From: Escherichia coli
GTDB taxonomy: Bacteria > Pseudomonadota > Gammaproteobacteria > Enterobacterales > Enterobacteriaceae
Length of the DNA: 64,000 nucleotides
NCBI RefSeq assembly: GCF_044324785.1
Contig: NZ_CP172127.1
Strand: one strand, 5' to 3'
The notes below the pieces were generated by a model. It saw only the letters and a program-made list of their open reading frames with translations. It did no database searches and was not told where the DNA came from. This document shows positions 1-64,000 of this stretch, one piece after another (positions within the stretch are counted from its first letter, which is position 1; the number at the start of each line of letters is the position of its first letter). A program made the position numbers and the translations under genes.

Positions 1-127
1 GTTATGATCGAGTGTGTTTCAAGAGTGTTTGCAACTCTGTTTTAAGGGCGAATGAAAAGGATTCGGACAGGATGACCGTGATTAATTTAACCCGGAAGCA
101 AAAGTTGATTTTCATTCTGATATGCCT

Positions 128-1252
128 TCAGTTTGTTAACGGACAAATCATGACCCGTTCATCAATGTTTGCGGGTAGCTCGCCTGGCGTGGGAACGCGT
201 TCACCCCGCTGAGCAGCCTGTGCCAGTGTGCGCAGCAAAAATACGCTGGCATGAGATATAGCCAGTTCCCGGGTTTCTGCACGGGTTTCAAGGTCGAAAT
301 CGTGCAGTGTCACGACAAACAGCCCGTTTCTGCACCCGACAGTTGCAGGGTAGGGAACAAAATAAGGTGAAATTTTGCTGGTCTGTTTACGCCTTGCATC
401 GAGTTTGCTGACCAGCTGATATGCCCGGAGATGCGTGTACCGTTTTAACATGTTCAGGGAGCGGTGGCCTGAAATAGCGGCAACTTCAATGACATTCAAT
501 GTACCAAGTTCGAAAAATCGGCTGATGGCTTCATGACGGAGATCGTGAAAATGCAGATTTTCTATTTTCAGGTCCAGAAGTGCGGTACGCCAGGCGCTTT
601 TGAAACCGGATGAGGTGTAACTGAACACATTGCCGTTTATCTGTTGTGGCAGAATTTGCAGGTAGTTGCGAGCTTTCCGGGAGAGTGGGACATCGCGTGG
701 TAAACCATTTTTCGTTTCAGGAAGATGCGCCACTCCGTGCTGCAAATCGAGGTGTTCCCAGCGTAATGTGAGAATTTCCCCCTGTCGCATTGCTGTTTCC
801 AGGGCCAGATGGAAGATAACGTAGAGCTGCTGATTTTTATCTCTGAAATAGCGGGAGAGTCGGCGTTCTTCGCCAGAAGTCAGGCGACGCTCTCGCCCAT
901 TACTGATTTTGGGTTTTCGGACCAGTTCAACAGGATTCATACGGCATGTCCCCCATTCCACACGGGCGATATTGAATAATGATGATAAAAGAGCAAGTTC
1001 AAGACGGACGGTGTTTCCGGTGATTTGACGCCCAGTTCGTGGGTTAATTTGAGCCAAACGCTGATCCCGGTAACTGGCGATATCAACGGTCGTGATTTCA
1101 TCCATATAGCGATCGGCCACAGGGTGACGTTTAATCACATTGACGCGATAAACCTCCTGCAGATGCCCTTTTTTATGGACGGAAACGGTTTTCAGGTATT
1201 TGTCCAGCGCCCGGTTGAGAGTCATTTTGCGAATTTTGATTTTTCGAAACAT
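128..1252 (-). CDS. rci: shufflon-specific tyrosine recombinase Rci (374 aa)
   Basis: Tyrosine-recombinase motifs in translation ([23 protein letters not shown]); lies immediately downstream of the pilV shufflon as in R64 and SPI-7. Start set to internal ATG at 1252 (MFRKIKIRK...); the 481-aa track ORF is an upstream extension that would run through shufflon repeat 1. Confidence 0.8.
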
Positions 1253-1314
1253 ATCGGCCTTCCACGATAAAAACGGGGAAGGTAGGAATAGTGAAACGGA
1301 AATGCAATATCGCC

Positions 1315-1333
1315 GTGCCAATCCGGTGTGTGG
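1315..1333 (+). repeat. shufflon 19-bp repeat 1 (gtgccaatccggtgtgtgg)
   Basis: Exact match to the repeat inside pilV (reverse complement of 2578..2596). Confidence 0.85.
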
Positions 1334-1705
1334 ATTGGCTTTGAATCCTACCCTGTGGGAAGCCCTATCCCATGGCCATCTGCCACTCCTCCACAAGGCT
1401 ATCTGTTGATGAACGGCCAGTCGTTTTCCTGTTCCCGGTATCCTCAGCTTGCCCGTGCTTATCCTGGCTGTAAATTGCCCGATCTGCGCGGTGTTTTTAT
1501 CCGTGGCTGGGATAACGGGAAGGGACTTGATGGTGATCGGAACAGACAACTCCTGAGTTATCAGGCCGATCAATCAGGCGTCTATCACGAACGTGGCGGA
1601 TGGCTGAAAGGGCATCATAGTGGTATGCCATACTGGGCACAGGGGAGTACCACAGAAATGCGTCCCAAAAATATTGCATTCAACTACATTGTTAAAGCCA
1701 GCTAG
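1315..1705 (+). CDS. silent alternative PilV C-terminal cassette A, phage tail-collar-like
   Basis: Open frame from repeat 1: [13 protein letters not shown]...[45 protein letters not shown], which resembles the conserved tail-fibre collar motif. No promoter or start of its own; expressed only after inversion. Confidence 0.6.
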
Positions 1706-1709
1706 GGAC

Positions 1710-2061
1710 TCACATCTGATAGGCATACACAGAGAAAACACCGTTACCACAGGCGTAATTTTGTGTTGGTCTGGAGATGATTTGATATGACGCTCCCACT
1801 GGCACGGCAAATGAAATAAATGCTGTCTTTCCGTAGGAGGGGTTATTGCTGGCATTCATACCAATGAAAGCGCCGTTCACATAGCCCTGAAGATTTGATG
1901 TGTTGGCGCAATCACCGCCACCGGCACCATTTCCACCGGAAGCGTACACAAACAAAGTTCCTCTGCCGTTATTTCTCCCGTTAAATGTTCCCCGGTGAGA
2001 ACCCAGATTGCTGTAACTTCCGTCAGGTGCACCAATCGTTCGCCACACACCGGATTGGCAC
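1710..2061 (-). CDS. silent alternative PilV C-terminal cassette A' (Gly/Asn-rich)
   Basis: Open frame on minus strand running from repeat 2 (CQSGVWRTIGAPDGSYSNLG...) to stop at 1710; convergent with cassette A. Confidence 0.55.
2043..2061 (-). repeat. shufflon 19-bp repeat 2 (inverted orientation)
   Basis: Plus strand reads ccacacaccggattggcac, the exact reverse complement of repeat 1. Confidence 0.85.
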
Positions 2062-2069
2062 GGAGGCCA

Positions 2070-2088
2070 GTGCCAATCCGGTTTGTGG
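2070..2088 (+). repeat. shufflon 19-bp repeat 3 (one mismatch: gtgccaatccggtttgtgg)
   Basis: Direct orientation; separated from repeat 2 by an 8-bp spacer. Confidence 0.8.
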
Positions 2089-2295
2089 CTTGGAGGCAAT
2101 AAAGTGAACTATTCTGCCTGTAAATGGTATGAAGCGACCTCCGCACATTTTATCGGTGGCAGAAGCGGAGGCTCTATTTATTACAAGCCGATTCAGTGCC
2201 CTGCCGGGTACGTCATGACAGGTACAAGAATGTACGGCATCGGAGATGGTGTTGATGAAGAGCACGTCGATGCTTACTGTTGCCCTTTTGGTTAG
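2070..2295 (+). CDS. silent alternative PilV C-terminal cassette B' (Cys-containing)
   Basis: Open frame from repeat 3: CQSGLWLGGNKVNYSACKWYEATSAHFIGG...CCPFG; convergent with the currently expressed pilV C-terminus. Confidence 0.55.
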
Positions 2296-2331
2296 ATTCC
2301 GAGGGCCGGTATTTAATTTTCTCCCGTTGGC

Positions 2332-3534
2332 TTATTTCTCACAGATTGCTATAGCCTGGAAACAACTCAGGGAGCCAGAGCCAGTAGCAATCCACCGATT
2401 GTTTTTGTAATCAGGGTAACTACCATCTGGTGAGTTGTATCCGTTATGGACCCACTGGGATAACCTGTAGCCGCCGGAGACCAACTTACTCCCCGATGGG
2501 CATACCGCGTAAGACGATGTCTGAAAGCACCCATTCCCGCCGGATACTGTGAAACGCTCTTTTTTGTCACTGTTTTGCCACACACCGGATTGGCACGAAA
2601 GTATTGCCCCTTTACTGTCGCGGCCTACAAGTCCGTCCGGTGAGCAGGAAGTACCTGCGGTGGCTGTTTTTTCCAGCTGTAAATACTCACCCGTGGAAAG
2701 ACGCCCCTCAGACCGGACAGTTCCACCACTGACTTTTCCTCCTTTGAGCTCTCCTTCGGTTGTGATCCCTTTGTTGTTAACAGCACGTATCCATTGGCTG
2801 TCCGTCATGGTGAAGCCGCCACCATTTGGATGTAACCAACGATTTGATGTGACATCGCCTGAAAATCTGGCGTTTTTACCACTGGCTTCATTGATATTGG
2901 TGATGCTGTTATTATTCATATCAATGCCAGTATGCATTCTGTTTAAATCGGGTCTTCCCTGAACGCTGTAGCGGTAAAGCCGATCGCTTTCCTCCAGATC
3001 TTTTCCAGCCATTCGCATGGCGATATGCCCCTTGTTGCAGGTAATCTGATAATTACTTCCCAGATCGGTCCAGCCGCCAAAGGCACCTGTAACGGAATTA
3101 TTCTGGAGCATAAAACCACCGAGTCCATTAATCTGGCCCGCTATGCGACGTAACCCATCTTCTTTAATATCCTGTCCTCCGGTTGTGCAGGTAAGTGCTT
3201 CCAGACGACCGGATAAATTATTTTTTCTGATACCGGTAATATAGCTGTGTCCAAAGGGGGAGCGGGAAAAACCGTTGTTCAGATATCCCTGCTGAATTAA
3301 TTCATTTACCGTGATGGTTTTACTGGAAAGTGAGCTGGTTTTATCAGCCACATAATTCTTTATTGCATTATTATATTCATCAGCATGTAAAGCCGCACTT
3401 TGATAAAGTTGTTCATTCAGCCAGTCTTCAATTTCTGAATAAATCATTGGCGTGGCGATACCAATTACTATCAGGCCTGCCAGAATTTCAAGCAGAATAA
3501 AACCTTTATCGTCATCGTGTCTGAATTTTTTCAC
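2332..3534 (-). CDS. pilV: type IVB minor pilin/adhesin PilV, current shufflon isoform (400 aa)
   Basis: Prepilin-like N-terminus (MKKFRHDDDKG/FILLEILAGLIVIGIA); C-terminal third lies inside shufflon segment B; GTG start overlapping the pilU stop. Confidence 0.8.
   Translation of the reverse strand: MKKFRHDDDKGFILLEILAGLIVIGIATPMIYSEIEDWLNEQLYQSAALHADEYNNAIKNYVADKTSSLSSKTITVNELIQQGYLNNGFSRSPFGHSYITGIRKNNLSGRLEALTCTTGGQDIKEDGLRRIAGQINGLGGFMLQNNSVTGAFGGWTDLGSNYQITCNKGHIAMRMAGKDLEESDRLYRYSVQGRPDLNRMHTGIDMNNNSITNINEASGKNARFSGDVTSNRWLHPNGGGFTMTDSQWIRAVNNKGITTEGELKGGKVSGGTVRSEGRLSTGEYLQLEKTATAGTSCSPDGLVGRDSKGAILSCQSGVWQNSDKKERFTVSGGNGCFQTSSYAVCPSGSKLVSGGYRLSQWVHNGYNSPDGSYPDYKNNRWIATGSGSLSCFQAIAICEK
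2578..2596 (-). repeat. shufflon 19-bp repeat 4, inside pilV at the constant/variable junction
   Basis: Plus strand reads ccacacaccggattggcac; in pilV it encodes CQSGVW. Confidence 0.85.
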
Positions 3535-4181
3535 GTGAATATCTCCGATGTGTGGATAACGGAATCAGGGAAGAGGGTCAGCACATACAGGGACCCGCAG
3601 AGAAACGGGGCAAACGGCAGCGCCAGCTGGCGTCTGCGACGGCAGAAAATGAGGATAAACAGAAATGCTCCGGAGGCTGCGGCGGTGATTATGAGTGGAG
3701 TGTGTTGCGGTTGCGTCCACATTGCGATCCCCGCAATCAGGAACACATCACCAAGGCCGAGCGCTTCCGTCCCTTTCGCTGCCAGAAAAATGCGTCGTAA
3801 CAGGTATATCATGCCGAACCACAGTGACGCGTTGAGCAGGGCATGAGCCAGTGAGTCCTGGCTGTATCTGAACGCTGCGCCCAGAATAATAAGAGAAAGC
3901 GTGAATATCCGGGGAAGCCGACAGACAGCAATATCCGTCAGCGTCATTACAGTTAATAATCCCGTCAGAATGGAAAGGAATAACAGTCCTGTCGCGTCAA
4001 CACCATATGCACCGTTGAGGCAAATGCTCAGGACAGCCAGAAGACAACAGATGCACACCGCAGCGTTGTGTGGGCGGGTATTGTGTACTTCTGATAAATA
4101 TACTGTGGCGGCGCTGTATGAAAGATACAGAATTGCCGCAAGGACAATCAGGATAATGCATATCGGGAGTAATTCAGACAC
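3531..4181 (-). CDS. pilU: prepilin peptidase (216 aa)
   Basis: Polytopic membrane protein in the expected pil-operon position; GTG start. Assigned by synteny with the R64 thin-pilus operon and hydrophobicity profile. Confidence 0.65.
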   Translation of the reverse strand: MSELLPICIILIVLAAILYLSYSAATVYLSEVHNTRPHNAAVCICCLLAVLSICLNGAYGVDATGLLFLSILTGLLTVMTLTDIAVCRLPRIFTLSLIILGAAFRYSQDSLAHALLNASLWFGMIYLLRRIFLAAKGTEALGLGDVFLIAGIAMWTQPQHTPLIITAAASGAFLFILIFCRRRRQLALPFAPFLCGSLYVLTLFPDSVIHTSEIFT

Positions 4182-4193
4182 AGTTACCTCAGC

Positions 4194-4670
4194 TTAATCT
4201 TTTCTGAAATACCGGTTGTGGATTATTCGGGCATATATCATGCGCCGGGCTGTGTTATTTTTGCTGAATCCTGCGTTGTAACTGCCAAGGCATTCCCAGT
4301 TAACGCCGCAGCGTTGAAAATGGCGGGCCAGTATCCAGGCACCGGTATGAATATTCAGGCAGGGCTTTTTAAGCAGTTCATCCTTGTTTTTAATGACGCC
4401 CAGTTTTTTCAGTTCAGGAATATGCACTGAATTAATCTGCATTATTCCGTAATCCGTACTGATGATTTTTCCGGATTTGTTTTTATTGTGATTTATCGCA
4501 GTGGCGACCAGGCCGCTTTCCTGCTGTGCAATGGTTTTCAGAAGCTCAGGGGCAATCAGGTAACGTTTTCCGGCCTGAATAAAACAGGAATCGAGATGAT
4601 TATTATTCATCACAGATGCGATTGATGTGTGACTGAATAAAAGCAGGACAGAGAGATATAACCATTTCAT
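4194..4670 (-). CDS. pilT: lytic transglycosylase, SLT domain (158 aa)
   Basis: Signal peptide followed by SLT-like motifs (TIAQQESG, YGIMQIN); in R64-type operons pilT is a transglycosylase, not the retraction ATPase. Confidence 0.75.
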   Translation of the reverse strand: MKWLYLSVLLLFSHTSIASVMNNNHLDSCFIQAGKRYLIAPELLKTIAQQESGLVATAINHNKNKSGKIISTDYGIMQINSVHIPELKKLGVIKNKDELLKKPCLNIHTGAWILARHFQRCGVNWECLGSYNAGFSKNNTARRMIYARIIHNRYFRKD

Positions 4671-4728
4671 TATGATAATCCCGGCAGTGACAGCATCCTC
4701 TGGTATTTAAGGATGCTGTCCGGAAACA

Positions 4729-5265
4729 TTAGCTGTTTGTTTCAAGGGTGATGTTATTTTTGTCGTTACTACATACTGTTACGGGATCCACAGTAGCCGG
4801 GGCGGTATTCATGATTTTGGTAAACATGGATGAACTGCGCAGGCTGTTAATGAGTTCCACGCAATTTTCTTTCGGTACATTATTGCTGGTAATCGTATAA
4901 CCATACTTATCTGCTGTTGCCTTAATGGTGACATCACCGCCCCAGGCATTTTTGGCCTTGTTACCACCGGCGATCATATCGGCCGGCAGGGAACCACTCT
5001 GCGTCAGCGTTTTGATATAATCACTGCTGGTATATTGTCCCTGGAACTTGTACTGCTTCATTTTTGTTGCAATAGTCTGCAGGTTTTTCAGTTCACGCTG
5101 GTTATCACTGGATGACATTGTGCTGGACATCTGACTTATTGCGAGAGATACCACAATACCGATGATAATCAGTGCACCGGCAACTTCCAGTAAGGTTAAA
5201 CCTTTATCCTCCTCTTTCTCTTTTTTTAAAGCAAAATAAGAATAAAGACATGATCTGAAGTTCAT
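4729..5265 (-). CDS. pilS: type IVB major prepilin (178 aa)
   Basis: Long leader then G/LTLLEV cleavage motif and hydrophobic alpha-helical N-terminus; AGGAG RBS upstream. Confidence 0.8.
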   Translation of the reverse strand: MNFRSCLYSYFALKKEKEEDKGLTLLEVAGALIIIGIVVSLAISQMSSTMSSSDNQRELKNLQTIATKMKQYKFQGQYTSSDYIKTLTQSGSLPADMIAGGNKAKNAWGGDVTIKATADKYGYTITSNNVPKENCVELINSLRSSSMFTKIMNTAPATVDPVTVCSNDKNNITLETNS

Positions 5266-5314
5266 ATATCACTCCTGGTTTATGGGATGTTTCAGAAATA
5301 TTCTGTATGCGGGA

Positions 5315-6415
5315 TTATTGTTTCAGCATGTCGCTGATACTGTAGATGGCAGATATCATGTTAAGAATAAAAAAGAAGACAAAACCTCCTGATATACCGG
5401 TAATAATTAATCCCATTCGTTTTACCCGTTTTTTTGCCTCTTCCAGCCACTGATCGGCATAGAGTGCCATGGTTGCCACTCTGTCCTCCCTTTCGGAGTT
5501 CAGGAGCAGTTTATTGATGCATATTCTGGACGGAAAATCGTAACCGGAATTTCGCATTGCTGTGGCCAGATTCTGACCGGATAATACATGTTTTCGTATT
5601 GCCTGAATTCTCTCCTTTAACCATTTATTCTTTTCTGCACCTTTTTCCATTCGGAGCAGCGCCTGCGAAAGAGGAATATTAATCTGCAGCATGGATGAAA
5701 TACTGAACAGATAATTCACCCCGTGTAAGGTCTGATACAGTGACCAGGGGGGAGCCTTGTCCAGCATCCTCCGGCCGGGGCCGGTATACCGGCTGAATGA
5801 AAAACGGATCAGAAGCGTCAGGGCGAAAATGGTCCCACAGAGCCAGAATCCGTACCCGATGAAAAATTCCGACATGCCGGCAAGCAATTTCATCTGGAAT
5901 GACCATTTATCTTCTGAAGCAAACGCACTGACGATGGGGATGATACGGGTATGGGCGTTGTACATATTCACCACACAGAGCGAAAGCAGCAGAAGGGGGT
6001 AGAGGCAGACGGCAATGAGGCTGGATGTCATTTCCCGCCGGGCTTTAACGGTTCTGGCCACCTGGAAAAGGGCGTCGGCAATATTTCCGCGCTCTTCCCC
6101 GTTTCTGATTAACGTGGCTTCCTCCGGTGGCACCCAGGTTAACAGGGCACCGGATAACATGCCGCTGGCTTTGATGGAATCGATGCATTCTTTTGCCAGA
6201 AAATACATGCCGGATGTGCCTTTCTTTTCACCAAAATCGGTTTCGATCTCGCAGAGAAATTCGAGTGCACGCAGGGACGGCGTTCCGTCACGTATCATGC
6301 CGCCCAGGGCTTCGTAGAACTCCACCCGGTTCAGGGCAAAGGTTTTTCTGGCTATCCAGACAGTCAGTGCTGTCAGCTCAATGTCGGTGTTGTTGAGTTT
6401 TTCCAGAAATCTCAT
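5315..6415 (-). CDS. pilR: type IV pilus inner-membrane platform protein, GspF/PilC-like (366 aa)
   Basis: Start set to ATG at 6415 (MRFLEKLNNTD...), immediately after the pilQ stop; size agrees with R64 PilR. Confidence 0.7.
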   Translation of the reverse strand: MRFLEKLNNTDIELTALTVWIARKTFALNRVEFYEALGGMIRDGTPSLRALEFLCEIETDFGEKKGTSGMYFLAKECIDSIKASGMLSGALLTWVPPEEATLIRNGEERGNIADALFQVARTVKARREMTSSLIAVCLYPLLLLSLCVVNMYNAHTRIIPIVSAFASEDKWSFQMKLLAGMSEFFIGYGFWLCGTIFALTLLIRFSFSRYTGPGRRMLDKAPPWSLYQTLHGVNYLFSISSMLQINIPLSQALLRMEKGAEKNKWLKERIQAIRKHVLSGQNLATAMRNSGYDFPSRICINKLLLNSEREDRVATMALYADQWLEEAKKRVKRMGLIITGISGGFVFFFILNMISAIYSISDMLKQ

Positions 6416-6416
6416 G

Positions 6417-7937
6417 TCAGTGCAGCAGCGTATAGCTGTCCTCGTCGATGGGAGAGATGTAATGGGCCGCCAGCGGATCAACCTGCCCGCTGTTGATTTT
6501 TCCCAGCAGATGCTGATTTCGTGTCATGCCGCCCAGCTCCCGGTGCCAGTATGTTCTGGCCTCAATACGCCCCTTTTCCCGGTACAACTGGAAAAAACGC
6601 GCATCCGGGGAGATGACTTCTGCGATCACCGTTCGTCCTGTCACGCCACGCCAGCAGTGCGGGCAGCCTTCATGATTTCGCAGATATACCTGGTCCGGGT
6701 TGCAGACGCTTTCCACCAGGCGCCGTTCATCATCCGTGCGCTCGGTAGCCACCTCATGCCAGGGGCGACGGCAGTGCGGACATATCAGCTGAACCAGACG
6801 CTGGCTCAGCAGGCCAATGAACAGTTGCGGGTCGGCAATCATCCTGGCCTGTACCCCCTCCATCTCAAGACGTTCGAGGATGTTAATCGGGTCGTTCGCA
6901 TGGATGGTGGTCAGCATCAGATGCCCGGTCATGGCGGCTTTTATTGCCGTAATGGCGGAATCGTGGTCACGGATTTCGCCGTTCAGGATCCCGTCAGGGT
7001 CAAGACGCAGTGCTGATTTAATGGAGTCCACCCAGCCCTGTGCGGAATCCATGACGGCGGTCTGAATGGCACCGGGTATACGGCCCTCTGGCGGGGATTC
7101 AATGGTGAACAGCCTGCGACGGGGCAGAAGAATACCGCCGGTATTGTTGAAGCCGTACTGTTCAAGGTACGCCGCAGAGGCGGTTCTCAGCGTGGTGGAT
7201 TTTCCTGAACCTGTTGGTCCTGAGAGCGTGATAATACCTTCAGGGCGCTGCAGAATACGGCGCAGGGTGCGCTCCTGCTCAGGGTGGTAGCCCAGCATGC
7301 TGAAGGTCGGGATTTGCTGACTGTCATCCTTGATCAGACGGAGCACAGCATAGAGGCCGCCCACGCAGGGATAGTGGGAGTAGCGTGCACCAAACAGACC
7401 GGCCAGTTTCAGGTACTGCTCTGAAAGACGCGCATCCTGAGGCACCCCGGGATCAAACTGTGTGCCCTTGATGACGTCGGTCATGCCGGAATAGGTGGCC
7501 CCCAGTAATTCGAGGCCTTCTTCTTTCCGGAGGATATCGAGCACTTCCAGTTCGCCGTGAACCCGGGCTTCCACATAGGTGAAGTCCGTGTTGTCTCGTC
7601 CCGGGGTCATATGAAGGTCTGAGGCATCCAGTTGAGCGGCTTTTCTGATGTAATCAAGAACTTTTCTTTGTACTGTGTTGATCCCTCCGTCGGATAAAAC
7701 GCCCGGTGCACGTTCCGTATTATTGCTGTTCAGGGTTGCGATAACGTCAAGAGTGGTAAAATCGAATTTGCTGATTTTTCCCGGATAGCGGGAGCGTAAG
7801 AGCGTCAGGTAACGTTGTACAGAGGTGATGTGCTTCTTCGCCTCGACGACTTTCACCCTGATTTTTCCGTCAGCGTCATGCTGAATTGCGACGAAATCAC
7901 GAATATCTTCAGGAGGCAGTTCGATAGTCTCTGGCAT
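6417..7937 (-). CDS. pilQ: type IV pilus assembly ATPase, GspE family (506 aa)
   Basis: Walker A (LSGPTGSGKSTTL) and tetracysteine motif (CPHC...CPHC). Confidence 0.85.
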   Translation of the reverse strand: MPETIELPPEDIRDFVAIQHDADGKIRVKVVEAKKHITSVQRYLTLLRSRYPGKISKFDFTTLDVIATLNSNNTERAPGVLSDGGINTVQRKVLDYIRKAAQLDASDLHMTPGRDNTDFTYVEARVHGELEVLDILRKEEGLELLGATYSGMTDVIKGTQFDPGVPQDARLSEQYLKLAGLFGARYSHYPCVGGLYAVLRLIKDDSQQIPTFSMLGYHPEQERTLRRILQRPEGIITLSGPTGSGKSTTLRTASAAYLEQYGFNNTGGILLPRRRLFTIESPPEGRIPGAIQTAVMDSAQGWVDSIKSALRLDPDGILNGEIRDHDSAITAIKAAMTGHLMLTTIHANDPINILERLEMEGVQARMIADPQLFIGLLSQRLVQLICPHCRRPWHEVATERTDDERRLVESVCNPDQVYLRNHEGCPHCWRGVTGRTVIAEVISPDARFFQLYREKGRIEARTYWHRELGGMTRNQHLLGKINSGQVDPLAAHYISPIDEDSYTLLH

Positions 7938-7946
7938 GATGGCACC

Positions 7947-8408
7947 TCACGGGAGTAGCGTCTGCCTGTTGCCGTTGTATTCCAGAATCACACTGTCCGG
8001 TGTGATTTGTTCCACCATGAACAGTGTACCGGGTAATGCCTGTCCGGCCCTGACATCAGTTTCAGTTCCTCCGGGGAGTATGACGCGTGCTGAAAGCTGT
8101 GGCTGAATACCAAAGATTTCTTTCAGACGGGGGGATGAAAATGCCTGTGAACCGGAGGAGGTGCCAGCCGCATTTTCCGGCTGATGTCCCGTGACAGAAC
8201 CGGAAACCGGGGAGATACCCTGTTCCAGTGTCCGCAATTCATGACGAATTTTTTCTCTTGCCAGCATCGCTTCATACAGGGCGGTTTCTTCCTGAATCTG
8301 CTCAATCTGCAGTTGTTTGTTCTGTGACGCGTCATTTTCGTTGCCGGCCACTGCCATTGCCGGTAACAGCAGGGCTGCAATCAGCAGCGCTTTTGTTTTA
8401 TCGTGCAT
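7947..8408 (-). CDS. pilP: pilus assembly protein PilP-like (153 aa)
   Basis: Internal ATG at 8408 gives a signal-peptide N-terminus (MHDKTKALLIAALLLPAMAVA); size matches R64 PilP. Confidence 0.65.
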   Translation of the reverse strand: MHDKTKALLIAALLLPAMAVAGNENDASQNKQLQIEQIQEETALYEAMLAREKIRHELRTLEQGISPVSGSVTGHQPENAAGTSSGSQAFSSPRLKEIFGIQPQLSARVILPGGTETDVRAGQALPGTLFMVEQITPDSVILEYNGNRQTLLP

Positions 8409-9693
8409 AATATTTACCTGTGAACTGATAACGGAAACGACCATTTTCCAGTTGTCTTGTGACAGAGAGAAAACGGACAGATGGCTCGCTGAAGCGCTCT
8501 GCCAGCTGGTTAGCCGGGAGTAGCGTCTGTATCTGCAGGTCATACTCTTTCCACGGTGGCTGGATGATGTTTCCGTTTTCATCAGTGAAGCTGTTATTGA
8601 CTTCCTGCCAGTCAATCTGCAGTTGAACTGACTGTGCGAGCGTGGTCAGTCGTTCCTGCAGGTCTCGGGTTTCCGGAAGGGAATCAACCGGGACAGGATT
8701 ATCCGGGAGCCGGAATGTGACCGGCAGTGCAACGCCGCCAGAGTTCCCTTCAGGCATAACAATAAACGGCCGGGTGTCTGTGAGTTCAGTGATGCGCCGG
8801 ATGAAGGCTGTCACTGTCGTGCCTGCTGTATTGGTGTATGAAGACCGCAGATTACCGCTGTTACCGTCAGAAGAACATTCAGCCAGGGTATAACGCCATC
8901 CGGCAGCAGACAGTGGCGTCTGGTTCCATGTTGTGCTGCATTGCCGGATAAATTCTCCGCTCTCAGGCTGCCTCGTCCATGGTGGCGTTATACGTGCTTC
9001 AGCTGCTTTCCGGGCGCTTTCTTCCCGTTCCGCTTTTTCCGCCTGCCAGATTTCATAACGTTGCCAGCCGTACCACGATGCGCCAAGCAGCGTGATGATG
9101 AGTAAGGCTGTCATTAACTGTGGGCCTCTGGACACGGGGAGCAGACGCGCTTCTGCCGGATGCTTTCTGGTGCTGATCAGGTTTGACAGCGGTAGCGGGA
9201 TACACCGACTGTCTGGTGAAAAACCGTCAGGTTCGTAGCGTACCCAGCCGTTTTCCGGTTCCGCATTGAGCATCAGGAACGTGTTGCGGGCTTCCGTGAT
9301 TTCAGTCGGGGTACCGGTAACGTCGTTAACCAGAATGCCATTAATCACCGATACAAACGCACAGGTGAGTTCAGCGTCGTCGTTCTCGTCGTTCCCGATG
9401 ATGAAAATGGCATACCCACCTGATTTGAGTAGCGGGCGTATTAACATTGCCAGTGACAGGCACTGGCGAATGTTACGGGGGATATCTGCATCCTGACGAC
9501 TGAGCAGGGCAATCATCATTTCATCACCGTTTTCACCGTCGTGGTTGTGGCAGGAAAGATACAGTTCTGCGCCCTGTGACCGGGCAAACCGCCGGGCATT
9601 CCGGTAACCGGGAGGTATGCTCTTCCAGTCAAGGCCCGCAAGGAATGCCTGTTTACCCGATATCAGTGAAACCGGACGAATTTTTTTCTGCAT
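8398..9693 (-). CDS. pilO: pilus assembly protein PilO-like (431 aa)
   Basis: Start at ATG 9693 (MQKKIRPV...); length equals R64 PilO as I recall it; one internal TM segment. Assigned by synteny. Confidence 0.65.
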   Translation of the reverse strand: MQKKIRPVSLISGKQAFLAGLDWKSIPPGYRNARRFARSQGAELYLSCHNHDGENGDEMMIALLSRQDADIPRNIRQCLSLAMLIRPLLKSGGYAIFIIGNDENDDAELTCAFVSVINGILVNDVTGTPTEITEARNTFLMLNAEPENGWVRYEPDGFSPDSRCIPLPLSNLISTRKHPAEARLLPVSRGPQLMTALLIITLLGASWYGWQRYEIWQAEKAEREESARKAAEARITPPWTRQPESGEFIRQCSTTWNQTPLSAAGWRYTLAECSSDGNSGNLRSSYTNTAGTTVTAFIRRITELTDTRPFIVMPEGNSGGVALPVTFRLPDNPVPVDSLPETRDLQERLTTLAQSVQLQIDWQEVNNSFTDENGNIIQPPWKEYDLQIQTLLPANQLAERFSEPSVRFLSVTRQLENGRFRYQFTGKYYAR

Positions 9694-9716
9694 TGACCCG
9701 TTCAAGGGAACCTCCG

Positions 9717-11342
9717 TCAGATTACGTGCGGTGTGATCAGCACAACCAGAATGGTGTCATCGTCACCGCTGTCAGTGCCGCCACCCAGCCCGAAGAATGC
9801 CGGGCTGCCGACGCCCTGGCGCACGGATTTGCTGCCGGACTGCCGGAATCCGCTGAGAATGACGGTCTGACCTGATTTCAGGTCGATGGTCTGGTTGATG
9901 GTTTTCAGGTCCACCGTGGGTACCTGTGCCCGGCTGCCGCCGCTCTCGAACACCTCAAAGGTGGGTTTGTCGGAGAGGTTCATGCTGAAGAGCAGCTGCA
10001 GGCTGCGCGCATCCGGCTGAATGAACGGCAGCAGGGTCATGTTGAAGCCGGTGGTGATGGTGGCGGCGTTCAGGGAGGTGCTGGTCCCGACGTTGGCCGT
10101 GGTGTCGGTGGTGACACCTTCGATATAGCCCTGCTGGCTGGCCACCTGCATGGGCACCGGCGTCATGTTTTTGGTGACGGCGGAGTTCTGTGTGACCACG
10201 CTGACGGTGCCCTGACTGGAGAGCGCCTTCAGGAAGGCCTTCGAGCCGGTGAGCTTACCGTCCACAATGGAGACGCCACTGGTGATGATGTCATCGGCGG
10301 CACTGCTGAATGCCCCTCCCAGCGTGAGGCCGAGACGTCCGTCGCTGAAGACGGCATTCCAGTCAATGCCGGCCTGGTCACGGCGGGTTTTTCTGACGCT
10401 GAGGACTTCCACGTTCAGCACCACCTGACGTCGCATCTCGCGGTTACGTGCCTCCACAAAACGGCTGACGGTGTCGAGGACCCGAGGGGTGTCGGTGACG
10501 GTGAGAAAGCCGGTGGCAAGCACCATCCGGCCGGTCCCGGGGGTCAGCATGGCACCGACGGCATTTTTCAGGTCCTCATAGAGGGTGGACTTCATGTCGA
10601 CCGTGGTGGTCTGGGTGTTGCTGGCCTCCCCGCTGAGGGTGCCGGCGTTACTGCCGGTACTGCTGCCGGATGAGGAGGAGGCGGTGCCACTGACCACCCG
10701 GGCGTTGTAGGTCACCTGAGAGTCCATGTAGGTGACCGGGAAGGTGCGTGTCTCCAGCCAGTAAAAGGTGATGGCGCGCCGGTCACTGTCGTAACGGTAC
10801 GAGATACCGAGCCGGGAGGCGACGGTATCCAGCAGCTGCCGCAGCCCGGTGGCGCTGAGTTCCGGCAGGACGGCACCGCCGCCCGGGGGGATGACCTGTG
10901 CGCCACTGCCGACGGCGGCCAGCGGCACCATGCCGTTCGGGTCCGGTGCGGGGATTGCGCCTGTCAGCTGCTGTGTGGGGCCGGTGGTGGCCAGCGCCTG
11001 CCAGACGTCGGCGGTGATGGTCACGGGGATACCGCAGCTTCCGGTGATGCGCTGGGCTATCTGCCGCAGGCTGATATCCCGGCGGGTGTTGATGATGATG
11101 GGGCAGCCCGGCAGGCTCTGGTGTGCGGGGCTGACGCTGACAGGGGAGGGGTTGATCCACTGTCGCGTGGTCTCCGTGACCACCGGCCGGGATTTACGGA
11201 GTTCGCCTGCGTGCCGGCGCGCTTTCTCCAGTGTGGCGGTGGCGTCTTTTTCCGTGTTGCTGATACGTTCGGCCGTACCGCAGCCTGACAGCAGCAGGGC
11301 GACGGCAGTCAGTGGCAGGAGCATGTGTTGTCTTTTTTTCAT
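9717..11342 (-). CDS. pilN: outer-membrane secretin lipoprotein (541 aa)
   Basis: Lipoprotein signal (MKKRQHMLLPLTAVALLLSGCG); secretin-like C-terminal region (...ILVVLITPHVI). Confidence 0.8.
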   Translation of the reverse strand: MKKRQHMLLPLTAVALLLSGCGTAERISNTEKDATATLEKARRHAGELRKSRPVVTETTRQWINPSPVSVSPAHQSLPGCPIIINTRRDISLRQIAQRITGSCGIPVTITADVWQALATTGPTQQLTGAIPAPDPNGMVPLAAVGSGAQVIPPGGGAVLPELSATGLRQLLDTVASRLGISYRYDSDRRAITFYWLETRTFPVTYMDSQVTYNARVVSGTASSSSGSSTGSNAGTLSGEASNTQTTTVDMKSTLYEDLKNAVGAMLTPGTGRMVLATGFLTVTDTPRVLDTVSRFVEARNREMRRQVVLNVEVLSVRKTRRDQAGIDWNAVFSDGRLGLTLGGAFSSAADDIITSGVSIVDGKLTGSKAFLKALSSQGTVSVVTQNSAVTKNMTPVPMQVASQQGYIEGVTTDTTANVGTSTSLNAATITTGFNMTLLPFIQPDARSLQLLFSMNLSDKPTFEVFESGGSRAQVPTVDLKTINQTIDLKSGQTVILSGFRQSGSKSVRQGVGSPAFFGLGGGTDSGDDDTILVVLITPHVI

Positions 11343-11531
11343 GCAGAAATCCTTGTGTGAAACGTGAAAACAGTGAGCAGAGCAGGGAGGGCAGAAGCGC
11401 TTCGGGACTGAAGTCTGCGCGTGATGGCGATATATCCGCGGGACATGACCGCGGCCGGATATGCAGACTTCAGTCCACAGGCTCCTCACACTGTGCGGGA
11501 CAGCGAAGGTTAACGGTGCAGTGATGTCCCG

Positions 11532-11969
11532 CTAGTTGAAATAAACAAATGCGCTGTCAGGAATGACGGACGGCACGCTGATACCGGTGTCCTGACCTGT
11601 GGTGTTCAGCAGTCGCCGCCCCTTCACCCGGCCTGCCAGCGCGGTTTTGTGGGTGATGTCTGCCAGCGCACCTGCAAGCCCCGGGCGGTCATCCTGCCAG
11701 ACAAAGACCCGCTGTCCGGCGATGATATGGCGGGTACCGTATACCGGGCGGAAACCCGTGGCGGTGACGGGGAGCGTGCCACCCCCCGTGCGCTCAGCCG
11801 GATGGGTGTACAGCCGGTCGTTAATGCCGTTCATGAGGCGGACCATCTCCCACGCACGTTCACGCATCTCCGCCTGCTCGCTGTACACGGTGACCCGGTG
11901 GGTACTGCTGTTGTGAAACCAGGTCAGCGCCACGGTCAGGGCCATGACCAGGGAGAGCGACCAGCCCAT
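11532..11969 (-). CDS. pilM: pilus assembly protein PilM-like (145 aa)
   Basis: Start at ATG 11969 (MGWSLSLVMALTVALTW...), directly after the pilL stop. Assigned by synteny and size. Confidence 0.6.
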   Translation of the reverse strand: MGWSLSLVMALTVALTWFHNSSTHRVTVYSEQAEMRERAWEMVRLMNGINDRLYTHPAERTGGGTLPVTATGFRPVYGTRHIIAGQRVFVWQDDRPGLAGALADITHKTALAGRVKGRRLLNTTGQDTGISVPSVIPDSAFVYFN

Positions 11970-11971
11970 GG

Positions 11972-12697
11972 TCAGTCTCCCGGTCTGTCGCTGACGTGCA
12001 CCACACACTGCGTGCTGTTGATGGCTGCATACAGCGGCGTCTGTGCGTCCTGATAGAGACGGAAGAGTTCACTGAGCGCGTGGCGGAACTCGCCGGTGAA
12101 ATGCAGCGGCGCATCGATGCTGTAATTGAGTCCGGGGTTCTGCCAGGCCAGCTGCCAGGTGCCACCGGCCTGACAGGGAACGGCGGCCACCCACTGCTCA
12201 AGACCGGCACGCAGCAGGGTTCCGCGGGCAAGAGTCCAGGTGGTCCGTGCATGCGCCGGTTGCGGCATGTTTGCTGATTTTTCCGCGGTTTTTTCCTGCA
12301 GACTGGTGGTGCCCGGGGTGGCCTGAGACGGACTGAACAGGGTGTTCCGCTCAATACGTACATGCTTCTTCTCCGTGTCGGTGATGGCGCGGAGCTGATA
12401 TTTTTTCAGCATGCGTTCCGTAACGTAATTCCACTGGTCATTTCCCTTCCATGACACCGTGCGGGGCGGCCTGACATCCGGTGCAATGTCAAATGTCCAT
12501 CCCGGCGGTATCAGTTGCTGCATGGCTTTTTTCAGTGATAACCCTTTACCGTCCCGGGGAATAAATTTCAGTGCTCCCGGAGCGCTGCTGACCGTGGACG
12601 ATGAGGGTGCACTGACCTGAGAAGGTGACGGTGCAGCAAAAAGTGGAACAGAAAATGCCAGCAGCGGCACAATAAGAAGTGGTTTCAGTGGTGTCAT
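11972..12697 (-). CDS. pilL: pilus assembly protein PilL-like, secreted (241 aa)
   Basis: Signal peptide (MTPLKPLLIVPLLAFSVPLFAAPSPS); first large gene of the operon. Assigned by synteny. Confidence 0.6.
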   Translation of the reverse strand: MTPLKPLLIVPLLAFSVPLFAAPSPSQVSAPSSSTVSSAPGALKFIPRDGKGLSLKKAMQQLIPPGWTFDIAPDVRPPRTVSWKGNDQWNYVTERMLKKYQLRAITDTEKKHVRIERNTLFSPSQATPGTTSLQEKTAEKSANMPQPAHARTTWTLARGTLLRAGLEQWVAAVPCQAGGTWQLAWQNPGLNYSIDAPLHFTGEFRHALSELFRLYQDAQTPLYAAINSTQCVVHVSDRPGD

Positions 12698-12749
12698 ATT
12701 ATGGTCCTGTATCGCACATTTTTTGTGTTTCCTGAGCCTGTATCCGGTT

Positions 12750-12968
12750 TTATTCCGGCTGAACTCTGCTGCATGAGAATGCGGTGACGTTCACTTTCAC
12801 ACTGAACGATTTACCGGCCTCTTTTTCTTTTGAAAACAGCCTGACGCATTCAGGCTCAGTCATCGGTGTGTTCTGAAAACGCACCCAGGATACCGGTGCA
12901 CCACCAGGCTTCAGGATGGTGGCTTCAATCCGGTATTTATGCGGTGTGGTGTCTGTTGTTGCTGTCAT
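12750..12968 (-). CDS. small hypothetical protein (72 aa) leading the pil operon
   Basis: ATG preceded by AGGAG at about 6-nt spacing; co-directional with pilL, about 50 bp upstream. Confidence 0.45.
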   Translation of the reverse strand: MTATTDTTPHKYRIEATILKPGGAPVSWVRFQNTPMTEPECVRLFSKEKEAGKSFSVKVNVTAFSCSRVQPE

Positions 12969-13005
12969 TCATGGCTCCTGTTGCCGGTTTCCGGTCCCGG
13001 AAAAA

Positions 13006-13047
13006 CAGGCGACATCAGCAACAAGGGGAAAAACGCGATGTCGCCTG
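13006..13047. promoter_or_regulatory. perfect 11-bp inverted repeat (caggcgacatc ... gatgtcgcctg) in the divergent control region between the pil operon and the helicase operon
   Basis: Seen directly in sequence; candidate operator or stem-loop. Confidence 0.35.
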
Positions 13048-13494
13048 AAAGGTACTGGTGCAGCGGTGCGTTGTACGGACGCAGGTCCGCACAACCGGAA
13101 ATACACGGGATGATTCGGTCAGTGTATTTTCGTGTTGTGCGCCTGTACTGATACGGCAGGGTGTGATGAGTGTTACCTGTGGCTGCAGGCGCGGCACGTC
13201 ACTCATAACGTAGCATTCTGTTTCCTCCTCAGCCCGGCTTCAGGGCGTTGCCGCAATACCCGATTGTTAAAGAGCCTTACCGGCATGGTGTCCGGTGTCA
13301 CCGCGCGGATAACGATACGGCGGTGTCTGAAGGGATGATGCTGCGGCGCTCTGCACATGGCGACGATTAATTCTTTTTGTGTTTCTGAAAATTTATTGCC
13401 GGGAAATTTCTGGTGTGACAGGGTGAATTAATTCTGGTCAGCGACGCTCCTGAGAAGGCAGAGTGCGCTGACATTTCGTGAACGGAGGAATGCC

Positions 13495-15003
13495 ATGTCC
13501 CTGAATCCCACCGATGAACAGTCAGCCATCATTCACTGGCAGGGGGAAAAACTGGTGGTGAATGCCTTTGCCGGTACAGGCAAAACCAGCACACTGGTGC
13601 AGTTCGCCGCAGCCTGCCCTGAGAGCCGGATGCTGTATCTGGCCTATAACCGCGCGATTCGTGATGAGGCGGAGCGCCGGTTTCCCTTTAATGTGGAGTG
13701 CAAAACCTCCCATCAGCTGGCGTATTCGCGGTTCGGAAAGCATTTCCGGCATCGTCTGGTGCCGGGGCTGTCAGTGACGGATGTAGCGAGAAAACTGAAC
13801 ACCCGCTACTGGACGCTTGCCCGTGTTGCCATGACCGCGCTGAATCAGTTCATCTGTTCGGCGGACGTGGCGCCCGGAATGCAGCATATGCCGCCTCCCG
13901 ACGAGATGAAGGGCATGTCGCCACAGGATGCGCTGCGTGCCGTGCAGATCCTCTGGCATGAAATGAGCAATCCGGATGGCAATTTTCCGGTCACTCACGA
14001 CACCTATCTGAAGCTCTATCAGCTTTCCTCACCGGATCTGTCACGCAGGTGGGATACGATCCTTTTTGATGAGGCCCAGGATGCGAATCCGGTGACGTCC
14101 GCACTGGTGCTGGGGCAGCGGTGCAGGGTGGTACTGGTTGGCGACCGTTACCAGCAGATTTATCGTTTTCGTGGTGCCAGCAATGCACTGTCGCATCCGG
14201 CACTGAACGGGGCGGACCGTCTCTGGCTGACGCAAAGTTTTCGTTTTGGTCCTGCCGTGGCCGGGGTGGCCAGCCAGTTACTGAAGCGTGCCGGCGAGAG
14301 CCGTGAGGTGACCGGCAGGGGCGGGGATGATGAAGTGCTGACGGCAGGTGAAATGCGTGCGCGCGTGAAGGCAGGGAAGATGACCGGTCACAGGGCGATA
14401 CTGAGCCGGACGGTGGCCGGTGTGATTGGCACCGCACTGATGGCGGCAATGCGTGGCAGGAAGGTTTACTGGGTGGGGGGCATTGAAGGCTACAGAACGG
14501 AGGCACTGGAAGATCTTTACTGGTTTCAGATGGATATGCCGGAGCGGATGCACAGTGACAGACTGCGGAAGGACTACCGGGGTTTTGACGAGTACCGTCA
14601 TATTGCGAAGGTGACGAAGGATGTGGAAATGAATCAGTCCATTCGTCTGCTGGAGCTGTGCTTTCCGCTGCCGAAGAAACTCGAACTTCTCAGAAAGCAC
14701 ACCGTCACGAATGAACAGGAGGCGGATATCACGGTCTCAACGGCACACCGCAGTAAGGGACTGGAGTGGTCACTGGTGGTACTCGATGATGATTTTCAGG
14801 ATATCACCGACCCGCTGATAAGCGAGCAGGAGCGGCGGGATGAAACCAATCTGCTCTATGTGGCGGTCACCCGGGCGCGCAGAACGCTGGTTCTCAATGA
14901 ACTCATGCAGCAGCTGACGGAAGCTGCCGGCGATGGTGGTGCACCCGGAAACGCGCCGGTGCAGGGGAAGGAAGACGATGGTGTGGAGGGAGAGGATGTT
15001 TAA
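13495..15003 (+). CDS. UvrD/Rep-like superfamily-1 DNA helicase, short form (502 aa)
   Basis: SF1 motifs in order: Walker A (AFAGTGKTS), DEAQD (motif II), VGDRYQQIYRFRGA (III), SFRFG, TAHRSKGLEW (V), LYVAVTRAR (VI); GGAGG RBS. Confidence 0.8.
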   Translation: MSLNPTDEQSAIIHWQGEKLVVNAFAGTGKTSTLVQFAAACPESRMLYLAYNRAIRDEAERRFPFNVECKTSHQLAYSRFGKHFRHRLVPGLSVTDVARKLNTRYWTLARVAMTALNQFICSADVAPGMQHMPPPDEMKGMSPQDALRAVQILWHEMSNPDGNFPVTHDTYLKLYQLSSPDLSRRWDTILFDEAQDANPVTSALVLGQRCRVVLVGDRYQQIYRFRGASNALSHPALNGADRLWLTQSFRFGPAVAGVASQLLKRAGESREVTGRGGDDEVLTAGEMRARVKAGKMTGHRAILSRTVAGVIGTALMAAMRGRKVYWVGGIEGYRTEALEDLYWFQMDMPERMHSDRLRKDYRGFDEYRHIAKVTKDVEMNQSIRLLELCFPLPKKLELLRKHTVTNEQEADITVSTAHRSKGLEWSLVVLDDDFQDITDPLISEQERRDETNLLYVAVTRARRTLVLNELMQQLTEAAGDGGAPGNAPVQGKEDDGVEGEDV

Positions 15004-16525
15004 GCGGTTCAGACGTATGCTGCCCGGCACAAAGGGCACGGAGCCTGGCGTGGTCGCGCCGGTGATACCGGCAGGGTTTTATGCGCCGCTCACGGCAGAG
15101 GCACTGTTATCACCAGAGCACAGGGAGCTGAGGCTCAGGCAGGTCTGGGATAACAATCCGATGCCCCGTGATGTATACGACAGGATGTGCCTTGAACCAC
15201 TCAGCCGGCTGCTGCTGAACACCCAGAACGTCCCGGCAACACGGGAAGGACGGTGGTCCCGTGCCGGTGGATTTGGTGATCTGACGGTACTGTACACCAC
15301 GTATGCCGTTCGTCTGGCAAGAGGGTACATGTTTCCACCGGATGCGACCCCGGAAGACCAGGCGGCTCAGGCCGCAGTCTGGCATGCGGTGATTTTCTGG
15401 TCAGCGCTGTTTTACCACCTGCCCCTGCTGGCGCACCTTGAGGGGGAACTGCTGAGTGGGCGGGGCTGGCAGCCAGGAATTTCTGTGCCTGACGAACCTT
15501 TCCGTTTCCGGTTCAGGAAGACGGCGCCGCAGGGTACGGAAGCGCAACAACTTGCGGCCCTGACTGCCGGCACGCTGTTACCGGACGGCGCAACGGCCTG
15601 GCTTGTGACGGCGCCGGGCGCACTGCAGAATCTGGCCGGGGCGCTCTGGCATCAGCATCCCGGGATGGCGCTGATTCGTGATGTGCTGCAGGAAGCGGCA
15701 AGGCAGACAGAGAGTCCGCTGAATACCTGCGCTGTCACTGCGCCGGTTACTGCGGAGGCTTCAGCAGACATTCGTCCTGCTGACCCGGTGGTGACCGGCA
15801 GCACGGACAGTGTGGTGGCAGTCACTGAGGTGCAGCCGGCAGAGGAGGTGAAGACTGAGAGCGTGCAGACAGAGACTGAAGGTGGTGGTGAGTCCGCCGG
15901 GGCGTCAGAGGTGCCGTCCGCACAGCAGGAACTGACGGTTCAGACAGCGCCAGTGGTGACGGCAGATGATGAAGCGGTCAGTGCTGCTCCTGCGGATCAG
16001 GACACAGCAATGCTGCTGAGTCTTTTTTCAGCAGATGAGTCCGAAACTGCTGAACCTGAAAACAGTATTAAATCGTCAGCCGATCGGGACGGCCAAAGTG
16101 ACGTACCGGCAGTACAGGGAGAACAAACCAGCGTTATTTATCCGGAGGGCGAAGCAGATACGGAAGAGGTGGATTTTATTACTTGGCTGAAATCGGGGTT
16201 GTCATCGGGGATGATTGAAATAAATACACCTTCCGCGAGAGTGCATTGTATTGCGGGGTATGTTTTTTTGTGTGTCCCGGATATTTTTTATCTGTATCAG
16301 AAAATGACGGGAAGCCGTCGTGACCGCAGGAGTGTTCAGGCGTTGTTTGAACGTTCCCGTATTCACAAAATCCGGGAAGGTGAGCGTTTTTTCAGCCTGC
16401 ATCTGTATAGTGTACCTGACAGAACAGGGAGTTATAAAGCTGTAAGCGGATATCTGGTTAAAAGCCGTTATCTGTGTGGTTATAACGCAGTGCCCGGGGA
16501 CAGTGAATACATTGCTTTTCCATAA
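14996..16525 (+). CDS. hypothetical 509-aa protein: N-terminal domain, long acidic low-complexity linker, conserved-looking C-terminal domain
   Basis: ATG overlaps the helicase stop (ATGTTTAA) with GGAGGG RBS; no Walker A and no HD motif found by eye; alternative starts at 14933 or 14978. Confidence 0.6.
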   Translation: MFKRFRRMLPGTKGTEPGVVAPVIPAGFYAPLTAEALLSPEHRELRLRQVWDNNPMPRDVYDRMCLEPLSRLLLNTQNVPATREGRWSRAGGFGDLTVLYTTYAVRLARGYMFPPDATPEDQAAQAAVWHAVIFWSALFYHLPLLAHLEGELLSGRGWQPGISVPDEPFRFRFRKTAPQGTEAQQLAALTAGTLLPDGATAWLVTAPGALQNLAGALWHQHPGMALIRDVLQEAARQTESPLNTCAVTAPVTAEASADIRPADPVVTGSTDSVVAVTEVQPAEEVKTESVQTETEGGGESAGASEVPSAQQELTVQTAPVVTADDEAVSAAPADQDTAMLLSLFSADESETAEPENSIKSSADRDGQSDVPAVQGEQTSVIYPEGEADTEEVDFITWLKSGLSSGMIEINTPSARVHCIAGYVFLCVPDIFYLYQKMTGSRRDRRSVQALFERSRIHKIREGERFFSLHLYSVPDRTGSYKAVSGYLVKSRYLCGYNAVPGDSEYIAFP

Positions 16526-16555
16526 CAGCACCGGGTCATTCATCCGTTCAGGGAG

Positions 16556-17668
16556 ATGTATTCCCCTATGAAGAAAGATGTCGAAAAAATAACGTGGGAG
16601 GAATTACTCTTTGAGTACTTCCTTGAGAAAAATCTTAAACCTGATACTGAACACAGCTACCGCAAAGTTGTCCGTCTGTTTGATAAGTTCCTGGGCGGTG
16701 ATTCCTGGCCCGGCGATGTCACACCGAGAGACATTCAGCGATGGCGACGTCATATGCTTAAAGATCAGGGGCGTTCAGTAAACACCTGGAATAACAGAGT
16801 GTCACATCTCCGACCGCTCCTGGCGCTTGGGATCAAGAAAAAGTGGTTACCACAGACGGAAAATCCGCTTGATGGCACTTCAGTGCCCGGGGCATCAAAA
16901 CAGAAAAAAACGCTCACTGATAAAGAGATGGTCAGGATTTACCGTACAGTTCAGGCTTTTGCTGAAGCTGAGGCCAATAAGATGGTGATCTGTGACAGGC
17001 GGCGCAATGCGATGTACCCTGCATGGTACTGGCTGATCGTGCTGGATACGCTGCGCTTCACGGGGATGCGTTTTAACCAGCTGAAACATATCAGGCTGAA
17101 GGATATTCATGAGGATGAGGCGGTGATTACCCTTCAGCTGGAAGGGAGTAAAACCCGACGTGAATGGCGTGTGCCGATTGTGGAATCGTTACGACTTTCA
17201 CTGAAACATCTTATTGAGTGCGCCCGTGTCAATGGTGCGTCGGATAATGACTATCTCTTTGATGTCTGCCTGTACAGCGAGCATTACAGTCCCGGGAAAT
17301 ACCAGTACTGTGCCAAAAGAGCGCATCAGTCGGTCAAATCTTTTTTCCGCAGACTGAGCCGTGAATGTGGTTTTTTTGTCTCGTCACACAGATTCAGACA
17401 CACACTGGCAACAAAGCTGATGGCGGCACCGGAGCGTAATCTGCACATGGTCAAATCCATTCTGGGGCACAGGAGTGTTGCCACCACCATGGAGTATATT
17501 GATTTTTCGGTGGAAGTTGCTGCTGAGGCACTGGAGGCTGAACTCGGTTTATCCACGGATGAGGCGACAAAAAGACGGATTAAAGAGGCGAAAAAACGCC
17601 GTGAGGCCAGTACCGGGAAAAAGGAAAAACAGGAAAGTTCTGGAGGGGAACTTTCTGACAAGGAATAA
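16556..17668 (+). CDS. int: tyrosine-type site-specific integrase (370 aa)
   Basis: Catalytic-domain motifs (RFRHTLATKLM; LGHRSVATTMEYIDF); about 200 bp from the tRNA-Phe 3' end. Confidence 0.85.
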   Translation: MYSPMKKDVEKITWEELLFEYFLEKNLKPDTEHSYRKVVRLFDKFLGGDSWPGDVTPRDIQRWRRHMLKDQGRSVNTWNNRVSHLRPLLALGIKKKWLPQTENPLDGTSVPGASKQKKTLTDKEMVRIYRTVQAFAEAEANKMVICDRRRNAMYPAWYWLIVLDTLRFTGMRFNQLKHIRLKDIHEDEAVITLQLEGSKTRREWRVPIVESLRLSLKHLIECARVNGASDNDYLFDVCLYSEHYSPGKYQYCAKRAHQSVKSFFRRLSRECGFFVSSHRFRHTLATKLMAAPERNLHMVKSILGHRSVATTMEYIDFSVEVAAEALEAELGLSTDEATKRRIKEAKKRREASTGKKEKQESSGGELSDKE

Positions 17669-17872
17669 ACATGCTTGACATCGGACCAGAATGGTGTAAG
17701 CATTTTTGCGTATGCGAGAGCGTGACACCTGTTACCAGCAGGTGCCACGCTTGAGGATACGATACTGAAACCACAGTGTAACCAGACTTACACGGAGATT
17801 TCGTTATGACCGGATCCTGTATTAGACGCCCGTTAAGGATCTCATCCCTTAACCAGCGTACTTTGATGCGTT

Positions 17873-17948
17873 TGGTGCCCGGAGGCGGAATCGAACCACC
17901 GACACGGGGATTTTCAATCCCCTGCTCTACCGACTGAGCTATCCGGGC
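17873..17948 (-). tRNA. pheV: tRNA-Phe (anticodon GAA), island integration site
   Basis: Reverse complement reads GCCCGGATAGCTCAGTCGGTAGAGCAGGGGATTGAAAATCCCCGTGTCGGTGGTTCGATTCCGCCTCCGGGCACCA; position downstream of yqgA matches pheV. Confidence 0.9.
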
Positions 17949-18053
17949 AACGGGGCGCATTAAACCTGATTCGCCTCGTCTCGTCAATCAAATTTCTTCA
18001 ATTTAGTGCAGACTGCACAATCTATCATCACTTTGCCGCTATTGCACACATTG

Positions 18054-18761
18054 TCAGGCAAACCAGGCGGTCCAGGCGGCGGAAAGCGGCATTGCCAGAA
18101 GGAGTGCTGGAAGCATGTTGACCACCGGGAACATTTTAATACCACAGATGCGTAATCCGGTTGCCAGCAGCAATAAACCGCCTACGGCGCTGAAGTCTGC
18201 CATCATCGACGGTGTGGTCAGCGGTAATATCAGCGCGGCAGCCCACGCCAGTGTTAACTGGATGATCAGTAATGGAATGCTAATCACCGACACCGCAATA
18301 CCCAGCGAGCAGGCGAAGATCATCGCCGTAAAGAAATCAAGAAATGACTTGGCGATTAAAATACTCGGATCGCCGGTCATCCCTTCGTTCATCGCCCCGA
18401 AGATTCCGGTGCCGCTGGCGCAAAACAGAACAATAATCGCGACAAAATTCTGAATAAAAGATTCATGCGCTGGCTTCTTACGCGAGTGGTGAAACAGATT
18501 ATGCGCTTTGACGACCACTGTATTGACGCCTTTTTCCAGCAGACAAATTTCGCCGATTAATGCTCCGAGTAAGGTTGCTAAAACCATCGCCGGAAGGTTG
18601 GCGCATTTCACCACCAGTAAAATACCAATCCCCAGCGATGCCAGACCAAAAATTGATGTCATGGAGACGCGGATACGTTCCGGTAAGCGTTGGCTAAGGA
18701 GTGCGCCGAAAACGCCACCCAGTAAGACTGCACTTGCGTTGATAAAAGGGCCGATGACCAC
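18054..18761 (-). CDS. yqgA: DUF554 inner-membrane protein YqgA (235 aa)
   Basis: Polytopic membrane protein; between speC and pheV as in K-12. Confidence 0.85.
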
Positions 18762-19159
18762 AAGAGTTCCTGTTAGCTGTATTGTTTGATTTTCTTATTA
18801 TGAACTTTTGGCGCCGTCGATGGCTTGTTTGTTCGCAAAGTCCTGGCTTGCACGCTTTAGCGAAAGGTGCCATGATTGCGCGAATTTTCTCCTCTCTGTA
18901 CGGAGTTTGCCCGATGCACGCCACCTCCTTACATTCTCTCGCTTATCGCCGTTTTGCGCGAAACTCTTCTCTTTTTATGCTACTGCTCATGCGGTGAAGT
19001 TAACGCACGCTCACTGCAGGACAACAGTAAAATCAGAGCGTTTCTGCTTTTACTGATGTCTGGTGGTCGGAGCTGGTGACCAGTTTGACCCATATCTCAT
19101 GGGGCAGGGTTTTCCACCTTGTCCGGTATTCTTACTTCCCCTAAACGGGTTTTGCGCTT

Positions 19160-21295
19160 ATGAAATCAATGAATATTGCCGCCAGTAGTGAACTGGTATC
19201 CCGACTTTCTACTCATCGCCGCGTGGTGGCGTTGGGAGATACTGATTTTACGGACGTCGCGGCAGTCGTCATTACCGCTGCGGATAGTCGCAGTGGCATT
19301 CTTGCGTTGCTTAAGCGCACCGGTTTTCATCTACCGGTGTTTTTGTATTCCGAACATGCTGTTGAATTACCTGCGGGCGTTACGGCGGTAATCAACGGCA
19401 ACGAGCAGCAGTGGCTGGAGCTGGAATCCGCAGCCTGTCAGTATGAAGAGAATTTGCTGCCACCGTTTTATGACACGCTGACGCAGTACGTTGAGATGGG
19501 TAATAGCACCTTTGCTTGCCCTGGACATCAACATGGTGCGTTCTTTAAAAAGCATCCTGCCGGACGCCATTTTTACGATTTCTTTGGCGAGAACATCTTT
19601 CGCGCCGATATGTGTAACGCTGACGTAAAATTGGGCGATCTGCTTATTCATGAAGGATCGGCGAAAGATGCGCAGAAATTTGCAGCCAAAGTCTTTCATG
19701 CCGATAAAACCTATTTTGTGCTGAACGGCACATCGGCAGCGAATAAAGTGGTGACGAATGCGCTGTTAACGCGTGGCGATCTGGTGCTCTTCGACCGTAA
19801 CAACCGTAAGTCGAATCATCATGGCGCGTTGATTCAGGCGGGGGCGACGCCGGTCTATCTGCAAGCTTCACGTAACCCGTTTGGTTTCATTGGCGGTATT
19901 GATGCGCACTGTTTTAATGAAGAGTATCTGCGCCAGCAAATTCGCGACGTTGCGCCAGAAAAAGCCGACCTGCCGCGCCCGTTTCGCCTGGCGATTATTC
20001 AGCTGGGAACCTATGACGGCACTGTCTATAACGCCCGTCAGGTGATCGATACCGTTGGGCATCTGTGTGATTACATTCTGTTTGATTCCGCGTGGGTCGG
20101 TTACGAACAGTTTATCCCGATGATGGCGGATAGCTCGCCGCTGCTGTTAGAACTTAACGAAAACGATCCGGGGATCTTTGTGACTCAGTCGGTGCACAAA
20201 CAGCAGGCGGGATTCTCACAGACGTCGCAGATCCATAAAAAAGATAACCATATCCGTGGACAGGCGCGTTTTTGCCCACATAAGCGGTTGAATAATGCCT
20301 TTATGCTCCATGCTTCTACCAGCCCGTTCTATCCGCTGTTCGCCGCCCTGGACGTTAACGCCAAAATTCATGAAGGGGAGAGTGGGCGTCGGCTGTGGGC
20401 TGAGTGCGTTGAGTTGGGTATTGAGTCGCGCAAGGCTATTCTTACGCGCTGTAAGCTGTTCCGCCCGTTTATCCCGCCCGTTGTTGATGGCAAATTGTGG
20501 CAGGATTATCCGACGTCAGTGTTAGCCAGCGACCGCCGTTTTTTCAGTTTTGAGCCGGGGGCGAATTGGCACGGCTTTGAAGGATATGCCGCGGATCAGT
20601 ATTTTGTTGATCCGTGCAAGCTGTTACTCACCACGCCGGGTATCGATGCCGAAACCGGCGAATATAGCGACTTTGGCGTTCCGGCGACGATTCTGGCGCA
20701 CTACCTGCGTGAGAACGGCATTGTGCCGGAGAAGTGCGATCTCAACTCCATTCTGTTCTTATTAACTCCGGCGGAAAGCCACGAGAAGCTGGCACAACTG
20801 GTGGCGATGCTGGCGCAGTTTGAACAGCATATTGAGGATGATTCGCCGCTGGCTGAGGTGTTGCCGAGCGTTTATAACAAATATCCGGTGCGCTATCGCG
20901 ACTACACCCTGCGCCAGTTGTGTCAGGAGATGCACGATTTGTATGTCAGTTTCGACGTCAAAGACCTACAAAAAGCGATGTTCCGCCAGCAGAGTTTCCC
21001 GTCAGTGGTGATGAATCCCCAGGATGCGCATAGCGCTTATATTCGCGGTGAAGTGGAGTTGGTGCGGATTCGTGATGCCGAAGGGCGAATTGCGGCAGAA
21101 GGGGCGTTGCCTTATCCACCTGGCGTGCTTTGCGTGGTACCCGGGGAAGTCTGGGGTGGGGCGGTTCAACGTTATTTCCTTGCGCTGGAAGAAGGCGTGA
21201 ATTTGTTGCCGGGATTTTCGCCGGAGTTGCAAGGTGTCTATAGCGAAACCGATGCGGATGGCATGAAACGGTTGTACGGTTATGTGTTGAAGTAA
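19160..21295 (+). CDS. speC: ornithine decarboxylase, constitutive (711 aa)
   Basis: 711-aa fold-I PLP decarboxylase; synteny speC-yqgA-pheV. Confidence 0.9.
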   Translation: MKSMNIAASSELVSRLSTHRRVVALGDTDFTDVAAVVITAADSRSGILALLKRTGFHLPVFLYSEHAVELPAGVTAVINGNEQQWLELESAACQYEENLLPPFYDTLTQYVEMGNSTFACPGHQHGAFFKKHPAGRHFYDFFGENIFRADMCNADVKLGDLLIHEGSAKDAQKFAAKVFHADKTYFVLNGTSAANKVVTNALLTRGDLVLFDRNNRKSNHHGALIQAGATPVYLQASRNPFGFIGGIDAHCFNEEYLRQQIRDVAPEKADLPRPFRLAIIQLGTYDGTVYNARQVIDTVGHLCDYILFDSAWVGYEQFIPMMADSSPLLLELNENDPGIFVTQSVHKQQAGFSQTSQIHKKDNHIRGQARFCPHKRLNNAFMLHASTSPFYPLFAALDVNAKIHEGESGRRLWAECVELGIESRKAILTRCKLFRPFIPPVVDGKLWQDYPTSVLASDRRFFSFEPGANWHGFEGYAADQYFVDPCKLLLTTPGIDAETGEYSDFGVPATILAHYLRENGIVPEKCDLNSILFLLTPAESHEKLAQLVAMLAQFEQHIEDDSPLAEVLPSVYNKYPVRYRDYTLRQLCQEMHDLYVSFDVKDLQKAMFRQQSFPSVVMNPQDAHSAYIRGEVELVRIRDAEGRIAAEGALPYPPGVLCVVPGEVWGGAVQRYFLALEEGVNLLPGFSPELQGVYSETDADGMKRLYGYVLK

Positions 21296-21300
21296 GAATA

Positions 21301-21337
21301 AAAAAACGGGTCACCTTCTGGCGACCCGTTTTTCTTT
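21301..21337. terminator. bidirectional rho-independent terminator between convergent speC and nupG
   Basis: Hairpin acgggtcacc/ggcgacccgt flanked by an A-run and a T-run. Confidence 0.7.
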
Positions 21338-21343
21338 GCGTAA

Positions 21344-22600
21344 TTAGTGGCTAACCGTCTGTGTACCTGTCGGGACACGAACGTGTTTATATTTGAACAT
21401 CGCCATGAACGCGAAGGCCAGAACCACGGAGTAACCTGCGAAAATCAGCCATACGGTCTGCCAGTCGGTAATGCCGTTTTGGGTGTACATCTCAACCACT
21501 TTACCGCTCACGATGCCGCCGAGGATACAGCCGAAGCCGTTGGTCATCATCAGGAACATCCCCTGCGCGCTGGCGCGAATTGCCGGGCTAACTTCTTTTT
21601 CGACAAACACCGAACCAGAGATGTTGAAGAAGTCGAATGCGCAACCGTAAACGATCATCGACAGTACCAGCAGTACAGTACCGAACGGAGTCGGGTCGCC
21701 GTAAGCAAACAGAGCAAAACGCAGGATCCACGCCACAATACTGATCATCATTACGTTCTTAATACCGTAGCGGCTTAAGAAGAACGGGATGGTCAGAATG
21801 AACAGGGTTTCAGAGATCTGCGAAATCGACATGATGATTGACGCATGCTGCACGATGAAGCTGCTGGCAAACATCGGATCTTTGTCGAAGCTGTGCAGGA
21901 AGGTATTACCGAACATGTTGGTAATCTGCAGTTCCGCGCCCAGCAGCATTGAGAAGATGAAGAAGATTGCCATGCGCTTGTTTTTAAACAGAGCGAATGC
22001 ATCGAGGCCCAGCAGGGTTGTCCAGCTCTGATTCGCTTGCTGTTTAGCAACCGGAATATGCGGCAGAGTCAGGGTAAACAGAACCAGAATGGCGGAAAGC
22101 GCTGCGCCAATATACAGCTGCATGTGGCTTAATTCGAAGCCGGACAGGCTCACCACCCACATTGCCATGATAAAGCCGATGGTGCCCCAGATACGGATTG
22201 GCGGGAAGTCAGTAACGATATCCATCCCGGCATTTTGCAGGCGATAGTAAGAGATGGTGTTGATTAACCCAAGCGTTGGCATATAAGCAAACGAGTTAAT
22301 CAATATCACAAGGAACATCGCCTCCGGCGTAGTGACCTCTGCCGCCATGAACAGCGTGATAGCGCCAATGGTGTGGCAAATGGCATAGACCCATTTCGCA
22401 CTTAACCATTTGTCGGCCACAATCCCCAGCAGCGCAGGCATAAAGACCGCGGCGATACCCAGTGAGCTATAAACTGCGCCGATAGAAGCACCGTCAAACT
22501 TCAGGGTAACAAACATATAGGAGCCGAGGGTCGTCAGCCAACTTCCCCACAGACAGAACTGCAGAAAAGAGAGGATTTTCAGCTGCAGCTTAAGATTCAT
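21344..22600 (-). CDS. nupG: nucleoside:H+ symporter NupG (418 aa)
   Basis: Start at internal ATG (MNLKLQLKILSFLQF...); MFS permease. Confidence 0.9.
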   Translation of the reverse strand: MNLKLQLKILSFLQFCLWGSWLTTLGSYMFVTLKFDGASIGAVYSSLGIAAVFMPALLGIVADKWLSAKWVYAICHTIGAITLFMAAEVTTPEAMFLVILINSFAYMPTLGLINTISYYRLQNAGMDIVTDFPPIRIWGTIGFIMAMWVVSLSGFELSHMQLYIGAALSAILVLFTLTLPHIPVAKQQANQSWTTLLGLDAFALFKNKRMAIFFIFSMLLGAELQITNMFGNTFLHSFDKDPMFASSFIVQHASIIMSISQISETLFILTIPFFLSRYGIKNVMMISIVAWILRFALFAYGDPTPFGTVLLVLSMIVYGCAFDFFNISGSVFVEKEVSPAIRASAQGMFLMMTNGFGCILGGIVSGKVVEMYTQNGITDWQTVWLIFAGYSVVLAFAFMAMFKYKHVRVPTGTQTVSH

Positions 22601-22801
22601 GTTAATTTCCTCACATCGTGATGCGGATGAGTGTTTGAAAAAGCACATTTGACCGTGCGAGATGATGCGATTCTATCAACTTCGCGGACTGGTTTTTTGT
22701 TACCTGTGGCAAATAATTGCAAACATTCCCAATTTGCAAAACGAAATTGTGATGTGGATAACATTTTTACCCCTGGGCATCGTCAGGGGCGGTTAGTGGA
22801 A

Positions 22802-23908
<1,107 letters not shown>

Positions 23909-23945
23909 TTATGCAAGTTGCCGGAGGCGTGCTCCGGCACTGTTT

Positions 23946-24224
<279 letters not shown>

Positions 24225-24248
24225 TCATCCTCTTTATCGACTCACGCG

Positions 24249-25301
24249 CTAAACCGGCGCGCCAGTGCGTAACTGCTGTAACAAACGCTCCACGGGAGCC
24301 GCCAGGCCAACTGACGGCGGTTGCGCTAAGTTATACCAGAGCGCATTGTCTTCATCCATGCAGCCGATGAATGACGACACGGGAAGCCACATAGGCACAA
24401 TATCTAAGTGGAAATGGCTGAAGGTATGCCGAAACGCTGTCAGCTGTGTCAGGTTATCGGCAGCAATCTGCCGTTGCGCCAGCCACTGCCGCAAACTTTC
24501 TTCATCGGCAAACTGCGGGAAACAGTATAAACCGCCCCACAATCCGCTCGGCGGACGCTGCGCCAGCAATACTTCATCTTCGTGCTGTAACAGCAAAAAG
24601 TAGCCGGTGCGCTCTGGCAGCGTCTGTTTCGGTTTTTTGCCCGGATAAAGCGACCAGCTATTGTTGGCGGCGGCAATACATCCGTTTTGTAGCGGACAGA
24701 GCGAGCATTTCGGCTTAGAGCGCGTACAAATCATCGCGCCCAAATCCATCATCGCCTGATTAAACCGCTCCACGCCGACCGCGGGCGTCACCTGCTCGCT
24801 CAAACTCCACAGTTTATTCTCGACCTCTTTTTTCCCAGGCCAGCCGCTTACAGCATAGCAGCGCGCCAGCACCCGTTTGACGTTACCGTCGAGAATCGGA
24901 AAGTGCTTACCTAGAGAAAGCGAGAGAATCGCGCCTGCGGTGGAACGCCCGACGCCCGGTAACGCCGCGACTTCTTCAAAGGTTTCCGGGAATTTACCGC
25001 CGTGTAAGGTCGCCACTTGTTGTGCCGCTTTATGCAGATTGCGCGCGCGGGCGTAATAGCCAAGCCCGGTCCACAAGTGGAGAACTTCGTCGAGCGGCGC
25101 ATTGGCGAGATCGGTCACCGTTGGGAAGCGCGCCATAAAGCGTTCAAAATAGGGGATAACGGTCGCAACCTGAGTTTGTTGCAACATCACTTCTGAGAGC
25201 CATACTTTGTAGGGCGTCTTGTCAATTTGCCAGGGCAGCGTTTTCCGCCCGTATTTATCGTACCAGTCCAGAACCTGGGCTGAAAATTGCGACGCTTGCA
25301 T
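24249..25301 (-). CDS. mutY: adenine DNA glycosylase MutY (350 aa)
   Basis: Start at internal ATG ([25 protein letters not shown]...). Confidence 0.9.
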
Positions 25302-25461
25302 GGTCACCGAATTCACTGTTGTTGGGGGCAAGATTGCAGCACAGCGACGGCAGGGTGTAAACCGGAACTTTCCGCAGCCACGGCCTTATCATGCTTGCAT
25401 CCGGCAACTAACTTTGGATAATGCCCGTTTTCAGAACACTTTCACAAGCGACTAAATCTTT

Positions 25462-26181
25462 ATGAAAAACGACGTCATCTCACCGGAATTTGATGAAAAC
25501 GGCCGCCCGCTGCGCCGTATCCGTAGTTTTGTGCGCCGCCAGGGGCGACTGACCAAAGGCCAGGAACATGCGCTGGAAAACTACTGGCCGGTGATGGGCG
25601 TTGAGTTCAGCGAAGATATGCTGGATTTCCCTGCGCTTTTTGGCCGTGAAGCGCCGGTGACGCTTGAGATTGGTTTTGGCATGGGCGCGTCGCTGGTGGC
25701 AATGGCTAAAGATCGCCCCGAGCAGGACTTCCTCGGCATTGAAGTGCATTCACCGGGCGTTGGTGCGTGCCTGTCTTCTGCGCATGAAGAGGGCTTAAGC
25801 AACCTGCGCGTGATGTGTCACGATGCGGTTGAAGTGCTGCATAAAATGATTCCTGACAATTCATTGCGCATGGTGCAGCTCTTTTTCCCTGACCCGTGGC
25901 ACAAAGCGCGCCATAATAAACGCCGTATCGTTCAGGTGCCGTTTGCCGAGCTGGTAAAAAGCAAACTGCAGCTGGGGGGCATATTCCATATGGCGACCGA
26001 CTGGGAACCTTATGCGGAACATATGCTTGAAGTGATGTCTTCTATTGACGGTTATAAAAACCTGTCAGAGAGCAATGATTACGTACCGCGTCCGGCATCA
26101 CGTCCGGTGACGAAATTTGAACAACGTGGTCATCGTCTTGGTCACGGAGTATGGGACTTAATGTTCGAGAGGGTGAAATAA
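25462..26181 (+). CDS. trmB: tRNA (guanine46-N7)-methyltransferase (239 aa)
   Basis: Recognisable translation; SAM-MTase. Confidence 0.9.
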
Positions 26182-26507
26182 TGGCAAAGAACCGTAGCCG
26201 TCGTCTGCGTAAAAAAATGCACATCGACGAATTCCAGGAATTAGGATTTTCGGTGGCATGGCGATTCCCGGAAGGTACATCGGAAGAACAGATTGATAAA
26301 ACCGTTGATGACTTTATTAACGAGGTTATCGAACCGAACAAACTGGCCTTTGACGGCAGCGGTTATCTGGCCTGGGAAGGTCTGATCTGCATGCAGGAAA
26401 TCGGCAAATGCACCGAAGAACATCAGGCGATTGTGCGTAAGTGGCTGGAAGAACGCAAACTGGAAGAGGTACGCACCAGCGAACTTTTCGACGTTTGGTG
26501 GGACTAA
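26181..26507 (+). CDS. yggL: DUF469 protein YggL (108 aa)
   Basis: Start ([18 protein letters not shown]...) overlaps the trmB stop (TAATG). Confidence 0.85.
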   Translation: MAKNRSRRLRKKMHIDEFQELGFSVAWRFPEGTSEEQIDKTVDDFINEVIEPNKLAFDGSGYLAWEGLICMQEIGKCTEEHQAIVRKWLEERKLEEVRTSELFDVWWD

Positions 26508-26537
26508 GAAAGCATACGGGCGATGACAAATGCAAAA

Positions 26538-26620
26538 CTGCCTGATGTGCTACGCTTATCAGGCCTATAAAGATGCACGATCGAGTAGGCTGGATAAGGC
26601 GTTTACGCCGCATCCGGCAT
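26538..26620. repeat. REP (repetitive extragenic palindromic) elements
   Basis: gcctgatg...cttatcaggc and ggataaggcgtttacgccgcatccggca motifs. Confidence 0.7.
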
Positions 26621-26690
26621 GGAAAACGCGCACTTTGTTATCAATCTGGGGCCAGCAAATGCTGGCCTGATTTGTTCTTGAGGGAAGACT

Positions 26691-27410
26691 ATGATGCGCA
26701 AAATGCTGCTGGCGGCAGCACTTTCAGTGACGGCAATGACCGCTCACGCCGACTACCAGTGCAGCGTCACGCCGCGTGACGATGTGATTGTCAGCCCGCA
26801 AACCGTGCAGGTGAAGGGCGAAAACGGCAATCTGGTGATCACGCCAGACGGCAACGTGATGTATAACGGTAAGCAATATTCCCTGAATGCCGCCCAGCGC
26901 GAGCAGGCGAAGGATTATCAGGCTGAACTACGTAGCACCCTGCCGTGGATTGATGAAGGCGCGAAAAGCCGCGTCGAGAAAGCCCGTATTGCGCTGGATA
27001 AAATTATCGTTCAGGAGATGGGCGAAAGCAGCAAAATGCGCAGCCGTCTGACCAAACTTGATGCGCAGCTGAAAGAGCAGATGAACCGCATTATCGAAAC
27101 GCGCAGCGATGGCCTGACGTTTCACTATAAAGCCATTGATCAGGTTCGTGCCGAAGGCCAGCAATTAGTGAATCAGGCAATGGGCGGAATTTTACAGGAC
27201 AGCATTAATGAAATGGGCGCGAAAGCGGTGCTGAAAAGCGGCGGTAACCCATTACAGAACGTGCTGGGAAGCCTGGGCGGTCTGCAATCCTCAATCCAAA
27301 CAGAGTGGAAAAAGCAGGAAAAAGATTTCCAGCAGTTTGGCAAAGATGTTTGTAGCCGCGTTGTGACTCTGGAAGATAGCCGCAAAGCCCTGGTCGGGAA
27401 TTTAAAATAA
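26691..27410 (+). CDS. yggN: DUF2884 periplasmic protein YggN (239 aa)
   Basis: Signal peptide; synteny. Confidence 0.85.
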   Translation: MMRKMLLAAALSVTAMTAHADYQCSVTPRDDVIVSPQTVQVKGENGNLVITPDGNVMYNGKQYSLNAAQREQAKDYQAELRSTLPWIDEGAKSRVEKARIALDKIIVQEMGESSKMRSRLTKLDAQLKEQMNRIIETRSDGLTFHYKAIDQVRAEGQQLVNQAMGGILQDSINEMGAKAVLKSGGNPLQNVLGSLGGLQSSIQTEWKKQEKDFQQFGKDVCSRVVTLEDSRKALVGNLK

Positions 27411-27585
27411 TCCTCTATTTTAAGACGGCATAATACTTTTTTATGCCGTTTAATTCTTCGTTTTGTTACCTGCCTCTAACTTTGTAGATCTCCAAAATAT
27501 ATTCACGTTGTAAATTGTTTAACGTCAAATTTCCCATACAAAGCTAAGGGATAATGCGTAGCGTTCACGTAACTGGAGGAATGAA

Positions 27586-28632
27586 ATGGAGTTTTTCAAA
27601 AAGACGGCACTTGCCGCACTGGTTATGGGTTTTAGTGGTGCAGCATTGGCATTACCCAATATCACCATTTTAGCAACCGGCGGGACCATTGCCGGTGGTG
27701 GTGACTCCGCAACCAAATCTAACTACACAGCGGGTAAAGTTGGCGTAGAAAATCTGGTTAATGCGGTGCCGCAACTGAAGGACATTGCGAACGTTAAAGG
27801 CGAGCAGGTAGTGAATATTGGCTCCCAGGACATGAACGATGATGTCTGGCTGACACTGGCGAAAAAAATTAACACCGACTGCGATAAAACTGACGGCTTC
27901 GTCATTACCCACGGTACCGACACGATGGAAGAAACCGCTTACTTCCTCGACCTGACGGTGAAATGCGACAAACCGGTGGTGATGGTCGGTGCAATGCGCC
28001 CGTCCACGTCTATGAGCGCAGACGGTCCATTCAACCTGTATAACGCGGTAGTGACCGCAGCTGATAAAGCCTCCGCTAATCGTGGCGTACTGGTAGTGAT
28101 GAACGACACCGTGCTTGATGGCCGTGATGTCACCAAAACCAACACCACCGACGTAGCGACCTTCAAGTCTGTTAACTACGGTCCTCTGGGTTACATTCAC
28201 AACGGTAAGATTGACTACCAACGTACCCCGGTACGTAAGCACACCAGCGACACGCCGTTCGATGTCTCTAAGCTGAATGAACTGCCGAAAGTCGGCATTG
28301 TTTATAACTACGCTAACGCATCCGATCTTCCGGCTAAAGCACTGGTAGATGCGGGCTATGATGGCATCGTTAGCGCTGGCGTGGGTAACGGCAACCTGTA
28401 TAAAACCGTATTTGACACCCTTGCAACCGCTGCGAAAAACGGCACTGCAGTAGTGCGTTCTTCCCGCGTACCGACGGGCGCTACCACTCAGGATGCCGAA
28501 GTGGATGATGCGAAATACGGCTTCGTCGCCTCTGGCACGTTGAACCCGCAAAAAGCGCGCGTTCTGCTGCAACTGGCTCTGACGCAAACTAAAGATCCGC
28601 AGCAGATCCAGCAGATCTTCAATCAGTACTAA
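27586..28632 (+). CDS. ansB: periplasmic L-asparaginase II (348 aa)
   Basis: Signal peptide plus asparaginase motifs (ILATGGTIAG; HGTDTMEETAYFL). Confidence 0.95.
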   Translation: MEFFKKTALAALVMGFSGAALALPNITILATGGTIAGGGDSATKSNYTAGKVGVENLVNAVPQLKDIANVKGEQVVNIGSQDMNDDVWLTLAKKINTDCDKTDGFVITHGTDTMEETAYFLDLTVKCDKPVVMVGAMRPSTSMSADGPFNLYNAVVTAADKASANRGVLVVMNDTVLDGRDVTKTNTTDVATFKSVNYGPLGYIHNGKIDYQRTPVRKHTSDTPFDVSKLNELPKVGIVYNYANASDLPAKALVDAGYDGIVSAGVGNGNLYKTVFDTLATAAKNGTAVVRSSRVPTGATTQDAEVDDAKYGFVASGTLNPQKARVLLQLALTQTKDPQQIQQIFNQY

Positions 28633-28639
28633 TCACTTC

Positions 28640-28662
28640 GCCCCGGTATCGTGCCGGGGCTT
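28640..28662 (+). terminator. putative ansB terminator hairpin (gccccggtatcgtgccggggc)
   Basis: GC-rich hairpin directly after the stop; weak T-tract. Confidence 0.4.
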
Positions 28663-28748
28663 ATTCACTTCAGACTCACGTCCATTGCCAATTTTTATTA
28701 CCCTAATGATAATCACCGGAATAAATTATTCCGCGCGAGGGTTTTCGG

Positions 28749-29756
28749 GTGAAAAAGCAATGGATTGTTGGTACGGCGCTGTTTATGTTGATGACTGGTA
28801 ATGTCCGGGCAGATGGTGAACCGCCAACTGAAAATATCTTAAAAGATCAATTCAAAAAGCAGTATCACGGCATTCTCAAGCTTGATGTCATCACCTTAAA
28901 AAATCTTGATGCTAAGGGTAATCAGGCCACCTGGTCAGCGGAAGGCGATGTCTCTTCCAGTGACGATCTCTATACCTGGGTCGGTCAGTTGGCAGATTAC
29001 GAGCTGCTCGAACAGACCTGGACGAAAGATAAACCGGTGAAATTCTCGGCGATGTTAACCAGTAAAGGAACGCCCGCGTCTGGCTGGTCGGTGAACTTTT
29101 ACTCTTTTCAGGCGGCAGCCAGCGATCGTGGGCGGGTGGTTGACGATATCAAAACCAATAATAAATATCTGATCGTGAATAGCGAAGATTTCAATTATCG
29201 CTTTAGTCAGCTTGAGTCTGCGTTGAATAACCAGAATAACTCGATTCCTGCACTGAAAAAGGATGTAAAAGCGCTTGATAAGCAAATGGTGGCGGCGCAG
29301 AAAGCAGCGGATGCATATTGGGGAAAAGATGCAAACGGTAAGCAAATGACCCGCGAAGACGCCTTTAAAAAAATTCACCAACAGCGTGATGATTTTAATA
29401 AACAGAACGATAGTGAGGCGTTCGCGGTTAAATATGACAAAGAGGTTTATCAACCGGCGATTGCGGCATGTCATAAACAGAGTGAAGAGTGTTATGAAGT
29501 GCCAATTCAGCAGAAACGAGATTTTGATATCAATGAACAACGGCGACAGACTTTTCTGCAATCACAAAAACTTAGCCGTAAATTGCAGGATGACTGGATA
29601 ACGCTCGAAAAAGGGCAATATCCGTTAACGATGAAAGTTTCAGAAATAAACAGTAAAAAAGTCACGATTTTGATGAAAATTGACGATATCAACCAGGCTA
29701 ATGAACGCTGGAAAAAAGATACCGAACAATTGCGGCGCAATGGGGTGATTAAGTAA
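28749..29756 (+). CDS. yggM: DUF1202 secreted protein YggM (335 aa)
   Basis: Signal peptide; synteny between ansB and hemW. Confidence 0.8.
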   Translation: MKKQWIVGTALFMLMTGNVRADGEPPTENILKDQFKKQYHGILKLDVITLKNLDAKGNQATWSAEGDVSSSDDLYTWVGQLADYELLEQTWTKDKPVKFSAMLTSKGTPASGWSVNFYSFQAAASDRGRVVDDIKTNNKYLIVNSEDFNYRFSQLESALNNQNNSIPALKKDVKALDKQMVAAQKAADAYWGKDANGKQMTREDAFKKIHQQRDDFNKQNDSEAFAVKYDKEVYQPAIAACHKQSEECYEVPIQQKRDFDINEQRRQTFLQSQKLSRKLQDDWITLEKGQYPLTMKVSEINSKKVTILMKIDDINQANERWKKDTEQLRRNGVIK

Positions 29757-29778
29757 TTTTTGCGATGACGCAAGAGTT

Positions 29779-29813
29779 GTAGCCGGATGTTGCGTACACG
29801 CCGCATCCGGCAA
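29779..29813. repeat. REP element
   Basis: gtagccggatg...cgccgcatccggca palindrome. Confidence 0.65.
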
Positions 29814-29820
29814 TACAAAT

Positions 29821-30957
29821 TTACTCAGCCAGAAAAAGCTCCAGCAGCGAATTTAAAAACAACTTCCCATGTTCCGTTATCTGCCAGTAATCCGCACATT
29901 CTGTGAGATAACCCTGAGCGATAGCCTCGTCTAACTGTGGGCGAATAACCTCTTCTGAAAGGCCAGTATACTGGCTAAACTCCACGCGCGGCGCGGCTTC
30001 CAGCAAACGGAAGCGATTCATAAAGAACTCAAATGGTTTATCTGCGGCTTCGACATCACGCTGGCTTTCCAGATACCGCCCCTGCATAAAACCACGTGGA
30101 TGACGCGTTTTGGTGGTACGCAGAATGCGCCCATCCGGGAAGGTCACTTTGCCATGCGCGCCGCAGCCAATACCGATGTAGTCACCAAAGCGCCAGTAGT
30201 TGAGATTGTGCTGGCACTGATAACCGGGTTTGGCGTAAGCGGAAGTTTCATATTGCTGATAACCCGCTGCGGTTAATAACTGATGCCCCTGTTCGAAAAT
30301 GTCCCACAGCGCGTCATCGTCCGGCAGTACAGGAGGGCGCGAGCCAAACAGCGTATTGGGTTCGATGGTCAGTTGATACCAGGAAAGATGCGGCGGATTC
30401 AGTTCAATGGCCTGGCGTAGATCGCCTAGCGCCTCTTCCAGTGATTGATCCGGTAGCCCATGCATCAAATCGAGGTTAAAGCTACGTAACCCTAAACCGC
30501 TCGCCAGATTTGCCGCTCGTTTCGCTTCTTGCGGGCCATGAATGCGCCCAAGTCGTTTCAGCTTTTCTTCGCTAAAACTCTGTACGCCAATGGAGATGCG
30601 GTTCACACCAGCACGCTGATAATCAACAAAGCGATCGGCTTCAACCGTACCAGGGTTCGCTTCCATCGTAATTTCTGCATCCGCTGCCAGCGGCAAACGC
30701 GCACGTACGCCGTTCAGCAGCGTTTGCATCGCCGGGCCGGAAAGCAGGCTCGGCGTACCACCGCCAATAAAGATTGTCTTTACTTCACGGCCCTGAGCGT
30801 AAGCCACATCGTTGTCCAGATCGTTAAGCAGATGCTGAACATAATCGTCGTGCGGCACTTCTCCTTTCAACGCGTGAGAGTTGAAATCGCAGTACGGGCA
30901 TTTCTGCACGCACCACGGGATGTGAATGTAGAGACTCAGCGGCGGTAATTTAACCAT
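29821..30957 (-). CDS. hemW: radical-SAM heme chaperone HemW (378 aa)
   Basis: CxxxCxxC radical-SAM motif ([10 protein letters not shown]). Confidence 0.9.
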
Positions 30958-31543
30958 TACGTAAAGCGTCCAGCAGCAGTTTCAACGCCTGACCACGGTG
31001 GGAAATGGCGCTCTTTTCTTCGCGGGTCAGTTCGGCAGCGGTTTTCCCTTCGGAAGGTACGAAGAAGATTGGATCATAACCAAAGCCACCAGTGCCCGCT
31101 GGTTCACGAGTAATCACGCCTGGCCAGCTACCGTGGCATACCAGCGGAGTGGGATCTTCCGCGTGACGCAGATATACCAGCACGCAGTGGAAACGCGCCT
31201 GACGTTGGTCGTCCGGTACGTCTTTCATTGTTTCCAGCAGTTTTTGCAGATTCTTTTGATCGGTCGCGTCTTCACCGGAATAACGCGCGGAGTAAATACC
31301 CGGCGCGCCACCCAGCGCATCTACCGCCAGACCGGAGTCGTCGGCAATTGCCGGTAAACCGGTCACTTTTGCCGCATGGCGCGCTTTCAGAATCGCGTTT
31401 TCGATAAAGGTCAGGCCGGTTTCTTCAGCGGAATCTACGCCGAGGTCTGTTTGGGCAACGATATCAAGACCGAAGTCGCTAAGCAGCGACGCCAGCTCAC
31501 GCACTTTACCGGCATTGCCGGTTGCGAGGACAACTTTTTGCAT
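30950..31543 (-). CDS. rdgB: dITP/XTP pyrophosphatase (197 aa)
   Basis: Ham1-family translation ([16 protein letters not shown]...); 8-bp overlap with hemW. Confidence 0.9.
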
Positions 31544-31550
31544 AGGATAC

Positions 31551-31841
31551 CTAATTAATTAACGCCGCGATTTCTGGCGGGATTTGTTGCGGATTAATGA
31601 TTTTAATTTGTTTGTGGCGGCCAAGTTCGCCTTTTTCAATCACCACCTGGCTTTTGGCAACCCGGAATAGCTTACCGAGAAACTTCACCAGATGGCTGTT
31701 GGCCTGGCCGTCAACCGGCGGCGCGGTAATGGCGACTTTTACCTCGTCGCCATGTAAACCGACAATAGAATCACGGCTGGCTTTCGGCTGAATATAGAGC
31801 CGTAAAACCAGACCGTCATCATTAACTGTTACGGCACTCAT
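31551..31841 (-). CDS. yggU: DUF167 protein YggU (96 aa)
   Basis: Start at internal ATG ([20 protein letters not shown]...). Confidence 0.8.
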
Positions 31842-32404
31842 AACGCCATCCACAGCCCCGGCAGCAGCATATTTCCGGTCGCCTGCAAGACTTCTGCGAC
31901 ACCCATATTGATGACATACAGCAGCAGAACGAGGATCATCGGCGAGAAATCAATCCCACCCATTGCCGGTAGCAAGCGGCGAATCGGGCGCAGCAGCGGA
32001 TCGGCCAGCTGAATCAGCACGTATTCAATCGGGCTACGACCCTGGCTTACCCAGCTCATAATCGCCATCACCAGCAGGACCCAGAAAATCAGCAGGCCGA
32101 TGGTTTTCAGCAGAATTAATAAACCGGCAATCCAAATGATTGGCAGGAAGGTCACCACTTTAAACAGCACGATGGCTTTAATGAAACTGAGAATATAGGC
32201 AACCAGCAGCGAGGCGCTATCAATGGGTCCCATTGCCGGAATAACGCGGCGCAGTGGCCCGATAATCGGCTGCGTTACCTTCACTACAAACTGTGAGAAG
32301 GGGTTGTAAAAATCACAATGAGCCCACTGCATCCAGATGCGTAATAACAGCACCATGGTATACAGCTCAATGACCGTTGAAAGCAGGAAAGTCAACGTAT
32401 TCAT
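31838..32404 (-). CDS. yggT: YggT-family inner-membrane protein (188 aa)
   Basis: Polytopic membrane protein; synteny. Confidence 0.85.
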
Positions 32405-32421
32405 GGCGTTCCTTTAATTCC

Positions 32422-33126
32422 TTATTTTTTAGAGTAATCACGCGCACCAAAAATTGCAGTGCCGATACGAACCATCGTGCTACCTGCCGCAATGGCGGCT
32501 TCCATATCGTCCGACATTCCCAGAGAGAGCGTGTCGATATGCGGGTAGCGCGTTTTCAGTCCGGCAAATGCTACAGCCATTTGGCGTGCAACTTCAAACT
32601 GCCTTACATATTCTGACTCAGGCGCAGGGATTGCCATCAGCCCGCGCAGACGTAAACGCGGTAGTTCAGCGACCGCAGCTGCCAGCTCGTCCAGTTCAGC
32701 CAGTTGAATCCCGGACTTACTGTTTTCATCACTAATATTAATTTGAATCAGTACGTTAAGAGGGGGAAGTTCTGCCGGGCGCTGGTCGTTCAGACGGGTA
32801 GCGATGCGCAAACGGTCGATGGTATGACACCAGTCGAAATGCTCTGCCACCAGGCGGCTTTTATTAGACTGCAACGGGCCAATAAAATGCCATTCTAATC
32901 CTGTTACGCCCAGTTCCTGAAAGTGGCGAATTTTATCTACCCCTTCCTGAACGTAGTTTTCACCAAATTGACGCTGCCCGGCATCAATGGCTTCTGCGAT
33001 GGCGCTCGCAGGTTTTGTTTTACTGACTGCAAGCAGCGTAATTTCTTCTGGAGAACGGCCGCAACGCGTTGCAGCCGCTGAGATTTTGTCCCGGACCTGT
33101 GCCAGGTTATGCGCAATATCGTTCAT
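32422..33126 (-). CDS. yggS: PLP homeostasis protein YggS (234 aa)
   Basis: Alanine-racemase-N-like fold-III PLP protein (...LAVSKTKP...). Confidence 0.9.
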   Translation of the reverse strand: MNDIAHNLAQVRDKISAAATRCGRSPEEITLLAVSKTKPASAIAEAIDAGQRQFGENYVQEGVDKIRHFQELGVTGLEWHFIGPLQSNKSRLVAEHFDWCHTIDRLRIATRLNDQRPAELPPLNVLIQINISDENSKSGIQLAELDELAAAVAELPRLRLRGLMAIPAPESEYVRQFEVARQMAVAFAGLKTRYPHIDTLSLGMSDDMEAAIAAGSTMVRIGTAIFGARDYSKK

Positions 33127-33143
33127 TTTCCGAGGATCTTAGT

Positions 33144-34124
33144 ATGAATATGGAAGAAATTGTGGCCCTTAGTGTAAAGCATAACGTCTCGGATCTACAC
33201 CTGTGCAGCGCCTGGCCCGCACGATGGCGTATTCGCGGGAGAATGGAAGCTGCGCCGTTTGACGCGCCGGACGTCGAAGAGCTACTGCGGGAGTGGCTGG
33301 ATGACGATCAGCGGGCAATATTGCTGGAGAATGGTCAGCTGGATTTTGCTGTGTCGCTGGCGGAAAACCAGCGATTGCGCGGCAGTGCGTTCGCACAACG
33401 GCAAGGTATTTCTCTGGCGTTACGGCTGTTACCTTCGCACTGCCCGCAGCTCGAACAGCTTGGCGCACCACCGGTATTGCCGGAATTACTCAAGAGCGAG
33501 AATGGCCTGATTCTGGTGACGGGGGCGACGGGGAGCGGCAAATCTACCACGCTGGCGGCGATGGTTGGCTATCTCAATCAACATGCCGATGCGCATATTC
33601 TGACGCTGGAAGATCCTGTGGAATATCTCTATACCAGTCAGCGATGTTTGATTCAGCAGCGGGAGATTGGTTTGCACTGTATGACTTTCGCATCGGGATT
33701 GCGGGCTGCATTGCGGGAAGATCCTGATGTGATTTTGCTCGGAGAGCTGCGTGATAGCGAGACAATCCGTCTGGCGCTGACGGCGGCAGAAACCGGGCAT
33801 CTGGTGCTGGCGACATTACACACGCGCGGCGCAGCGCAGGCAGTTGAGCGACTGGTGGATTCATTTCCTGCGCAGGAAAAAGATCCCGTGCGTAATCAAC
33901 TGGCAGGTAGTTTACGGGCAGTGTTGTCACAAAAACTGGAAGTGGATAAACAGGAAGGACGCGTGGCGCTGTTTGAATTACTGATTAACACACCCGCGGT
34001 GGGGAATTTGATTCGTGAAGGGAAAACCCACCAGTTACCGCATGTTATTCAAACCGGGCAGCAGGTGGGGATGATAACGTTTCAGCAGAGTTATCAGCAG
34101 CGGGTGAAAGAAGGGCGCTTGTGA
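33144..34124 (+). CDS. yggR: PilT-like type IV pilus retraction-ATPase homologue YggR (326 aa)
   Basis: Start at internal ATG (MNMEEIVALSVKH...); Walker A (GATGSGKSTT). This is a core gene, not part of the island. Confidence 0.85.
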   Translation: MNMEEIVALSVKHNVSDLHLCSAWPARWRIRGRMEAAPFDAPDVEELLREWLDDDQRAILLENGQLDFAVSLAENQRLRGSAFAQRQGISLALRLLPSHCPQLEQLGAPPVLPELLKSENGLILVTGATGSGKSTTLAAMVGYLNQHADAHILTLEDPVEYLYTSQRCLIQQREIGLHCMTFASGLRAALREDPDVILLGELRDSETIRLALTAAETGHLVLATLHTRGAAQAVERLVDSFPAQEKDPVRNQLAGSLRAVLSQKLEVDKQEGRVALFELLINTPAVGNLIREGKTHQLPHVIQTGQQVGMITFQQSYQQRVKEGRL

Positions 34125-34155
34125 CGTTGCTGTGTCTGATACGAATTGTAAATAT

Positions 34156-34250
34156 GCCCGATGCGCAAGCTTATCGGGCCTACAAGGGAAGCGTAACTTT
34201 GAATTCGCACTCACTGTAGGTTGGATAAGGCGTTTACGCCGCATCCAACA
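34156..34250. repeat. REP elements (two units)
   Basis: gcccgatgcgcaagcttatcgggcc and ggataaggcgtttacgccgcatcc motifs. Confidence 0.7.
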
Positions 34251-34297
34251 TGAAACAATGAGCACATTGTCAGAAATCTGTGCGCTAGTAAATCGCC

Positions 34298-34714
34298 TTA
34301 ATATCCCTGCTCGAAATAGCTTTCGAGAATAATAACCGCAGAGGCAGAGTCGACTTTGCCTTTGTTGAGCGCCCGATAGCCGCCCTGTTCAAACAGACCG
34401 GAACGTGCCTCCACGGTGCTAAGTCGCTCGTCATGGAGCTTTACTTCAACACCGAAACGACCATGAATACGGTTGGCAAATTTACGCGCTCTGGCGGTTA
34501 ACGGCTGTTCGGTGCCGTCCATATTCAGCGGCAAACCGACGATGATTTCGTCCGGCTGCCACTCTTTCAGTAAACGCTCGATAATGTTCCAGTCCGGCGT
34601 ACCGTCCTGCGCTTTAATTGCAGGCAAAGGGCGAGCGGTGCCGGTAATGCGTTGGCCGACCGCTACGCCAATGCTTTTGGTGCCGAAGTCGAAGGCGAGT
34701 AAGGTTCCACTCAT
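34298..34714 (-). CDS. ruvX: Holliday-junction-resolvase-like pre-16S rRNA nuclease RuvX/YqgF (138 aa)
   Basis: Start ([20 protein letters not shown]...) overlaps the yqgE stop. Confidence 0.9.
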
Positions 34715-35277
34715 CAGGCGTGTCCTGCCACACCAGGCATGGTGAGAATATCCACACCAATCAGTTTTGCCGCCTCGCGCCAGCGGTCGGCAATCGGCGT
34801 TTTGAACAGAATATTCAGATCTGCCGGGGCCGTTAGCCACGCGTTATCGAGAATTTCTTGTTCCAGTTGACCTTTCTCCCAGGAGGCATAACCCAGAGCC
34901 ACCAATACGTCAGACGGTTGTTTATCGGTGCCGAGCGTTTCCAGCACATCGCGGGAAGTGGTCATCACTGTGTTGTCTGAAATGCGAATGCTGGAAGCAA
35001 AATTGGAGGGCGGAGTATGCAAAATAAACCCGCGATCTTCAGCCAGCGGACCGCCGAGCATAACCGGTTTATCCAGACGGATTGATTCATCACGCGGCTC
35101 CGGCGTGATCTTCAGCTTTTCCAGAATCCCTTCAATTTTGAGATTTTCCAGCGGCTTGTTGACGATGATCCCCATTGCACCATTGGTATTATGTTCGCAA
35201 ATGTAGACCACGGAACGACGGAAAATCGGATCCTGGAGAGCAGGCATGGCAATAAGAAAGTGATGCTGTAAATTCAT
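34714..35277 (-). CDS. yqgE: UPF0301 protein YqgE (187 aa)
   Basis: Start at internal ATG ([17 protein letters not shown]...). Confidence 0.85.
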
Positions 35278-35385
35278 TGTCAGAGGTTCTGTTTCCTGGT
35301 TCAAAAAAGCAACAGCGCCCAGTATGCGTGGAAAGAAGGGCGCTGTCACTCAGAGTCTCAACGAGATCCTTCTCGCTAAGGTGGG

Positions 35386-36336
35386 TTACTGCTGCTGTAA
35401 ACGTGCTTCGATGGCATCCATTAACATTCCGGTGATCGACACCGGAAACTCTGCTTCAATCTCACGAATACAGGTTGGGCTGGTGACGTTAATTTCAGTC
35501 AGACGGTCGCCGATGATATCCAGACCAACAAAAATCAGCCCTTTTTCTTTCAGCGTCGGCCCAATCTGACGGGCGATTTTCCAGTCACTTTCCGTCAGCG
35601 GACGAGGTTCACCGCGACCACCGGCAGCCAGATTGCCACGGGTTTCGCCCCCCTGCGGAATACGCGCCAGGCAATACGGCACCGGCTCGCCATCCACTAC
35701 CAGCACGCGTTTGTCGCCATCTTTAATGGCTGGCAGGTAATTTTGCGCCATGCAGTAGCGAGTGCCATGCTCAGTCAGGGTTTCGGCAATCACGCCGAGG
35801 TTTGGATCACCTTCTTTCACGCGGAAAATCGACGCGCCGCCCATACCGTCCAGCGGCTTAAGAATGATGTCGCTGTGTTTTTCCCAGAAAGCTTTTAGCT
35901 GCGCTTTATTGCGTGTGACCAGCGTTTCTGGTGTTAAGTCAGAGAACCAGGCAGTGAACAGTTTTTCGTTACAATCGCGCAGGCTCTGCGGCTTGTTAAC
36001 GATCAGCGTCCCTTTATCTTCGGCACGTTCCAGAATATAGGTCGCGTAGATAAACTCGGTATCAAACGGCGGGTCTTTACGCATCAGGATCACATCGAGA
36101 TCGGCCAGCGGCAGATCCTGCTCACCCGTGAACTCGTACCATTTATCGTAGTTCTGTTCGACGCTCAAAGTACGGGTACGAGCGCGAGCCTCACCATTGA
36201 TCAAATAGAGATCGGCCATCTCCATATAGTGAAGTTCGTAACCACGACGCTGTGCTTCCAGCAACATAGCGAAACTGGAATCTTTCTTGATGTTGATGTT
36301 TGCGATGGGGTCCATCACGATGCCGAGCTTGATCAT
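35386..36336 (-). CDS. gshB: glutathione synthetase (316 aa)
   Basis: ATP-grasp translation (MIKLGIVMDPIANINIKKDSSFAMLLEAQRRG...). Confidence 0.95.
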   Translation of the reverse strand: MIKLGIVMDPIANINIKKDSSFAMLLEAQRRGYELHYMEMADLYLINGEARARTRTLSVEQNYDKWYEFTGEQDLPLADLDVILMRKDPPFDTEFIYATYILERAEDKGTLIVNKPQSLRDCNEKLFTAWFSDLTPETLVTRNKAQLKAFWEKHSDIILKPLDGMGGASIFRVKEGDPNLGVIAETLTEHGTRYCMAQNYLPAIKDGDKRVLVVDGEPVPYCLARIPQGGETRGNLAAGGRGEPRPLTESDWKIARQIGPTLKEKGLIFVGLDIIGDRLTEINVTSPTCIREIEAEFPVSITGMLMDAIEARLQQQ

Positions 36337-36348
36337 TATTCTTCTCCG

Positions 36349-37080
36349 TTAGCCCAAATCGCCAAAACGCACTTGTAGCGCGGTAATGGCGGTGAGCGCA
36401 GTTGTCTCAGTACGCAAAACGCGAGGTCCCAACAGGATATCAGTAAATTGATAGCGGGCAGTCATGGCAATTTCATCTGCCGATAAACCGCCTTCCGGGC
36501 CAATCAGCAGGCGGACGCGTTCGACCGGTAACGGCAACGTATTGATGCTGTTGCTGGCGCGCGGGTGAAGATTCAGTTTCAGTCCTTCATCCTGCTCTGC
36601 ACACCAGGCTTCCAGATCCATCGCTGGACGGATTTCCGGCACCCGGTTACGGCCACACTGCTCACAGGCAGCAATTGCAATCTTCTGCCACTGCTGGAGC
36701 TTCTTGTTCAGACGTTCACTATCCAGTTTAACGCCGCAGCGCTCAGAAAAAAGTGGCGTAATGAGGCTTACACCGAGTTCGATCGATTTCTGGATAGTAA
36801 ATTCCATTTTTTCACCACGCGACATCACCTGACCGAGGTGAATATGCAGCGGAGATTCGCGATCGTCGATCTGGCCTTCCAGCACCTTCACTTCCACGCT
36901 TTTTTTGCTGGCGCTGGTAATTTCGGCGTCAAAGACCTGGTTGCTGCCGTCAAACAATTGCAGCGCCTGTCCCGGCCCCATACGCAGTACGCGCCCGATA
37001 TGGTTGGCGGCATCTTCGCAAAGCGCGATGTGAGAATGGCTGGTCAGTGGTTCAGGATGATAAATGCGGGGGATACGCAT
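36349..37080 (-). CDS. rsmE: 16S rRNA m3U1498 methyltransferase RsmE (243 aa)
   Basis: Start at internal ATG ([12 protein letters not shown]...). Confidence 0.85.
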
Positions 37081-37159
37081 AGTTAAAAATCCGCGTCGTC
37101 TCCCCACGCGGTTGTACGCGTGGGGTAGGGGTTAACAAAAAGAATCCCGCTAGTGTAGG

Positions 37160-37867
37160 TTAGCTCTTTCGCGCCTGGCAAGCGCGTTGCACATACGGGT
37201 TATGATTGCCCTGCACCTTCGCGATGCGTTCATCACGCTCGCACTCCCAGTCGGTAACTGGATACATCTTGTCCCATGCGTTGAACAGCTGCGTTTGCTG
37301 ACGAGAGAGTGTCAGGTTGTATTGGTCACGCATATAGAAGTAGGTGCGCGCAATGGCACCGCGTGCACGCGCTGGTGGCTCGGCAACTTTTTCTTTGAAA
37401 TCGACCTTCATGGCGCATTGACCGTACTGGCCTTCACCGCCATTCCACTGGCTGTACATAAAGTTGCCGCGATCGCCATTCACCTCACCGACTGACGGCT
37501 GCAGGTTATGCATATCGCTTTCCATCTTGCGATAGACCGGATCTTTGGCGCAATTTTTACGTCCACCGTCCTGCCAGCACTGGCGCTGGTGACCGAATTG
37601 CCAGGCAGGAACGACGTGTTCCCACTCTACGCGGCTGGCACGGTTTTCATTTTTTCGCACCTGATAGCCGCACGATTGCAGATCAACAACGCCTTTTTTG
37701 CCCTGCCAGTTAATTTTACATCCGCAATAAAACGTACCGGGCGCGTCAGCGTGGACTTTTACCGCCGCGGCTTTCGCTTGAGAAAAACTATTGATACCTT
37801 CGGCCAATGCCGGGCCGGAAAATGCTGCGCTCAGTACCACCGCAGCAATAGACAAATAACGGTACAT
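37160..37867 (-). CDS. endA: periplasmic endonuclease I (235 aa)
   Basis: Signal peptide plus Cys-rich nuclease translation. Confidence 0.9.
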
Positions 37868-37961
37868 CACTTACTCCGTGTTAAAACGAGCCAGCAACGT
37901 AGCGAAAGTTGTTTTGGTATGCAATCAGCCAGATCAGGAAAGTTCCTGATAGTTCAGGTGG

Positions 37962-38459
37962 TTATTTCGCAACCAGCTGTTCGCCGCAGTGAACACAGCG
38001 ATAGACGGCTTCGCCACGAACTACGCGATTATGACGGCGTACGGTAAGCTGATGCTCCTGGCACTTGCAGCGGTAGGGGAAGGTGTTGCGGCGCACGGAT
38101 TGCAGTTCGAACTGATGCGTACGGCGGGCGGGAACGCCCAGCACGCTTTCCATCATCCACTTCCACTCTTTGCCATGTGGCGCTACGCGGCCGAAATGTT
38201 TCCATACCAGCAAATGTGCCAGTTCGTGCGGCACCACTTCTTCAATAAAGGCTTCACTGTTTTCCAACAGCAAAACGGGATTGAGACGAATTTCATAGCT
38301 TTCCAGCCAGGCTGTTCCGGCAGAGGTTCCGCGCTGGGTGTAAGAGAGTTTTGGCTCCGGGTAGTTACGCCCTAGCTTCAGGTTGGCCTGGGCGAGTTTT
38401 TCCCGCAGGCGACGCATAACGGCCTGTTGGATGGCGATAGGGAGACGGGATGTTTTCAT
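37962..38459 (-). CDS. sprT: SprT-like zinc metalloprotease (165 aa)
   Basis: HExxH ([11 protein letters not shown]) and C-terminal zinc ribbon (CxxC...CxxC). Confidence 0.85.
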
Positions 38460-38535
38460 AGCGGCAGAGGATAGAGCGAAGAAAAGATGACTGCAAGAGG
38501 TGGCTTCCTCCATGATGGGAGGAAGCCTGAGGAGA

Positions 38536-39930
38536 TTAATCGTGAGCGCCGATTTCGCGCAGTTTACGACCTTTCATCAGATTACGTTCAATATGTTCCA
38601 GCGAAACGTGTTTGGTTTCCGGTACCAGCCACAATGTCAGCAGGATAAACAGTACGTTCAGAGCAGCATACACCCAGAAGGTGTTGGCGTTACCCAGCGT
38701 GTTGAGCATGGTCAGGAACGTTGCGCCAACGATCATGTTGGCAATCCAGTTGGTGGCAGTGGAGCAGGTGATGCCAAAATCGCGGCCTTTCAGCGGCTGA
38801 ATTTCGGAGCACAGTACCCAAATCAGCGGACCGGCACTCATGGCAAAACCGACAATAAACATCAGCAGCATGGCGATGGCGAAATACTGCGCCGACGGAG
38901 AGTGGATACCGATATGCATCATTGTACCGAGTACGCCCATACCAGCAGCCATCACCAGGAAGCCCAGCGTTAGCGTTGGTTTACGTCCCCAGCGGTCAAC
39001 AAGGCCGATTGCGATAAAGGTGGCAAGTACGTTGGTCAGGCCGACAATCACTGTCCCCCACATTTGCTCGGTGGTGTTGGTATAACCCGCCAGTTCGAAG
39101 ATTTTCGGCGCGTAATACATGATGACGTTCATCCCGGTGAATTGCTGCATTACCTGCAATAGTACGCCAAGGAACACCGCGCGGCGGAAGTTGCTATTCT
39201 CTTTAAACAGCGCCCAGCCACTCTGTTTAACCTGCAAACTTTCACGGATTTCATCCAGTTCGCGTTTCGCTTCCGCGCTGGTGTCACGCAGGCGTAGCAG
39301 CACGCGTTCGGCATCAACAAAACGGCGTTTGGCGGCAAACCAACGTGGGCTGTCTGGCAGGAAGAAGACACCAATCAGCAGCAAAATTGCCGGGATGATA
39401 ATCACACCCAGCATCCAGCGCCATGCACCGGTGTAGCTGAAGGCGGTATCAGAAAGATAAGCGCCGAGGATCCCGATAGTGATCATCAACTGATACATCG
39501 AGATCATACTGCCGCGAATTTTTTCCGGCGCAATTTCAGAGAGGTACAGCGGTGCGGTATAAGAGGCCACACCCACTGCCAGCCCCAGCAAAACGCGGGA
39601 AAGAATCAGTACTTCAACGTTTGGCGCAGCAGCAGAGAACAGTGAACCGGCAACAAACAAGATTGCGCCGATCATCAGGCTCTTTTTGCGCCCGAGTTTA
39701 AAGGAGAGCCAGCCGCTGCCCACCGCACCGACTGCCGCACCGAACATCATGGAGCTTACGACCCATTCTTGCGTGTGCGAAGTAATCTGGAATTCATCTG
39801 CAATAAACGGCAGTGCGCCAGCAATTACACCGATATCCAGGCCAAAGAGTAATCCCGCCAGAGCGGCAAGGAAGCAGACGAAAAACGTCATTGCCTTGTT
39901 TGACCGCCCCTGTTTTTTAGCGTCAGGCAT
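38536..39930 (-). CDS. galP: galactose:H+ symporter GalP (464 aa)
   Basis: MFS sugar-porter translation ([43 protein letters not shown]...). Confidence 0.95.
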
Positions 39931-40012
39931 GATGCCCTCCAATATGGTTATTTTTTATTGTGAATTAAGATAGGTGAGTACGACGTAAAAAGATGTGAAG
40001 CAAATCACATCA

Positions 40013-40028
40013 GTGTAATCGCTTACAC
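40013..40028. promoter_or_regulatory. candidate GalR/GalS operator upstream of galP (gtgtaatcgcttacac)
   Basis: Palindrome resembling the gal operator consensus, roughly 85-100 bp upstream of the galP start. Confidence 0.45.
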
Positions 40029-40317
40029 TAACATTTATCTTAGTTATGATTTAAGTGCATGAAAATAATTGAGTTATATCATCATAGATTAAACGCTGTT
40101 ATCTGCAATTAAGACTTTACTGAAAAGAAATGTAACAACTGTGAAAACCGAATAATAATATGAAAATATTACAAATCTTTGTCTGGTGTGGTTGGTGTAA
40201 TCGGTTTCAGTAGCGATGATAATTTGCGGTAAAACGTGTTCAGGAAGAATGATGTTATTGTGCGGGCAGCTTTTTGCCGGATGCCGCGTGAACGCCTATC
40301 CACCGCGGTGAGGTAAA

Positions 40318-40352
40318 AGAAAAAGGCCAGCGCGAGGCTGGCCTTTGAAAGC
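40318..40352 (-). terminator. metK rho-independent terminator
   Basis: Hairpin ggccagcctcgcgctggcc followed by a T-run on the minus strand just after the metK stop. Confidence 0.6.
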
Positions 40353-40365
40353 AGGTGAAGAAAGA

Positions 40366-41520
40366 TTACTTCAGACCGGCAGCATCGCGCAGCAGCTGCG
40401 CTTTGTCGGTTTTTTCCCACGGGAAATGTTCGCGACCAAAGTGACCGTATGCTGCGGTTTCTTTGTAGATCGGGTGCAGCAGATCCAGCATCTGAATCAG
40501 ACCGTATGGACGCAGGTCAAAGAACTCACGTACCAGCAGAGTCAGTTGTTCAGAAGGCACTTTCTCGGTACCGAAAGTTTCCACCATGATAGAGGTCGGT
40601 TCAGCCACGCCGATTGCGTAGGAAACCTGAATTTCACAACGATCGGCCAGGCCAGCAGCAACGATGTTTTTCGCGACATAACGTGCTGCGTACGCTGCGG
40701 AACGGTCCACTTTTGATGGATCTTTACCAGAGAATGCACCACCACCGTGACGTGCCATGCCGCCGTAGGTATCAACGATAATTTTACGACCAGTCAGACC
40801 GCAGTCACCCATCGGGCCACCGATAACAAAACGACCGGTCGGGTTGATGAAGAATTTGGTGGCAGAAGTCAGCCATTCAGCCGGCAGAATCGGCTTGATG
40901 ATCTCTTCCATTACCGCTTCTTGCAGCGATTTCTGGTCGATTTCTTCAGAGTGCTGAGTGGAAAGCACGACAGCATCGATACCAACGATTTTGCCGTCGT
41001 CATACTGGAAAGTCACCTGGCTTTTCGCGTCCGGGCGCAGCCACGGCAGAGTGCCGTTTTTACGCACTTCAGCCTGACGCTGTACCAGACGGTGTGCATA
41101 GGTGATAGGCGCTGGCATCAGCACGTCGGTTTCATTGGTTGCGTAGCCAAACATCAGACCCTGGTCACCCGCGCCCTGTTCCAGCGGATCGGCACGGTCA
41201 ACGCCCTGGTTGATGTCAGGAGACTGTTTGCCGATAGCGCTCAGAACCGCACAGGAGTTAGCGTCAAAGCCCATGTCGGAATGTACATAGCCAATTTCGC
41301 GAACGGTGTTACGGGTGATCTCTTCGATGTCTACCCAGGCGCTGGTGGTGATTTCGCCGCCAACTAAAACCATGCCGGTTTTTACGTAGGTTTCGCAAGC
41401 AACGCGTGCTTTCGGATCCTGTTCGAGGATCGCGTCTAAAACGGCATCAGAGATTTGGTCAGCAATTTTGTCAGGATGCCCTTCAGAGACGGACTCGGAC
41501 GTAAAAAGGTGTTTTGCCAT
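40366..41520 (-). CDS. metK: S-adenosylmethionine synthetase (384 aa)
   Basis: Start at internal ATG ([32 protein letters not shown]...). Confidence 0.95.
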
Positions 41521-41560
41521 ATTTAATATCACCTAAAGAGAATTTGGTTAGCTCAAACTG

Positions 41561-41827
41561 TTGTGTGGATTTTCTGTGGTAGCGGATCCTACCACGACTC
41601 TGCAGGTTAAAAACACTGGCAGTCTGAGTGTTAATCGGTATGGATGGATTAACATCTGGATGGCTATTTTAGGTCAGTTCTTCACCCAATTTCCACTTTT
41701 TTTTGAATCGTGTCTCATTCTGTTAAAAACGTGGCTGGAAATTTTTCCTGACAATGCTGGCATTCTGCGTATTTATCTTTTGCAATTTTCTGCCATTGTG
41801 GGGTATAAAACGCGGCGCGCGGCTTAA
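41561..41827 (+). CDS. small hypothetical ORF in the metK-speA intergenic region
   Basis: Open frame only; sits where K-12 annotates small yqgC/yqgD-type ORFs. I do not recognise the sequence. Confidence 0.2.
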
Positions 41828-42174
41828 ATAAAAAGCACACGACGTTTCTTTCGTGTTGCCACTTCCAGCCGGGTTGAAATCAGAGTTTTGGCTTGTGGGT
41901 TCGTCTTAACAGGCGGCCGTGGAGGTGATACGAAATAATGAACCGTTGTCTGCTGCTTAACCTGTCTCACCGTTCTGGTGAAGATTCGTTCCCCGCACTC
42001 TGCATCTCTGCTTTGCATACCTGCCGATGTTATACCCATCTCGGCGCTTCTCAGGATTCAAGAGCTGGTTACAGTTACTGAGGACTGAACAAGGGCGCTC
42101 TTGTAAAAACAAGAGTTTTCTCGTGGTTTCGCCGAACTGTCACACTTACGTTCGGTTATGTGCTTAATAATGTT

Positions 42175-42306
42175 ATGAAAAAGAAACCGGTTGCGCAGTT
42201 GGAGCGTCAGCATTCACTGCTGGAAAATCCATGTGCTTATGGGTTGTTATCGCAGTTCCAGGCTGCGATAGTCGTTAACTGTTTTACACTTAATAAAATA
42301 ATTTGA
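42175..42306 (+). CDS. yqgB: small protein YqgB (43 aa)
   Basis: [43 protein letters not shown] directly upstream of speA; below the track's length cut-off, found by reading the sequence. Confidence 0.7.
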
Positions 42307-42314
42307 GGTTCGCT

Positions 42315-44291
42315 ATGTCTGACGACATGTCTATGGGTTTGCCTTCGTCAGCGGGCGAACACGGTGTACTACGCTCCATGCAGGAGGTTGCAATGAGCTC
42401 CCAGGAAGCCAGCAAGATGCTGCGTACTTACAATATTGCCTGGTGGGGCAATAACTACTATGACGTTAACGAGCTGGGCCACATTAGCGTGTGCCCGGAC
42501 CCGGACGTCCCGGAAGCTCGCGTCGATCTCGCGCAGTTAGTGAAAACTCGTGAAGCACAGGGCCAGCGTCTGCCTGCACTGTTCTGTTTCCCACAGATCC
42601 TGCAGCACCGTTTGCGTTCCATTAACGCCGCGTTCAAACGAGCGCGGGAATCCTACGGCTATAACGGCGATTACTTCCTCGTTTATCCGATCAAAGTTAA
42701 CCAGCACCGCCGCGTGATTGAGTCCCTGATTCATTCGGGCGAACCGCTGGGCCTGGAGGCCGGTTCCAAAGCGGAGTTGATGGCGGTGCTGGCACATGCT
42801 GGCATGACCCGTAGCGTCATCGTCTGCAACGGTTATAAGGACCGCGAATATATCCGCCTGGCATTAATTGGCGAGAAGATGGGCCACAAGGTCTATCTGG
42901 TCATTGAGAAGATGTCAGAAATTGCCATTGTGCTGGATGAAGCAGAACGTCTGAATGTCGTTCCTCGTCTGGGCGTGCGTGCACGTCTGGCTTCGCAGGG
43001 CTCGGGTAAATGGCAGTCCTCTGGCGGGGAAAAATCGAAGTTCGGCCTGGCGGCGACTCAGGTACTGCAACTGGTTGAAACGCTGCGTGAAGCCGGGCGT
43101 CTCGACAGCCTGCAACTGCTGCACTTCCACCTCGGTTCGCAGATGGCGAATATTCGCGATATCGCGACAGGCGTTCGTGAATCCGCGCGTTTCTATGTTG
43201 AGCTGCACAAGCTGGGCGTCAATATTCAGTGCTTCGACGTCGGCGGCGGTCTGGGCGTGGACTATGAAGGCACCCGTTCGCAGTCCGACTGTTCGGTGAA
43301 CTACGGCCTCAATGAATACGCCAACAACATCATCTGGGCGATTGGTGATGCGTGTGAAGAAAATGGTCTGCCGCATCCGACGGTAATCACCGAATCGGGT
43401 CGTGCGGTGACTGCGCATCACACCGTGCTGGTGTCGAATATCATCGGCGTGGAACGTAACGAATACACGGTGCCGACCGCGCCTGCAGAAGACGCACCGC
43501 GCGCCCTGCAAAGCATGTGGGAAACCTGGCAGGAGATGCACGAACCGGGAACTCGCCGTTCTCTGCGTGAATGGTTACACGACAGCCAGATGGATCTGCA
43601 CGATATTCATATCGGCTACTCTTCCGGCACCTTTAGCCTGCAAGAACGCGCATGGGCTGAGCAGCTTTATTTGAGCATGTGCCATGAAGTGCAAAAGCAG
43701 CTGGATCCGCAAAACCGTGCTCATCGTCCGATTATCGACGAGCTGCAGGAACGTATGGCGGACAAAATGTACGTCAACTTCTCGCTGTTCCAGTCGATGC
43801 CGGATGCGTGGGGGATCGACCAGTTGTTCCCGGTTCTGCCGCTGGAAGGGCTGGATCAAGTGCCGGAACGCCGCGCTGTGCTGCTGGATATTACCTGTGA
43901 CTCTGACGGTGCTATTGATCACTATATTGATGGTGATGGTATTGCCACGACAATGCCAATGCCGGAGTACGATCCAGAGAATCCGCCGATGCTCGGTTTC
44001 TTCATGGTCGGCGCATATCAGGAGATCCTCGGCAACATGCACAACCTGTTCGGTGATACCGAAGCGGTTGACGTGTTCGTCTTCCCTGACGGCAGCGTAG
44101 AAGTAGAACTGTCTGACGAAGGCGATACCGTGGCGGATATGCTGCAATATGTACAGCTCGATCCGAAAACGTTGTTAACCCAGTTCCGTGATCAAGTGAA
44201 GAAAACCGATCTTGATGCTGAACTGCAACAACAGTTCCTTGAAGAGTTCGAGGCAGGTTTGTACGGTTATACCTATCTTGAAGATGAATAA
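42315..44291 (+). CDS. speA: biosynthetic arginine decarboxylase (658 aa)
   Basis: Start at internal ATG ([49 protein letters not shown]...). Confidence 0.95.
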
Positions 44292-44308
44292 TTAAGATTA
44301 TTCCGCTG

Positions 44309-44350
44309 GCGGGTCGATTTATTTACGTAAATCGGCCCGCTTTCTTTTTA
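44309..44350 (+). terminator. rho-independent terminator after speA
   Basis: Hairpin gcgggtcgattt...aaatcggcccgc followed by tttcttttt. Confidence 0.55.
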
Positions 44351-44436
44351 TATATTCTTAAAAATAATTTAGCTGCTTTTCTTATTAAATAATCCCCCTA
44401 CAATCGCTGCATTAATTAAATACAGAGGGAACGGTT

Positions 44437-45168
44437 ATGAAAAAATGGAAAGTACGTAGCGCGTTGATAGCATTAGTCGTGCTGCTGACCGGTTGTTCCA
44501 GTAATGCGCAGTATAATAGCAGTACATCGGGCAATGTCGGCACCGCCTGGGGTGGGGATGTGCACTCATCGGTTCAGGGCGTATCTGCTGAGCGAGCCTG
44601 GCGCGATCCGGCAGAGATGATCGTTATTAGTTATTCGACTACTGTTCCTTCGGGCTACGACCGCGTTTATAGCATTCGTATTAACGAACTGGAATATGCT
44701 ATTCGCGATGGTAATTTTAATTCTCTACCTATTACGCGGGTTTATGATTCATCCAATAATGAACCACGCTATATTGTCCATGCCAGAATCGGAATGAATT
44801 ATCAATTATATATCCGTAATTACAGTCGTAACACCAACTACGAGATCGTTGCTACGGTTGATGGCCTGGATGTGCTGAACGGCAAGCAAGGTTCGCTGAA
44901 TAACAATGGCTATATTGTGAATGCCGGAGATTCGTTAGCGATTAAAGGATTCCGCAAAGATAAACATACCGAAGCGGCTTTTCAGTTCGCCAACGTTGCT
45001 GATTCCTACGCAGCCAATTCGGCGCAAGGCGATGTGCGTAATACCGGGGTAATCGGCTTTGCCGCCTTTGAATTACAAGGCCCGGCGCAAAACGCGATGC
45101 CACCGTGCTCTGGACAAGCCTTTCCGGCAGATAACAATGGCTATGCACCGCCACCGTGCCGGAAATAG
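44437..45168 (+). CDS. predicted lipoprotein of unknown function (243 aa) inserted between speA and speB
   Basis: Lipobox (LLTGCSS); AT-rich leader; own terminator downstream; function unknown. Confidence 0.65.
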   Translation: MKKWKVRSALIALVVLLTGCSSNAQYNSSTSGNVGTAWGGDVHSSVQGVSAERAWRDPAEMIVISYSTTVPSGYDRVYSIRINELEYAIRDGNFNSLPITRVYDSSNNEPRYIVHARIGMNYQLYIRNYSRNTNYEIVATVDGLDVLNGKQGSLNNNGYIVNAGDSLAIKGFRKDKHTEAAFQFANVADSYAANSAQGDVRNTGVIGFAAFELQGPAQNAMPPCSGQAFPADNNGYAPPPCRK

Positions 45169-45235
45169 CAACCTCGCTTGATGCCTCGTCCATTTAAGGC
45201 GATAATTAGCGCAAACTTGTGTTTCGCAAATCCAA

Positions 45236-45276
45236 CCCTTCCTCGTCGGGCCTAACGACGCGGAAGGGTTTTTTTA
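45236..45276 (+). terminator. rho-independent terminator after the lipoprotein gene
   Basis: Hairpin cccttcc...ggaaggg followed by a T7 run. Confidence 0.6.
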
Positions 45277-45303
45277 TATCGACTTTGTAATAGGAGTCCA
45301 TCC

Positions 45304-46224
45304 ATGAGCACCTTAGGTCATCAATACGATAACTCACTGGTTTCCAACGCCTTTGGTTTTTTACGCCTGCCGATGAACTTCCAGCCATATGACAGCGATG
45401 CTGACTGGGTGATTACTGGCGTGCCGTTCGATATGGCCACTTCTGGTCGTGCGGGGGGACGCCACGGTCCGGCAGCGATCCGTCAGGTTTCGACGAATCT
45501 GGCCTGGGAACACAATCGCTTCCCGTGGAATTTCGACATGCGTGAGCGCCTGAATGTCGTGGACTGCGGCGATCTGGTATATGCCTTCGGCGATGCCCGT
45601 GAGATGAGCGAGAAGCTGCAGGCGCACGCCGAGAAGCTGCTGGCTGCTGGTAAGCGTATGCTCTCCTTCGGTGGTGACCACTTTGTTACGCTGCCGCTGC
45701 TGCGTGCTCATGCGAAGCATTTCGGCAAAATGGCGCTGGTACACTTTGACGCCCACACCGACACCTATGCGAACGGTTGTGAATTTGACCACGGGACCAT
45801 GTTCTATACCGCGCCGAAAGAAGGTCTGATCGACCCGAATCATTCCGTGCAGATTGGTATTCGTACTGAGTTCGATAAAGACAACGGCTTTACCGTGCTG
45901 GACGCCTGCCAGGTGAACGATCGCAGCGTGGATGACGTTATCGCTCAGGTGAAACAGATTGTAGGTGATATGCCGGTTTACCTGACTTTTGATATCGACT
46001 GTCTGGATCCTGCTTTCGCGCCGGGAACTGGTACGCCGGTGATTGGCGGCCTGACCTCTGATCGCGCCATTAAACTGGTACGCGGCCTGAAAGATCTCAA
46101 CATTGTTGGGATGGACGTAGTGGAAGTGGCTCCGGCATACGATCAGTCGGAAATCACCGCTCTGGCTGCGGCGACGCTGGCGCTGGAGATGCTGTATATT
46201 CAGGCAGCGAAAAAGGGCGAGTAA
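45304..46224 (+). CDS. speB: agmatinase (306 aa)
   Basis: Ureohydrolase translation ([29 protein letters not shown]...). Confidence 0.95.
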
Positions 46225-46260
46225 GCGCCGGATAAGATGCGTTATGCGTCAAATCCGGCG
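46225..46260. repeat. REP-like palindromic element
   Basis: gcgccggataag...tccggcg. Confidence 0.5.
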
Positions 46261-46271
46261 TAATAAAATGC

Positions 46272-47030
46272 TTACTTAACTCCATCCGCGCTCATACGAT
46301 CGCGAATATGCTGGGCGCGTTCGGCGGATGCTGGATGGTCGTCAAACATTGAGCTTTGACGGCCTTCTTCCAGCTTCGCCAGTTTTTCAAAGCTGGTGGC
46401 AAGACCTGCCGGGCTGATGCCGCGTTGGCGCAGAAGATCGTAAGAATAATCATCGGCTTCTGCTTCCTGGCGCTGGGAGAATTGCGAATTGACTAATTTC
46501 TCGCCCAGATCACCGAGTTGTGATTGCGATAAACTGCCGACAATCCCGCCCGCAGAGGCCGCAGCTACTCGTACGGCATTTGTACCAAGTGCCACCTGCA
46601 TCCCTTTCTTCACATGGCCTAACGCTACGTGCCCCATCTCGTGACCGATCACCGCTTCGACTTCGTTATCTGTCATCATATCCATCAGCCCGCTATAGAC
46701 GCGGATACAGCCGTTAGCCATTGCAAAGGCGTTCACATCCTTCGCCATATACACTTTGTAATTCACCGGCTGACCGTTGATATTGTTGCCTAGCGCATTG
46801 GCAATAGTTGTCAGACGTTTAGCGTATTCGCTATTGGCTGGCGCAATCGTCGCCTTGCTGTCCATCTCCTGACATGCCTGATCGCTCAGGGTTTTCACCT
46901 GCGCATCACTCAAACTGTAAGCCTGAAAAGCTTCCGCTCCTGATGAGAGCAGTCCGTTGGAGTCCATATTCTGGCAACCGGTCAGTACCGTTGCCACGCT
47001 CATTGCTACCAATAAGGCGCGAATTTTCAT
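46272..47030 (-). CDS. loiP: M48 metalloprotease LoiP (252 aa)
   Basis: Start at internal ATG (MKIRALLVAMSVATVLTGCQN, lipobox); HEXXH motif (IGHEMGHVAL). Confidence 0.9.
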   Translation of the reverse strand: MKIRALLVAMSVATVLTGCQNMDSNGLLSSGAEAFQAYSLSDAQVKTLSDQACQEMDSKATIAPANSEYAKRLTTIANALGNNINGQPVNYKVYMAKDVNAFAMANGCIRVYSGLMDMMTDNEVEAVIGHEMGHVALGHVKKGMQVALGTNAVRVAAASAGGIVGSLSQSQLGDLGEKLVNSQFSQRQEAEADDYSYDLLRQRGISPAGLATSFEKLAKLEEGRQSSMFDDHPASAERAQHIRDRMSADGVK

Positions 47031-47307
47031 GTTTTCTCTTCCGCACAAGGTCAGGATTATTCTAAAAATGCGCCGTTTGCAGGTGAATCGACGCTTAGTC
47101 TCAGTATAAGGAAAAGCGCAGCGGACGGGCGAGTAGATTGCGCAACATGCGAGCATGATCCAGAGATTTCTGAAGCAGCAAAAGGATGTTCCATGTACAT
47201 GACGCGCGGCTTGCGGTAAATTGTTGGCAAATTTTCCGGCGTAGCCCAAAACGCGCTGTCGTCAAGTCGTTAAGGGCGTGCCCTTCATCATCCGATCTGG
47301 AGTCAAA

Positions 47308-49299
47308 ATGTCCTCACGTAAAGAGCTTGCCAATGCTATTCGTGCGCTGAGCATGGACGCAGTACAGAAAGCCAAATCCGGTCACCCGGGTGCCCCTATG
47401 GGTATGGCTGACATTGCCGAAGTCCTGTGGCGTGATTTCCTGAAACACAACCCGCAGAATCCGTCCTGGGCTGACCGTGACCGCTTCGTGCTGTCCAACG
47501 GCCACGGCTCCATGCTGATCTACAGCCTGCTGCACCTCACCGGTTACGATCTGCCGATGGAAGAACTGAAAAACTTCCGTCAGCTGCACTCTAAAACTCC
47601 GGGTCACCCGGAAGTGGGTTACACCGCTGGTGTGGAAACCACTACTGGTCCGCTGGGTCAGGGTATTGCCAACGCAGTCGGTATGGCGATTGCAGAAAAA
47701 ACGCTGGCGGCGCAGTTTAACCGTCCGGGCCACGACATTGTCGACCACTACACCTACGCCTTCATGGGCGACGGCTGCATGATGGAAGGCATCTCCCACG
47801 AGGTTTGCTCTCTGGCGGGTACGCTGAAGCTGGGTAAACTGATTGCGTTCTACGATGACAACGGTATCTCTATCGATGGTCACGTTGAAGGCTGGTTTAC
47901 TGACGACACCGCAATGCGTTTCGAAGCTTACGGCTGGCACGTTATTCGCGGCATCGACGGTCATGACGCGGCATCCATCAAACGCGCAGTAGAAGAAGCG
48001 CGCGCAGTGACTGACAAACCGTCCCTGCTGATGTGCAAAACCATCATCGGTTTCGGTTCACCGAACAAAGCCGGTACGCACGACTCCCACGGTGCGCCGC
48101 TGGGCGACGCTGAAATCGCCCTGACCCGCGAACAGCTGGGCTGGAAATATGCACCGTTCGAAATCCCGTCTGAAATCTATGCTCAGTGGGATGCGAAAGA
48201 AGCAGGCCAGGCGAAAGAATCCGCATGGAACGAGAAATTCGCAGCTTACGCGAAAGCTTATCCGCAGGAAGCCGCTGAATTTACCCGCCGTATGAAAGGC
48301 GAAATGCCGTCTGACTTCGACGCTAAAGCGAAAGAGTTCATCGCTAAACTGCAGGCTAACCCGGCGAAAATCGCCAGCCGTAAAGCGTCTCAGAATGCGA
48401 TTGAAGCGTTCGGTCCGCTGTTGCCGGAATTCCTCGGCGGCTCTGCTGACCTGGCACCGTCTAACCTGACCCTGTGGTCTGGTTCTAAAGCAATCAACGA
48501 AGATGCTGCGGGTAACTACATCCACTACGGTGTTCGCGAGTTCGGTATGACCGCGATTGCTAACGGTATCTCCCTGCACGGTGGCTTCCTGCCGTACACC
48601 TCCACCTTCCTGATGTTCGTGGAATACGCACGTAACGCCGTACGTATGGCTGCGCTGATGAAACAGCGTCAGGTGATGGTTTACACCCACGACTCCATCG
48701 GTCTGGGCGAAGATGGCCCGACTCACCAGCCGGTAGAGCAGGTTGCTTCTCTGCGCGTGACCCCGAACATGTCTACATGGCGTCCATGTGACCAGGTTGA
48801 ATCTGCAGTGGCATGGAAATACGGTGTTGAGCGTCAGGACGGCCCGACTGCGCTTATCCTCTCCCGTCAGAACCTGGCGCAGCAGGAGCGTACTGAAGAG
48901 CAGCTGGCAAACATCGCGCGCGGTGGTTATGTGCTGAAAGACTGTGCCGGTCAGCCGGAACTGATCTTCATCGCGACCGGTTCGGAAGTTGAACTGGCGG
49001 TTGCCGCCTACGAAAAACTGACTGCCGAAGGCGTGAAGGCGCGCGTGGTTTCCATGCCGTCTACCGACGCATTCGACAAGCAGGATGCGGCTTACCGTGA
49101 ATCCGTACTGCCGAAAGCGGTTACTGCACGCGTTGCGGTGGAAGCTGGCATTGCTGACTACTGGTACAAGTATGTTGGCCTGAACGGTGCTATCGTCGGC
49201 ATGACCACCTTCGGTGAGTCTGCCCCGGCAGAACTGCTGTTTGAAGAGTTCGGCTTCACCGTTGACAACGTTGTTGCGAAAGCAAAAGAACTGCTGTAA
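47308..49299 (+). CDS. tktA: transketolase 1 (663 aa)
   Basis: Start at internal ATG ([41 protein letters not shown]...). Confidence 0.95.
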
Positions 49300-49320
49300 T
49301 CGGTAAGATGCTTTGTGAGA

Positions 49321-49347
49321 AGGGCCGCGAAAGCGGCCCTTTTTTTA
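49321..49347. terminator. bidirectional rho-independent terminator between convergent tktA and the SPFH gene
   Basis: agggccgcgaaagcggccct followed by ttttttt; overlaps the SPFH stop codon. Confidence 0.75.
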
Positions 49348-50253
49348 CTTAGTAGAGATAAACGGAACTGTACTGCCGGGGATCATGGTATCGGGTAGCT
49401 TACCGTCCCAACGCTCAGCAGTGGTGAGGGCAACAAGTCCGGGATTATCCCGCAGAGCTTCACCGCGCAGGCGGATCGCTTCTGCTTCAGCCGCACTTTT
49501 TAAACGAATAGTTTCAGCCTCTGCCGCGCCTCTTACGCGAATAGTCTCAGCTTCTGCTTTGGCTGCCGCCAGTTTACTGTCTGCTTCTGCCTGGGCCTGA
49601 GTTACCGCTATTTGCGCCTGGATTTTCTCTGTTTCCAGATTTTGCTTACGCGTGGCAATGGCGACTTCTGCTTTCATTCGGTCTTCAATCGACTTTTCAT
49701 AAGCGTCAGAAAAATCAATATTTTCAATCTGGACCCCGTCAATTACCACTGGCCCAACAACGGCTTTGCGCATGGCATTTTGCAGATCCTGAACCAGTTT
49801 TGTACGATCCTGTACCGCGCTGATGGCGGTATATTGGCCGAAAACGTTCTCCAGTTGAGTTGGCAACTGACGGACAATCAGACGATCTTTTAATGCTTCA
49901 ATGGTGTTGTAGGTGGTATAAACCGCGCCTGCTTCTGAAGGTTTAATGTGGAAGCTGACTGATACTGTCATTTGTGCCGGTTGCTGGTCGCGGCTGTAGG
50001 CCTGTAATCCCTGATAGACCACAGCCTGATTACGCGTGGAAATTTTCTCCACGCTTTCCATAAACGGGATCTTAAAACCCAGACCCGGCTCGGCAACTTT
50101 TACGATTTTTCCGTAGCGCAGCAAAATGCCGCGTTCACCTTCATTAACGGTGTAATACGAGAGAAATGGCAGCACAACCACGGCAAGCACGCCAATGGCG
50201 ATAGCAAGAGATTTTTGTGGGCGAAATGAGGTTAATGAAACAGGTGCTTTCAT
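49345..50253 (-). CDS. SPFH/band-7 (prohibitin-like) membrane protein with Ala/Glu-rich repeated C-terminus (302 aa)
   Basis: Start at ATG 50253 with AAGGAAG RBS; N-terminal TM segment (LAIAIGVLAVVVLPFLSYY), SPFH core, then three 11-aa repeats (AEAETIRVRGA, AEAETIRLKSA, AEAEAIRLRGE). Confidence 0.75.
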   Translation of the reverse strand: MKAPVSLTSFRPQKSLAIAIGVLAVVVLPFLSYYTVNEGERGILLRYGKIVKVAEPGLGFKIPFMESVEKISTRNQAVVYQGLQAYSRDQQPAQMTVSVSFHIKPSEAGAVYTTYNTIEALKDRLIVRQLPTQLENVFGQYTAISAVQDRTKLVQDLQNAMRKAVVGPVVIDGVQIENIDFSDAYEKSIEDRMKAEVAIATRKQNLETEKIQAQIAVTQAQAEADSKLAAAKAEAETIRVRGAAEAETIRLKSAAEAEAIRLRGEALRDNPGLVALTTAERWDGKLPDTMIPGSTVPFISTK

Positions 50254-50629
50254 ATGAATCTTCCTTGAGTAAAGTGGGGAATATGTCACATGAGGTAAGG
50301 AGAAAATAGCCGACAGGTGAGAATTCAGAATCTATAAAGGGGTATAGCGAAAAAACGTTGCATTAAAAAAGTATGTTTTCGGATATTCAATAAATAAATG
50401 GCGATATGCATCACAAATACAATAACTAACAAAATGTTGATTTTGTGATAAACATAACAAATACAAAGTTGACTTTAAAAATATCAATTTCATATTGTTG
50501 TTATTTAAGGTTTTATTATTTTGGTTTATGGGGTTTTTCTTCTCGCGTACCCAATTGCTTTCATTAAACCGCACGAGTATTTTATTTTTACCGCCGGACG
50601 GTACCCTAAAAATAAAATAAGGATAATTT

Positions 50630-51073
50630 ATGCGGCTTAGTGATTATTTTCCAGAATCATCAATCTCAGTTATACATTCAGCAAAAGATTGGCAGGAAGC
50701 TATCGATTTCTCGATGGCATCATTGCTGGATAAAAACTATATCAGCGAGAATTACATTCAGGCAATTAAAGATTCCACCATTAACAATGGCCCTTATTAT
50801 ATTCTCGCGCCAGGTGTGGCAATGCCTCATGCGCGACCGGAATGTGGGGCGCTTAAAACCGGGATGTCTTTGACGTTACTTAAACAAGGCGTTTATTTTC
50901 CGGGGAATGACGAACCGATTAAATTACTCATCGGGCTTTCTGCTGCCGATGCCGATTCGCACATTGGCGCTATTCAGGCGTTAAGTGAATTACTGTGCGA
51001 AGAAGAAATACTCGAACAACTCTTAACAGCATCATCAGAAAAACAATTAGCGGACATTATCAGCTGCGGATAA
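50630..51073 (+). CDS. cmtB: PTS EIIA component, mannitol/fructose class, cryptic (147 aa)
   Basis: EIIA-2 fold with active-site His (GVAMPHAR); synteny tktA-cmtB-cmtA. Confidence 0.8.
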   Translation: MRLSDYFPESSISVIHSAKDWQEAIDFSMASLLDKNYISENYIQAIKDSTINNGPYYILAPGVAMPHARPECGALKTGMSLTLLKQGVYFPGNDEPIKLLIGLSAADADSHIGAIQALSELLCEEEILEQLLTASSEKQLADIISCG

Positions 51074-51100
51074 TGACTCTCTCCTCTACAGGATAATATT

Positions 51101-52489
51101 ATGGAAAACAAGTCTGCTCGTGCAAAGGTCCAGGCTTTTGGGGGCTTTTTGACGGCAATGGTCATCCCCAATATCGGTGCTTTTATTGCCTGGGGTTTTA
51201 TTACTGCATTATTTATTCCTACTGGTTGGCTGCCGAATGAACATTTCGCCAAAATTGTCGGCCCGATGATTACCTATTTATTGCCCGTGATGATTGGTTC
51301 TACCGGTGGTCATCTGGTCGGCGGTAAACGCGGCGCGGTCATGGGCGGAATTGGTACGATTGGTGTGATCGTCGGCGCAGAGATCCCGATGTTCCTTGGC
51401 TCAATGATTATGGGGCCGCTCGGTGGGCTGGTCATAAAATATGTCGATAAGGCACTGGAAAAACGCATACCTGCTGGTTTTGAGATGGTTATCAATAACT
51501 TCTCATTAGGTATCGCGGGGATGCTCCTTTGTCTGCTGGGTTTTGAAGTGATCGGCCCGGCGGTGTTAATTGCCAATACTTTCGTCAAAGAGTGTATTGA
51601 GGCGCTGGTACATGCGGGTTATCTGCCTCTGCTGTCAGTCATCAATGAACCGGCGAAAGTGCTTTTCCTTAATAATGCGATCGATCAGGGCGTCTATTAT
51701 CCGCTGGGAATGCAACAGGCTTCGGTTAACGGTAAATCCATCTTCTTTATGGTGGCCTCTAACCCAGGTCCGGGCCTGGGGCTGCTGCTGGCGTTTACCT
51801 TGTTTGGTAAAGGGATGAGTAAACGTTCTGCGCCCGGGGCGATGATTATTCACTTCCTCGGTGGGATCCACGAACTGTATTTCCCATATGTGCTGATGAA
51901 GCCGCTGACTATTATTGCCATGATTGCGGGCGGTATGTCTGGCACCTGGATGTTTAACTTACTGGACGGTGGTCTGGTGGCTGGCCCAAGTCCGGGGTCT
52001 ATCTTTGCTTACCTGGCGCTGACGCCGAAAGGTTCGTTCCTGGCGACAATTGCCGGTGTTACGGTAGGTACCCTGGTGTCCTTTGCTATCACTTCGCTGA
52101 TACTGAAGATGGAAAAAACGGTGGAAACGGAGAGCGAAGATGAGTTTGCTCAGTCAGCCAATGCGGTTAAGGCGATGAAACAAGAGGGTGCATTCTCGTT
52201 AAGCCGGGTTAAGCGTATCGCCTTTGTTTGCGATGCGGGGATGGGCTCCAGCGCGATGGGCGCAACCACCTTCCGTAAACGTCTGGAAAAAGCGGGGCTG
52301 GCAATTGAAGTAAAACATTACGCGATAGAAAACGTGCCTGCGGATGCGGATATCGTTGTTACTCATGCCAGTCTGGAAGGGCGCGTGAAACGTGTGACGG
52401 ATAAACCGCTGATACTGATTAATAACTATATTGGCGATCCAAAACTCGACACTTTATTTAATCAATTAACCGCCGAACATAAAAACTGA
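51101..52489 (+). CDS. cmtA: PTS EIICB component, mannitol-like, cryptic (462 aa)
   Basis: Polytopic EIIC followed by EIIB domain (FVCDAGMGSSAMGA). Confidence 0.8.
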   Translation: MENKSARAKVQAFGGFLTAMVIPNIGAFIAWGFITALFIPTGWLPNEHFAKIVGPMITYLLPVMIGSTGGHLVGGKRGAVMGGIGTIGVIVGAEIPMFLGSMIMGPLGGLVIKYVDKALEKRIPAGFEMVINNFSLGIAGMLLCLLGFEVIGPAVLIANTFVKECIEALVHAGYLPLLSVINEPAKVLFLNNAIDQGVYYPLGMQQASVNGKSIFFMVASNPGPGLGLLLAFTLFGKGMSKRSAPGAMIIHFLGGIHELYFPYVLMKPLTIIAMIAGGMSGTWMFNLLDGGLVAGPSPGSIFAYLALTPKGSFLATIAGVTVGTLVSFAITSLILKMEKTVETESEDEFAQSANAVKAMKQEGAFSLSRVKRIAFVCDAGMGSSAMGATTFRKRLEKAGLAIEVKHYAIENVPADADIVVTHASLEGRVKRVTDKPLILINNYIGDPKLDTLFNQLTAEHKN

Positions 52490-52503
52490 TTGCCGAGGTA
52501 AAA

Positions 52504-53781
52504 ATGAAAACCAAAGTTGCTGCTATTTATGGCAAGCGGGATGTCCGTCTGCGCGAATTTGAACTGCCAGAAATTACCGATAATGAACTGTTAGTGAGTG
52601 TGATTTCTGACAGCGTCTGTTTATCGACCTGGAAAGCGGCGTTACTCGGTAGTGAACATAAACGCGTACCCGACGATTTAGAAAATCATCCGGTCATTAC
52701 CGGGCATGAATGTGCCGGGGTTATTGTTGAAGTGGGTAAAAATCTCGCTGGCAAATATAAAAAAGGCCAGCGTTTTGTATTGCAACCGGCGATGGGGTTA
52801 CCAAGCGGATATTCAGCGGGCTACAGCTACGAATATTTTGGCGGTAACGCCACCTATATGATTATTCCCGAAATCGCCATTAATTTGGGCTGCGTATTAC
52901 CGTATCACGGCTCTTATTTTGCTGCGGCGTCGCTGGCAGAGCCTATGTGCTGCATTATTGGCGCTTATCATGCCAATTATCACACCACGCAATATGTTTA
53001 TGAGCATCGCATGGGCGTTAAACCTGGCGGCAATATTGCGCTGCTGGCATGTGCTGGTCCGATGGGCATTGGCGCTATCGATTACGCCATTAACGGCGGC
53101 ATACAACCGTCGCGAGTGGTGGTGGTCGATATCGACGACAAACGCCTGGCGCAGGTAGAGAAGCTGCTGCCGGTGGAACTGGCGGCCAGTAAAGGCATTG
53201 AGCTGGTGTATGTGAATACCAAAGGGATGAGCGATCCGGTCCAGACGCTGCGGGCGCTGACGGATGATGCCGGATTTGATGACGTATTTGTCTATGCAGC
53301 GGTGCCTTCAGTCGTCGAGATGGCTGATGAATTACTGGCGGAAGATGGCTGCCTGAACTTCTTTGCCGGGCCGACGGATAAAAACTTCAAAGTGCCGTTT
53401 AATTTCTACAACGTCCATTACAACAGCACGCATGTCGTCGGTACGTCCGGCGGTTCAACGGACGACATGAAAGAGGCGATTGCGCTTAGCGCCACAGGGC
53501 AGTTGCAGCCGTCGTTTATGGTGACCCATATCGGTGGGCTGGATGCGGTGCCTGATACCGTGCTCAATCTGCCGGATATCCCCGGCGGTAAAAAACTCAT
53601 TTATAACGGCGTCACCATGCCGCTCACTGCCATTGCCGATTTTGCCGAAAAAGGCAAAACCGATCCGCTGTTTAAAGAGCTGGCGCGGCTGGTTGAGGAA
53701 ACGCACGGCATCTGGAATGAGCAGGCCGAGAAATATCTGCTGGCGCAATTTGGCGTTGATATCGGGGAGGCCGCACAATGA
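52504..53781 (+). CDS. yggP: Zn-dependent polyol/alcohol dehydrogenase-like protein YggP (425 aa)
   Basis: MDR-family motifs (GHECAGV); synteny. Confidence 0.8.
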   Translation: MKTKVAAIYGKRDVRLREFELPEITDNELLVSVISDSVCLSTWKAALLGSEHKRVPDDLENHPVITGHECAGVIVEVGKNLAGKYKKGQRFVLQPAMGLPSGYSAGYSYEYFGGNATYMIIPEIAINLGCVLPYHGSYFAAASLAEPMCCIIGAYHANYHTTQYVYEHRMGVKPGGNIALLACAGPMGIGAIDYAINGGIQPSRVVVVDIDDKRLAQVEKLLPVELAASKGIELVYVNTKGMSDPVQTLRALTDDAGFDDVFVYAAVPSVVEMADELLAEDGCLNFFAGPTDKNFKVPFNFYNVHYNSTHVVGTSGGSTDDMKEAIALSATGQLQPSFMVTHIGGLDAVPDTVLNLPDIPGGKKLIYNGVTMPLTAIADFAEKGKTDPLFKELARLVEETHGIWNEQAEKYLLAQFGVDIGEAAQ

Positions 53782-54743
53782 TGTCCCTGGCGTGGCCATT
53801 ATTTCGCGTTACGGAACAGGCAGCGTTGGCTGCCTGGCCGCAAACCGGATGTGGCGACAAAAATAAAATTGATGGCCTGGCGGTCACCGCGATGCGCCAG
53901 GCATTAAACGACGTCGCTTTTCGTGGGCGAGTGGTTATCGGCGAGGGAGAGATTGACCATGCGCCGATGCTGTGGATTGGCGAAGAGGTGGGCAAAGGCG
54001 ATGGGCCAGAAGTCGATATCGCGGTTGACCCGATTGAAGGTACGCGGATGGTGGCGATGGGGCAGAGCAATGCGCTGGCGGTCATGGCTTTCGCCCCTCG
54101 AGATAGCCTGTTACACGCGCCCGATATGTATATGAAAAAACTGGTTGTTAATCGGCTGGCGGCGGGCGCGATTGATCTGTCCATGCCTCTGGCGGACAAC
54201 TTGCGCAACGTGGCGAAAGCGTTAGGCAAACCGCTGGACAAGCTGCGTATGGTTACGCTGGATAAACCGCGCCTGAGTGCCGCAATTGAGGAAGCAACAC
54301 AGCTGGGCGTGAAGGTTTTTGCCCTGCCGGATGGCGATGTCGCCGCCAGCGTGCTGACCTGCTGGCAGGATAATCCTTACGATGTGATGTACACCATCGG
54401 CGGTGCGCCAGAAGGCGTGATTTCTGCCTGTGCCGTTAAAGCATTAGGCGGGGATATGCAGGCCGAGCTGATTGACTTTTGTCAGGCTAAAGGGGATTAC
54501 ACGGAAAATCGGCAGATTGCAGAGCAGGAGCGCAAGCGTTGCAAGGAAATGGGCGTTGACGTTAACCGTGTGTACTCGCTCGATGAACTGGTGAGGGGGA
54601 ACGATATCCTCTTTAGCGCTACGGGCGTGACGGGCGGCGAGCTAGTGAACGGTATCCAACAGACGGCGAATGGGGTGCGGACGCAGACATTACTGATCGG
54701 CGGCGCGGACCAAACGTGTAATATAATAGACTCCCTGCATTGA
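53778..54743 (+). CDS. yggF: class II fructose-1,6-bisphosphatase paralogue (321 aa)
   Basis: GlpX-like translation; 4-bp overlap with yggP. Confidence 0.8.
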   Translation: MMSLAWPLFRVTEQAALAAWPQTGCGDKNKIDGLAVTAMRQALNDVAFRGRVVIGEGEIDHAPMLWIGEEVGKGDGPEVDIAVDPIEGTRMVAMGQSNALAVMAFAPRDSLLHAPDMYMKKLVVNRLAAGAIDLSMPLADNLRNVAKALGKPLDKLRMVTLDKPRLSAAIEEATQLGVKVFALPDGDVAASVLTCWQDNPYDVMYTIGGAPEGVISACAVKALGGDMQAELIDFCQAKGDYTENRQIAEQERKRCKEMGVDVNRVYSLDELVRGNDILFSATGVTGGELVNGIQQTANGVRTQTLLIGGADQTCNIIDSLH

Positions 54744-54764
54744 TGGTGATCTATCGGAAGACCA

Positions 54765-55274
54765 ATGGCGACGCTGACAGAAGATGATGTGCTTGAGCAA
54801 CTGGATGCACAGGACAATTTATTTTCATTTATGAAAACTGCGCATTCTATTTTGCTCCAGGGGATACGCCAGTTTCTGCCGTCGCTGTTTGTCGATAATG
54901 ATGAAGAGATCGTCGAATATGCAGTGAAGCCGTTACTCGCCCAAAGCGGCCCGCTTGACGATATTGATGTTGCACTGCGTTTGATTTACGCGCTGGGGAA
55001 AATGGATAAATGGTTGTACGCCGATATCACGCATTTTTCCCAGTTTTGGCATTACCTGAACGAACAGGATGAAACGCCCGGATTTGCCGATGATATAACC
55101 TGGGATTTTATCAGCAACGTCAATAGCATAATCCGCAATGCGAGTCTCTATGACGCGTTGAAAGCGATGAAATTCGCCGATTTCGCCGTCTGGTCAGAGG
55201 CGCGTTTTAGCGGGATGGTCAAAACGGCGCTGACGCTGGCAGTAACGACCACCTTAAAGGAATTAACGCCGTGA
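54765..55274 (+). CDS. yggD: MtlR-like regulator YggD (169 aa)
   Basis: Size and synteny. Confidence 0.7.
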   Translation: MATLTEDDVLEQLDAQDNLFSFMKTAHSILLQGIRQFLPSLFVDNDEEIVEYAVKPLLAQSGPLDDIDVALRLIYALGKMDKWLYADITHFSQFWHYLNEQDETPGFADDITWDFISNVNSIIRNASLYDALKAMKFADFAVWSEARFSGMVKTALTLAVTTTLKELTP

Positions 55275-55984
55275 AAATCGAACTGACGGTGAATGGACTA
55301 AAGGTACAGGCGCAGTACTCTGATGATGAAATTGAAAATGTACATAAACCGCTACTGCGTATGCTGGCGGCCTTACAGACGGTAAATCCGCAGCGGCGTA
55401 CGGTGGTTTTTCTTTGCGCTCCGCCGGGGACGGGTAAATCTACCCTAACCACCTTCTGGGAATATCTCGCGCAACAAGACCCGGAACTACCCGCTATTCA
55501 GACACTCCCGATGGATGGTTTTCACCATTACAATAGCTGGCTGGATGCGCATCAATTGCGCCCCTTCAAAGGCGCACCAGAGACATTTGACGTTGCGAAA
55601 CTGGCGGAAAATCTGCGCCAGGTCGTGGAAGGGGATTGTACGTGGCCGCAGTACGATCGACAAAAGCATGATCCTGTTGAAGATGCGTTGCACGTTACCG
55701 CACCACTCGTCATCGTCGAAGGAAACTGGCTATTACTGGATGATGAAAAGTGGCAGGAGTTGGCATCTTTCTGCGATTTTTCTATTTTTATTCATGCACC
55801 TGCTCAAATTCTGCGGGAGCGCTTGATTAGTCGTAAAATTGCGGGAGGATTATCGCGGCAAGAAGCCGAAGCTTTTTATGCCCGAACCGATGGTCCCAAT
55901 GTCGAGCGTGTGCTGGTGAATAGTCGTCAGGCCAATCTGATATTAGAGATGACCGAAGAAGGCAGATATCACTTCAAAAGCTGA
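55271..55984 (+). CDS. yggC: P-loop kinase-like protein YggC (237 aa)
   Basis: Walker A (CAPPGTGKST); 4-bp overlap with yggD. Confidence 0.8.
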   Translation: MKIELTVNGLKVQAQYSDDEIENVHKPLLRMLAALQTVNPQRRTVVFLCAPPGTGKSTLTTFWEYLAQQDPELPAIQTLPMDGFHHYNSWLDAHQLRPFKGAPETFDVAKLAENLRQVVEGDCTWPQYDRQKHDPVEDALHVTAPLVIVEGNWLLLDDEKWQELASFCDFSIFIHAPAQILRERLISRKIAGGLSRQEAEAFYARTDGPNVERVLVNSRQANLILEMTEEGRYHFKS

Positions 55985-56268
55985 CAATTTATTCCAGTTA
56001 TTGCAGGGGTATTATCACGCCAGCCTGGAATAAAGCCCCCTACAAAAGGGGATAAAAGTGTGACGTAAGTCAGATAAATGTCTTCTTCGGCTGGACAATC
56101 ATTCCTTTTATTCCACGTTTCGCTTATCCTAGCTGAAGCGTTTCAGTCGATTAAATGTTCGACAATTAACCAATCAGTCGCAGTTTGCGACAGGTAAGGT
56201 TTCCCCGGACGATTTGCTGGATTACTCTGTCTGGCAAATTTGCTCAGGGAAAACCTTGCAGGAGATCT

Positions 56269-57288
56269 ATGACCGTACGCGTAGCGATAAATGGCTTCGG
56301 TCGCATCGGGCGTAATGTGGTTCGTGCTTTGTATGAATCCGGACGCCGGGCGGAAATTACCGTGGTGGCAATCAACGAACTGGCGGATGCTGCGGGCATG
56401 GCGCATTTGTTGAAATATGACACCAGCCATGGCCGTTTTGCATGGGAAGTACGACAGGAACGCGATCAACTTTTTGTTGGTGATGACGCCATCCGCGTAT
56501 TGCATGAACGTTCACTGCAATCGCTCCCCTGGCGTGAACTTGGCGTTGATGTAGTCCTCGACTGCACCGGCGTATATGGCTCCCGCGAGCATGGCGAAGC
56601 GCATATTGCCGCCGGGGCTAAAAAAGTGCTCTTTTCACATCCTGGCAGTAACGATCTCGACGCGACCGTTGTTTATGGCGTCAATCAGGATCAACTTCGT
56701 GCGGAACACCGCATCGTTTCTAACGCTTCCTGTACCACGAATTGCATAATTCCCGTCATCAAATTGTTAGATGATGCGTACGGTATTGAGTCTGGCACTG
56801 TGACCACAATTCACTCCGCCATGCATGATCAACAGGTTATTGATGCATACCATCCTGACCTGCGTCGCACTCGGGCAGCCAGTCAGTCGATCATTCCGGT
56901 CGATACTAAACTGGCCGCCGGTATCACACGATTTTTTCCGCAATTTAACGATCGCTTTGAAGCGATTGCGGTACGTGTGCCAACCATAAATGTGACGGCA
57001 ATCGATTTAAGCGTGACGGTGAAGAAACCTGTAAAAGCCAATGAAGTCAACCTGTTGCTGCAAAAAGCAGCACAAGGTGCATTTCATGGTATAGTTGACT
57101 ATACGGAATTGCCGTTGGTCTCTGTAGATTTTAACCACGATCCGCACAGTGCCATTGTCGATGGCACCCAAACCCGGGTCAGTGGCGCACACCTGATCAA
57201 AACGTTGGTCTGGTGCGATAACGAATGGGGCTTTGCTAACCGAATGCTCGACACGACGTTAGCTATGGCTACTGTTGCTTTCAGGTAA
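56269..57288 (+). CDS. epd: erythrose-4-phosphate dehydrogenase (339 aa)
   Basis: Start at internal ATG ([21 protein letters not shown]...); GAPDH family. Confidence 0.95.
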
Positions 57289-57337
57289 GACGCAAGCAGC
57301 GTCTGCAAAACTTTTAGAATCAACGAGAGGATTCACC

Positions 57338-58501
57338 ATGTCTGTAATTAAGATGACCGATCTGGATCTTGCTGGGAAACGTGTATTTATCCGTGCGGAT
57401 CTGAACGTACCAGTAAAAGACGGGAAAGTAACCAGCGACGCGCGTATCCGTGCTTCTCTGCCGACCATCGAACTGGCCCTGAAACAAGGCGCAAAAGTGA
57501 TGGTAACTTCCCACCTGGGTCGTCCTACCGAAGGCGAGTACAACGAAGAATTCTCTCTGCTGCCGGTTGTTAACTACCTGAAAGACAAACTGTCTAACCC
57601 GGTTCGTTTGGTTAAAGATTACCTCGACGGCGTTGACGTTGCTGAAGGTGAACTGGTTGTTCTGGAAAACGTTCGCTTCAACAAAGGCGAGAAGAAAGAC
57701 GACGAAACTCTGTCCAAAAAATACGCTGCACTGTGTGACGTGTTCGTAATGGACGCATTCGGTACTGCTCACCGCGCGCAGGCTTCTACTCACGGTATCG
57801 GTAAATTTGCTGATGTTGCGTGCGCAGGCCCGCTGCTGGCAGCTGAACTGGACGCGCTGGGTAAAGCACTGAAAGAACCTGCTCGCCCGATGGTGGCTAT
57901 CGTTGGTGGTTCTAAAGTATCTACCAAACTGACCGTTCTGGACTCCCTGTCTAAAATCGCTGACCAGCTGATTGTTGGTGGTGGTATTGCTAACACCTTT
58001 ATCGCGGCACAAGGCCACGATGTGGGTAAATCCCTGTACGAAGCTGATCTGGTTGACGAAGCAAAACGTCTGCTGACCACCTGCAACATCCCGGTTCCGT
58101 CTGATGTTCGTGTAGCAACTGAGTTCTCTGAAACTGCACCGGCTACCCTGAAATCTGTTAACGATGTGAAAGCTGACGAGCAGATCCTGGATATCGGTGA
58201 TGCTTCCGCTCAGGAACTGGCTGAAATCCTGAAGAATGCGAAAACCATTCTGTGGAACGGTCCGGTTGGCGTGTTCGAATTCCCGAACTTCCGCAAAGGT
58301 ACTGAAATCGTGGCTAACGCTATCGCAGACAGCGAAGCGTTCTCCATCGCTGGCGGCGGCGACACTCTGGCAGCAATCGACCTGTTCGGCATTGCTGACA
58401 AAATCTCCTACATCTCCACTGGCGGCGGCGCATTCCTCGAATTCGTGGAAGGTAAAGTACTGCCTGCAGTAGCGATGCTCGAAGAGCGCGCTAAGAAGTA
58501 A
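57338..58501 (+). CDS. pgk: phosphoglycerate kinase (387 aa)
   Basis: Start at internal ATG ([25 protein letters not shown]...). Confidence 0.95.
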
Positions 58502-58507
58502 AAAATC

Positions 58508-58535
58508 ACAGGGCAGGGAAACCTGCCCTTGTTTC
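58508..58535 (+). terminator. terminator/attenuator hairpin after pgk
   Basis: agggcagg gaaa cctgccct followed by T-rich tail. Confidence 0.55.
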
Positions 58536-58715
58536 AGCGCGCTTTTAGAGCACGCAATTTTTCATACTCTAAATAATTCGAGTTGCAGGAAGGCGACAAG
58601 AGAGTGAATCCCCAGGAGCTTACATAAGTAAGTGACTGGGGTGAGCGAACGCAGACGCAGCACATGCAACTTGAAGTATGACGAGTATAAGGCCCGACGA
58701 TACAGGACAAGAGAC

Positions 58716-59795
58716 ATGTCTAAGATTTTTGATTTCGTAAAACCTGGCGTAATCACTGGTGATGACGTACAGAAAGTTTTCCAGGTAGCAAAAGAAAACA
58801 ACTTCGCACTGCCAGCAGTAAACTGCGTCGGTACTGACTCCATCAACGCCGTGCTGGAAACCGCTGCTAAAGTTAAAGCGCCGGTTATCGTTCAGTTCTC
58901 CAACGGTGGTGCTTCCTTTATCGCTGGTAAAGGCGTGAAATCTGACGTTCCGCAGGGTGCTGCTATCCTGGGCGCGATCTCTGGTGCGCATCACGTTCAC
59001 CAGATGGCTGAACATTATGGTGTTCCGGTTATCCTGCACACCGACCACTGCGCGAAGAAACTGCTGCCGTGGATCGACGGTCTGCTGGACGCGGGTGAAA
59101 AACACTTCGCAGCTACCGGCAAGCCGCTGTTCTCTTCTCACATGATCGACCTGTCAGAAGAATCTCTGCAAGAGAACATCGAAATCTGCTCTAAATACCT
59201 GGAGCGCATGTCCAAAATCGGCATGACTCTGGAAATCGAACTGGGTTGCACCGGTGGTGAAGAAGACGGCGTAGACAACAGCCACATGGACGCTTCTGCA
59301 CTGTACACCCAGCCGGAAGACGTTGATTACGCATACACCGAGCTGAGCAAAATCAGCCCGCGTTTCACCATCGCTGCGTCCTTCGGTAACGTACACGGTG
59401 TTTACAAGCCGGGTAACGTGGTTCTGACTCCGACCATCCTGCGTGATTCTCAGGAATATGTTTCTAAGAAACACAACCTGCCGCACAACAGCCTGAACTT
59501 CGTATTCCACGGTGGTTCCGGTTCTACTGCTCAGGAAATCAAAGACTCCGTAAGCTACGGCGTAGTGAAAATGAACATCGATACCGATACCCAATGGGCA
59601 ACCTGGGAAGGCGTTCTGAACTACTACAAAGAAAACGAAGCTTACTTGCAAGGCCAGCTGGGCAACCCGAAAGGCGAAGATCAGCCGAACAAGAAATACT
59701 ACGATCCGCGCGTATGGCTGCGTGCCGGTCAGACTTCGATGATCGCTCGTCTGGAAAAAGCATTCCAGGAACTGAACGCGATCGACGTTCTGTAA
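58716..59795 (+). CDS. fbaA: class II fructose-bisphosphate aldolase (359 aa)
   Basis: Start at internal ATG (MSKIFDFVKPGVITGDDVQKVFQVAKENNFALPAVNCVG...). Confidence 0.95.
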   Translation: MSKIFDFVKPGVITGDDVQKVFQVAKENNFALPAVNCVGTDSINAVLETAAKVKAPVIVQFSNGGASFIAGKGVKSDVPQGAAILGAISGAHHVHQMAEHYGVPVILHTDHCAKKLLPWIDGLLDAGEKHFAATGKPLFSSHMIDLSEESLQENIEICSKYLERMSKIGMTLEIELGCTGGEEDGVDNSHMDASALYTQPEDVDYAYTELSKISPRFTIAASFGNVHGVYKPGNVVLTPTILRDSQEYVSKKHNLPHNSLNFVFHGGSGSTAQEIKDSVSYGVVKMNIDTDTQWATWEGVLNYYKENEAYLQGQLGNPKGEDQPNKKYYDPRVWLRAGQTSMIARLEKAFQELNAIDVL

Positions 59796-59818
59796 GTCAT
59801 TCCTTTCTGCTTATCTCA

Positions 59819-59844
59819 AGGCCCGCTCTGCGGGTCTTTTTTTC
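59819..59844 (+). terminator. rho-independent terminator after fbaA
   Basis: gcccgctctgcgggtc followed by ttttttt. Confidence 0.75.
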
Positions 59845-59985
59845 GCCAAAAGCAAGGTGATACAGATGAGAAATCTGTGATCTATTTGGCAAAATTATGC
59901 TTTATTGTTTACCCTTGTCAGACTGCCCGTCATAAGGCGGCGGAGTGTATTTCTCCATTTTGAGTCAGTTGAAAAGGAATATTGA

Positions 59986-60846
<861 letters not shown>

Positions 60847-60984
60847 TCAACGCTGAGGCCAGATAATACTCTCTGGCCTCTCTCTTATTAGTTATTCTGA
60901 TTGCCAATTAATATTATCAATTTCCGCTAATAACAATCCCGCGATATAGTCTCTGCATCAGATACTTAATTCGGAATATCCAAC

Positions 60985-61620
60985 GTGTTTTCTTATTACT
61001 TTCAAGGTCTTGCTCTTGGCGCAGCTATGATCCTACCGCTCGGTCCACAAAATGCTTTTGTGATGAATCAGGGCATTCGTCGTCAGTACCACATTATGAT
61101 TGCCTTACTTTGCGCTATCAGCGATTTGGTCCTGATTTGCGCCGGGATTTTTGGTGGCAGCGCGTTATTGATGCAGTCGCCGTGGTTGCTGGCGCTGGTC
61201 ACCTGGGGCGGCGTAACCTTCTTGCTGTGGTATGGTTTTGGCGCTTTTAAAACAGCGATGAGCAGTAATATTGAGTTAGCCAGTGCCGAAGTCATGAAGC
61301 AAGGCAGATGGAAAATTATCGCCACCATGTTGGCAGTGACCTGGCTGAATCCGCATGTTTACCTGGATACTTTTGTTGTACTGGGCAGCCTTGGCGGGCA
61401 ACTTGATGTGGAACCAAAACGTTGGTTTGCACTCGGGACAATTAGCGCCTCTTTCCTGTGGTTCTTTGGTCTGGCTCTTCTCGCAGCCTGGCTGGCACCG
61501 CGTCTGCGCACGGCAAAAGCACAGCGCATTATCAATCTGGTTGTGGGATGTGTTATGTGGTTTATTGCCTTGCAGCTGGCGAGAGACGGTATTGCTCATG
61601 CACAGGCCTTGTTCAGTTAG
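60985..61620 (+). CDS. argO: arginine exporter ArgO, LysE family (211 aa)
   Basis: GTG start; translation [30 protein letters not shown].... Confidence 0.9.
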
Positions 61621-61712
61621 GCGCTATCTGATGGAAAAATAAAACAGAGGCGCTAAGCTTGCCTCCAGAGGTCCTGAATTTTAGGCAAGTCAATTAACAC
61701 GGAGAGACTAAC

Positions 61713-62453
61713 GTGAAGTTCAAAGTTATCGCCCTGGCGGCATTAATGGGTATTAGCGGGATGGCAGCGCAGGCTAACGAATTGCCGGATGGACCGCATA
61801 TTGTCACCTCCGGTACGGCAAGCGTGGATGCGGTGCCAGACATTGCCACTCTTGCGATTGAAGTCAACGTGGCCGCGAAGGATGCCGCTACTGCTAAGAA
61901 ACAGGCTGATGAGCGCGTCGCACAATACATTTCCTTCCTTGAACTCAATCAGATCGCGAAAAAAGATATCAGCTCAGCGAACTTACGCACCCAGCCAGAT
62001 TATGATTATCAGGATGGTAAAAGTATCCTGAAAGGCTACCGCGCTGTGAGAACGGTGGAAGTCACGCTCCGTCAGTTAGACAAACTGAATTCCTTGCTGG
62101 ATGGCGCGCTGAAGGCGGGTCTTAACGAAATTCGTTCTGTGTCGCTGGGCGTGGCGCAGCCGGATGCCTATAAAGACAAAGCGCGTAAGGCTGCGATTGA
62201 TAACGCGATTCATCAGGCGCAGGAACTGGCGAACGGCTTTCATCGTAAACTGGGGCCGGTATATAGCGTGCGCTACCATGTTTCCAACTATCAGCCCAGC
62301 CCAATGGTGCGGATGATGAAAGCCGATGCCGCGCCGGTGTCCGCCCAGGAAACTTACGAGCAGGCCGCTATTCAGTTTGATGATCAGGTCGATGTGGTCT
62401 TCCAGTTAGAACCTGTGGATCAACAACCCGCTAAAACACCTGCAGCACAATAA
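61713..62453 (+). CDS. yggE: DUF541/SIMPL periplasmic protein YggE (246 aa)
   Basis: GTG start, signal peptide; synteny. Confidence 0.85.
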   Translation: MKFKVIALAALMGISGMAAQANELPDGPHIVTSGTASVDAVPDIATLAIEVNVAAKDAATAKKQADERVAQYISFLELNQIAKKDISSANLRTQPDYDYQDGKSILKGYRAVRTVEVTLRQLDKLNSLLDGALKAGLNEIRSVSLGVAQPDAYKDKARKAAIDNAIHQAQELANGFHRKLGPVYSVRYHVSNYQPSPMVRMMKADAAPVSAQETYEQAAIQFDDQVDVVFQLEPVDQQPAKTPAAQ

Positions 62454-62460
62454 TACTTGT

Positions 62461-62482
62461 AGCCCGACGTATTCGTCGGGCT
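62461..62482 (+). terminator. putative yggE terminator hairpin (agcccgacg tatt cgtcgggct)
   Basis: Hairpin directly after the stop; weak T-tract. Confidence 0.4.
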
Positions 62483-62620
62483 AATGCCTTTACCCGATAT
62501 TGCCTCCTTTTTCTGTAATTTTCTGTAAAACCATGACGTAATCACCTATCTTTGCTCGCGGTTTCATCAAGGATAGGCTGACTGAAACGGTTAAGCGGAC
62601 AAGGATGCGGGGGAGGGGGG

Positions 62621-63517
62621 ATGGACATTTTTATTTCGAAAAAGATGCGCAATTTCATTTTATTAGCGCAAACCAATAATATTGCCCGGGCGGCAGAAAA
62701 AATCCATATGACGGCTTCGCCATTTGGTAAAAGCATTGCCGCGCTGGAAGAACAAATTGGCTATACGCTATTTACCCGCAAAGATAATAATATCAGCCTC
62801 AATAAAGCCGGACAGGAACTGTATCAAAAACTGTTCCCGGTTTATCAACGACTTTCTGCGATTGATAATGAAATCCATAACTCAGGGCGTCGTTCACGAG
62901 AAATTGTGATTGGCATAGATAATACTTATCCGACCATTATTTTTGATCAGTTGATTAGTCTCGGAGATAAGTATGAAGGCGTGACCGCCCAGCCAGTTGA
63001 GTTCAGCGAAAACGGCGTTATCGATAATCTTTTTGACCGCCAGTTAGATTTTATTATCTCCCCACAGCATGTATCTGCACGAGTTCAGGAACTGGAAAAC
63101 CTGACTATCAGTGAACTACCGCCGCTGCGATTGGGCTTTCTCGTTTCTCGCCGTTATGAAGAGCGACAAGAGCAAGAGCTGCTTCAGGAGCTGCCCTGGC
63201 TACAAATGCGCTTTCAGAACCGGGCCAACTTCGAAGCAATGATTGATGCGAATATGCGACCTTGTGGGATCAATCCAACCATTATTTATCGTCCCTACAG
63301 TTTTATGGCCAAAATAAGCGCCGTGGAGCGCGGACATTTTCTGACGGTGATCCCGCATTTTGCCTGGCGACTGGTGAATCCGGCAACGCTGAAATATTTT
63401 GATGCACCGCACAGGCCGATGTATATGCAGGAATATCTTTATTCAATCAGAAATCATCGTTATACCGCCACGATGCTTCAGCATATTGCTGAAGATCGTG
63501 ACGGGACGAGTCATTAA
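62621..63517 (+). CDS. ygfI: LysR-type transcriptional regulator (298 aa)
   Basis: N-terminal LysR HTH region; gene symbol assigned from position between yggE and scpC. Confidence 0.7.
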   Translation: MDIFISKKMRNFILLAQTNNIARAAEKIHMTASPFGKSIAALEEQIGYTLFTRKDNNISLNKAGQELYQKLFPVYQRLSAIDNEIHNSGRRSREIVIGIDNTYPTIIFDQLISLGDKYEGVTAQPVEFSENGVIDNLFDRQLDFIISPQHVSARVQELENLTISELPPLRLGFLVSRRYEERQEQELLQELPWLQMRFQNRANFEAMIDANMRPCGINPTIIYRPYSFMAKISAVERGHFLTVIPHFAWRLVNPATLKYFDAPHRPMYMQEYLYSIRNHRYTATMLQHIAEDRDGTSH

Positions 63518-64000
63518 CCCAGCATCGAGCCGGTTGCAATTAAATTACGGTGTAAGTCGAAGACGTGGCTAAGATCGTGGTGAATATGTCCGCCGGGCGC
63601 ATTTTCCAGATAGCGATGCAGATAATCCCGATACATAGGATGTGCACAATTATCAATGATAGTGCGGGCGCGTTGAAGCGGGGAAAGACCACGCAGATCG
63701 GCAATGCCTTGTTCGGTGATGATCACTTTGACGCTGTGTTCGCTGTGATCAACATGGCTGCACATTGGCACGACGGTTGAGATCTTGCCTTCTTTAGCAA
63801 TCGACGGGGCCATAAAGATCGACAGATACGCGTTGCGTTCAAAATCACCGCTGCCACCGATGCCGTTCATCAGATCGACCCCGGCTACGTGCGTTGAGTT
63901 GGCATGCCCGTAAATATCAAACTCCAGGCCGACGTTCAGAGCGATGACGCCCAGACGACGGATGATTTCCGGGTTATTGGAAATCTCCTGCGGACGCAAC
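63514..64000 (-). CDS. scpC: acetyl-CoA hydrolase/CoA-transferase family protein, C-terminal part only (5' end lies beyond the window)
   Basis: Open frame runs to the window edge; family and synteny suggest propionyl-CoA:succinate CoA-transferase. Confidence 0.6.
   Translation of the reverse strand, partial: LRPQEISNNPEIIRRLGVIALNVGLEFDIYGHANSTHVAGVDLMNGIGGSGDFERNAYLSIFMAPSIAKEGKISTVVPMCSHVDHSEHSVKVIITEQGIADLRGLSPLQRARTIIDNCAHPMYRDYLHRYLENAPGGHIHHDLSHVFDLHRNLIATGSMLG

Follow-up and report, generated by a model that had tools for sequence, protein, structure and literature searches.

A probable ICEEc2-type element at the pheV tRNA-Phe gene of Escherichia coli, with a type IVB pilus operon and a two-segment shufflon

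The left part of the 64,000-nucleotide stretch of Escherichia coli DNA analysed here (the window) very probably belongs to an integrative conjugative element (ICE) of the ICEEc2 type, from the pKLC102/PAGI-2/SPI-7 family, inserted in pheV; this tRNA-proximal part comprises positions 1-17,872 together with the 3'-terminal 50 nucleotides of the adjoining tRNA-Phe gene. Alignment with near-identical copies in other genomes shows that positions 1-17,872 would make up the last ~20% of an element of 78-87 kb. All 16 genes within these positions are intact, among them a DNA-mobility operon that ends in an integrase gene, a complete pilus operon and the recombinase gene of a shufflon that has been rearranged between otherwise identical copies. 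The element is ordinary and of an already known kind, an ICEEc2-type element having been described before at pheU/pheV in E. coli (PMC6761156, PMC11537424, PMC13127887).

An accessory region bounded by a hybrid tRNA-Phe gene

ARAGORN places a tRNA-Phe(GAA) gene, the pheV copy, at 17,873-17,948 on the minus strand (Rfam tRNA, 69.1 bits, the sole Rfam match in positions 1-20,000). The megablast alignment to K-12 MG1655 begins precisely at the 3' end of this gene (17,873), and from there to position 64,000 the window is collinear with K-12 from 3,110,441 down to ~3,065,800, at 96-99% identity. The gene order of the right flank (yqgA, speC, nupG and onward) is that of the K-12 pheV site; left of 17,873, megablast gave no alignment to MG1655. 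An island inserted at pheV, with a right side collinear with the K-12 pheV region, had been proposed in a first-pass annotation, and both statements are borne out by the tRNA call and by where K-12 homology starts. Far from being present at this site in all Escherichia including K-12, the block is missing from K-12 and from 99% of E. coli, with at least 80% of 7,650-17,872 present in 36 of 5,426 complete genomes. As judged by this distribution, positions 1-17,872 are accessory DNA in E. coli. The proposal that all DNA left of the tRNA 3' end is non-core stands with respect to these positions and needs amending at the border itself, where the last 50 nucleotides of the tRNA gene also serve as the att repeat.

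This repeat (17,873-17,922, minus strand) corresponds to tRNA-Phe positions 27-76; its counterpart at the other end would be expected to read GGGGATTGAAAATCCCCGTGTCCTTGGTTCGATTCCGAGTCCGGGCACCA or a near variant of it. The proximal copy is read in the window and the distal copy, a direct repeat that closes the element, only in the relatives from strains GF60 and APEC E19035. In E19035 the distal repeat has no mismatch to the native K-12 tRNA-Phe 3' half; in GF60 it has 6 mismatches (of 50) to the proximal repeat and 2 to the native tRNA-Phe 3' half. The GF60 distal repeat was recovered by blastn-short only, and a 30-nucleotide query from the tRNA 3' end, run over upstream loci of GF60 with up to 3 mismatches, gave no match. 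Each of the five ICE-occupied tRNA-Phe genes examined has a GGTGG/CCGCC T-stem, as against CTTGG/CCGAG in the native gene, and the two base-pair changes are compensatory. The element-derived T-stem bases lie at 17,884/17,885 and 17,899/17,900, and the stretch at 17,901-17,922 is the likely crossover site, all within the att repeat. On this sequence evidence, the pheV tRNA-Phe gene is a hybrid whose 5' part is chromosomal and whose 3' part came with the ICE; its cloverleaf fold has an energy of -37.1 kcal/mol, compared with -34.1 kcal/mol for the K-12 tRNA.

Mobility genes, pilus operon and shufflon

The DNA-mobility operon lies on the plus strand and begins with a gene for a UvrD-like helicase (13,495-15,003), which has partial UvrD/Rep/PcrA matches and is named 'UvrD-helicase domain-containing protein' by PGAP. 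It is followed by traI (14,996-16,525), the MOBH relaxase of the ICE, whose product scores 193.1 bits with TIGR03760 ('integrating conjugative element relaxase, PFGI-1 class'; curated cutoff 161.4) and matches MobH at E = 6e-21. A helicase pair had been suggested here; one UvrD-like helicase is retained, and the second member is this relaxase. The integrase listed in the first-pass annotation is encoded by int (16,568-17,668), which adjoins att and stops 204 bp short of the tRNA 3' end. Its product is a Xer-like tyrosine recombinase (Pfam Phage_integrase, E = 2.5e-18) that has SAM-like N-terminal domains only and no arm-type DNA-binding N-terminal domain; its best NCBIfam neighbours are XerA, XerC and XerD, all below cutoff.

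Divergently from these genes, the minus strand encodes the pilus operon, for which the expectation of a complete R64/SPI-7-type type IVB set holds: NCBIfam and Pfam together find everything from pilL to pilV, and all 11 genes are intact and in R64 order. The series starts with pilL (11,972-12,697), encoding a TcpQ-domain lipoprotein (Pfam TcpQ, E = 6e-13; 26% identity to R64 PilL), pilM (11,532-12,008; Pfam PilM, E = 8e-12) and pilN (9,717-11,342), encoding the type IVB pilus secretin, a lipoprotein (415 bits with TIGR02520, cutoff 288). It continues with pilO (PilO2; 8,398-9,693; full-length Pfam PAP_PilO match, E = 1e-35), pilP (7,947-8,408; TIGR03021 pilP_fam, 103 bits against 34.65), the gene for the assembly ATPase of the GspE/PilB family, pilQ (6,417-7,937; NCBIfam GspE, E = 4e-50, and PilB, E = 3.5e-46), and that for the inner-membrane platform protein of the GspF/PilC family, pilR (5,315-6,415; NCBIfam GspF, E = 2e-14; 99% to IncK2/Z PilR). 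The major type IVB prepilin is encoded by pilS (4,729-5,265; PGAP 'type 4 pilus major pilin'), which has N-terminal pilin/pseudopilin matches and is 98% identical to IncK2/Z PilS, a lytic transglycosylase by pilT (4,194-4,670; NCBIfam IagB-like, E = 6e-35; 60% identity to R64 PilT) and the prepilin peptidase by pilU (3,531-4,181; Pfam Peptidase_A24, E = 4.6e-11). The last gene, pilV (2,332-3,534), encodes the pilus tip adhesin, now joined to the B- C-terminus to give a protein of 400 amino acids (Pfam Shufflon_N, E = 2e-51 and 9e-33; in relatives PGAP names it 'shufflon system plasmid conjugative transfer pilus tip adhesin PilV'). PilV, PilU, PilO, PilM and PilL have no NCBIfam match, and Pfam matched all five.

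Upstream of pilL, where R64 (reference NC_005014.1) has PilI and two more ORFs, pilI, pilJ and pilK are absent, and a small DUF1187 gene (12,750-12,968, minus strand; called by PGAP on an identical copy, ORF intact) and a 0.5-kb divergent intergenic region take their place. The cluster is therefore of the shorter, island-type pilL-pilV form and not a full R64 operon. A scan of the pilL-uvrD intergenic region for promoters and terminators returned signals at shuffle level. Several short inverted repeats lie within it, at 13,006-13,141, and could be part of an oriT or operators.

Downstream of pilV lies the shufflon (1,315-2,596), which had been predicted together with rci and is present as four 19-bp sfx sites (GTGCCAATCCGGTnTGTGG) at 1,315-1,333 (+), 2,043-2,061 (-), 2,070-2,088 (+) and 2,578-2,596 (-), bounding the invertible segments A (1,334-2,042) and B (2,089-2,577). 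The 13-nucleotide core of these sites is identical to that of R64 (GTGCCAATCCGGT). There is one alternative PilV C-terminus per sfx site, all four open and in frame, and two of them, A- (74%) and B+ (84%), have homologues in R64. The shufflon-specific tyrosine recombinase is encoded by rci (128-1,252, minus strand; 374 amino acids), which is 75% identical at the protein level to R64 Rci and 94% identical to its IncK2/Z plasmid counterpart; it has weak Xer-type NCBIfam matches, and PGAP calls it 'site-specific integrase' in GF60. Two segments and four PilV variants distinguish this shufflon from that of R64, which has four segments and in which we found six sfx sites, and from that of SPI-7, which is a single invertible segment. 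The segments are ordered and oriented differently in the window, GF60 and E19035, giving three arrangements between flanks that are 100% identical. Rci has therefore been active.

Full-length relatives and rival explanations

How much of an element is represented here? The GF60 copy is 99.8% identical and sits, as in the window, at pheV in an element of 87,207 bp; the E19035 copy is 100% identical over 10,223 bp and occupies pheU in an element of 78,191 bp. The same sequence is consequently found at two tRNA-Phe genes, and both full-length copies end at ParA beside the 50-nucleotide repeat of the tRNA-Phe 3' end. According to PGAP, their leftward backbone includes ParA/ParB, an SPI-7-type island DnaB helicase, STY4528/STY4534 replication proteins, TraD, TraG and ICE proteins of the PFL_46xx/TIGR037xx kind. 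The type IV secretion set (TIGR03745-03759, TraD, TraG) and the ParA/ParB/DnaB-PI genes are known from these two copies and lie beyond the window. Kinship to SPI-7, YAPI and the PAPI-1 family of ICEs, as first suggested from the pilus genes and their setting, is supported by the way in which the near-identical copies run on into a full ICE backbone, and so is the early view that the left boundary and the transfer genes are to be sought beyond the window start. The window ends about 60-70 kb before the far end of the element, and genes located there could be deleted or disrupted in this genome.

That last point bears on the best of the rival explanations, which we nevertheless judge improbable, namely that the region belongs to a decayed, non-self-transmissible island remnant like SPI-7 in S. 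Typhi, with a pilus that acts mainly as an adhesin or self-aggregation factor. Besides the location of the left part beyond the window, such a reading can draw on the GF60 copy, whose cargo of iha and restriction-modification systems is accompanied by IS21 and IS3 insertions and frameshifted genes or pseudogenes, because of which some copies appear to be decaying, and on the AR_0089 copy, which has an internal stop in pilT. Against it stand the intactness of all 16 genes in the window, the 100% identical copy at another tRNA-Phe gene in another strain, a shufflon that is still rearranging and the experimental transfer of a close relative in strain CH4804 (PMC13127887), whose copy is 98.6% identical.

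An ICE of the ICEEc2 type remains the preferred reading, and several known systems resemble it in different respects. ICEEc2 itself is said to come from the avian E. coli strain BEN374 and to belong to the pKLC102/PAGI-2 family, reportedly as described by Roche et al. 2010 (J Bacteriol 192:5026). The present element resembles it in host (E. coli, often of poultry origin), in tRNA-Phe integration and in having a Xer-like integrase, a trio of DNA-mobility genes and a gene cluster for a type IV pilus. The original description reportedly concerned pheU; the copy here is at pheV. For ICEEc2, an IntKX-type integrase, the gene trio and a pilus cluster implicated in transfer have been documented (PMC6761156, PMC4458695, PMC8138268), and pheV and pheU are both reported hotspots (PMC11537424, PMC13127887). 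Cargo and size probably differ, the relatives identified here being 78-87 kb long and carrying iha and restriction-modification systems, and identity with the type element is something that we infer.

With SPI-7 of Salmonella Typhi, YAPI of Yersinia pseudotuberculosis, CTnscr94 and ICEKp2 the element shares tRNA-Phe integration and a pilL-pilV type IVB operon. SPI-7 also has rci, and GF60/E19035 backbone genes are named by PGAP after SPI-7 loci (dnaB-PI, STY4528, STY4534), but no Vi or SopE cargo was seen here. The Pseudomonas elements PAPI-1, pKLC102 and PFGI-1 have in common with it a PFGI-1-class MOBH relaxase, a Xer-like integrase beside the tRNA att site, a type IVB pilus, which the Pseudomonas elements need for transfer (PMC5297154), and, as seen in the GF60/E19035 relatives, ParA at the opposite end. 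No shufflon or rci is known from these elements. They also differ in belonging to another host clade and in integrating at tRNA-Lys (PMC6761156) instead of tRNA-Phe. The plasmid R64 matches the element in gene order from pilL to pilV, followed by the shufflon, rci and then, in the relatives, traE and traF; unlike R64, the element is chromosomal and ICE-borne, and its Pil proteins are 24-60% identical to those of the plasmid at the amino acid level.

A closer link to plasmids is seen in one block (4,310-7,626), which covers pilT, pilS, pilR and most of pilQ and is 96-100% identical, in 300-nucleotide bins against pTB-nb2, to the pil genes of IncK2/Z plasmids, with most bins at 98% or more; it is found at 95% or more in 128 plasmids. 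At 7,627-7,980 there is no alignment to the IncK2/Z pil genes, and beyond it identity is just 70-73%, with 29-66% protein identity from pilP to pilL. Of the four PilV cassettes in the shufflon, three are again 98-100% identical to plasmid copies, whereas pilU and the constant region of pilV are much more divergent, as are pilP-pilL. In the relatives, IncI-type traE and traF adjoin rci. The juxtaposition of a near-identical pilT-pilQ block and divergent pilP-pilL genes indicates that a pil module was exchanged between an ICE and an IncK2/Z plasmid; the proximal half (pilL to pilP) is, judged by the same identities, ICE-specific. These identity steps are the entire basis of the claim. The drop in GC content (44-50% in 1-6,000, compared with 55-65% in 6,000-16,000) was considered as a further sign of mosaicism and rejected, as the IncK2/Z operon shows the same gradient from pilL to pilT.

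Could the whole region then be a chromosomally integrated fragment of an IncI-complex (IncK2/Z-like) conjugative plasmid? The similarity of pilT-pilQ and of rci (93% to IncK2/Z plasmids), and the traE- and traF-like genes that follow rci in the relatives as in R64, would fit such an origin, which is nonetheless very unlikely: pilP-pilL are too distant from their plasmid counterparts, the relaxase is of the ICE class MOBH and not MOBP as in IncI plasmids, integration is site-specific at a tRNA gene and involves an att repeat and an integrase dedicated to it, and the rest of the backbone in the relatives is the ICE set of TIGR037xx genes, accompanied by neither an IncI replicon nor Dot/Icm-like tra genes other than traE/traF. 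That the pilus operon is cargo of a classical P4-type-integrase pathogenicity island (GI-pheV/PAI type) is hardly credible, even though pheV is a hotspot for such islands (PMC11537424) and GF60 and E19035 carry them distal to the ICE, given that the N-terminus of Int is SAM-type and Xer-like, the arm-type domain (PGAP) being confined to the P4-like integrases of the neighbouring islands, and that int is co-oriented with and directly follows the relaxase gene.

Proposed mobility cycle and biological meaning

How might such an ICE enter and leave its tRNA gene? We envision that the Xer-like integrase would recombine the tRNA gene with a 50-nucleotide attP that mimics the 3' portion of tRNA-Phe, by a crossover in the stretch of the anticodon arm and variable loop. 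The tRNA would be kept intact and gain the ICE-supplied T-stem, and its native 3' half would be moved to the element's opposite end. After excision, TraI, assisted by the UvrD-like helicase, would process the circular form for transfer through the type IV secretion system encoded leftward, beyond the window. The product of the pilL-pilV operon would be a thin type IVB pilus keeping donor and recipient in contact, and inversion of the two segments by Rci at the four sfx sites would yield four versions of the PilV C-terminus and thereby a varied recognition of recipients. Relatives offer precedents: ICEEc2 can excise from tRNA-Phe, and a part in mating has been ascribed to its pilus (PMC6761156, PMC4458695); the integrases of PAPI-1 and ICEEc2 both fall in the IntKX subgroup (PMC8138268); and pheV/pheU ICEs of this type are able to transfer and bring about Hfr-like transfer of the chromosome, with CH4804 among the donors (PMC13127887).

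For the genome at hand, the sequence suggests that it is a carrier of an ICEEc2-type conjugative element that is probably active, in an E. coli lineage that is likely to be avian or extraintestinal. Its annotation gains an exact right boundary, a hybrid tRNA, a relaxase call and four PilV variants. Elements of this kind move between pheV and pheU and across enterobacterial genera, together with their cargo, and recent work has found that they mobilise long tracts of chromosome in an Hfr-like manner (PMC13127887). Current understanding is unchanged by these observations, the ICE-plasmid mosaic in the pil operon being the sole less expected part. A tentative extension, less likely than not, is that the thin-pilus module is not a fixed part of the ICE and is swapped with co-resident IncK2/Z (IncI-complex) plasmids, a process that could proceed by homologous recombination or by recombination at sfx sites. 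If such exchange still took place, the ICEs of poultry E. coli and the plasmids found with them would draw on one pool of recipient-recognition adhesins, and an ICE would take on the mating specificity of the last plasmid that it had met.

Insertion site and hybrid tRNA gene

The accessory block (window 1-17872) ends at the sole tRNA gene that ARAGORN finds in the window, tRNA-Phe(GAA) at 17873-17948 (minus strand), with which Rfam concurs (69.1 bits). When the whole window was aligned with K-12 MG1655 3063000-3112900 by megablast, homology began precisely at the 3' end of pheV: window 17873-64000 is collinear with K-12 at 96-99% identity, whereas no match was found to the left of 17873. By the K-12 annotation the right flank is the pheV neighbourhood, with yqgA, speC, nupG, mltC, mutY and onward. 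At least 80% of window 1-18000 is present in just 28 of 5426 complete E. coli genomes, and at least 80% of window 7650-17872 in just 36. Given the K-12 boundary at the tRNA and this rarity, the block is real, sharply bounded and accessory. The proposal of an island at pheV, non-core on its left and K-12-collinear on its right, is thus borne out, and K-12 MG1655, checked for the block, is without it.

Two strain differences lie in the K-12-like flank. Between speA and speB, window 44437-45168 encodes a predicted 243-aa lipoprotein absent from K-12 there (alignment gap 44291-45227). Between tktA and cmtB, a 314-aa ORF at 49345-50289 (minus strand), likewise absent from K-12 (gap 49300-50552), looks by eye like an SPFH/band-7 (prohibitin-like) membrane protein.

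The tRNA-Phe gene itself differs from K-12 pheV at positions 49, 50, 64 and 65 (window 17900, 17899, 17885 and 17884), which turns the T-stem from CTTGG/CCGAG into GGTGG/CCGCC by two compensatory base-pair changes; both versions fold into a cloverleaf. The variant T-stem occurs in all five tRNA-Phe genes examined that are occupied by an integrative conjugative element (ICE), whether at pheV or at pheU and whichever of two integrase types the ICE encodes, and in relatives the displaced distal repeat retains the native T-stem. On the simplest reading, the variant bases would be supplied by the ICE, whose attP would bring along a tRNA 3' half of its own; the strands would then be exchanged inside the 22 nt common to both versions (tRNA 27-48, window 17901-17922).

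Gene content and parent element

Adjacent to the tRNA lies a tyrosine recombinase gene, int (16568-17668, plus strand), with Pfam Phage_integrase and SAM-like N-terminal domains and Xer-type nearest NCBIfam families. It is preceded by genes for a 509-aa MOBH relaxase, TraI (14996-16525, plus strand), and a UvrD-like helicase (13495-15003, plus strand). TraI matches MobH and also TIGR03760 ('integrating conjugative element relaxase, PFGI-1 class') with 193 bits, above its curated cutoff of 161. Of the helicase pair named in the first-pass annotation, the UvrD-like member therefore stands and the second is a relaxase. On the minus strand follow a small DUF1187 gene (12750-12968) and a pilL, M, N, O, P, Q, R, S, T, U, V operon that runs from 12697 down to 2332 with no interruption, then the shufflon (1315-2596) and rci (128-1252), whose product is 75% identical to R64 Rci. 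PilN (TIGR02520, 415 bits) and PilP (TIGR03021, 103 bits) score above their curated cutoffs; Pfam supports PilO, PilM, PilL (TcpQ domain), PilU (Peptidase_A24) and PilV (Shufflon_N); and for PilQ, PilR, PilS and PilT the matches are, as expected, to ATPase, platform, pilin and transglycosylase families, respectively. PGAP gives the same gene names in the 99.8% identical copy of E. coli GF60. The complete operon, shufflon, rci and integrase were all found as claimed.

Short inverted repeats (arms of 11-14 nt) cluster at 13006-13141, between the divergent pil operon and uvrD-traI-int, and may serve as an operator or belong to an oriT. A shift in gene coordinates places a 9-bp length difference from GF60 within window 8398-9717; in both the window and APEC E19035, pilO is 1296 nt long, as against 1287 nt in GF60.

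What lies beyond the window can be read from these two strains. Leftward of the block, GF60 carries traE-like and traF-like genes, a cargo that includes restriction-modification systems, toxin-antitoxin pairs, IS elements and iha, and a complete ICE conjugation set (TIGR03745-03759 proteins, TraD, a TraG N-terminal-domain protein and a conjugative transfer ATPase). It also carries topoisomerase III, Ssb, 'STY4528' and 'STY4534' replication proteins, ParB, a 'SPI-7-type island replicative DNA helicase' and ParA, directly past which a 50-nt sequence repeats tRNA-Phe positions 27-76 in direct orientation and delimits an element of 87,207 bp. E19035 matches window 7650-17872 at 100% identity over 10,223 bp; its 78,191-bp element lies at pheU, beside dicD, dsbD and cutA, and has a distal repeat identical to the native tRNA-Phe 3' half. 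Judged from these continuations, the window appears to hold about the last fifth of a pKLC102/PAGI-2/SPI-7-family ICE, of a type that has recently been in both tRNA-Phe genes, pheV and pheU. The suggested kinship to SPI-7/PAPI-1-family ICEs is upheld by the backbone of both copies. In both strains an older island, with a P4-type integrase, lies on the far side of the ICE from the tRNA, which places ICE and island in tandem at one tRNA gene; the older island carries leoA in GF60 (locus L003, 25089-26508) and is a pap/tia island in E19035 (locus L010, 14684-16193).

Roughly half the near-identical ICE copies cease to match at window 16055, past which they have another TraI C-terminus and a 329-aa integrase 47% identical to that of the window; they still lie at pheV or pheU, with the same T-stem variant. 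This switch, between copies otherwise at least 99% identical, spans window 16055-17872 and, in strain AR_0089, 12897-14700 of locus L007, and is also seen at loci L011 and L012.

Shufflon variation and exchange of the pil module

Four 19-bp Rci recombination (sfx) sites, GTGCCAATCCGGTnTGTGG, lie at 1315 (+), 2043 (-), 2070 (+) and 2578 (-) and share an identical 13-nt core with the sfx sites located in R64. Between them lie two invertible segments, A (1334-2042) and B (2089-2577). The four sites lead, in frame with pilV, to four open alternative C-termini, 68-123 residues long, that follow a common CQSG(V/L)W motif; the window arrangement yields a 400-aa PilV with the B- tail. The segment order is rci, A+, B+, pilV in the window, rci, B+, A+, pilV in GF60 and rci, B+, A-, pilV in E19035. 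Because the flanks of these differing arrangements are 100% identical, the comparison provides direct evidence that Rci has very recently been at work on the segments. R64 contains homologues of tails A- (74% identity) and B+ (84%), and an IncK2/Z plasmid matches three of the four tails at 98.5-100% identity; for B-, no counterpart was found in R64 or in the IncK2/Z plasmid compared.

The similarity to IncK2/Z plasmids changes in steps along the operon. Against plasmid pTB-nb2, window 4310-7626 (pilT, pilS, pilR and most of pilQ) shows 96-100% nucleotide identity in 300-nt bins, most of them at least 98%. Identity is 68-88% in 3110-4309 (pilU and the constant part of pilV) and 70-73% in 7981-11187 (pilP to pilN), and 7627-7980 (the 5' end of pilQ) does not align. 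Protein identities to the IncK2/Z plasmid are high for PilR (99%), PilS (98%), PilT (98%) and PilQ (89%) and low for PilP (59%), PilO (60%), PilN (66%), PilM (39%) and PilL (29%). The 4310-7626 segment occurs at 95% identity or more in 128 plasmids in PLSDB. Just left of window position 1, the GF60 traE-like and traF-like genes (locus L001, 790-2915) are 94% identical to those of the IncK2/Z plasmid, and the order rci, traE, traF is that of R64. For a more distant pheU ICE, in FDAARGOS_1300, identity is 96% from pilV through pilP but just 75-79% in uvrD, traI and int, and isolate ECCNB12-2 harbours both pTB-nb2 and an ICE copy. Together, these observations indicate that pil modules of the ICE and of IncI-complex plasmids have recombined. 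GC content is uninformative on the direction of exchange, because its gradient along the operon is the same in ICE and plasmid. The traE/traF-like genes are of IncI type, on an ICE with another kind of T4SS, and probably travelled with the pil module in the exchange.

Mobility and standing of the element

How might such an element move? As cited in PMC6761156 and PMC4458695, ICEEc2 was described at a tRNA-Phe gene of avian E. coli BEN374, is excisable, and has a type IV pilus implicated in mating-pair formation. The integrases of ICEEc2 and PAPI-1 form the IntKX subgroup (PMC8138268), and pheV and pheU are ICEEc2 hotspots (PMC11537424). A 2026 study reports that such ICEs of clinical E. coli transfer and that, at pheV or pheU, they drive Hfr-like chromosome mobilisation (PMC13127887); one of its donor strains, CH4804, has a 98.6% identical copy at pheU. 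By analogy, we envision that Int would excise the element, that TraI, assisted by the UvrD-like helicase, would nick the DNA for transfer via the T4SS encoded beyond the window, and that the thin pilus would make mating contacts, with Rci diversifying its PilV tip.

Apart from the relaxase labelled as a helicase, the first-pass observation and its interpretation were both correct. The family to which the element belongs was described in 2010, its annotation is a matter of routine, and dozens of public genomes hold near-identical copies. Only the mosaic of ICE and plasmid sequence in the pil operon may be worth a short follow-up.

Follow-up and report, generated by a model that had tools for sequence, protein, structure and literature searches.

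A probable Rci shufflon with four alternative PilV tips, one of tail-fiber Collar type, on an ICE at pheV in Escherichia coli

The window, the whole 64-kb stretch of E. coli DNA that was analyzed, is colinear at 99.0% with the chromosome of E. coli GF60 from pilV through tRNA-Phe, yqgA, speC, nupG and mutY, and this run through E. coli core genes bears out the first-pass annotation, which had placed the shufflon on a chromosome. Judged from its sequence, the locus is the right end of an SPI-7/PAGI-2-type ICE inserted at tRNA-Phe (pheV) (Table 1). The type IVb pil operon is complete in the window, from a pilL-like gene to pilV in the GF60 naming, the integrase ORF of the mobility module lies at 16556-17668, and beyond the tRNA come yqgA and speC, which belong to the E. 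coli core genome. The window covers the right part of the element, and the MPF_G and maintenance genes were read in the GF60 copy, in which the part of the element left of the window carries ParA, DnaB-PI, ParB, topoisomerase III, TIGR037xx ICE genes, TraD and TraG; PGAP names in that copy include 'SPI-7-type island replicative DNA helicase' and 'STY4528 family'.

Table 1. Features of the shufflon and of the adjoining part of the element, in window coordinates.
Feature	Position	Strand	Description
rci	128..1252	-	Shufflon-specific tyrosine recombinase, intact ORF of 374 aa; coordinates from the PGAP annotation of the identical GF60 gene
sfx site 1	1315-1333	+	Core GTGCCAA, right arm TCCGGTGTGTGG; reads via CQSGVW into tip T1
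Tip T1	1316..1705	+	129 aa from CQSGVW; tail-fiber Collar-type domain; silent in the window isomer
Tip T2	1710..2060	-	116 aa; silent in the window isomer; homologue of the R64 tip labeled 'shufflon protein A' by PGAP
sfx site 2	2043-2061	-	GTGCCAATCCGGTGTGTGG; encodes CQSGVW, reads into T2
Spacer	2062..2069		8 bp between the head-to-head sfx sites 2 and 3, parting both segments; inverted repeat I4 with 8 nt between arms
sfx site 3	2070-2088	+	GTGCCAATCCGGTTTGTGG; variable triplet TTG; encodes CQSGLW
Tip T3	2071..2295	+	74 aa, ends ...CCPFG; silent in the window isomer; 83% identical to an R64 tip
Tip T4	2332..2595	-	87 aa, ends ...AICEK; fused to pilV at present
sfx site 4	2578-2596	-	Closes the pilV constant region; in-frame CQSGVW
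pilV constant N-terminal region	2597..3534	-	GTG start at 3534; prepilin leader and Shufflon_N
ORF block abutting the pilV start	3531..12697	-	ORFs; names from the colinear GF60 annotation
ICE mobility module	13495..17668	+	UvrD-type helicase, TraI-domain relaxase, tyrosine integrase; ORFs, GF60 annotation
tRNA-Phe	17873..17948	-	pheV position beside yqgA and speC; integration site and right element boundary; ARAGORN, Rfam tRNA, GF60 annotation

The recombinase gene adjoins the shufflon, as the first-pass annotation had it, with 62 bp between the rci start and the first sfx site. A listing of this ORF at 481 aa includes an upstream TTG extension, and the length of 374 aa is used here. Over 373 aa the protein has 75% identity to R64 Rci, with the HDLRHEA and LKRYTH motifs retained; its profile matches to XerC/XerA tyrosine recombinase models are weak. 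On the other side of the shufflon, pilV belongs to the pil operon, and an sfx site marks the end of its single constant N-terminal region. This region matches Pfam PF04917 Shufflon_N (E = 2.2e-51 and 8.9e-33, residues 37-317), and the gene is named by PGAP in GF60 as the shufflon system pilus tip adhesin PilV. In the current isomer the constant region reads via the site at 2578-2596 into T4, giving an ORF of 400 aa (2332-3534).

The sfx sites were searched across the 64 kb with the pattern GTGCCAATCCGGTNTNTGG, allowing up to 3 mismatches, which returned exactly four matches, each with 0 mismatches, in the order + - + - along the window. Shuffled sequences gave a mean of 0.14 sites, with four or more sites in 0 of 100 shuffles, and an independent repeat search recovered the same inverted pairs (I1-I4). 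The 19-bp repeats in alternating orientation that had been described from a first look at the sequence thus prove to be all perfect, neither fewer in number nor non-inverted. Each consists of the 7-bp core GTGCCAA and a conserved 12-bp right arm with a variable triplet; the left arms are unconserved and differ from one another. All four agree with the published consensus (PMC9045228; PMC5430464); core, right arm with variable triplet and unconserved left arms were described in the same way for the sites of TP114 (PMC9045228).

Translation from base 2 of sites 1-4 gives CQSGVW, CQSGVW, CQSGLW and CQSGVW, from which open frames of 129, 116, 74 and 87 aa run on, so that the claim of an in-frame CQSG(V/L)W in every repeat, each with a different cassette, is confirmed by the translations. 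The cassettes converge in each segment, with stops at 1705 (T1) and 1710 (T2) and at 2295 (T3) and 2332 (T4), the facing stop codons being 4 bp apart in the first segment and 36 bp apart in the second; ORFs and stops together uphold the layout proposed earlier, namely two invertible segments and four PilV C-termini arranged convergently in pairs. The cassette labels A, A', B and B' given at that stage are not in line with homology when the cassettes are compared with the R64 tips. T2 is 66-67% identical to the tip fused to pilV in the R64 reference record, and T4, which reaches no more than about 30% identity with any R64 tip, is rare, occurring in 9 of 5426 complete E. coli genomes.

The same two segments are present, at 99.9-100% identity, in four other E. 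coli chromosomes, those of GF60, TUM1886, APEC E19035 and CM2. Together with the window these make five loci, in each of which the segments are ordered and oriented differently, and the breakpoints fall precisely on the sfx sites. T1 stands at pilV in APEC E19035, T2 in GF60 and TUM1886, T3 in CM2, and T4 in the window. As five arrangements exist, with every one of the four tips at pilV in one or more of them, inversion has occurred in this lineage; this is a comparison between strains only, which speaks to the history of the lineage and not to a present rate. Furthermore, no isomer of the two-segment group has the TTG triplet parted from T3, as expected if the crossover lies in the 7-bp core. 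The earlier proposal that Rci-type inversion can fuse pilV to any of four tips is therefore matched by the occurrence of all four at pilV across five chromosomes.

It is highly probable that the locus is a functional Rci/sfx multiple DNA-inversion switch at the 3' end of pilV, the gene for the minor pilin and tip adhesin of a type IVb mating pilus, on an SPI-7/PAGI-2/ICEEc2-type ICE at pheV. By analogy with R64 and TP114, Rci would recombine any two inverted sfx sites, with the crossover in the core, and would invert the T1/T2 segment, the T3/T4 segment, or both jointly. This would allow 8 arrangements, and the four resulting PilV proteins would differ solely in their last 68-123 residues. Work on R64 and TP114 has shown that recipient specificity depends on the PilV tips, which bind LPS (PMC9045228; PMC12282955; PMC5430464), and that deletion of rci locks the TP114 shufflon (PMC9045228). 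Among chromosomal elements, the PAPI-1 pilus recognizes the LPS of the recipient (PMC5297154), and transfer of ICEEc2 is stated, in a passage of a review citing the original work, to need the ICE-borne type IVb pilus (PMC4458695). In the present element the tip may likewise decide which structure on the recipient surface is bound by the pilus; as with R64 PilV, sugars of the LPS core are the likeliest candidates. LPS as the ligand is suggested by the R64 tips, to which identity is 30-83%, and by phage fibers in the case of T1. If the tip sets the structure bound and the tips vary, clonal donors would hedge across recipient types in ICE transfer.

The same inversion machinery might instead present tips that serve host-cell adhesion, bacterial self-association or biofilm and not the choice of conjugation recipients, as proposed for the SPI-7 pilus of S. 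Typhi, for which a self-association role was reportedly described by Morris and colleagues in 2003; such a role in place of recipient choice seems rather unlikely. In its favor, the element is chromosomal and is found in avian-pathogenic isolates as well as in extraintestinal ones from humans, a part of type IVb pili and shufflons in adhesion and biofilm has been discussed (PMC3377399), and pil mutants of YAPI are described in a passage of the review as less virulent (PMC4458695). However, that same passage has the ICEEc2 pilus working in mating-pair formation and transfer, the pil operons of Salmonella ICEs made no difference to Caco-2 invasion (PMC3401170), and conjugative IncK2/Z plasmids, on which these cassettes serve liquid mating, carry them at 99-100% identity. 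The two roles are, moreover, not mutually exclusive.

Less probable still is that the shufflon, for all its intact sequence, has stopped switching in this strain and stays fixed with T4 at pilV, whether through silence of rci or of the pil operon or through decay of the ICE. The rci gene of the close relative TUM1886 is frameshifted, so loss of switching does occur, pilS of CM2 is frameshifted as well, the GF60 copy of the element has IS insertions and pseudogenes in its cargo region, and I-complex plasmids with inactive shufflons have been published (PMC3377399). In the window, on the other hand, the reading frames of rci, of the four cassettes and of the pil genes are all open, none of these parts nor any of the four sfx sites is damaged, and that five near-identical loci show as many arrangements speaks for recent activity. 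That the arrangements in public genomes are assembly artifacts of a repeat-rich region is very improbable indeed, for although passages in the literature document shufflons as an assembly problem (PMC5430464; Brouwer et al. 2015 as cited in PMC12282955), the same papers blame the misassembly on true heterogeneity of shufflons within a clone, so that artifacts would still imply switching, and the five arrangements, all from 'complete genome' level assemblies, are all legal products of inversion between inverted sfx sites, with every tip complete with its own right arm.

Within this probably functional switch, T1 is the tip with a phage Collar domain. The collar motif quoted for it in the first-pass annotation is present, and Pfam Collar (PF07484) matches T1 over the full model (positions 1-57 of 57; E = 4.1e-13, 49.5 bits). 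The motif is thus real, but the phage likeness is not confined to it, as the whole cassette is homologous to fibers. T1 is related over its full length to phage tail-fiber tips, e.g., gp37 of phage T4, P2 H and the P1/p15B invertible cassettes, with 42-47% identity to tail-fiber C-termini over 97% of the cassette, and it matches PHROG 523, 'tail collar fiber protein', at E = 2.1e-41. Against the gp37 tip of phage T4 (PDB 2xgf; E = 2.8e-20), N-terminal residues 10-71 and C-terminal residues 111-127 are aligned, and the alignment takes in the C-terminal NIAFNYIV strand, which runs back to the collar. An AlphaFold monomer model of T1 has moderate confidence (mean pLDDT 66), and a Foldseek search with this model placed 2xgf at the top and gp12 next, with low TM-scores.

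Collar tips of phages act as trimers, usually with the help of a Tfa (tail-fiber assembly) chaperone. The phage Collar tips related to T1 are encoded beside a tail-fiber assembly gene, whereas no tfa/Caudo_TAP gene was seen beside the shufflon among the window ORFs or in the GF60 annotation. The PilV-borne Collar clade has a short insert of 31-33 aa with the motif GG.L.GHH.GM, and it is without the HxH motif that occurs in 13 of 22 phage cassettes; in gp37 of phage T4 the HxH site just after the collar binds iron on the fiber axis. The predicted length of PilV carrying T1 is 442 aa.

The closest parallel in phages is Cin/Min/Gin inversion (P1, p15B and Mu-like phages), in which alternative Collar cassettes are 40-49% identical to T1 over more than 90% of its length; in P1-like phage-plasmids, T1-like Collar cassettes are arrayed beside a serine invertase and a tail-fiber assembly gene. 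The logic of a constant N-terminal part with switchable receptor-binding C-termini is shared. The recombinase is not, Rci being a tyrosine recombinase unrelated to the serine invertase of the phages and acting on different recombination sites, and the carrier here is a pilin with no tfa chaperone gene, as opposed to a trimeric fiber. T1 belongs with the Collar-type receptor-binding modules of tail fibers, the family that P1/p15B-like phages shuffle by serine invertase. It may even, although this is a tentative proposal, record a direct exchange of modules between the serine-invertase tail-fiber systems of P1/p15B-like phages and an Rci shufflon, with a chaperone-assisted trimer domain re-engineered for a single pilin subunit by the 31-33-aa insert, the loss of HxH and a new Cys pair.

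Among known shufflons, that of R64 (IncI1) uses the same 19-bp site, with the core GTGCCAA and the right arm TCCGGTNNNTGG, and shares the gene order of the window, from rci through the shufflon and pilV to pilU and on down to pilL. It differs in having four segments (A-D), seven sfx sites and seven tips against two segments and four tips here, in lacking a Collar cassette, which in the window sits opposite an A-type tip (T2) in the same segment, and in being carried by an MPF_I plasmid as opposed to a chromosomal ICE of MPF_G type, the MPF_G genes having been read in the GF60 copy. SPI-7, in contrast to the two segments and four forms of the window, is said to have one invertible segment and two PilV forms, as Morris and colleagues reportedly found in 2003.

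Like the element in the window, SPI-7 and the elements ICEEc2, YAPI, CTnscr94, ICEPan, Salmonella ICES1 and PAPI-1 are described in passages of the review as chromosomal ICEs at tRNA-Phe, with a type IVb pil operon that has pilV at its end (PMC4458695), and pilV and rci are both present in Salmonella ICEs (PMC3401170). The IncI2 plasmids pMRY15-131_2 and pMRY15-117_2 have one- and two-segment shufflons (Sekizuka et al. 2017, PMC5430464); the two-segment form allows 2^n x n! = 8 structures, which long reads showed to coexist in a clone (PMC5430464). Unlike the window, these shufflons consist of other segments (BD, C) on an IncI2 plasmid backbone, with no Collar cassette reported.

Close relatives of the cassettes are on IncK2/Z plasmids, where the shufflon sits on a plasmid replicon and not on an ICE. 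In pTB-nb2 (NZ_CP033633.1), which also has exactly two segments, and in pZPK-H21 (NZ_LR999864.1), which has four, the T1/T2 segment is 99.7-99.9% identical to that of the window, the T3 half 99.1%, and pilR/pilS/pilT 97-99%. In contrast, rci is only 92% and pilU 82% identical, most of the pilV constant region is diverged, and the partner of T3 is a C-type tip in place of T4. With a cutoff of 95% identity, T1 itself is found in 408 plasmid records (about 400 I-complex plasmids). Shufflons of one, two, three and four segments are found among related E. coli ICEs and IncK2/Z plasmids, and the 'intermediate architecture' between SPI-7 and R64 that was suggested for the window is nothing unusual, the one- and two-segment shufflons of IncI2 having also been characterized (PMC5430464).

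A Collar domain on PilV also has a precedent in another genus, in which the likeness is at the level of domain architecture. Milman et al. 2023 (PMC9881135) described a chromosomal pilV of Pectobacterium brasiliense (CP084655.1, UCP91044.1) in which Shufflon_N (PF04917) is fused to Collar (PF07484), in a protein of about 524 aa (1575-bp gene) as compared with 442 aa here. The inversions were confirmed by long reads, and the authors proposed that a phage tail domain had been repurposed for recipient specificity (PMC9881135).

All components of the locus are thus of kinds already described or annotated: shufflons of one to four segments, the chromosomal shufflon of SPI-7 and, since 2023, the fusion of PilV to a collar were known, and PGAP already annotates these shufflon genes. 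Because the idea of a fiber tip on a pilin has been published for Pectobacterium (PMC9881135) and T1 is common in sequenced plasmids, the present case extends known biology and opens no new question. What it adds is that chromosomal ICEs of E. coli would carry the same recipient-targeting switch as the I-complex resistance plasmids, and that they swap single tip cassettes with these plasmids, to judge from a T1/T2 segment at 99.9% beside rci at 92% and pilU at 82%. This has a bearing on forecasting which strains an ICE or plasmid reaches and, because the region is heterogeneous within clones, on genome assembly. The most interesting part is the tail-fiber-derived tip T1, a tractable case of a fiber tip working on a pilin, and through it the host ranges of conjugation and of phages would be linked. 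If the proposed exchange of modules did take place, an ICE, or a plasmid with T1, could target the same LPS structures as a phage, and the phage resistance of recipients and their susceptibility to conjugation would be coupled.

The published consensus of the Rci site, GTGCCAATCCGGTNTNTGG, was searched for over the whole 64-kb window with up to three mismatches allowed, and four perfect 19-bp sites (sfx) in alternating orientation were obtained at exactly the coordinates of the first-pass annotation; the inverted pairs were also recovered independently by a repeat finder. Dinucleotide shuffles gave a mean of 0.14 sites, and four were reached in 0 of 100. Each site is built from a 7-bp core, GTGCCAA, and a right arm, TCCGGT(GTG/TTG)TGG; in the 14 bases that precede the core the four sites all differ. 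The same asymmetric structure is known from the sites of R64, R721 and TP114 (PMC9045228; PMC5430464). When translation begins at the second base, CQSG(V/L)W results at every site, in an open frame with its own cassette, as had been described. The four cassettes, T1 to T4, are alternative C-terminal tips of PilV that converge inside both segments (T1/T2 and T3/T4), and between the segments lie two head-to-head sites 8 bp apart. The present isomer has pilV fused to T4, producing a 400-aa PilV, and the Rci of the window shares 75% identity with that of the IncI1 plasmid R64 and keeps the HDLRHEA and LKRYTH motifs. The locus is an uncharacterised member of a well-known type of system, which the first-pass annotation read correctly, and it is very probably a functional Rci shufflon that yields four PilV variants.

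Features of the shufflon locus and of the adjoining tRNA gene, in window coordinates
Feature	Coordinates	Strand	Stop	Length	Remark
rci	128-1252	-			intact ORF, start 62 bp from sfx site 1
sfx site 1	1315-1333	+			0 mismatches
Tip T1		+	1705	129 aa
Tip T2		-	1710	116 aa
sfx site 2	2043-2061	-			0 mismatches
sfx site 3	2070-2088	+			0 mismatches
Tip T3		+	2295	74 aa
Tip T4		-	2332	87 aa
sfx site 4	2578-2596	-			0 mismatches
pilV constant region	2597-3534	-			Pfam Shufflon_N PF04917, E=2e-51 and 9e-33
tRNA-Phe	17873-17948

A longer rci ORF of 481 aa (128-1573) extends upstream from a TTG through sfx site 1 into T1; this extension is merely produced by the longest-ORF rule, and rci truly begins with the ATG at 1252, where PGAP places the start of an identical gene. 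An NCBIfam scan found no family for PilV or any of the four tips, and only sub-threshold XerC/XerA matches for rci. The PGAP labels of these genes ("shufflon system ... pilus tip adhesin PilV") evidently come from another type of rule than the NCBIfam families scanned, and the silent T1 cassette appears in PGAP as a partial "phage tail protein".

Evidence for inversion was provided by four other complete E. coli chromosomes, which contain precisely these two segments with 99.9-100% identity; the flanks, of which about 130 bp were compared per side, are 98-100% identical. Compared between strains, and not within one culture, the five loci display five distinct arrangements, all with their breakpoints at sfx sites; starting from the window, each of the others can be derived in one to three steps, every step an inversion between two inverted sites. 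Furthermore, the TTG variant of the right arm stays with T3 in every arrangement, as expected if the crossover occurs in the core.

Arrangement of the shufflon segments in five E. coli chromosomal loci
Locus	Order from rci to pilV	Tip at pilV
Window	T1> <T2, T3> <T4	T4
GF60	T3> <T4, T1> <T2	T2
TUM1886	T4> <T3, T1> <T2	T2
APEC E19035	T3> <T4, T2> <T1	T1
CM2	T2> <T1, T4> <T3	T3

In this lineage switching or the pilus does decay: two close relatives of the locus carry inactivating frameshifts, TUM1886 in rci and CM2 in pilS.

The first-pass annotation had also assigned a phage tail-collar domain to T1, and this was substantiated by a match to Pfam Collar over the whole model (E=4.1e-13) and by PHROG tail-fibre families (best E=2e-41). 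Among solved structures the best match is the receptor-binding tip of T4 gp37 (2xgf, E=2.8e-20), followed by short tail fibres, and the alignment with 2xgf covers the N-terminal collar part and the C-terminal strand ending in KNIAFNYIV. An AlphaFold model of T1, built with a 30-sequence alignment, is of moderate confidence overall (mean pLDDT 66) and is confident in the collar alone (collar 84-93, insert about 50), and Foldseek placed it with 2xgf and then gp12, which agrees with the sequence result and adds little. Among phage genomes, T1 has counterparts at the C-termini of tail fibres from P2, HK106 and P1-like phages and from phages of Aeromonas and Vibrio (42-47% identity over about 97% of T1), and in annotated records the next gene is usually one for tail-fibre assembly. 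The commonest T1 homologue in the protein collection lies within the Collar cassette arrays of P1/p15B-like phage-plasmids. Three such contigs (L017-L019) carry six to nine short Collar ORFs in both orientations, the arrangement varying among the three, next to a serine invertase (Resolvase plus HTH_7) and a Caudo_TAP gene; this array is the phage counterpart of the shufflon, with the same cassette family as T1.

The alignment of T1 with PilV-borne and phage Collar cassettes (30 sequences) displays a collar in which 31 columns are invariant, then an insert that is hypervariable, and a last strand that is again conserved. The PilV-borne cassettes form a clade from E. coli, Salmonella, Citrobacter and Arsenophonus, 62-70% identical to T1, and, unlike the phage cassettes, they start with the sfx-encoded CQSGxW. 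Their insert is 31-33 aa long, versus 46-73 aa in phage cassettes, and is distinguished by a conserved GG.L.GHH.GM motif. HxH directly after the collar is found in 13 of 22 phage cassettes and is absent from the PilV-borne clade, whereas a cysteine pair (C39 and C52 of T1) is present in five of eight PilV-borne members and in none of the 22 phage cassettes. To judge from the alignment, the insert, the absence of HxH and the cysteine pair may be adaptations that let the cassette function on a single pilin with no Tfa chaperone.

PHROGs contained no phage family for T2, T3 or T4, so that only T1 is phage-related. T2 shares 66-67% identity with the R64 tip that is fused to pilV in the reference record (NC_005014), its homologues being labelled "shufflon protein A" by PGAP, and T3 shares 83% with another R64 tip. 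T4 is rare: its DNA occurs in 9 of 5426 complete E. coli genomes (eight chromosomes, one plasmid), always 100% identical, and in seven PLSDB plasmids at at least 99%, and its nearest other relatives share 56-57% protein identity. The T3/T4 segment is a hybrid. Its T3 half shares 98-99% identity with T3 in other shufflons, in which the partner of T3 is a C-type tip instead of T4, and the homology ends at 2301, 6 bp past the T3 stop, the T4 half being 2302-2577; from these sequences, half-segments seem to recombine in the gap between convergent stop codons. Origin of T3/T4 by deletion from a four-segment shufflon was rejected, as T4 has 56-57% protein and about 65% DNA identity to the nearest cassette of larger shufflons.

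A lone T3/T4 segment is present in plasmid pLS45-2 and in TUM9803, and T3/T4 belongs to three-segment shufflons in AR_0085, SF-088 and FDAARGOS_1287. The two-segment layout had been regarded as an intermediate architecture, but it is ordinary, because related loci range from one to four segments and IncI2 plasmids with one, two and three segments have been characterised by long reads (PMC5430464). FDAARGOS_1287 carries T3 twice (positions 1580-2260 of locus L015), one copy with an A-like tip in a 680-bp segment, which looks like a product of unequal or illegitimate recombination, or a misassembly. Two pil/shufflon loci lie on the TUM9803 chromosome, at about 0.96 Mb and about 5.13 Mb; the single-segment T3/T4 shufflon belongs to one of these, and the sfx sites of both elements could in principle cross-react with either Rci.

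The chromosomal location proposed earlier was borne out, and a location on a plasmid was rejected: among the best matches listed, all with at least 99% identity are chromosomal and I-complex plasmids reach at most 95%, and the window runs colinear into core genes. Its first 6.5 kb are 99.8% identical to the GF60 chromosome and, shufflon rearrangement aside, 24 kb of the window are colinear with GF60 at 99.0%. The colinear stretch takes in the pil operon, then genes for a UvrD-type helicase, a TraI-domain relaxase and an integrase, and after these tRNA-Phe, past which it extends to yqgA, speC, nupG, mltC and mutY. Rfam detected only this tRNA over the whole window. To the left of rci, GF60 contains the remainder of an SPI-7/PAGI-2-type ICE, with ParA, "SPI-7-type island replicative DNA helicase", ParB, an STY4528-family protein, topoisomerase III, and the conjugation genes TIGR037xx, TraD and TraG; the shufflon thus belongs to the mating pilus of an ICE at pheV. 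Published accounts count ICEEc2, YAPI, CTnscr94, ICEPan and Salmonella ICES1 as members of the same ICE group, ICEEc2 through secondary citations, and the ICEEc2 pilus is reported to serve mating-pair formation (PMC4458695; PMC3401170; PMC11537424).

Directly past rci, left of the window, GF60 carries a "conjugal transfer protein TraF" gene and an 822-bp gene (17790-19915 of GF60 locus L001), an order shared with IncK2/Z plasmids and with R64, whose second gene bears the annotation traE. This I-complex plasmid block sits inside an MPF_G-type ICE, and its position suggests that an I-complex plasmid may have been the source of the pil-shufflon block, acquired as one unit exceeding the pil operon. 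T1 itself occurs at at least 95% identity in 408 plasmid records, often within annotated pilV. When window 128-6415 was compared with two IncK2/Z plasmids (L003 and L004), identity was 99.7-99.9% in the T1/T2 segment, 99.1% in the T3 half and 97-99% in pilR, pilS and pilT, but 92.4% in rci and 82% in pilU, and conservation of the pilV constant region was confined to its final 227 bp. Such mosaic identity suggests that ICEs and plasmids exchange segments and cassettes, and that they do so independently of the backbone.

The tail-fibre-derived tip is the sole moderately interesting element of the locus, and its precedent is already published. A full-text search indicated that literature joining pilV, tail fibre and shufflon is sparse; it includes Milman et al. 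2023 (PMC9881135), who reported a chromosomal PilV-Collar fusion in Pectobacterium brasiliense with inversions confirmed by long reads, and put forward the idea that a domain of phage tails had been repurposed to confer recipient specificity. Variable tips may also serve adhesion or aggregation, a role that may coexist with recipient choice. By analogy with work on R64, TP114 and PAPI-1, it is moderately likely that the tips would select conjugation recipients by binding LPS.

Follow-up and report, generated by a model that had tools for sequence, protein, structure and literature searches.

ICEEc2 is reportedly an integrative conjugative element (ICE) of E. coli BEN374, and ICEs of the SPI-7 family are said to occur in Enterobacteriaceae. 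In SPI-7, the pil block is situated near the replication-gene end of the element. ICEEc2 uses the pheV and pheU sites and belongs to the pKLC102/PAGI-2/PAPI-1 family (PMC11537424, PMC6761156). Other copies of pheV/pheU ICEs of this kind than the one discussed here, obtained from clinical E. coli, are transfer-proficient (PMC13127887). SPI-7 family ICEs and the Salmonella element ICES1 reside at tRNA genes and carry a type IVB pil operon that resembles the one of R64 and includes rci; such ICEs are made of independently mobile regions, and phylogenies indicate that the pil operon has been transferred more than once (PMC3401170).

The window considered here is the whole analysed stretch of 64,000 nucleotides from Escherichia coli (contig NZ_CP172127.1), in which positions 1 to ~17950 form the right-hand end of an MPF_G ICE at tRNA-Phe (pheV). 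The kind of ICE is already known (MPF_G; PAPI-1 / pKLC102 / ICEclc / SPI-7 / ICEEc2) and does not represent a new kind of system; the element is probably ICEEc2-like, as assigned from its insertion site, host type and family only. A MOBH relaxase of the TraI_2 type (14996-16525) and a PF00589 integrase (16568-17668) precede the tRNA-Phe gene (17873-17948), past which lie yqgA and then speC in the RefSeq annotation of an identical island. An Rfam search returned nothing beyond the tRNA. In the 100%-identical strain APEC E19035, the 50 kb upstream, which fall outside the window, are annotated by RefSeq with TIGR037xx ICE genes, TraD, TraG_N, a STY4534-family gene and topoisomerase III, and the “integrating conjugative element” T4SS set is complete there (TIGR03745-03759, the conjugative ATPase, the TraD coupling protein and the TraG N-terminal protein). 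The ICE backbone has a GC content of 0.57-0.64 and a GC3 of 0.64-0.72. A sister ICE (L004) occupies the other Phe tRNA gene, pheU, and its backbone is only ~76% identical to that of the window ICE. The same pil-helicase sequence is carried by 36 complete E. coli genomes. The gene names given in the original prediction are correct, as judged by Pfam and by the RefSeq annotation of the identical island, and the features of the region are as follows.

128-1252, minus strand: rci, shufflon-specific tyrosine recombinase (PF00589; GC 0.49)
1304-2607, unstranded: shufflon with invertible segments, bounded by four sfx-type inverted repeats of 19-21 nt
1313-1333, 2043-2063, 2070-2089 and 2577-2596: the four sfx-type repeats, of the GTGCCAATCCGGT type, in both orientations
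2332-3534, minus strand: pilV, pilus tip adhesin with a shufflon-variable C-terminus (PF04917 Shufflon_N; GC 0.46)
3531-4181, minus strand: pilU, prepilin peptidase (PF01478; GC 0.52)
4203-7626, unstranded: plasmid-identical recombination tract, 99.2% to the IncB/O/K/Z plasmid pMTY9803 (L002)
4194-4670: pilT, transglycosylase (Pfam SLT)
4729-5265: pilS, pilin (Pfam PilS)
5315-6415: pilR, platform protein (Pfam T2SSF)
6417-7937: pilQ, assembly ATPase (Pfam T2SSE), from about codon 105 to its end inside the plasmid-identical tract
7627-9700, minus strand: ICE-specific segment with the pilQ 5' end, pilP (7947-8408) and pilO (8398-9684; PF06864); GC 0.52-0.54
9717-12697, minus strand: GC-rich segment with the secretin gene pilN (9717-11342; Pfam Secretin_N_2 and Secretin), pilM (11532-12008; PilM) and pilL (11972-12697; TcpQ)
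12750-12968, minus strand: DUF1187 gene (PF06688; 71-75% nt identity to L004)
13495-15003, plus strand: UvrD-like helicase of the ICE end module (UvrD Pfam domains; GC 0.58, GC3 0.66)
14996-16525, plus strand: traI, MOBH-type relaxase of the TraI_2 family (PF07514, residues 30-229, E = 1.3e-16; PF07515, residues 393-505, E = 1.3e-15)
16056-17860, plus strand: alternative end cassette with the traI 3' end and a tyrosine integrase (16568-17668; PF00589)
17873-17948, minus strand: tRNA-Phe (pheV), integration site and right element boundary (ARAGORN and Rfam)

Composition of the ICE end

The GC content of the region is not uniform. In 500-bp windows over 1-17800 it ranges from 0.400 to 0.684 (sd 0.065), against a core mean of 0.510 (sd 0.041) over 18000-64000, and this compositional heterogeneity is far above chance. 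Recursive Jensen-Shannon segmentation, in which a split was kept only if its statistic was at least 18, placed change points at 4345, 5715, 9760, 12265, 13585 and 15995; the controls, 20 Markov-shuffled sequences of 20 kb, reached a split statistic of at most 11.6. The resulting segments are:

1-4345: GC 0.49
4346-5715: GC 0.42
5716-9760: GC 0.54
9761-12265: GC 0.64
12266-13585: GC 0.53
13586-15995: GC 0.60
beyond 15995: core, GC 0.51

The original prediction had divided the island by eye into a GC-rich class, comprising pilL-pilN and the helicase pair, and an AT-rich class, comprising pilS through the shufflon and the integrase. The GC-rich class is real: positions 10300-11300 have a GC content of 0.661, where the core 1-kb maximum is 0.572, and positions 13500-16000 have 0.600, where the maximum for a core window of 2.5 kb is 0.556. 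At the gene level, GC/GC3 is 0.64/0.81 for pilN, 0.64/0.76 for pilM, 0.58/0.62 for pilL and 0.58/0.66 for the uvrD-like gene, and the GC3 of long core ORFs is 0.45-0.66. The AT-rich class stood only in part. pilT and pilS together (0.428) fall under the core 2.5th percentile (0.438) and pilV (0.46) is marginal, but pilU (0.519), the shufflon at 1253-2331 (0.503) and the integrase (0.487) are all within the core range, and the integrase does not stand out from the core in composition. A partition into two classes is also too simple in that pilN-pilL belongs to one module and the helicase pair to another, as distinguished by codon usage: each of the pil groups comes closest to plasmid tra genes (r = 0.78-0.87), and uvrD together with the N-terminal part of traI comes closest to the type IV secretion genes of the ICE (r = 0.88).

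A share of the GC profile is intrinsic to the genes. In every orthologue examined, whether from an ICE or a plasmid, pilS and pilT are low in GC (0.42-0.44) and rich in FYMINK residues (0.34-0.38), and pilQ has a GC content of 0.55-0.57 in the two ICE variants and in the two plasmids of the IncB/O/K/Z type (0.48 in L092, a plasmid further removed). Accordingly, the low GC of pilS and pilT and the high GC of pilQ are inherited gene properties and not module edges. These same values, along with the position of change point 5715 inside a tract 99% identical to a plasmid, are what would be expected of an island of single origin, in which GC differs because each protein is under its own constraints, for example of amino-acid composition or expression level. 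Such an account was examined for equally high pilN and pilM GC3 among relatives and for uniform divergence, neither of which was found, and it is highly improbable. The GC3 of pilN is 0.81, against 0.56-0.60 in orthologues of 65-69% protein identity, with its amino acids shifted to GARP residues, and that of pilM is 0.76, against 0.41-0.69. Moreover, identity jumps between 99%, 96%, 76% and unalignable within one operon, and the integrase cassette is replaced in most copies.

Identity changes along the pil operon and end module

Independently of composition, the proposal that the island is built from modules of different origin is supported by abrupt changes of identity along the region. The 99.2% identity to pMTY9803 over 4203-7626 falls to only 63-83% on both sides. 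Dense mismatches stop at 4202, 21 mismatches are found within 4288-7626, and the alignment ends at 7626. An assembly artefact is unlikely given that the same structure is present in the 36 complete genomes. The allele of this tract matches 128 PLSDB plasmids at 95% or more, and transfer would have proceeded from plasmid to ICE, a direction suggested solely by the allele being much commoner and more diverse in plasmids. Short conversion patches are also seen in comparison with another ICE, L005: at 6353-6537 and 7515-7617, the window has the plasmid allele and L005 the allele of L004.

Positions 2583-9620 are 96-99% identical to the sister ICE L004. The segment 7627-9700 has 98.7% identity to L004 and ~73% to plasmids (PilP and PilO ~60% aa); the N-terminal constant part of pilV has 98% nt identity to L004 and only ~68-81% to pMTY9803, and PilU has 97% and 78% aa identity, respectively. 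Past 9620, identity to L004 drops to 79%, with dense divergence beginning at 9759, and most of pilN, pilM and pilL is then unalignable. The opposite end of the block resembles the plasmid: rci is 92.5% identical to pMTY9803 at the nt level (94% aa), traF-traE are 94.4% identical, and the shufflon segments (GC 0.50) are 98-99.7% identical, some of them being inverted relative to the plasmid. Gene order is the same as in pMTY9803 and a further plasmid, L003.

In the end module, ~530 bp of non-coding sequence separate the DUF1187 gene from the uvrD-like gene, and small inverted repeats are found at 13006-13047 and 13088-13141. The UvrD-like protein is 82% identical (aa) to that of L004 and 57-66% identical to those of many Enterobacterales, with traI and then int always next to it. 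Identity of traI to ICE L005 stops exactly at 16055, after which the traI 3' end and the integrase are wholly replaced in most copies of the same ICE. Only 8 E. coli genomes carry the cassette at 16056-17860 with at least 99% identity, compared with 36 that have the adjoining pil-helicase part; the cassette is 78% identical to L004-type ICEs, and its integrase has 47% aa identity to that of L005. The traI gene has a GC content of 0.57 overall, with 0.617 over the initial 1060 bp and 0.462 over the final 470 bp. TraI is chimeric: residues 1-353 are part of the GC-rich backbone, and residues 354-509, including the TraI_2_C domain, are part of the swapped cassette.

The identity breakpoints thus lie at 4202 and 7626 (plasmid pMTY9803), 9620-9759 (ICE L004) and 16055 (ICE L005). 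GC change points 4345, 9760 and 15995 fall within ~150 bp of three of these, and change points 5715 and 13585 have no matching breakpoint. Composition and ancestry are only loosely coupled, and module boundaries can be read from GC steps only imperfectly: of the six steps, three lie at recombination breakpoints and two elsewhere, and at 7626, the breakpoint that is sharpest, there is no GC step. The region is demonstrably a recombination hotspot, which speaks for a GC enrichment that arose in place through GC-biased gene conversion or local mutational bias, with no foreign origin. Such an origin is nonetheless highly improbable, as the most recently recombined segments (4203-7626 and the shufflon) are GC-poor and the GC-rich segment has no recombination partner; the 32-60% protein divergence of pilN-pilL from all relatives indicates long separate evolution and not recent conversion. 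Very probably, the region is a mosaic of different ancestries, mosaicism being a well-known property of ICEs and plasmids.

The GC-rich pilN-pilL segment

The segment at 9717-12697 has a GC content of 0.62 overall. When 5.8 billion proteins were searched with PilN, the nearest match outside its own cluster was 68% identical, and relatives at this level are enterobacterial and not GC-rich. A distant-mode search of PLSDB for pilN-pilL gave ~70% identity at best, with more than 80% only over a fragment. A 91% partial match, P0025, was considered as a donor lead but is the same sequence again, at 99.2-99.8% identity, on a short, frameshifted contig from a metagenome. A breakpoint within pilN, suspected from an N-to-C identity gradient, was similarly dismissed because the gradient is common to every relative and reflects domain conservation.

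The dinucleotide distance of pilN-pilL is 171 from the core and 58 from the ICE backbone, and that of uvrD with the traI N-terminal part is 161 and 61, respectively. The codon usage of pilN-pilL correlates at r 0.83 with plasmid tra genes and at 0.75 with ICE genes. The claim that pilN-pilL is compositionally ICE backbone was therefore softened, as GC and dinucleotide usage agree with it and codon usage does not. Simple amelioration towards the backbone of the ICE accounts only in part for the GC3 and codon usage of these genes.

The pilN-pilL segment may be an un-overwritten remnant of the block as first captured. Alternatively, it could be no remnant at all but a late import from an unsampled GC-rich donor that replaced plasmid-like genes. 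The GC3 of pilN and pilM (0.76-0.81) exceeds that of the ICE backbone (0.64-0.72), and the PilN, PilM and PilL proteins of the window, L004, pMTY9803 with L003, and L092 form four roughly equidistant lineages; the sister ICE L004 has an AT-rich pilM-pilL in the corresponding place, and this end of the operon has evidently been swapped often. Set against these points, no donor of GC-rich pilN-pilL was found among the 5.8 billion proteins or PLSDB, P0025 being the same sequence, and all copies seen have pilN-pilL directly adjoining the GC-rich backbone of the ICE. On this evidence a late import is possible though somewhat unlikely.

A probable patchwork of ancestries and its relation to known systems

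The make-up of the region may be drawn as follows. A conserved end module, composed of the uvrD-like helicase, the TraI_2 relaxase and the integrase, has beside it, in the cargo slot of related ICEs, a ~15-kb block collinear with IncI-complex plasmids (traF, traE, rci, shufflon and pilV through pilL). The pil block is recast as cargo because no pil genes were found near related uvrD-traI-int modules in the 40 best GTDB loci of a UvrD alignment scan, with flanks of up to 10 kb upstream; in Salmonella/E. coli and Klebsiella relatives, the slot holds pgaABCD or a CBASS-like cluster. Block and end module have very probably been rewritten repeatedly by homologous recombination with co-resident relatives, giving a patchwork of at least five ancestries: (i) rci, the shufflon and traE/F, 92-99.7% plasmid-like; (ii) an ICE-specific pilV N-terminal part and pilU; (iii) pilT to pilQ, 99.2% identical to an IncB/O/K/Z plasmid; (iv) the pilQ 5' end, pilP and pilO, from an ICE-specific lineage common to the pheU sister ICE; (v) pilN to pilL, from a deep GC-rich lineage for which no donor was found; (vi) the DUF1187 gene, uvrD and the traI N-terminal part, from the GC-rich ICE backbone; and (vii) the traI C-terminal domain and integrase, as an exchangeable cassette. 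The GC profile reports this mosaic history only in part, the low pilS/pilT and high pilQ values reflecting gene-specific inheritance.

The stitching of a pilus operon and end module by recombination with IncI-complex plasmids and sister elements is ordinary for such mobile DNA. It is evidence that a chromosomal ICE has recently exchanged DNA with widespread IncB/O/K/Z resistance plasmids, in an operon that sets mating-pair formation and recipient choice, and bears on the co-evolution of E. coli mobile elements in poultry and human strains; its importance is modest. A bolder and rather doubtful reading is that repeated gene conversion keeps the mating-pilus operon of the ICE in step with those of co-resident IncB/O/K/Z plasmids, and that this is functionally meaningful rather than neutral noise. 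The ICE and plasmids would then have pilin, assembly ATPase, platform and the adhesin tips of PilV in common, and possibly also recipient specificity or cross-complementation of the thin pilus. The gene-conversion reading draws on the 99.2% identity of the 3.4-kb tract, on shufflon segments that reach 99.7%, and on patches of 200 bp at which ICE copies that otherwise match differ from one another.

ICEEc2, alongside which ICEKp2 is named as a near system, is likewise an ICE of avian and extra-intestinal E. coli that is inserted at tRNA-Phe (pheV/pheU), and it is likened to the window ICE in its MPF_G gene set, TraI_2 relaxase, tyrosine integrase and type IV pilus cluster. The window-type ICE comes with either of two traI-C/integrase cassettes, and its sister lineage at pheU has a backbone at ~76%. 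The window ICE is likened to the SPI-7 family in its STY4534-family replication gene, and its pil block adjoins the uvrD-traI-int end. The thin-pilus operon of R64 and the IncI-complex plasmids (IncI1, B/O, K, Z) has the same order, traF-traE-rci-shufflon-pilV-U-T-S-R-Q-P-O-N-M-L. The R64-order gene set pilL-pilV is present in the window, with Pfam matches for all except PilP (PilN, PilQ, PilR, PilS, PilT, PilU and PilV included), as are Rci, the Shufflon_N PilV and inverted sfx-type repeats that bound alternative PilV C-termini. In contrast to the plasmid genes, window pilN and pilM are far more GC-rich, and identity to them is ~60% aa for pilP and pilO, 65-67% for pilN and 29-39% for pilM and pilL. 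On a plasmid replicon such an operon is linked to a full I-type (Dot/Icm-like) conjugation system, of which the block has no more than the orphan genes traE and traF beside it. The surrounding chromosomal ICE has a G-type system of its own, and the block is therefore a captured fragment and not an I-complex plasmid.

Gene content and insertion locus

The genes originally called in the island agree with Pfam scans and with what RefSeq annotates in identical islands (E. coli GF60; APEC E19035, 100% identity).

Features of the right end of the element
128-1252, minus: rci
1313-2596, minus-strand group: shufflon with four sfx-type inverted repeats
2332-12697, minus: pilV, U, T, S, R, Q, P, O, N, M, L
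after pilL, minus: DUF1187 gene
13495-15003, plus: UvrD-like helicase
14996-16525, plus: TraI_2-family relaxase (traI)
16568-17668, plus: tyrosine integrase
17873-17948: tRNA-Phe

Beyond the tRNA-Phe lie the core genes yqgA, speC and nupG, which identify the locus as pheV; the insertion site of ICEEc2 in E. coli is pheV/pheU (PMC11537424, PMC6761156). The 50 kb upstream in an identical strain carries a full “integrating conjugative element” transfer gene set, TraD, a STY4534-family gene and topoisomerase III. Thus, the window begins within an MPF_G ICE of the PAPI-1/SPI-7/ICEEc2 kind, and by its sequence the element passes as such in each respect that could be checked.

Within the operon, the annotated pilN start lies ~190 bp from the pilM stop (11343-11531), although a GTG at 11489 would give the longest pilN ORF; the overlap between pilM and pilL is 37 bp. 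The interval between the DUF1187 and uvrD-like genes (12968-13495) comprises ~530 bp of non-coding DNA and, beside the relaxase operon, is a candidate oriT or regulatory site. It contains two small inverted repeats, one whose 11-nt arms match perfectly (13006-13016/13037-13047) and one at 13088-13101/13128-13141.

Compositional heterogeneity

The compositional heterogeneity that the original prediction had read by eye is real and significant, although some of its details were wrong. The GC content of 1-17800 ranges from 0.400 to 0.684 in 500-bp windows, against a core mean of 0.510 (sd 0.041). Recursive Jensen-Shannon segmentation was applied, with a cut-off of 18 on the split statistic; the top split in Markov-shuffled controls reached 11.6.

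Compositional segments
1-4345: GC 0.487
4346-5715: GC 0.415
5716-9760: GC 0.542
9761-12265: GC 0.638
12266-13585: GC 0.525
13586-15995: GC 0.603
from 15996: joins core, GC 0.511

The two stretches singled out as GC-rich, 10300-11300 (0.661) and 13500-16000 (0.600), exceed the maxima of equally sized core windows (0.572 and 0.556, respectively). GC3 is 0.81 in pilN, 0.76 in pilM and 0.66 in uvrD, and spans 0.45-0.66 in 24 long core ORFs. The supposed AT-richness is seen in pilT and pilS together, whose 0.428 falls under the core 2.5th percentile, and marginally in pilV (0.46), but pilU (0.519), the shufflon (0.503) and the integrase (0.487) are within the core range.

The ICE transfer backbone has a GC content of 0.57-0.64. 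Dinucleotide signature distances from the core are 171 for pilN-L and 161 for uvrD-traI_N, against less than 87 for 95% of core 3-kb chunks; their distances to the backbone are 58 and 61, with the edge of the backbone's own spread at 60. By codon usage, uvrD and traI_N are closest to ICE transfer genes (r = 0.88), and every pil group, the GC-rich one included, to plasmid tra genes (r = 0.78-0.87).

Outside the window, the same ICE contains a further compositional module, a type III restriction-modification gene pair (L006, ICE DNA from upstream of the window, 5783-10737; GC 0.36, GC3 ~0.32) that is its most AT-rich cargo. A sharp AT-rich stretch in the core (50321-50805, GC 0.31) is intergenic between a prohibitin-family gene (49345-50289, minus) and a plus-strand PTS EIIA-like/EIICB-like pair (50630-51073 and 51101-52489), and resembles the usual AT-rich promoter region between divergent genes.

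Identity breakpoints and exchange with plasmids

That the island was built from modules of different origin is borne out, independently of composition, by identity breakpoints against three relatives. Relatives were sought in PLSDB and in 5,426 complete E. coli genomes, and four were profiled for identity over the length of the window.

Identity to the IncB/O/K/Z plasmid pMTY9803 (L002)
rci: 92.5%
shufflon segments: 98-99.7%
pilV N-terminal part and pilU: 68-83%
4203-7626 (pilT, pilS, pilR, pilQ from about codon 105): 99.2%
pilP-pilO: about 73%
pilN: about 70%
pilM, pilL: essentially unalignable

Dense mismatches to this plasmid cease at 4202, 4288-7626 has 21 mismatches, and the alignment stops at 7626. 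The sister ICE at pheU (L004) is 96-99% identical over 2583-9620, with mismatches dense from 9759, the pilO/pilN junction, and ~10800-12790 unalignable (amino acid identity 68% for PilN, 44% for PilM and 41% for PilL); DUF1187, uvrD and traI are at about 76% and the integrase at about 78%. Another copy of the window's ICE at pheV (L005) matches at 99-100% to exactly 16055, which is TraI residue 353, ahead of the TraI_2_C domain (393-505), and is unrelated thereafter (Int 47% amino acid identity). The window's traI-C/integrase cassette occurs at no less than 99% in 8 genomes only, and the adjoining part in 36.

At 95% identity or more, 128 PLSDB plasmids share the 4203-7626 allele; every one of them is conjugative, most come from E. 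coli or Shigella, and plasmids are thus likely its reservoir. Two SNP clusters set the window apart from the otherwise 99-100% identical L005, one of 19 sites at 6353-6537 and one of 7 sites at 7515-7617. In both, the window carries the plasmid (L002) allele and L005 that of the pheU ICE, a pattern that suggests short conversion tracts of 100-200 bp. I-complex plasmids are also mosaic in the pil operon, as L002 and a further plasmid, L003, share 99% identity in PilN and 43% in PilU.

The GC change points at 4345, 9760 and 15995 lie within ~150 bp of the breakpoints at 4202, 9620-9759 and 16055, and the chance that three of the six change points in 16 kb would match so closely is, as a rough estimate, ~0.01. 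In both ICE lineages and in each of the three plasmids examined, pilS/pilT have a low GC (0.42-0.44) and encode FYMINK-rich proteins (0.34-0.38). A high GC in pilQ (0.55-0.57) is common to both ICE lineages and two IncB/O/K/Z-type plasmids (0.48 in the more distant plasmid L092), and the step at 5715 falls within the 99% plasmid-identical tract. These are inherited gene properties and not seams. At 7626, GC shows no step although the seam is sharp.

Origin of the pil block

Just upstream of the window, the ICE has traE and traF (L006 150-2275; L001, a second such ICE sequence, 13790-15915) at 94.4% identity to an IncB/O/K/Z plasmid and in plasmid order, as orphans of an I-type transfer system that is otherwise absent from the ICE. 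The uvrD-traI-int trio is present in many Enterobacterales (GTDB genome scan with a UvrD alignment), and pil genes are near it in 0 of the 40 best GTDB loci, in flanking DNA up to 10 kb upstream. In related end modules at pheU or pheV, the slot of the pil operon holds pgaABCD or a CBASS-like cluster (Salmonella/E. coli, Klebsiella). The pil block is read as captured plasmid DNA, with its codon usage in agreement. The slot spans 2916-9142 in L087/L088 and 1744-6055 in L089, end modules of other ICEs, and the CBASS-like cluster consists of SMODS, ThiF, JAB and SAVED. A truncated autotransporter gene flanks traE/traF in both ICE lineages.

No donor was found for the GC-rich pilN-pilL, and PLSDB held no plasmid match above 80% beyond a fragment. 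Beyond its own cluster, the closest PilN is that of an E. coli ICE (68%), and next come those of I-complex plasmids (65-67%), Serratia (52-54%) and Pseudomonas (49%); PilN, PilM and PilL fall into four roughly equidistant lineages, namely the window, L004, L002/L003 and L092. A 91% partial match was rejected as donor, as it turned out to be the same sequence. Among the relatives compared, pilN and pilM are GC-rich in the window's ICE type only: GC3 is 0.56-0.60 for pilN in orthologues with PilN 65-69% identical, and 0.41-0.69 for pilM there, and the window's PilN and PilM are shifted toward GARP residues. The favoured reading is that pilN-pilL is the part of the captured block not yet overwritten by E. 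coli-resident alleles. With a GC3 above that of the ICE backbone, however, the segment may instead have come in later from an unsampled GC-rich relative, and this reading stays a serious rival.

The finding of mosaicism is correct in the main, with its details refined, and is of an ordinary kind. That ICEs are mosaics is textbook knowledge (Wozniak and Waldor 2010, as cited in PMC6761156 and PMC3401170), and SPI-7 has been described as a composite with independently mobile regions (PMC3401170). Phylogenetic evidence points to multiple transfers of the type IVB pil operon in SPI-7-like ICEs (PMC3401170). Only one point is mildly notable, the near-identical ICE-plasmid tract within the operon governing mating-pair formation. 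Judged by sequence, the pil block passes as an R64-type thin-pilus operon with shufflon in every respect that could be checked but one, as it lacks attachment to an I-type plasmid.

Follow-up and report, generated by a model that had tools for sequence, protein, structure and literature searches.

The gap between the divergent DUF1187 and helicase genes of an ICE of Escherichia coli appears, from sequence comparison, to be a composite non-coding region made of two modules, namely the upstream part of the helicase operon on its right side and a hairpin-rich part that goes with the DUF1187 and pil genes on its left side. The gap extends from position 12969 to 13494 (526 bp) of the window, i.e., the whole 64-kb stretch of DNA that was analyzed. 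An earlier note on this DNA had correctly recognized a gap between a small minus-strand ORF and the plus-strand helicase gene; the larger features of the region, namely a second hairpin (IR-2), a nearly invariant block and the two-module layout, had escaped it.

ICEs of this type at pheV or pheU drive Hfr-like chromosomal transfer and with it hybrid, fluoroquinolone-resistant E. coli (PMC13127887). The cis-acting control sites of pheV/pheU ICEs are essentially unmapped. Our analysis provides a testable anatomy of the region between the pilus module and the helicase/TraI/integrase operon, separates the family-wide part of the gap from its accessory part, and points away from the gap, to the region upstream of a MOB_M-like gene, as the likely oriT. 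Taken alone, the gap is an ordinary conserved regulatory intergenic region.

Host element and genes bordering the gap

Matches to the window at 100% identity were found in E. coli chromosomes, in 54 of 5426 complete genomes. According to the annotation, the window carries the right end of an ICE inserted at tRNA-Phe, beside yqgA and speC. The genes are arranged in the order pilV to pilL (type IVb pilus, minus strand), DUF1187 gene, gap, helicase, TraI_2, integrase and tRNA-Phe. Pfam and the annotation identify a UvrD-like helicase (13495-15003) and a tyrosine integrase (16556-17668), the latter followed by tRNA-Phe. Between them, also on the plus strand, lies the gene of a TraI_2/TraI_2_C protein (14996-16525; Pfam, and NCBIfam TIGR03760 with 193 bits against a cutoff of 161), whose C-terminal domain matches PDB 2IPQ. 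The rest of the ICE comprises parA, dnaB-PI, a 549-aa ParB-family gene, DUF2786, DUF2857, STY4528, topB, STY4534 and ssb, and it further encodes an MPF-G-type T4SS (TIGR037xx genes), ArdA and DUF1281. This gene set identifies the host element as an ICEEc2/SPI-7/SGI-4-type ICE at tRNA-Phe.

The first gene on the pil side (12750-12968, minus strand) codes for 72 aa and had been described in the earlier note as a leader ORF with a strong ribosome binding site and no recognizable function. The ORF is real, and AGGAG is found 6 nt before its ATG, in agreement with a strong site. The HMM search that the note had proposed placed it clearly in a protein family, DUF1187 (Pfam PF06688, E = 2.4e-24, 85.8 bits against 20.7; NCBIfam NF007283, 95.8 bits against a cutoff of 92; PHROG 5753), under which the gene is already annotated in RefSeq. 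In the sister ICE lineage described below, it is located about 500 bp from pilL, and therefore it is not a leader ORF. The DUF1187 protein is 64% identical in that lineage and 55% identical in IncI2 plasmids. Homologs at 55% identity are present in 548 plasmids, 528 of which are conjugative. The two plasmids that we inspected are IncI2 plasmids, in which, at the start of the transfer/pil array, the DUF1187 gene overlaps the end of the gene for a regulator of the CaiF/GrlA family. Further homologs occur in Rac-like and Salmonella lambdoid prophages, and those of phages include Rac-SA53. Unlike the IncI2 gene, the ICE copy heads the type IVb pil operon without a preceding CaiF/GrlA-type regulator, and a tblastn search of the gap for a decayed regulator gene of this type found nothing. 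The AF2 model of the DUF1187 protein, of moderate confidence (pLDDT 76), predicts a beta-sheet and one helix. No DNA-binding motif was found in the model, and Foldseek returned no PDB match below E = 1.

The earlier note had placed both promoters of the divergent units in the gap. As to position this is sound, since the gap lies between divergent transcription units and should therefore carry their promoters; the promoters themselves are putative, with no sigma-70-type site called in the gap by a promoter scan. A consensus scan called no canonical terminator in the gap, and no Rfam covariance model matched either strand of 12500-13700 at E values up to 1. The repeated GATACGGC motif that the note had pointed out is present, at 13150 and 13314. 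Its recurrence is at chance level, as a random stretch of 526 bp should contain about two repeated 8-mers (C(519,2)/4^8), and neither copy is kept in the sister lineage.

Right and left modules of the gap

The full gap was found in two lineages only, in searches of plasmids and viral contigs, one metagenome scan and two scans of species-representative genomes, which otherwise yielded chance matches. The lineage of the window comprises 36 E. coli genomes and the metagenome variants L017, L024 and L029. The second lineage, referred to here as the sister lineage, is about 70% identical to the window across the gap and comprises L002-L004, L019-L021, L027, L033 and L037; L037 is a member of this lineage and not of a third. 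The comparison also included ten diverged helicase-TraI-integrase loci, from Escherichia, Salmonella, Klebsiella, Enterobacter, Dickeya, Mixta, Serratia and Yersinia, and pSGI4, the circular form of SGI-4, which was found by tblastn of the TraI_2 N-domain against plasmids.

The last ~100-150 nt before the helicase ATG are common to every helicase-TraI-integrase module examined, including that of SGI-4 (pSGI4). They share TTTCTGAAAAT, CTGGT-N5-6-GTCGC/GCGAC, GTGACAG(G/T)GTGA, a hairpin and a Shine-Dalgarno (SD) sequence. The right-hand part of the gap is AT-rich, and in the window the corresponding region (13345-13494, plus strand) contains two copies of ATTAATTCT, TTTCTGAAAAT, CTGGT-N-GCGAC, GTGACAGGGTGA, a hairpin at 13438-13474 and the SD GGAGG. 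The modules L006-L015 and pSGI4 keep these motifs, and their upstream genes are unrelated cargo. The presence of the motifs in every helicase module indicates that the right module may be regarded as the family-wide upstream region of the helicase-TraI_2-integrase operon, a conservation that would fit a promoter or a leader. In L006 and L007, a homolog of 13345-13400 is found upstream of an inserted invasin-like gene, which suggests that the operon promoter is located there. Presumably, the right module holds a promoter that depends on an activator, together with a 5′ leader in which a hairpin immediately precedes the SD.

In contrast with the right module, which is present in every helicase-TraI-integrase module examined, the left module (12969-13280) was found only where DUF1187/pil adjoins, i.e., in the window, L002-L004, L037 and the metagenome variants. 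Its components IR-1, IR-2 and the invariant block were absent from all ten of the other helicase-TraI-integrase loci and from pSGI4. This distribution assigns the left module to DUF1187/pil and the right module to the helicase operon, and the left module appears to travel with a DUF1187-type IVb pilus accessory module.

The feature closest to the DUF1187 gene is IR-1 (13006-13047, both strands), an 11-bp inverted repeat with a 20-nt spacer. As claimed in the earlier note, its arms caggcgacatc (13006-13016) and gatgtcgcctg (13037-13047) are perfect, and the distance to the ORF start, given there as about 40 bp, is 37-38 nt. Perfect inverted repeats of at least 11 bp with loops of 3-40 nt were obtained in 6 of 1000 dinucleotide shuffles of the gap (0.6%), and five loci of this kind are present in the 64-kb window. 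The 9-bp core arms of IR-1, GGCGACATC/GATGTCGCC, are invariant in eight variants of the two lineages, and so are an A5-6 run, the GGGGAAAA loop motif and a GAAAG flank around them. IR-1 thus appears to be more than a chance repeat, because shuffles rarely yield such a structure and its core is invariant at ~30% divergence. Its spacer measures 20 nt in the window lineage vs 12-14 nt in the sister lineage. The fold z scores of IR-1 are -6.4 on the plus strand and -7.5 on the minus strand. On the minus strand, the 11-bp stem is followed by TTTTT (13005-13001), and in the sister lineage a 10-bp stem is followed by TTTTTT; beyond this T-run the lineages diverge completely. The 37 nt between IR-1 and the DUF1187 start are unconserved and without a promoter-like site, so that the DUF1187 mRNA must begin at or upstream of IR-1.

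IR-2 (13088-13141, both strands) is an imperfect hairpin with a 19-bp stem (CGCACAACCGGAAATACAC/GTGTATTTTCGTGTTGTGCG), a 15-nt loop, one bulge and one G.T pair. Compensatory double changes between the lineages affect two of its pairs (TA to CG and AT to GC), whereas neither the bulge nor the wobble has moved from one lineage to the other. Like IR-1, it is strongly structured, with fold z scores of -6.8 (plus) and -4.4 (minus).

Farther from the DUF1187 gene, a nearly invariant block (13163-13275, both strands) is 85-92% identical between the lineages, a stretch of ~90 bp being more conserved than any neighboring gene. It includes stem-3 (13163-13172/13200-13209), a second stem, GCGGCACG/CGTTGCCGC (13191-13198/13246-13254), and GATTGTTAAAGAGC (13262-13275). 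In an identity profile of the two lineages, the block is more conserved than the helicase coding sequence (~0.8), DUF1187 (~0.68) or the pil genes (0.5-0.65). The ICE contains the block only once. As the block shows no thermodynamic structure (z > 0), its constraint is on sequence. Stem-3 shows one compensatory and one wobble change between the lineages, and the sole substitution in the 13246-13254 arm is the bulged base. Two stems, IR-2 and stem-3, thus covary, with four changed pairs in total; this covariation is drawn from two lineages, so each change is effectively one event.

The block is flanked by 2-nt indels, and therefore it contains no long ORF. A 63-aa ORF on the minus strand (13015-13206) was discarded, because the sister lineage has AGA in place of its ATG and longer frames are interrupted by 2-nt indels. 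A shorter element was found at 13199-13230 on the minus strand, where the SD GAGGAGG precedes a 5-codon mini-ORF encoding MLRYE* here and MLRRE* in the sister lineage. The SD, AUG and UGA of this mini-ORF are conserved, and the sole indels nearby are in the SD-AUG spacer (7 vs 9 nt).

Pairing was also compared between the strands. In the four stems counted, the share of paired cells was 97.3% for the plus strand and 92.2% for the minus strand, as compared with 26-50% in slid controls. The five wobble positions of the stems are, without exception, G.U when read on the plus strand and A.C when read on the minus strand; alifold gave energies of -83 kcal/mol for the plus strand and -60 kcal/mol for the minus strand.

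Candidate roles of the left module

We tentatively favor the view that the left part of the gap is the promoter together with a structured leader or regulatory module belonging to the DUF1187-pil transcript, in which IR-1 would be a terminator-like hairpin before the first gene. The elements exist and are conserved beyond the coding level, the gap has a modular makeup, and in the window lineage the stretch from IR-1 to the start codon does not accommodate a promoter. Transcription of the minus strand would start in or near the invariant block. The transcript would carry the conserved SD and the 5-codon mini-ORF of the block, which may be translated, and would then run through IR-2 and IR-1. 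In the RNA, IR-1 would fold into a stable hairpin with a U-run after it, at a distance of 37 nt from the DUF1187 start codon, and it might serve as a terminator-like attenuator or as a stability or regulatory hairpin, rather than as a double-stranded operator. The change of the spacer from 20 to 12-14 nt with invariant arms fits a hairpin better than a fixed-phase dimer site. The ICE encodes DUF2857 (BisC-type) and 549-aa ParB-family (BisD-like) proteins, and the lack of a detectable sigma-70 promoter is also in keeping with a leader of this kind: in ICEclc, BisC/BisD-type proteins activate late promoters with long leaders, whose motifs lie 59-274 bp from the start codons (PMC7423338, PMC9286271).

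Like an intrinsic terminator, IR-1 has a GC-containing stem directly followed by at least 5 U. Its loop of 20 nt (12-14 nt in the sister lineage) is nevertheless longer than the ~3-8 nt of typical intrinsic terminators, and the consensus scan did not report the site. No minus-strand gene is present upstream of IR-1, and we found no conserved antiterminator or alternative pairing for it. Sequestration of the ribosome binding site by an IR-1 arm (pairing I7) was rejected, as this pairing is window-specific and absent in the sister lineage. Other observations also speak against the leader. The conserved loop motif and flanks of IR-1 are not needed by a terminator, and the plus-strand wobble bias is the opposite of what a minus-strand RNA predicts. 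Moreover, no other operon head of the ICE carries the boxes of the block, and the gap does not stand out in a search with the ICEclc promoter PWM. The gap boxes were also considered as motifs of a shared regulon, and none was found upstream of other ICE operons.

Other roles of the left module were weighed against the structured leader. As the earlier note proposed, a dimeric regulator might bind both arms of IR-1 and control DUF1187/pil or both divergent promoters. Perfect palindromic arms that are invariant over ~30% divergence, with conserved flanks, and a position just upstream of the ORF would suit an operator. The regulators of the ICEclc family do use inverted repeats, with 11-bp arms in bisS and a weak inverted repeat with 12-bp spacing in the BisC motif (PMC12409273); the sister-lineage IR-1 has 10-bp arms and 12-nt spacing. 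However, an operator would be expected to keep a fixed half-site spacing across homologs, and the spacer of IR-1 differs by 6-8 bp between the lineages, which changes the helical phase of the invariant arms. In addition, no second copy of the arm sequence was found at any other operon head of the ICE, the 1-nt spacer of bisS is unlike that of IR-1, the gap shows no enrichment of matches to the ICEclc promoter PWM, and the DUF1187 protein as modeled would lack a DNA-binding fold. We therefore consider a double-stranded operator unlikely, because the arm spacing is not conserved. The strand bias would rather be accounted for if the left module acted in the single-stranded transferred (plus) strand, with IR-1, IR-2 and stem-3 folding in the incoming T-strand; they might provide ssi priming of the complementary strand, or a point of entry from which the minus-coded DUF1187/pil genes would be expressed early. 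Pairing at each of the five wobble positions is confined to the plus strand, the consensus fold is better on that strand, and the conserved loop motif suggests recognition of a folded strand. The bias nevertheless amounts to five events (sign test about 0.03, one-sided). The direction of transfer in PMC13127887 together with an oriT to the left would make the plus strand both the T-strand and the template of DUF1187/pil, but the Hfr direction data are thin (pheV, 6/200 vs 0/197; pheU, 4/200 vs 2/200). This role is improbable in our view; if true, the left module would be the ICE counterpart of plasmid ssi/Frpo elements, tied to an accessory pilus module. We know of no ssi consensus. An Frpo-like single-stranded DNA promoter was rejected on inspection, no stem being long enough for -35/-10 elements. 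Finally, an independent small RNA of the minus strand might start in the block, contain IR-2 and end at IR-1, and act in trans or on the DUF1187 leader. Neither a promoter nor an Rfam match at E up to 1 was found for such an RNA, DUF1187 would then be without its own promoter in the window lineage, and the wobble bias toward the plus strand is a further point against it. A terminator-like 3′ end with a U-run and a length of about 200-260 nt would be appropriate for such an RNA, and the conservation of the block in sequence rather than structure would be as for a pairing or seed region. On balance, we consider a small RNA quite doubtful.

The hairpins and the invariant block might also constitute a relaxosome assembly/nic region for the adjacent TraI_2 protein, which would make the gap the oriT of the ICE. 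RP4-type oriTs sit between divergent operons. The gap adjoins the only annotated TraI-type gene of the ICE, and its elements are single-copy and more conserved than coding DNA. However, neither the HD nor the HHH catalytic motif is present in the TraI_2 protein, as in the MOBH3 clade, and the two lineages share 92% identity in the block but only 69% in the N-domains of their TraI proteins. Excision and transfer of SGI-4 have been demonstrated, yet SGI-4 is devoid of the whole left module and has only a terminator and ~100 nt upstream of its helicase. An oriT would be expected in transfer-proficient relatives, and the left module is absent both from pSGI4 and from intact-looking pil-less ICEs. 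SGI-4 has been described as an ICE (PMC6543542), and in 2019 the oriT was reported as unidentified for both ICEKp2 and SGI-4. In favor of an oriT in the gap, that of the MOBH prototype is an inverted-repeat hairpin of which the structure, not the sequence, matters, with nic 3 nt 5′ of it (PMC6736028). The wobble bias also favors the plus strand, which would be the transferred strand if pheV transfer runs counter-clockwise (PMC13127887, Table S7). The marker distances in that table are measured counter-clockwise from pheV, i.e., rightward in the window, and a marker at +206 kb was co-inherited in 3% of hybrids vs 0% for a marker ~190 kb away on the other side (PMC13127887). Islands of the E24377A type, which are without the left module, were set aside as uninformative, because they represent an IS-riddled remnant without T4SS.

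A more convincing location is provided by a second candidate relaxase. A 2026 preprint includes the MOB_M (tyrosine-recombinase-like) relaxase of SGI-4, WP_033567157.1, as one of its seed proteins and puts MOB_M oriTs in the space between the operon for MPF and the gene of the relaxase; it also cites an experimental localization of the SGI-4 oriT. WP_033567157.1 corresponds to the "integrase domain-containing protein" of pSGI4, whose gene has 970 bp of non-coding DNA before it and the ArdC, DUF1281 and methylase genes after it. The ICE encodes a homolog of this protein, WP_001696705.1 (48% identical, E = 8e-94), at the same position, which is beyond the window and ~25 kb leftward of the gap. 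The 1.2 kb upstream of this gene, at 2270222-2271457 of NZ_CP021175.1, share conserved patches with the corresponding region of SGI-4 (52 nt at 92% and 102 nt at 76%) but do not resemble the gap. Judging from these similarities, the region upstream of the MOB_M-like gene, ~25 kb to the left, is the likely oriT. The gap is probably not the oriT of the ICE, and we regard a relaxosome assembly/nic region for TraI_2 at this place as very unlikely. An oriT at the MOB_M-like gene with rightward transfer would put the anti-restriction genes first, and it agrees with the direction used in the Hfr study.

Comparison with known systems

The BisDC regulon of ICEclc (PtraI, Pint, PinR) belongs to an element of the same broad ICE family, which shares the MPF-G T4SS and the parA, parB-like and DUF2857 genes with the ICE studied here. 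The late operons of ICEclc have no sigma-70 consensus promoters, and their regulatory motifs are located 59-274 bp upstream of the start codons. To our knowledge, no hairpin-rich leader has been described for ICEclc. Its regulon includes traI and int (PMC9286271). The gap differs in that the 27-bp transfer-competence motif of ICEclc is not above background in it. Using a PWM derived from S3 Fig of PMC9286271, the best match in the gap scored 9.6 and ranked 13th in positions 1-17700 of the window, among matches in coding regions. The gap boxes also differ from the ICEclc motifs in being single-copy and not common to operon heads. The ICEclc motif has a superficial likeness to the GCGAC-containing boxes of the gap.

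IR-1 may also be compared with bisS, the BisD clamp loading site of ICEclc, since both are 11-bp perfect inverted repeats in ICEs that encode a BisD-like protein. However, bisS has a 1-nt spacer (GAGCTATCCCCnGGGGATAGCTC) and occurs in two copies inside genes, whereas IR-1 has a 12-20-nt spacer, an unrelated sequence and a single copy. Both the BisDC promoter motif and bisS were thus rejected as components of the gap, the PWM not being enriched and the architecture being unlike.

The likeness to intrinsic terminators and leader attenuators lies in the 9-11-bp GC-containing stem and the conserved U5-6, between the presumed promoter and the SD, and as in leader attenuators a short SD-led ORF is present upstream of IR-1. 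The differences are a loop of 12-20 nt with a conserved motif, the lack of a conserved antiterminator pairing, and the fact that the site is not called by the scan. In the MOBH oriT of the gonococcal genetic island, as in the gap, an intergenic inverted-repeat hairpin adjoins a TraI_2/TraI_2_C gene and shows compensatory changes. In contrast with that system, TraI_2 is here without HD and 3H motifs, the module is missing from SGI-4, and the oriT of the family appears to be located beside the MOB_M relaxase.

Candidate oriT and relaxase outside the window

A likely oriT/relaxase pair of the ICE lies ~11.8 to 13.1 kb to the left of window position 1, in the E. coli sequence that covers the element beyond the window (NZ_CP021175.1, 2270222-2272375; L005, 42223-44376). 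The gene product, WP_001696705.1, is annotated as an "integrase domain-containing protein" and is 48% identical (E 8e-94) to an SGI-4 protein, which served as a MOB_M relaxase seed in a 2026 preprint. The 1.2-kb intergenic region upstream of the gene shares conserved patches with its SGI-4 counterpart (52 nt at 92% and 102 nt at 76%) and harbors a strong hairpin, GGCGTCACTTG..CAAGTGACGCC. WP_001696705.1 and its upstream region are the likely real oriT/relaxase pair of the element.

Hairpins and repeats upstream of the helicase gene

In the window, a hairpin at 13438-13474 is found just upstream of the Shine-Dalgarno sequence of the UvrD-like helicase gene. Such a hairpin is present in all family members with differing sequences, and it is located ~35 to 80 nt before the helicase ATG in the diverged helicase-TraI-integrase loci (L006-L015) and in L087. 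In the Enterobacter/Klebsiella/Salmonella-type version, e.g., GTGACAGT..ACTGTCAC, the 3′ arm extends to the Shine-Dalgarno sequence, and Serratia and Yersinia have a covarying inverted repeat with 13-bp arms at approximately −115. The window also contains three copies of a 16-nt direct-repeat family, CTGnnnnGnCAGnGTG (13148-13163, 13410-13425, and 13450-13465). The two helicase-proximal copies are kept in the sister ICE lineage, but that at 13148-13163 is not; the GATACGGC motif described as repeated in the earlier note falls inside this first copy.

Open frames around DUF1187

The spacer between the DUF1187 gene and pilL is only 52 bp long in the window lineage and 500 bp in the sister lineage, where it is filled by an unannotated open frame of ~146 codons (L002, ~5240-5720, minus strand) with a very hydrophobic predicted product (MPHPITYTDFLPVVLFFVIVIF...). 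The 5-codon mini-ORF (13216-13199) and a 63-aa ORF, ATGAGTGA (13206-13015), share the minus strand in the window lineage, with the stop codon of the former overlapping the ATG of the latter. The 63-aa ORF is probably spurious, because its start codon is AGA in the sister lineage.

TraI_2 protein, other palindromes, and known systems

In E. coli E24377A, a decayed relative of this ICE (L040; NC_009801.1, 3372149-3397442) retains the integrase, TraI, helicase, an inverse-autotransporter cargo gene, IS66, IS21, dnaB-PI, and parA but has no T4SS genes. The TraI_2/TraI_2_C protein of the window (14996-16525) passes NCBIfam TIGR03760 ("ICE relaxase, PFGI-1 class"). Among lineages, its C-terminal domain shows mosaic variation (39 to 75% identity), with the N-domain steady at 63 to 69%. 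This N-domain has no HD or HHH motif, and neither motif is present in the MOBH3 clade.

The remaining perfect inverted repeats of 11 to 13 bp in the window are at 2049-2082 (13-bp arms, within the shufflon/pilV region), 4689-4720, 21302-21333, and 50578-50619. The third (AAAAACGGGTC..GACCCGTTTTT) is located just past the end of the ORF for speC and resembles a terminator of that gene. Beyond the window, NZ_CP021175.1 has two palindromes with 9- to 10-bp arms, at 2230465 and 2248843, and a near-contiguous one, ACGGCGCTGAATTTTCAGCGCCGT (11-bp arms, 2-nt spacer), downstream of topB at ~2241840 (L005, ~13840). The bisS sites of ICEclc, at which the ParB-like protein BisD is loaded, are closer in architecture to ACGGCGCTGAATTTTCAGCGCCGT than to IR-1, the perfect 11-bp inverted repeat at 13006-13047.
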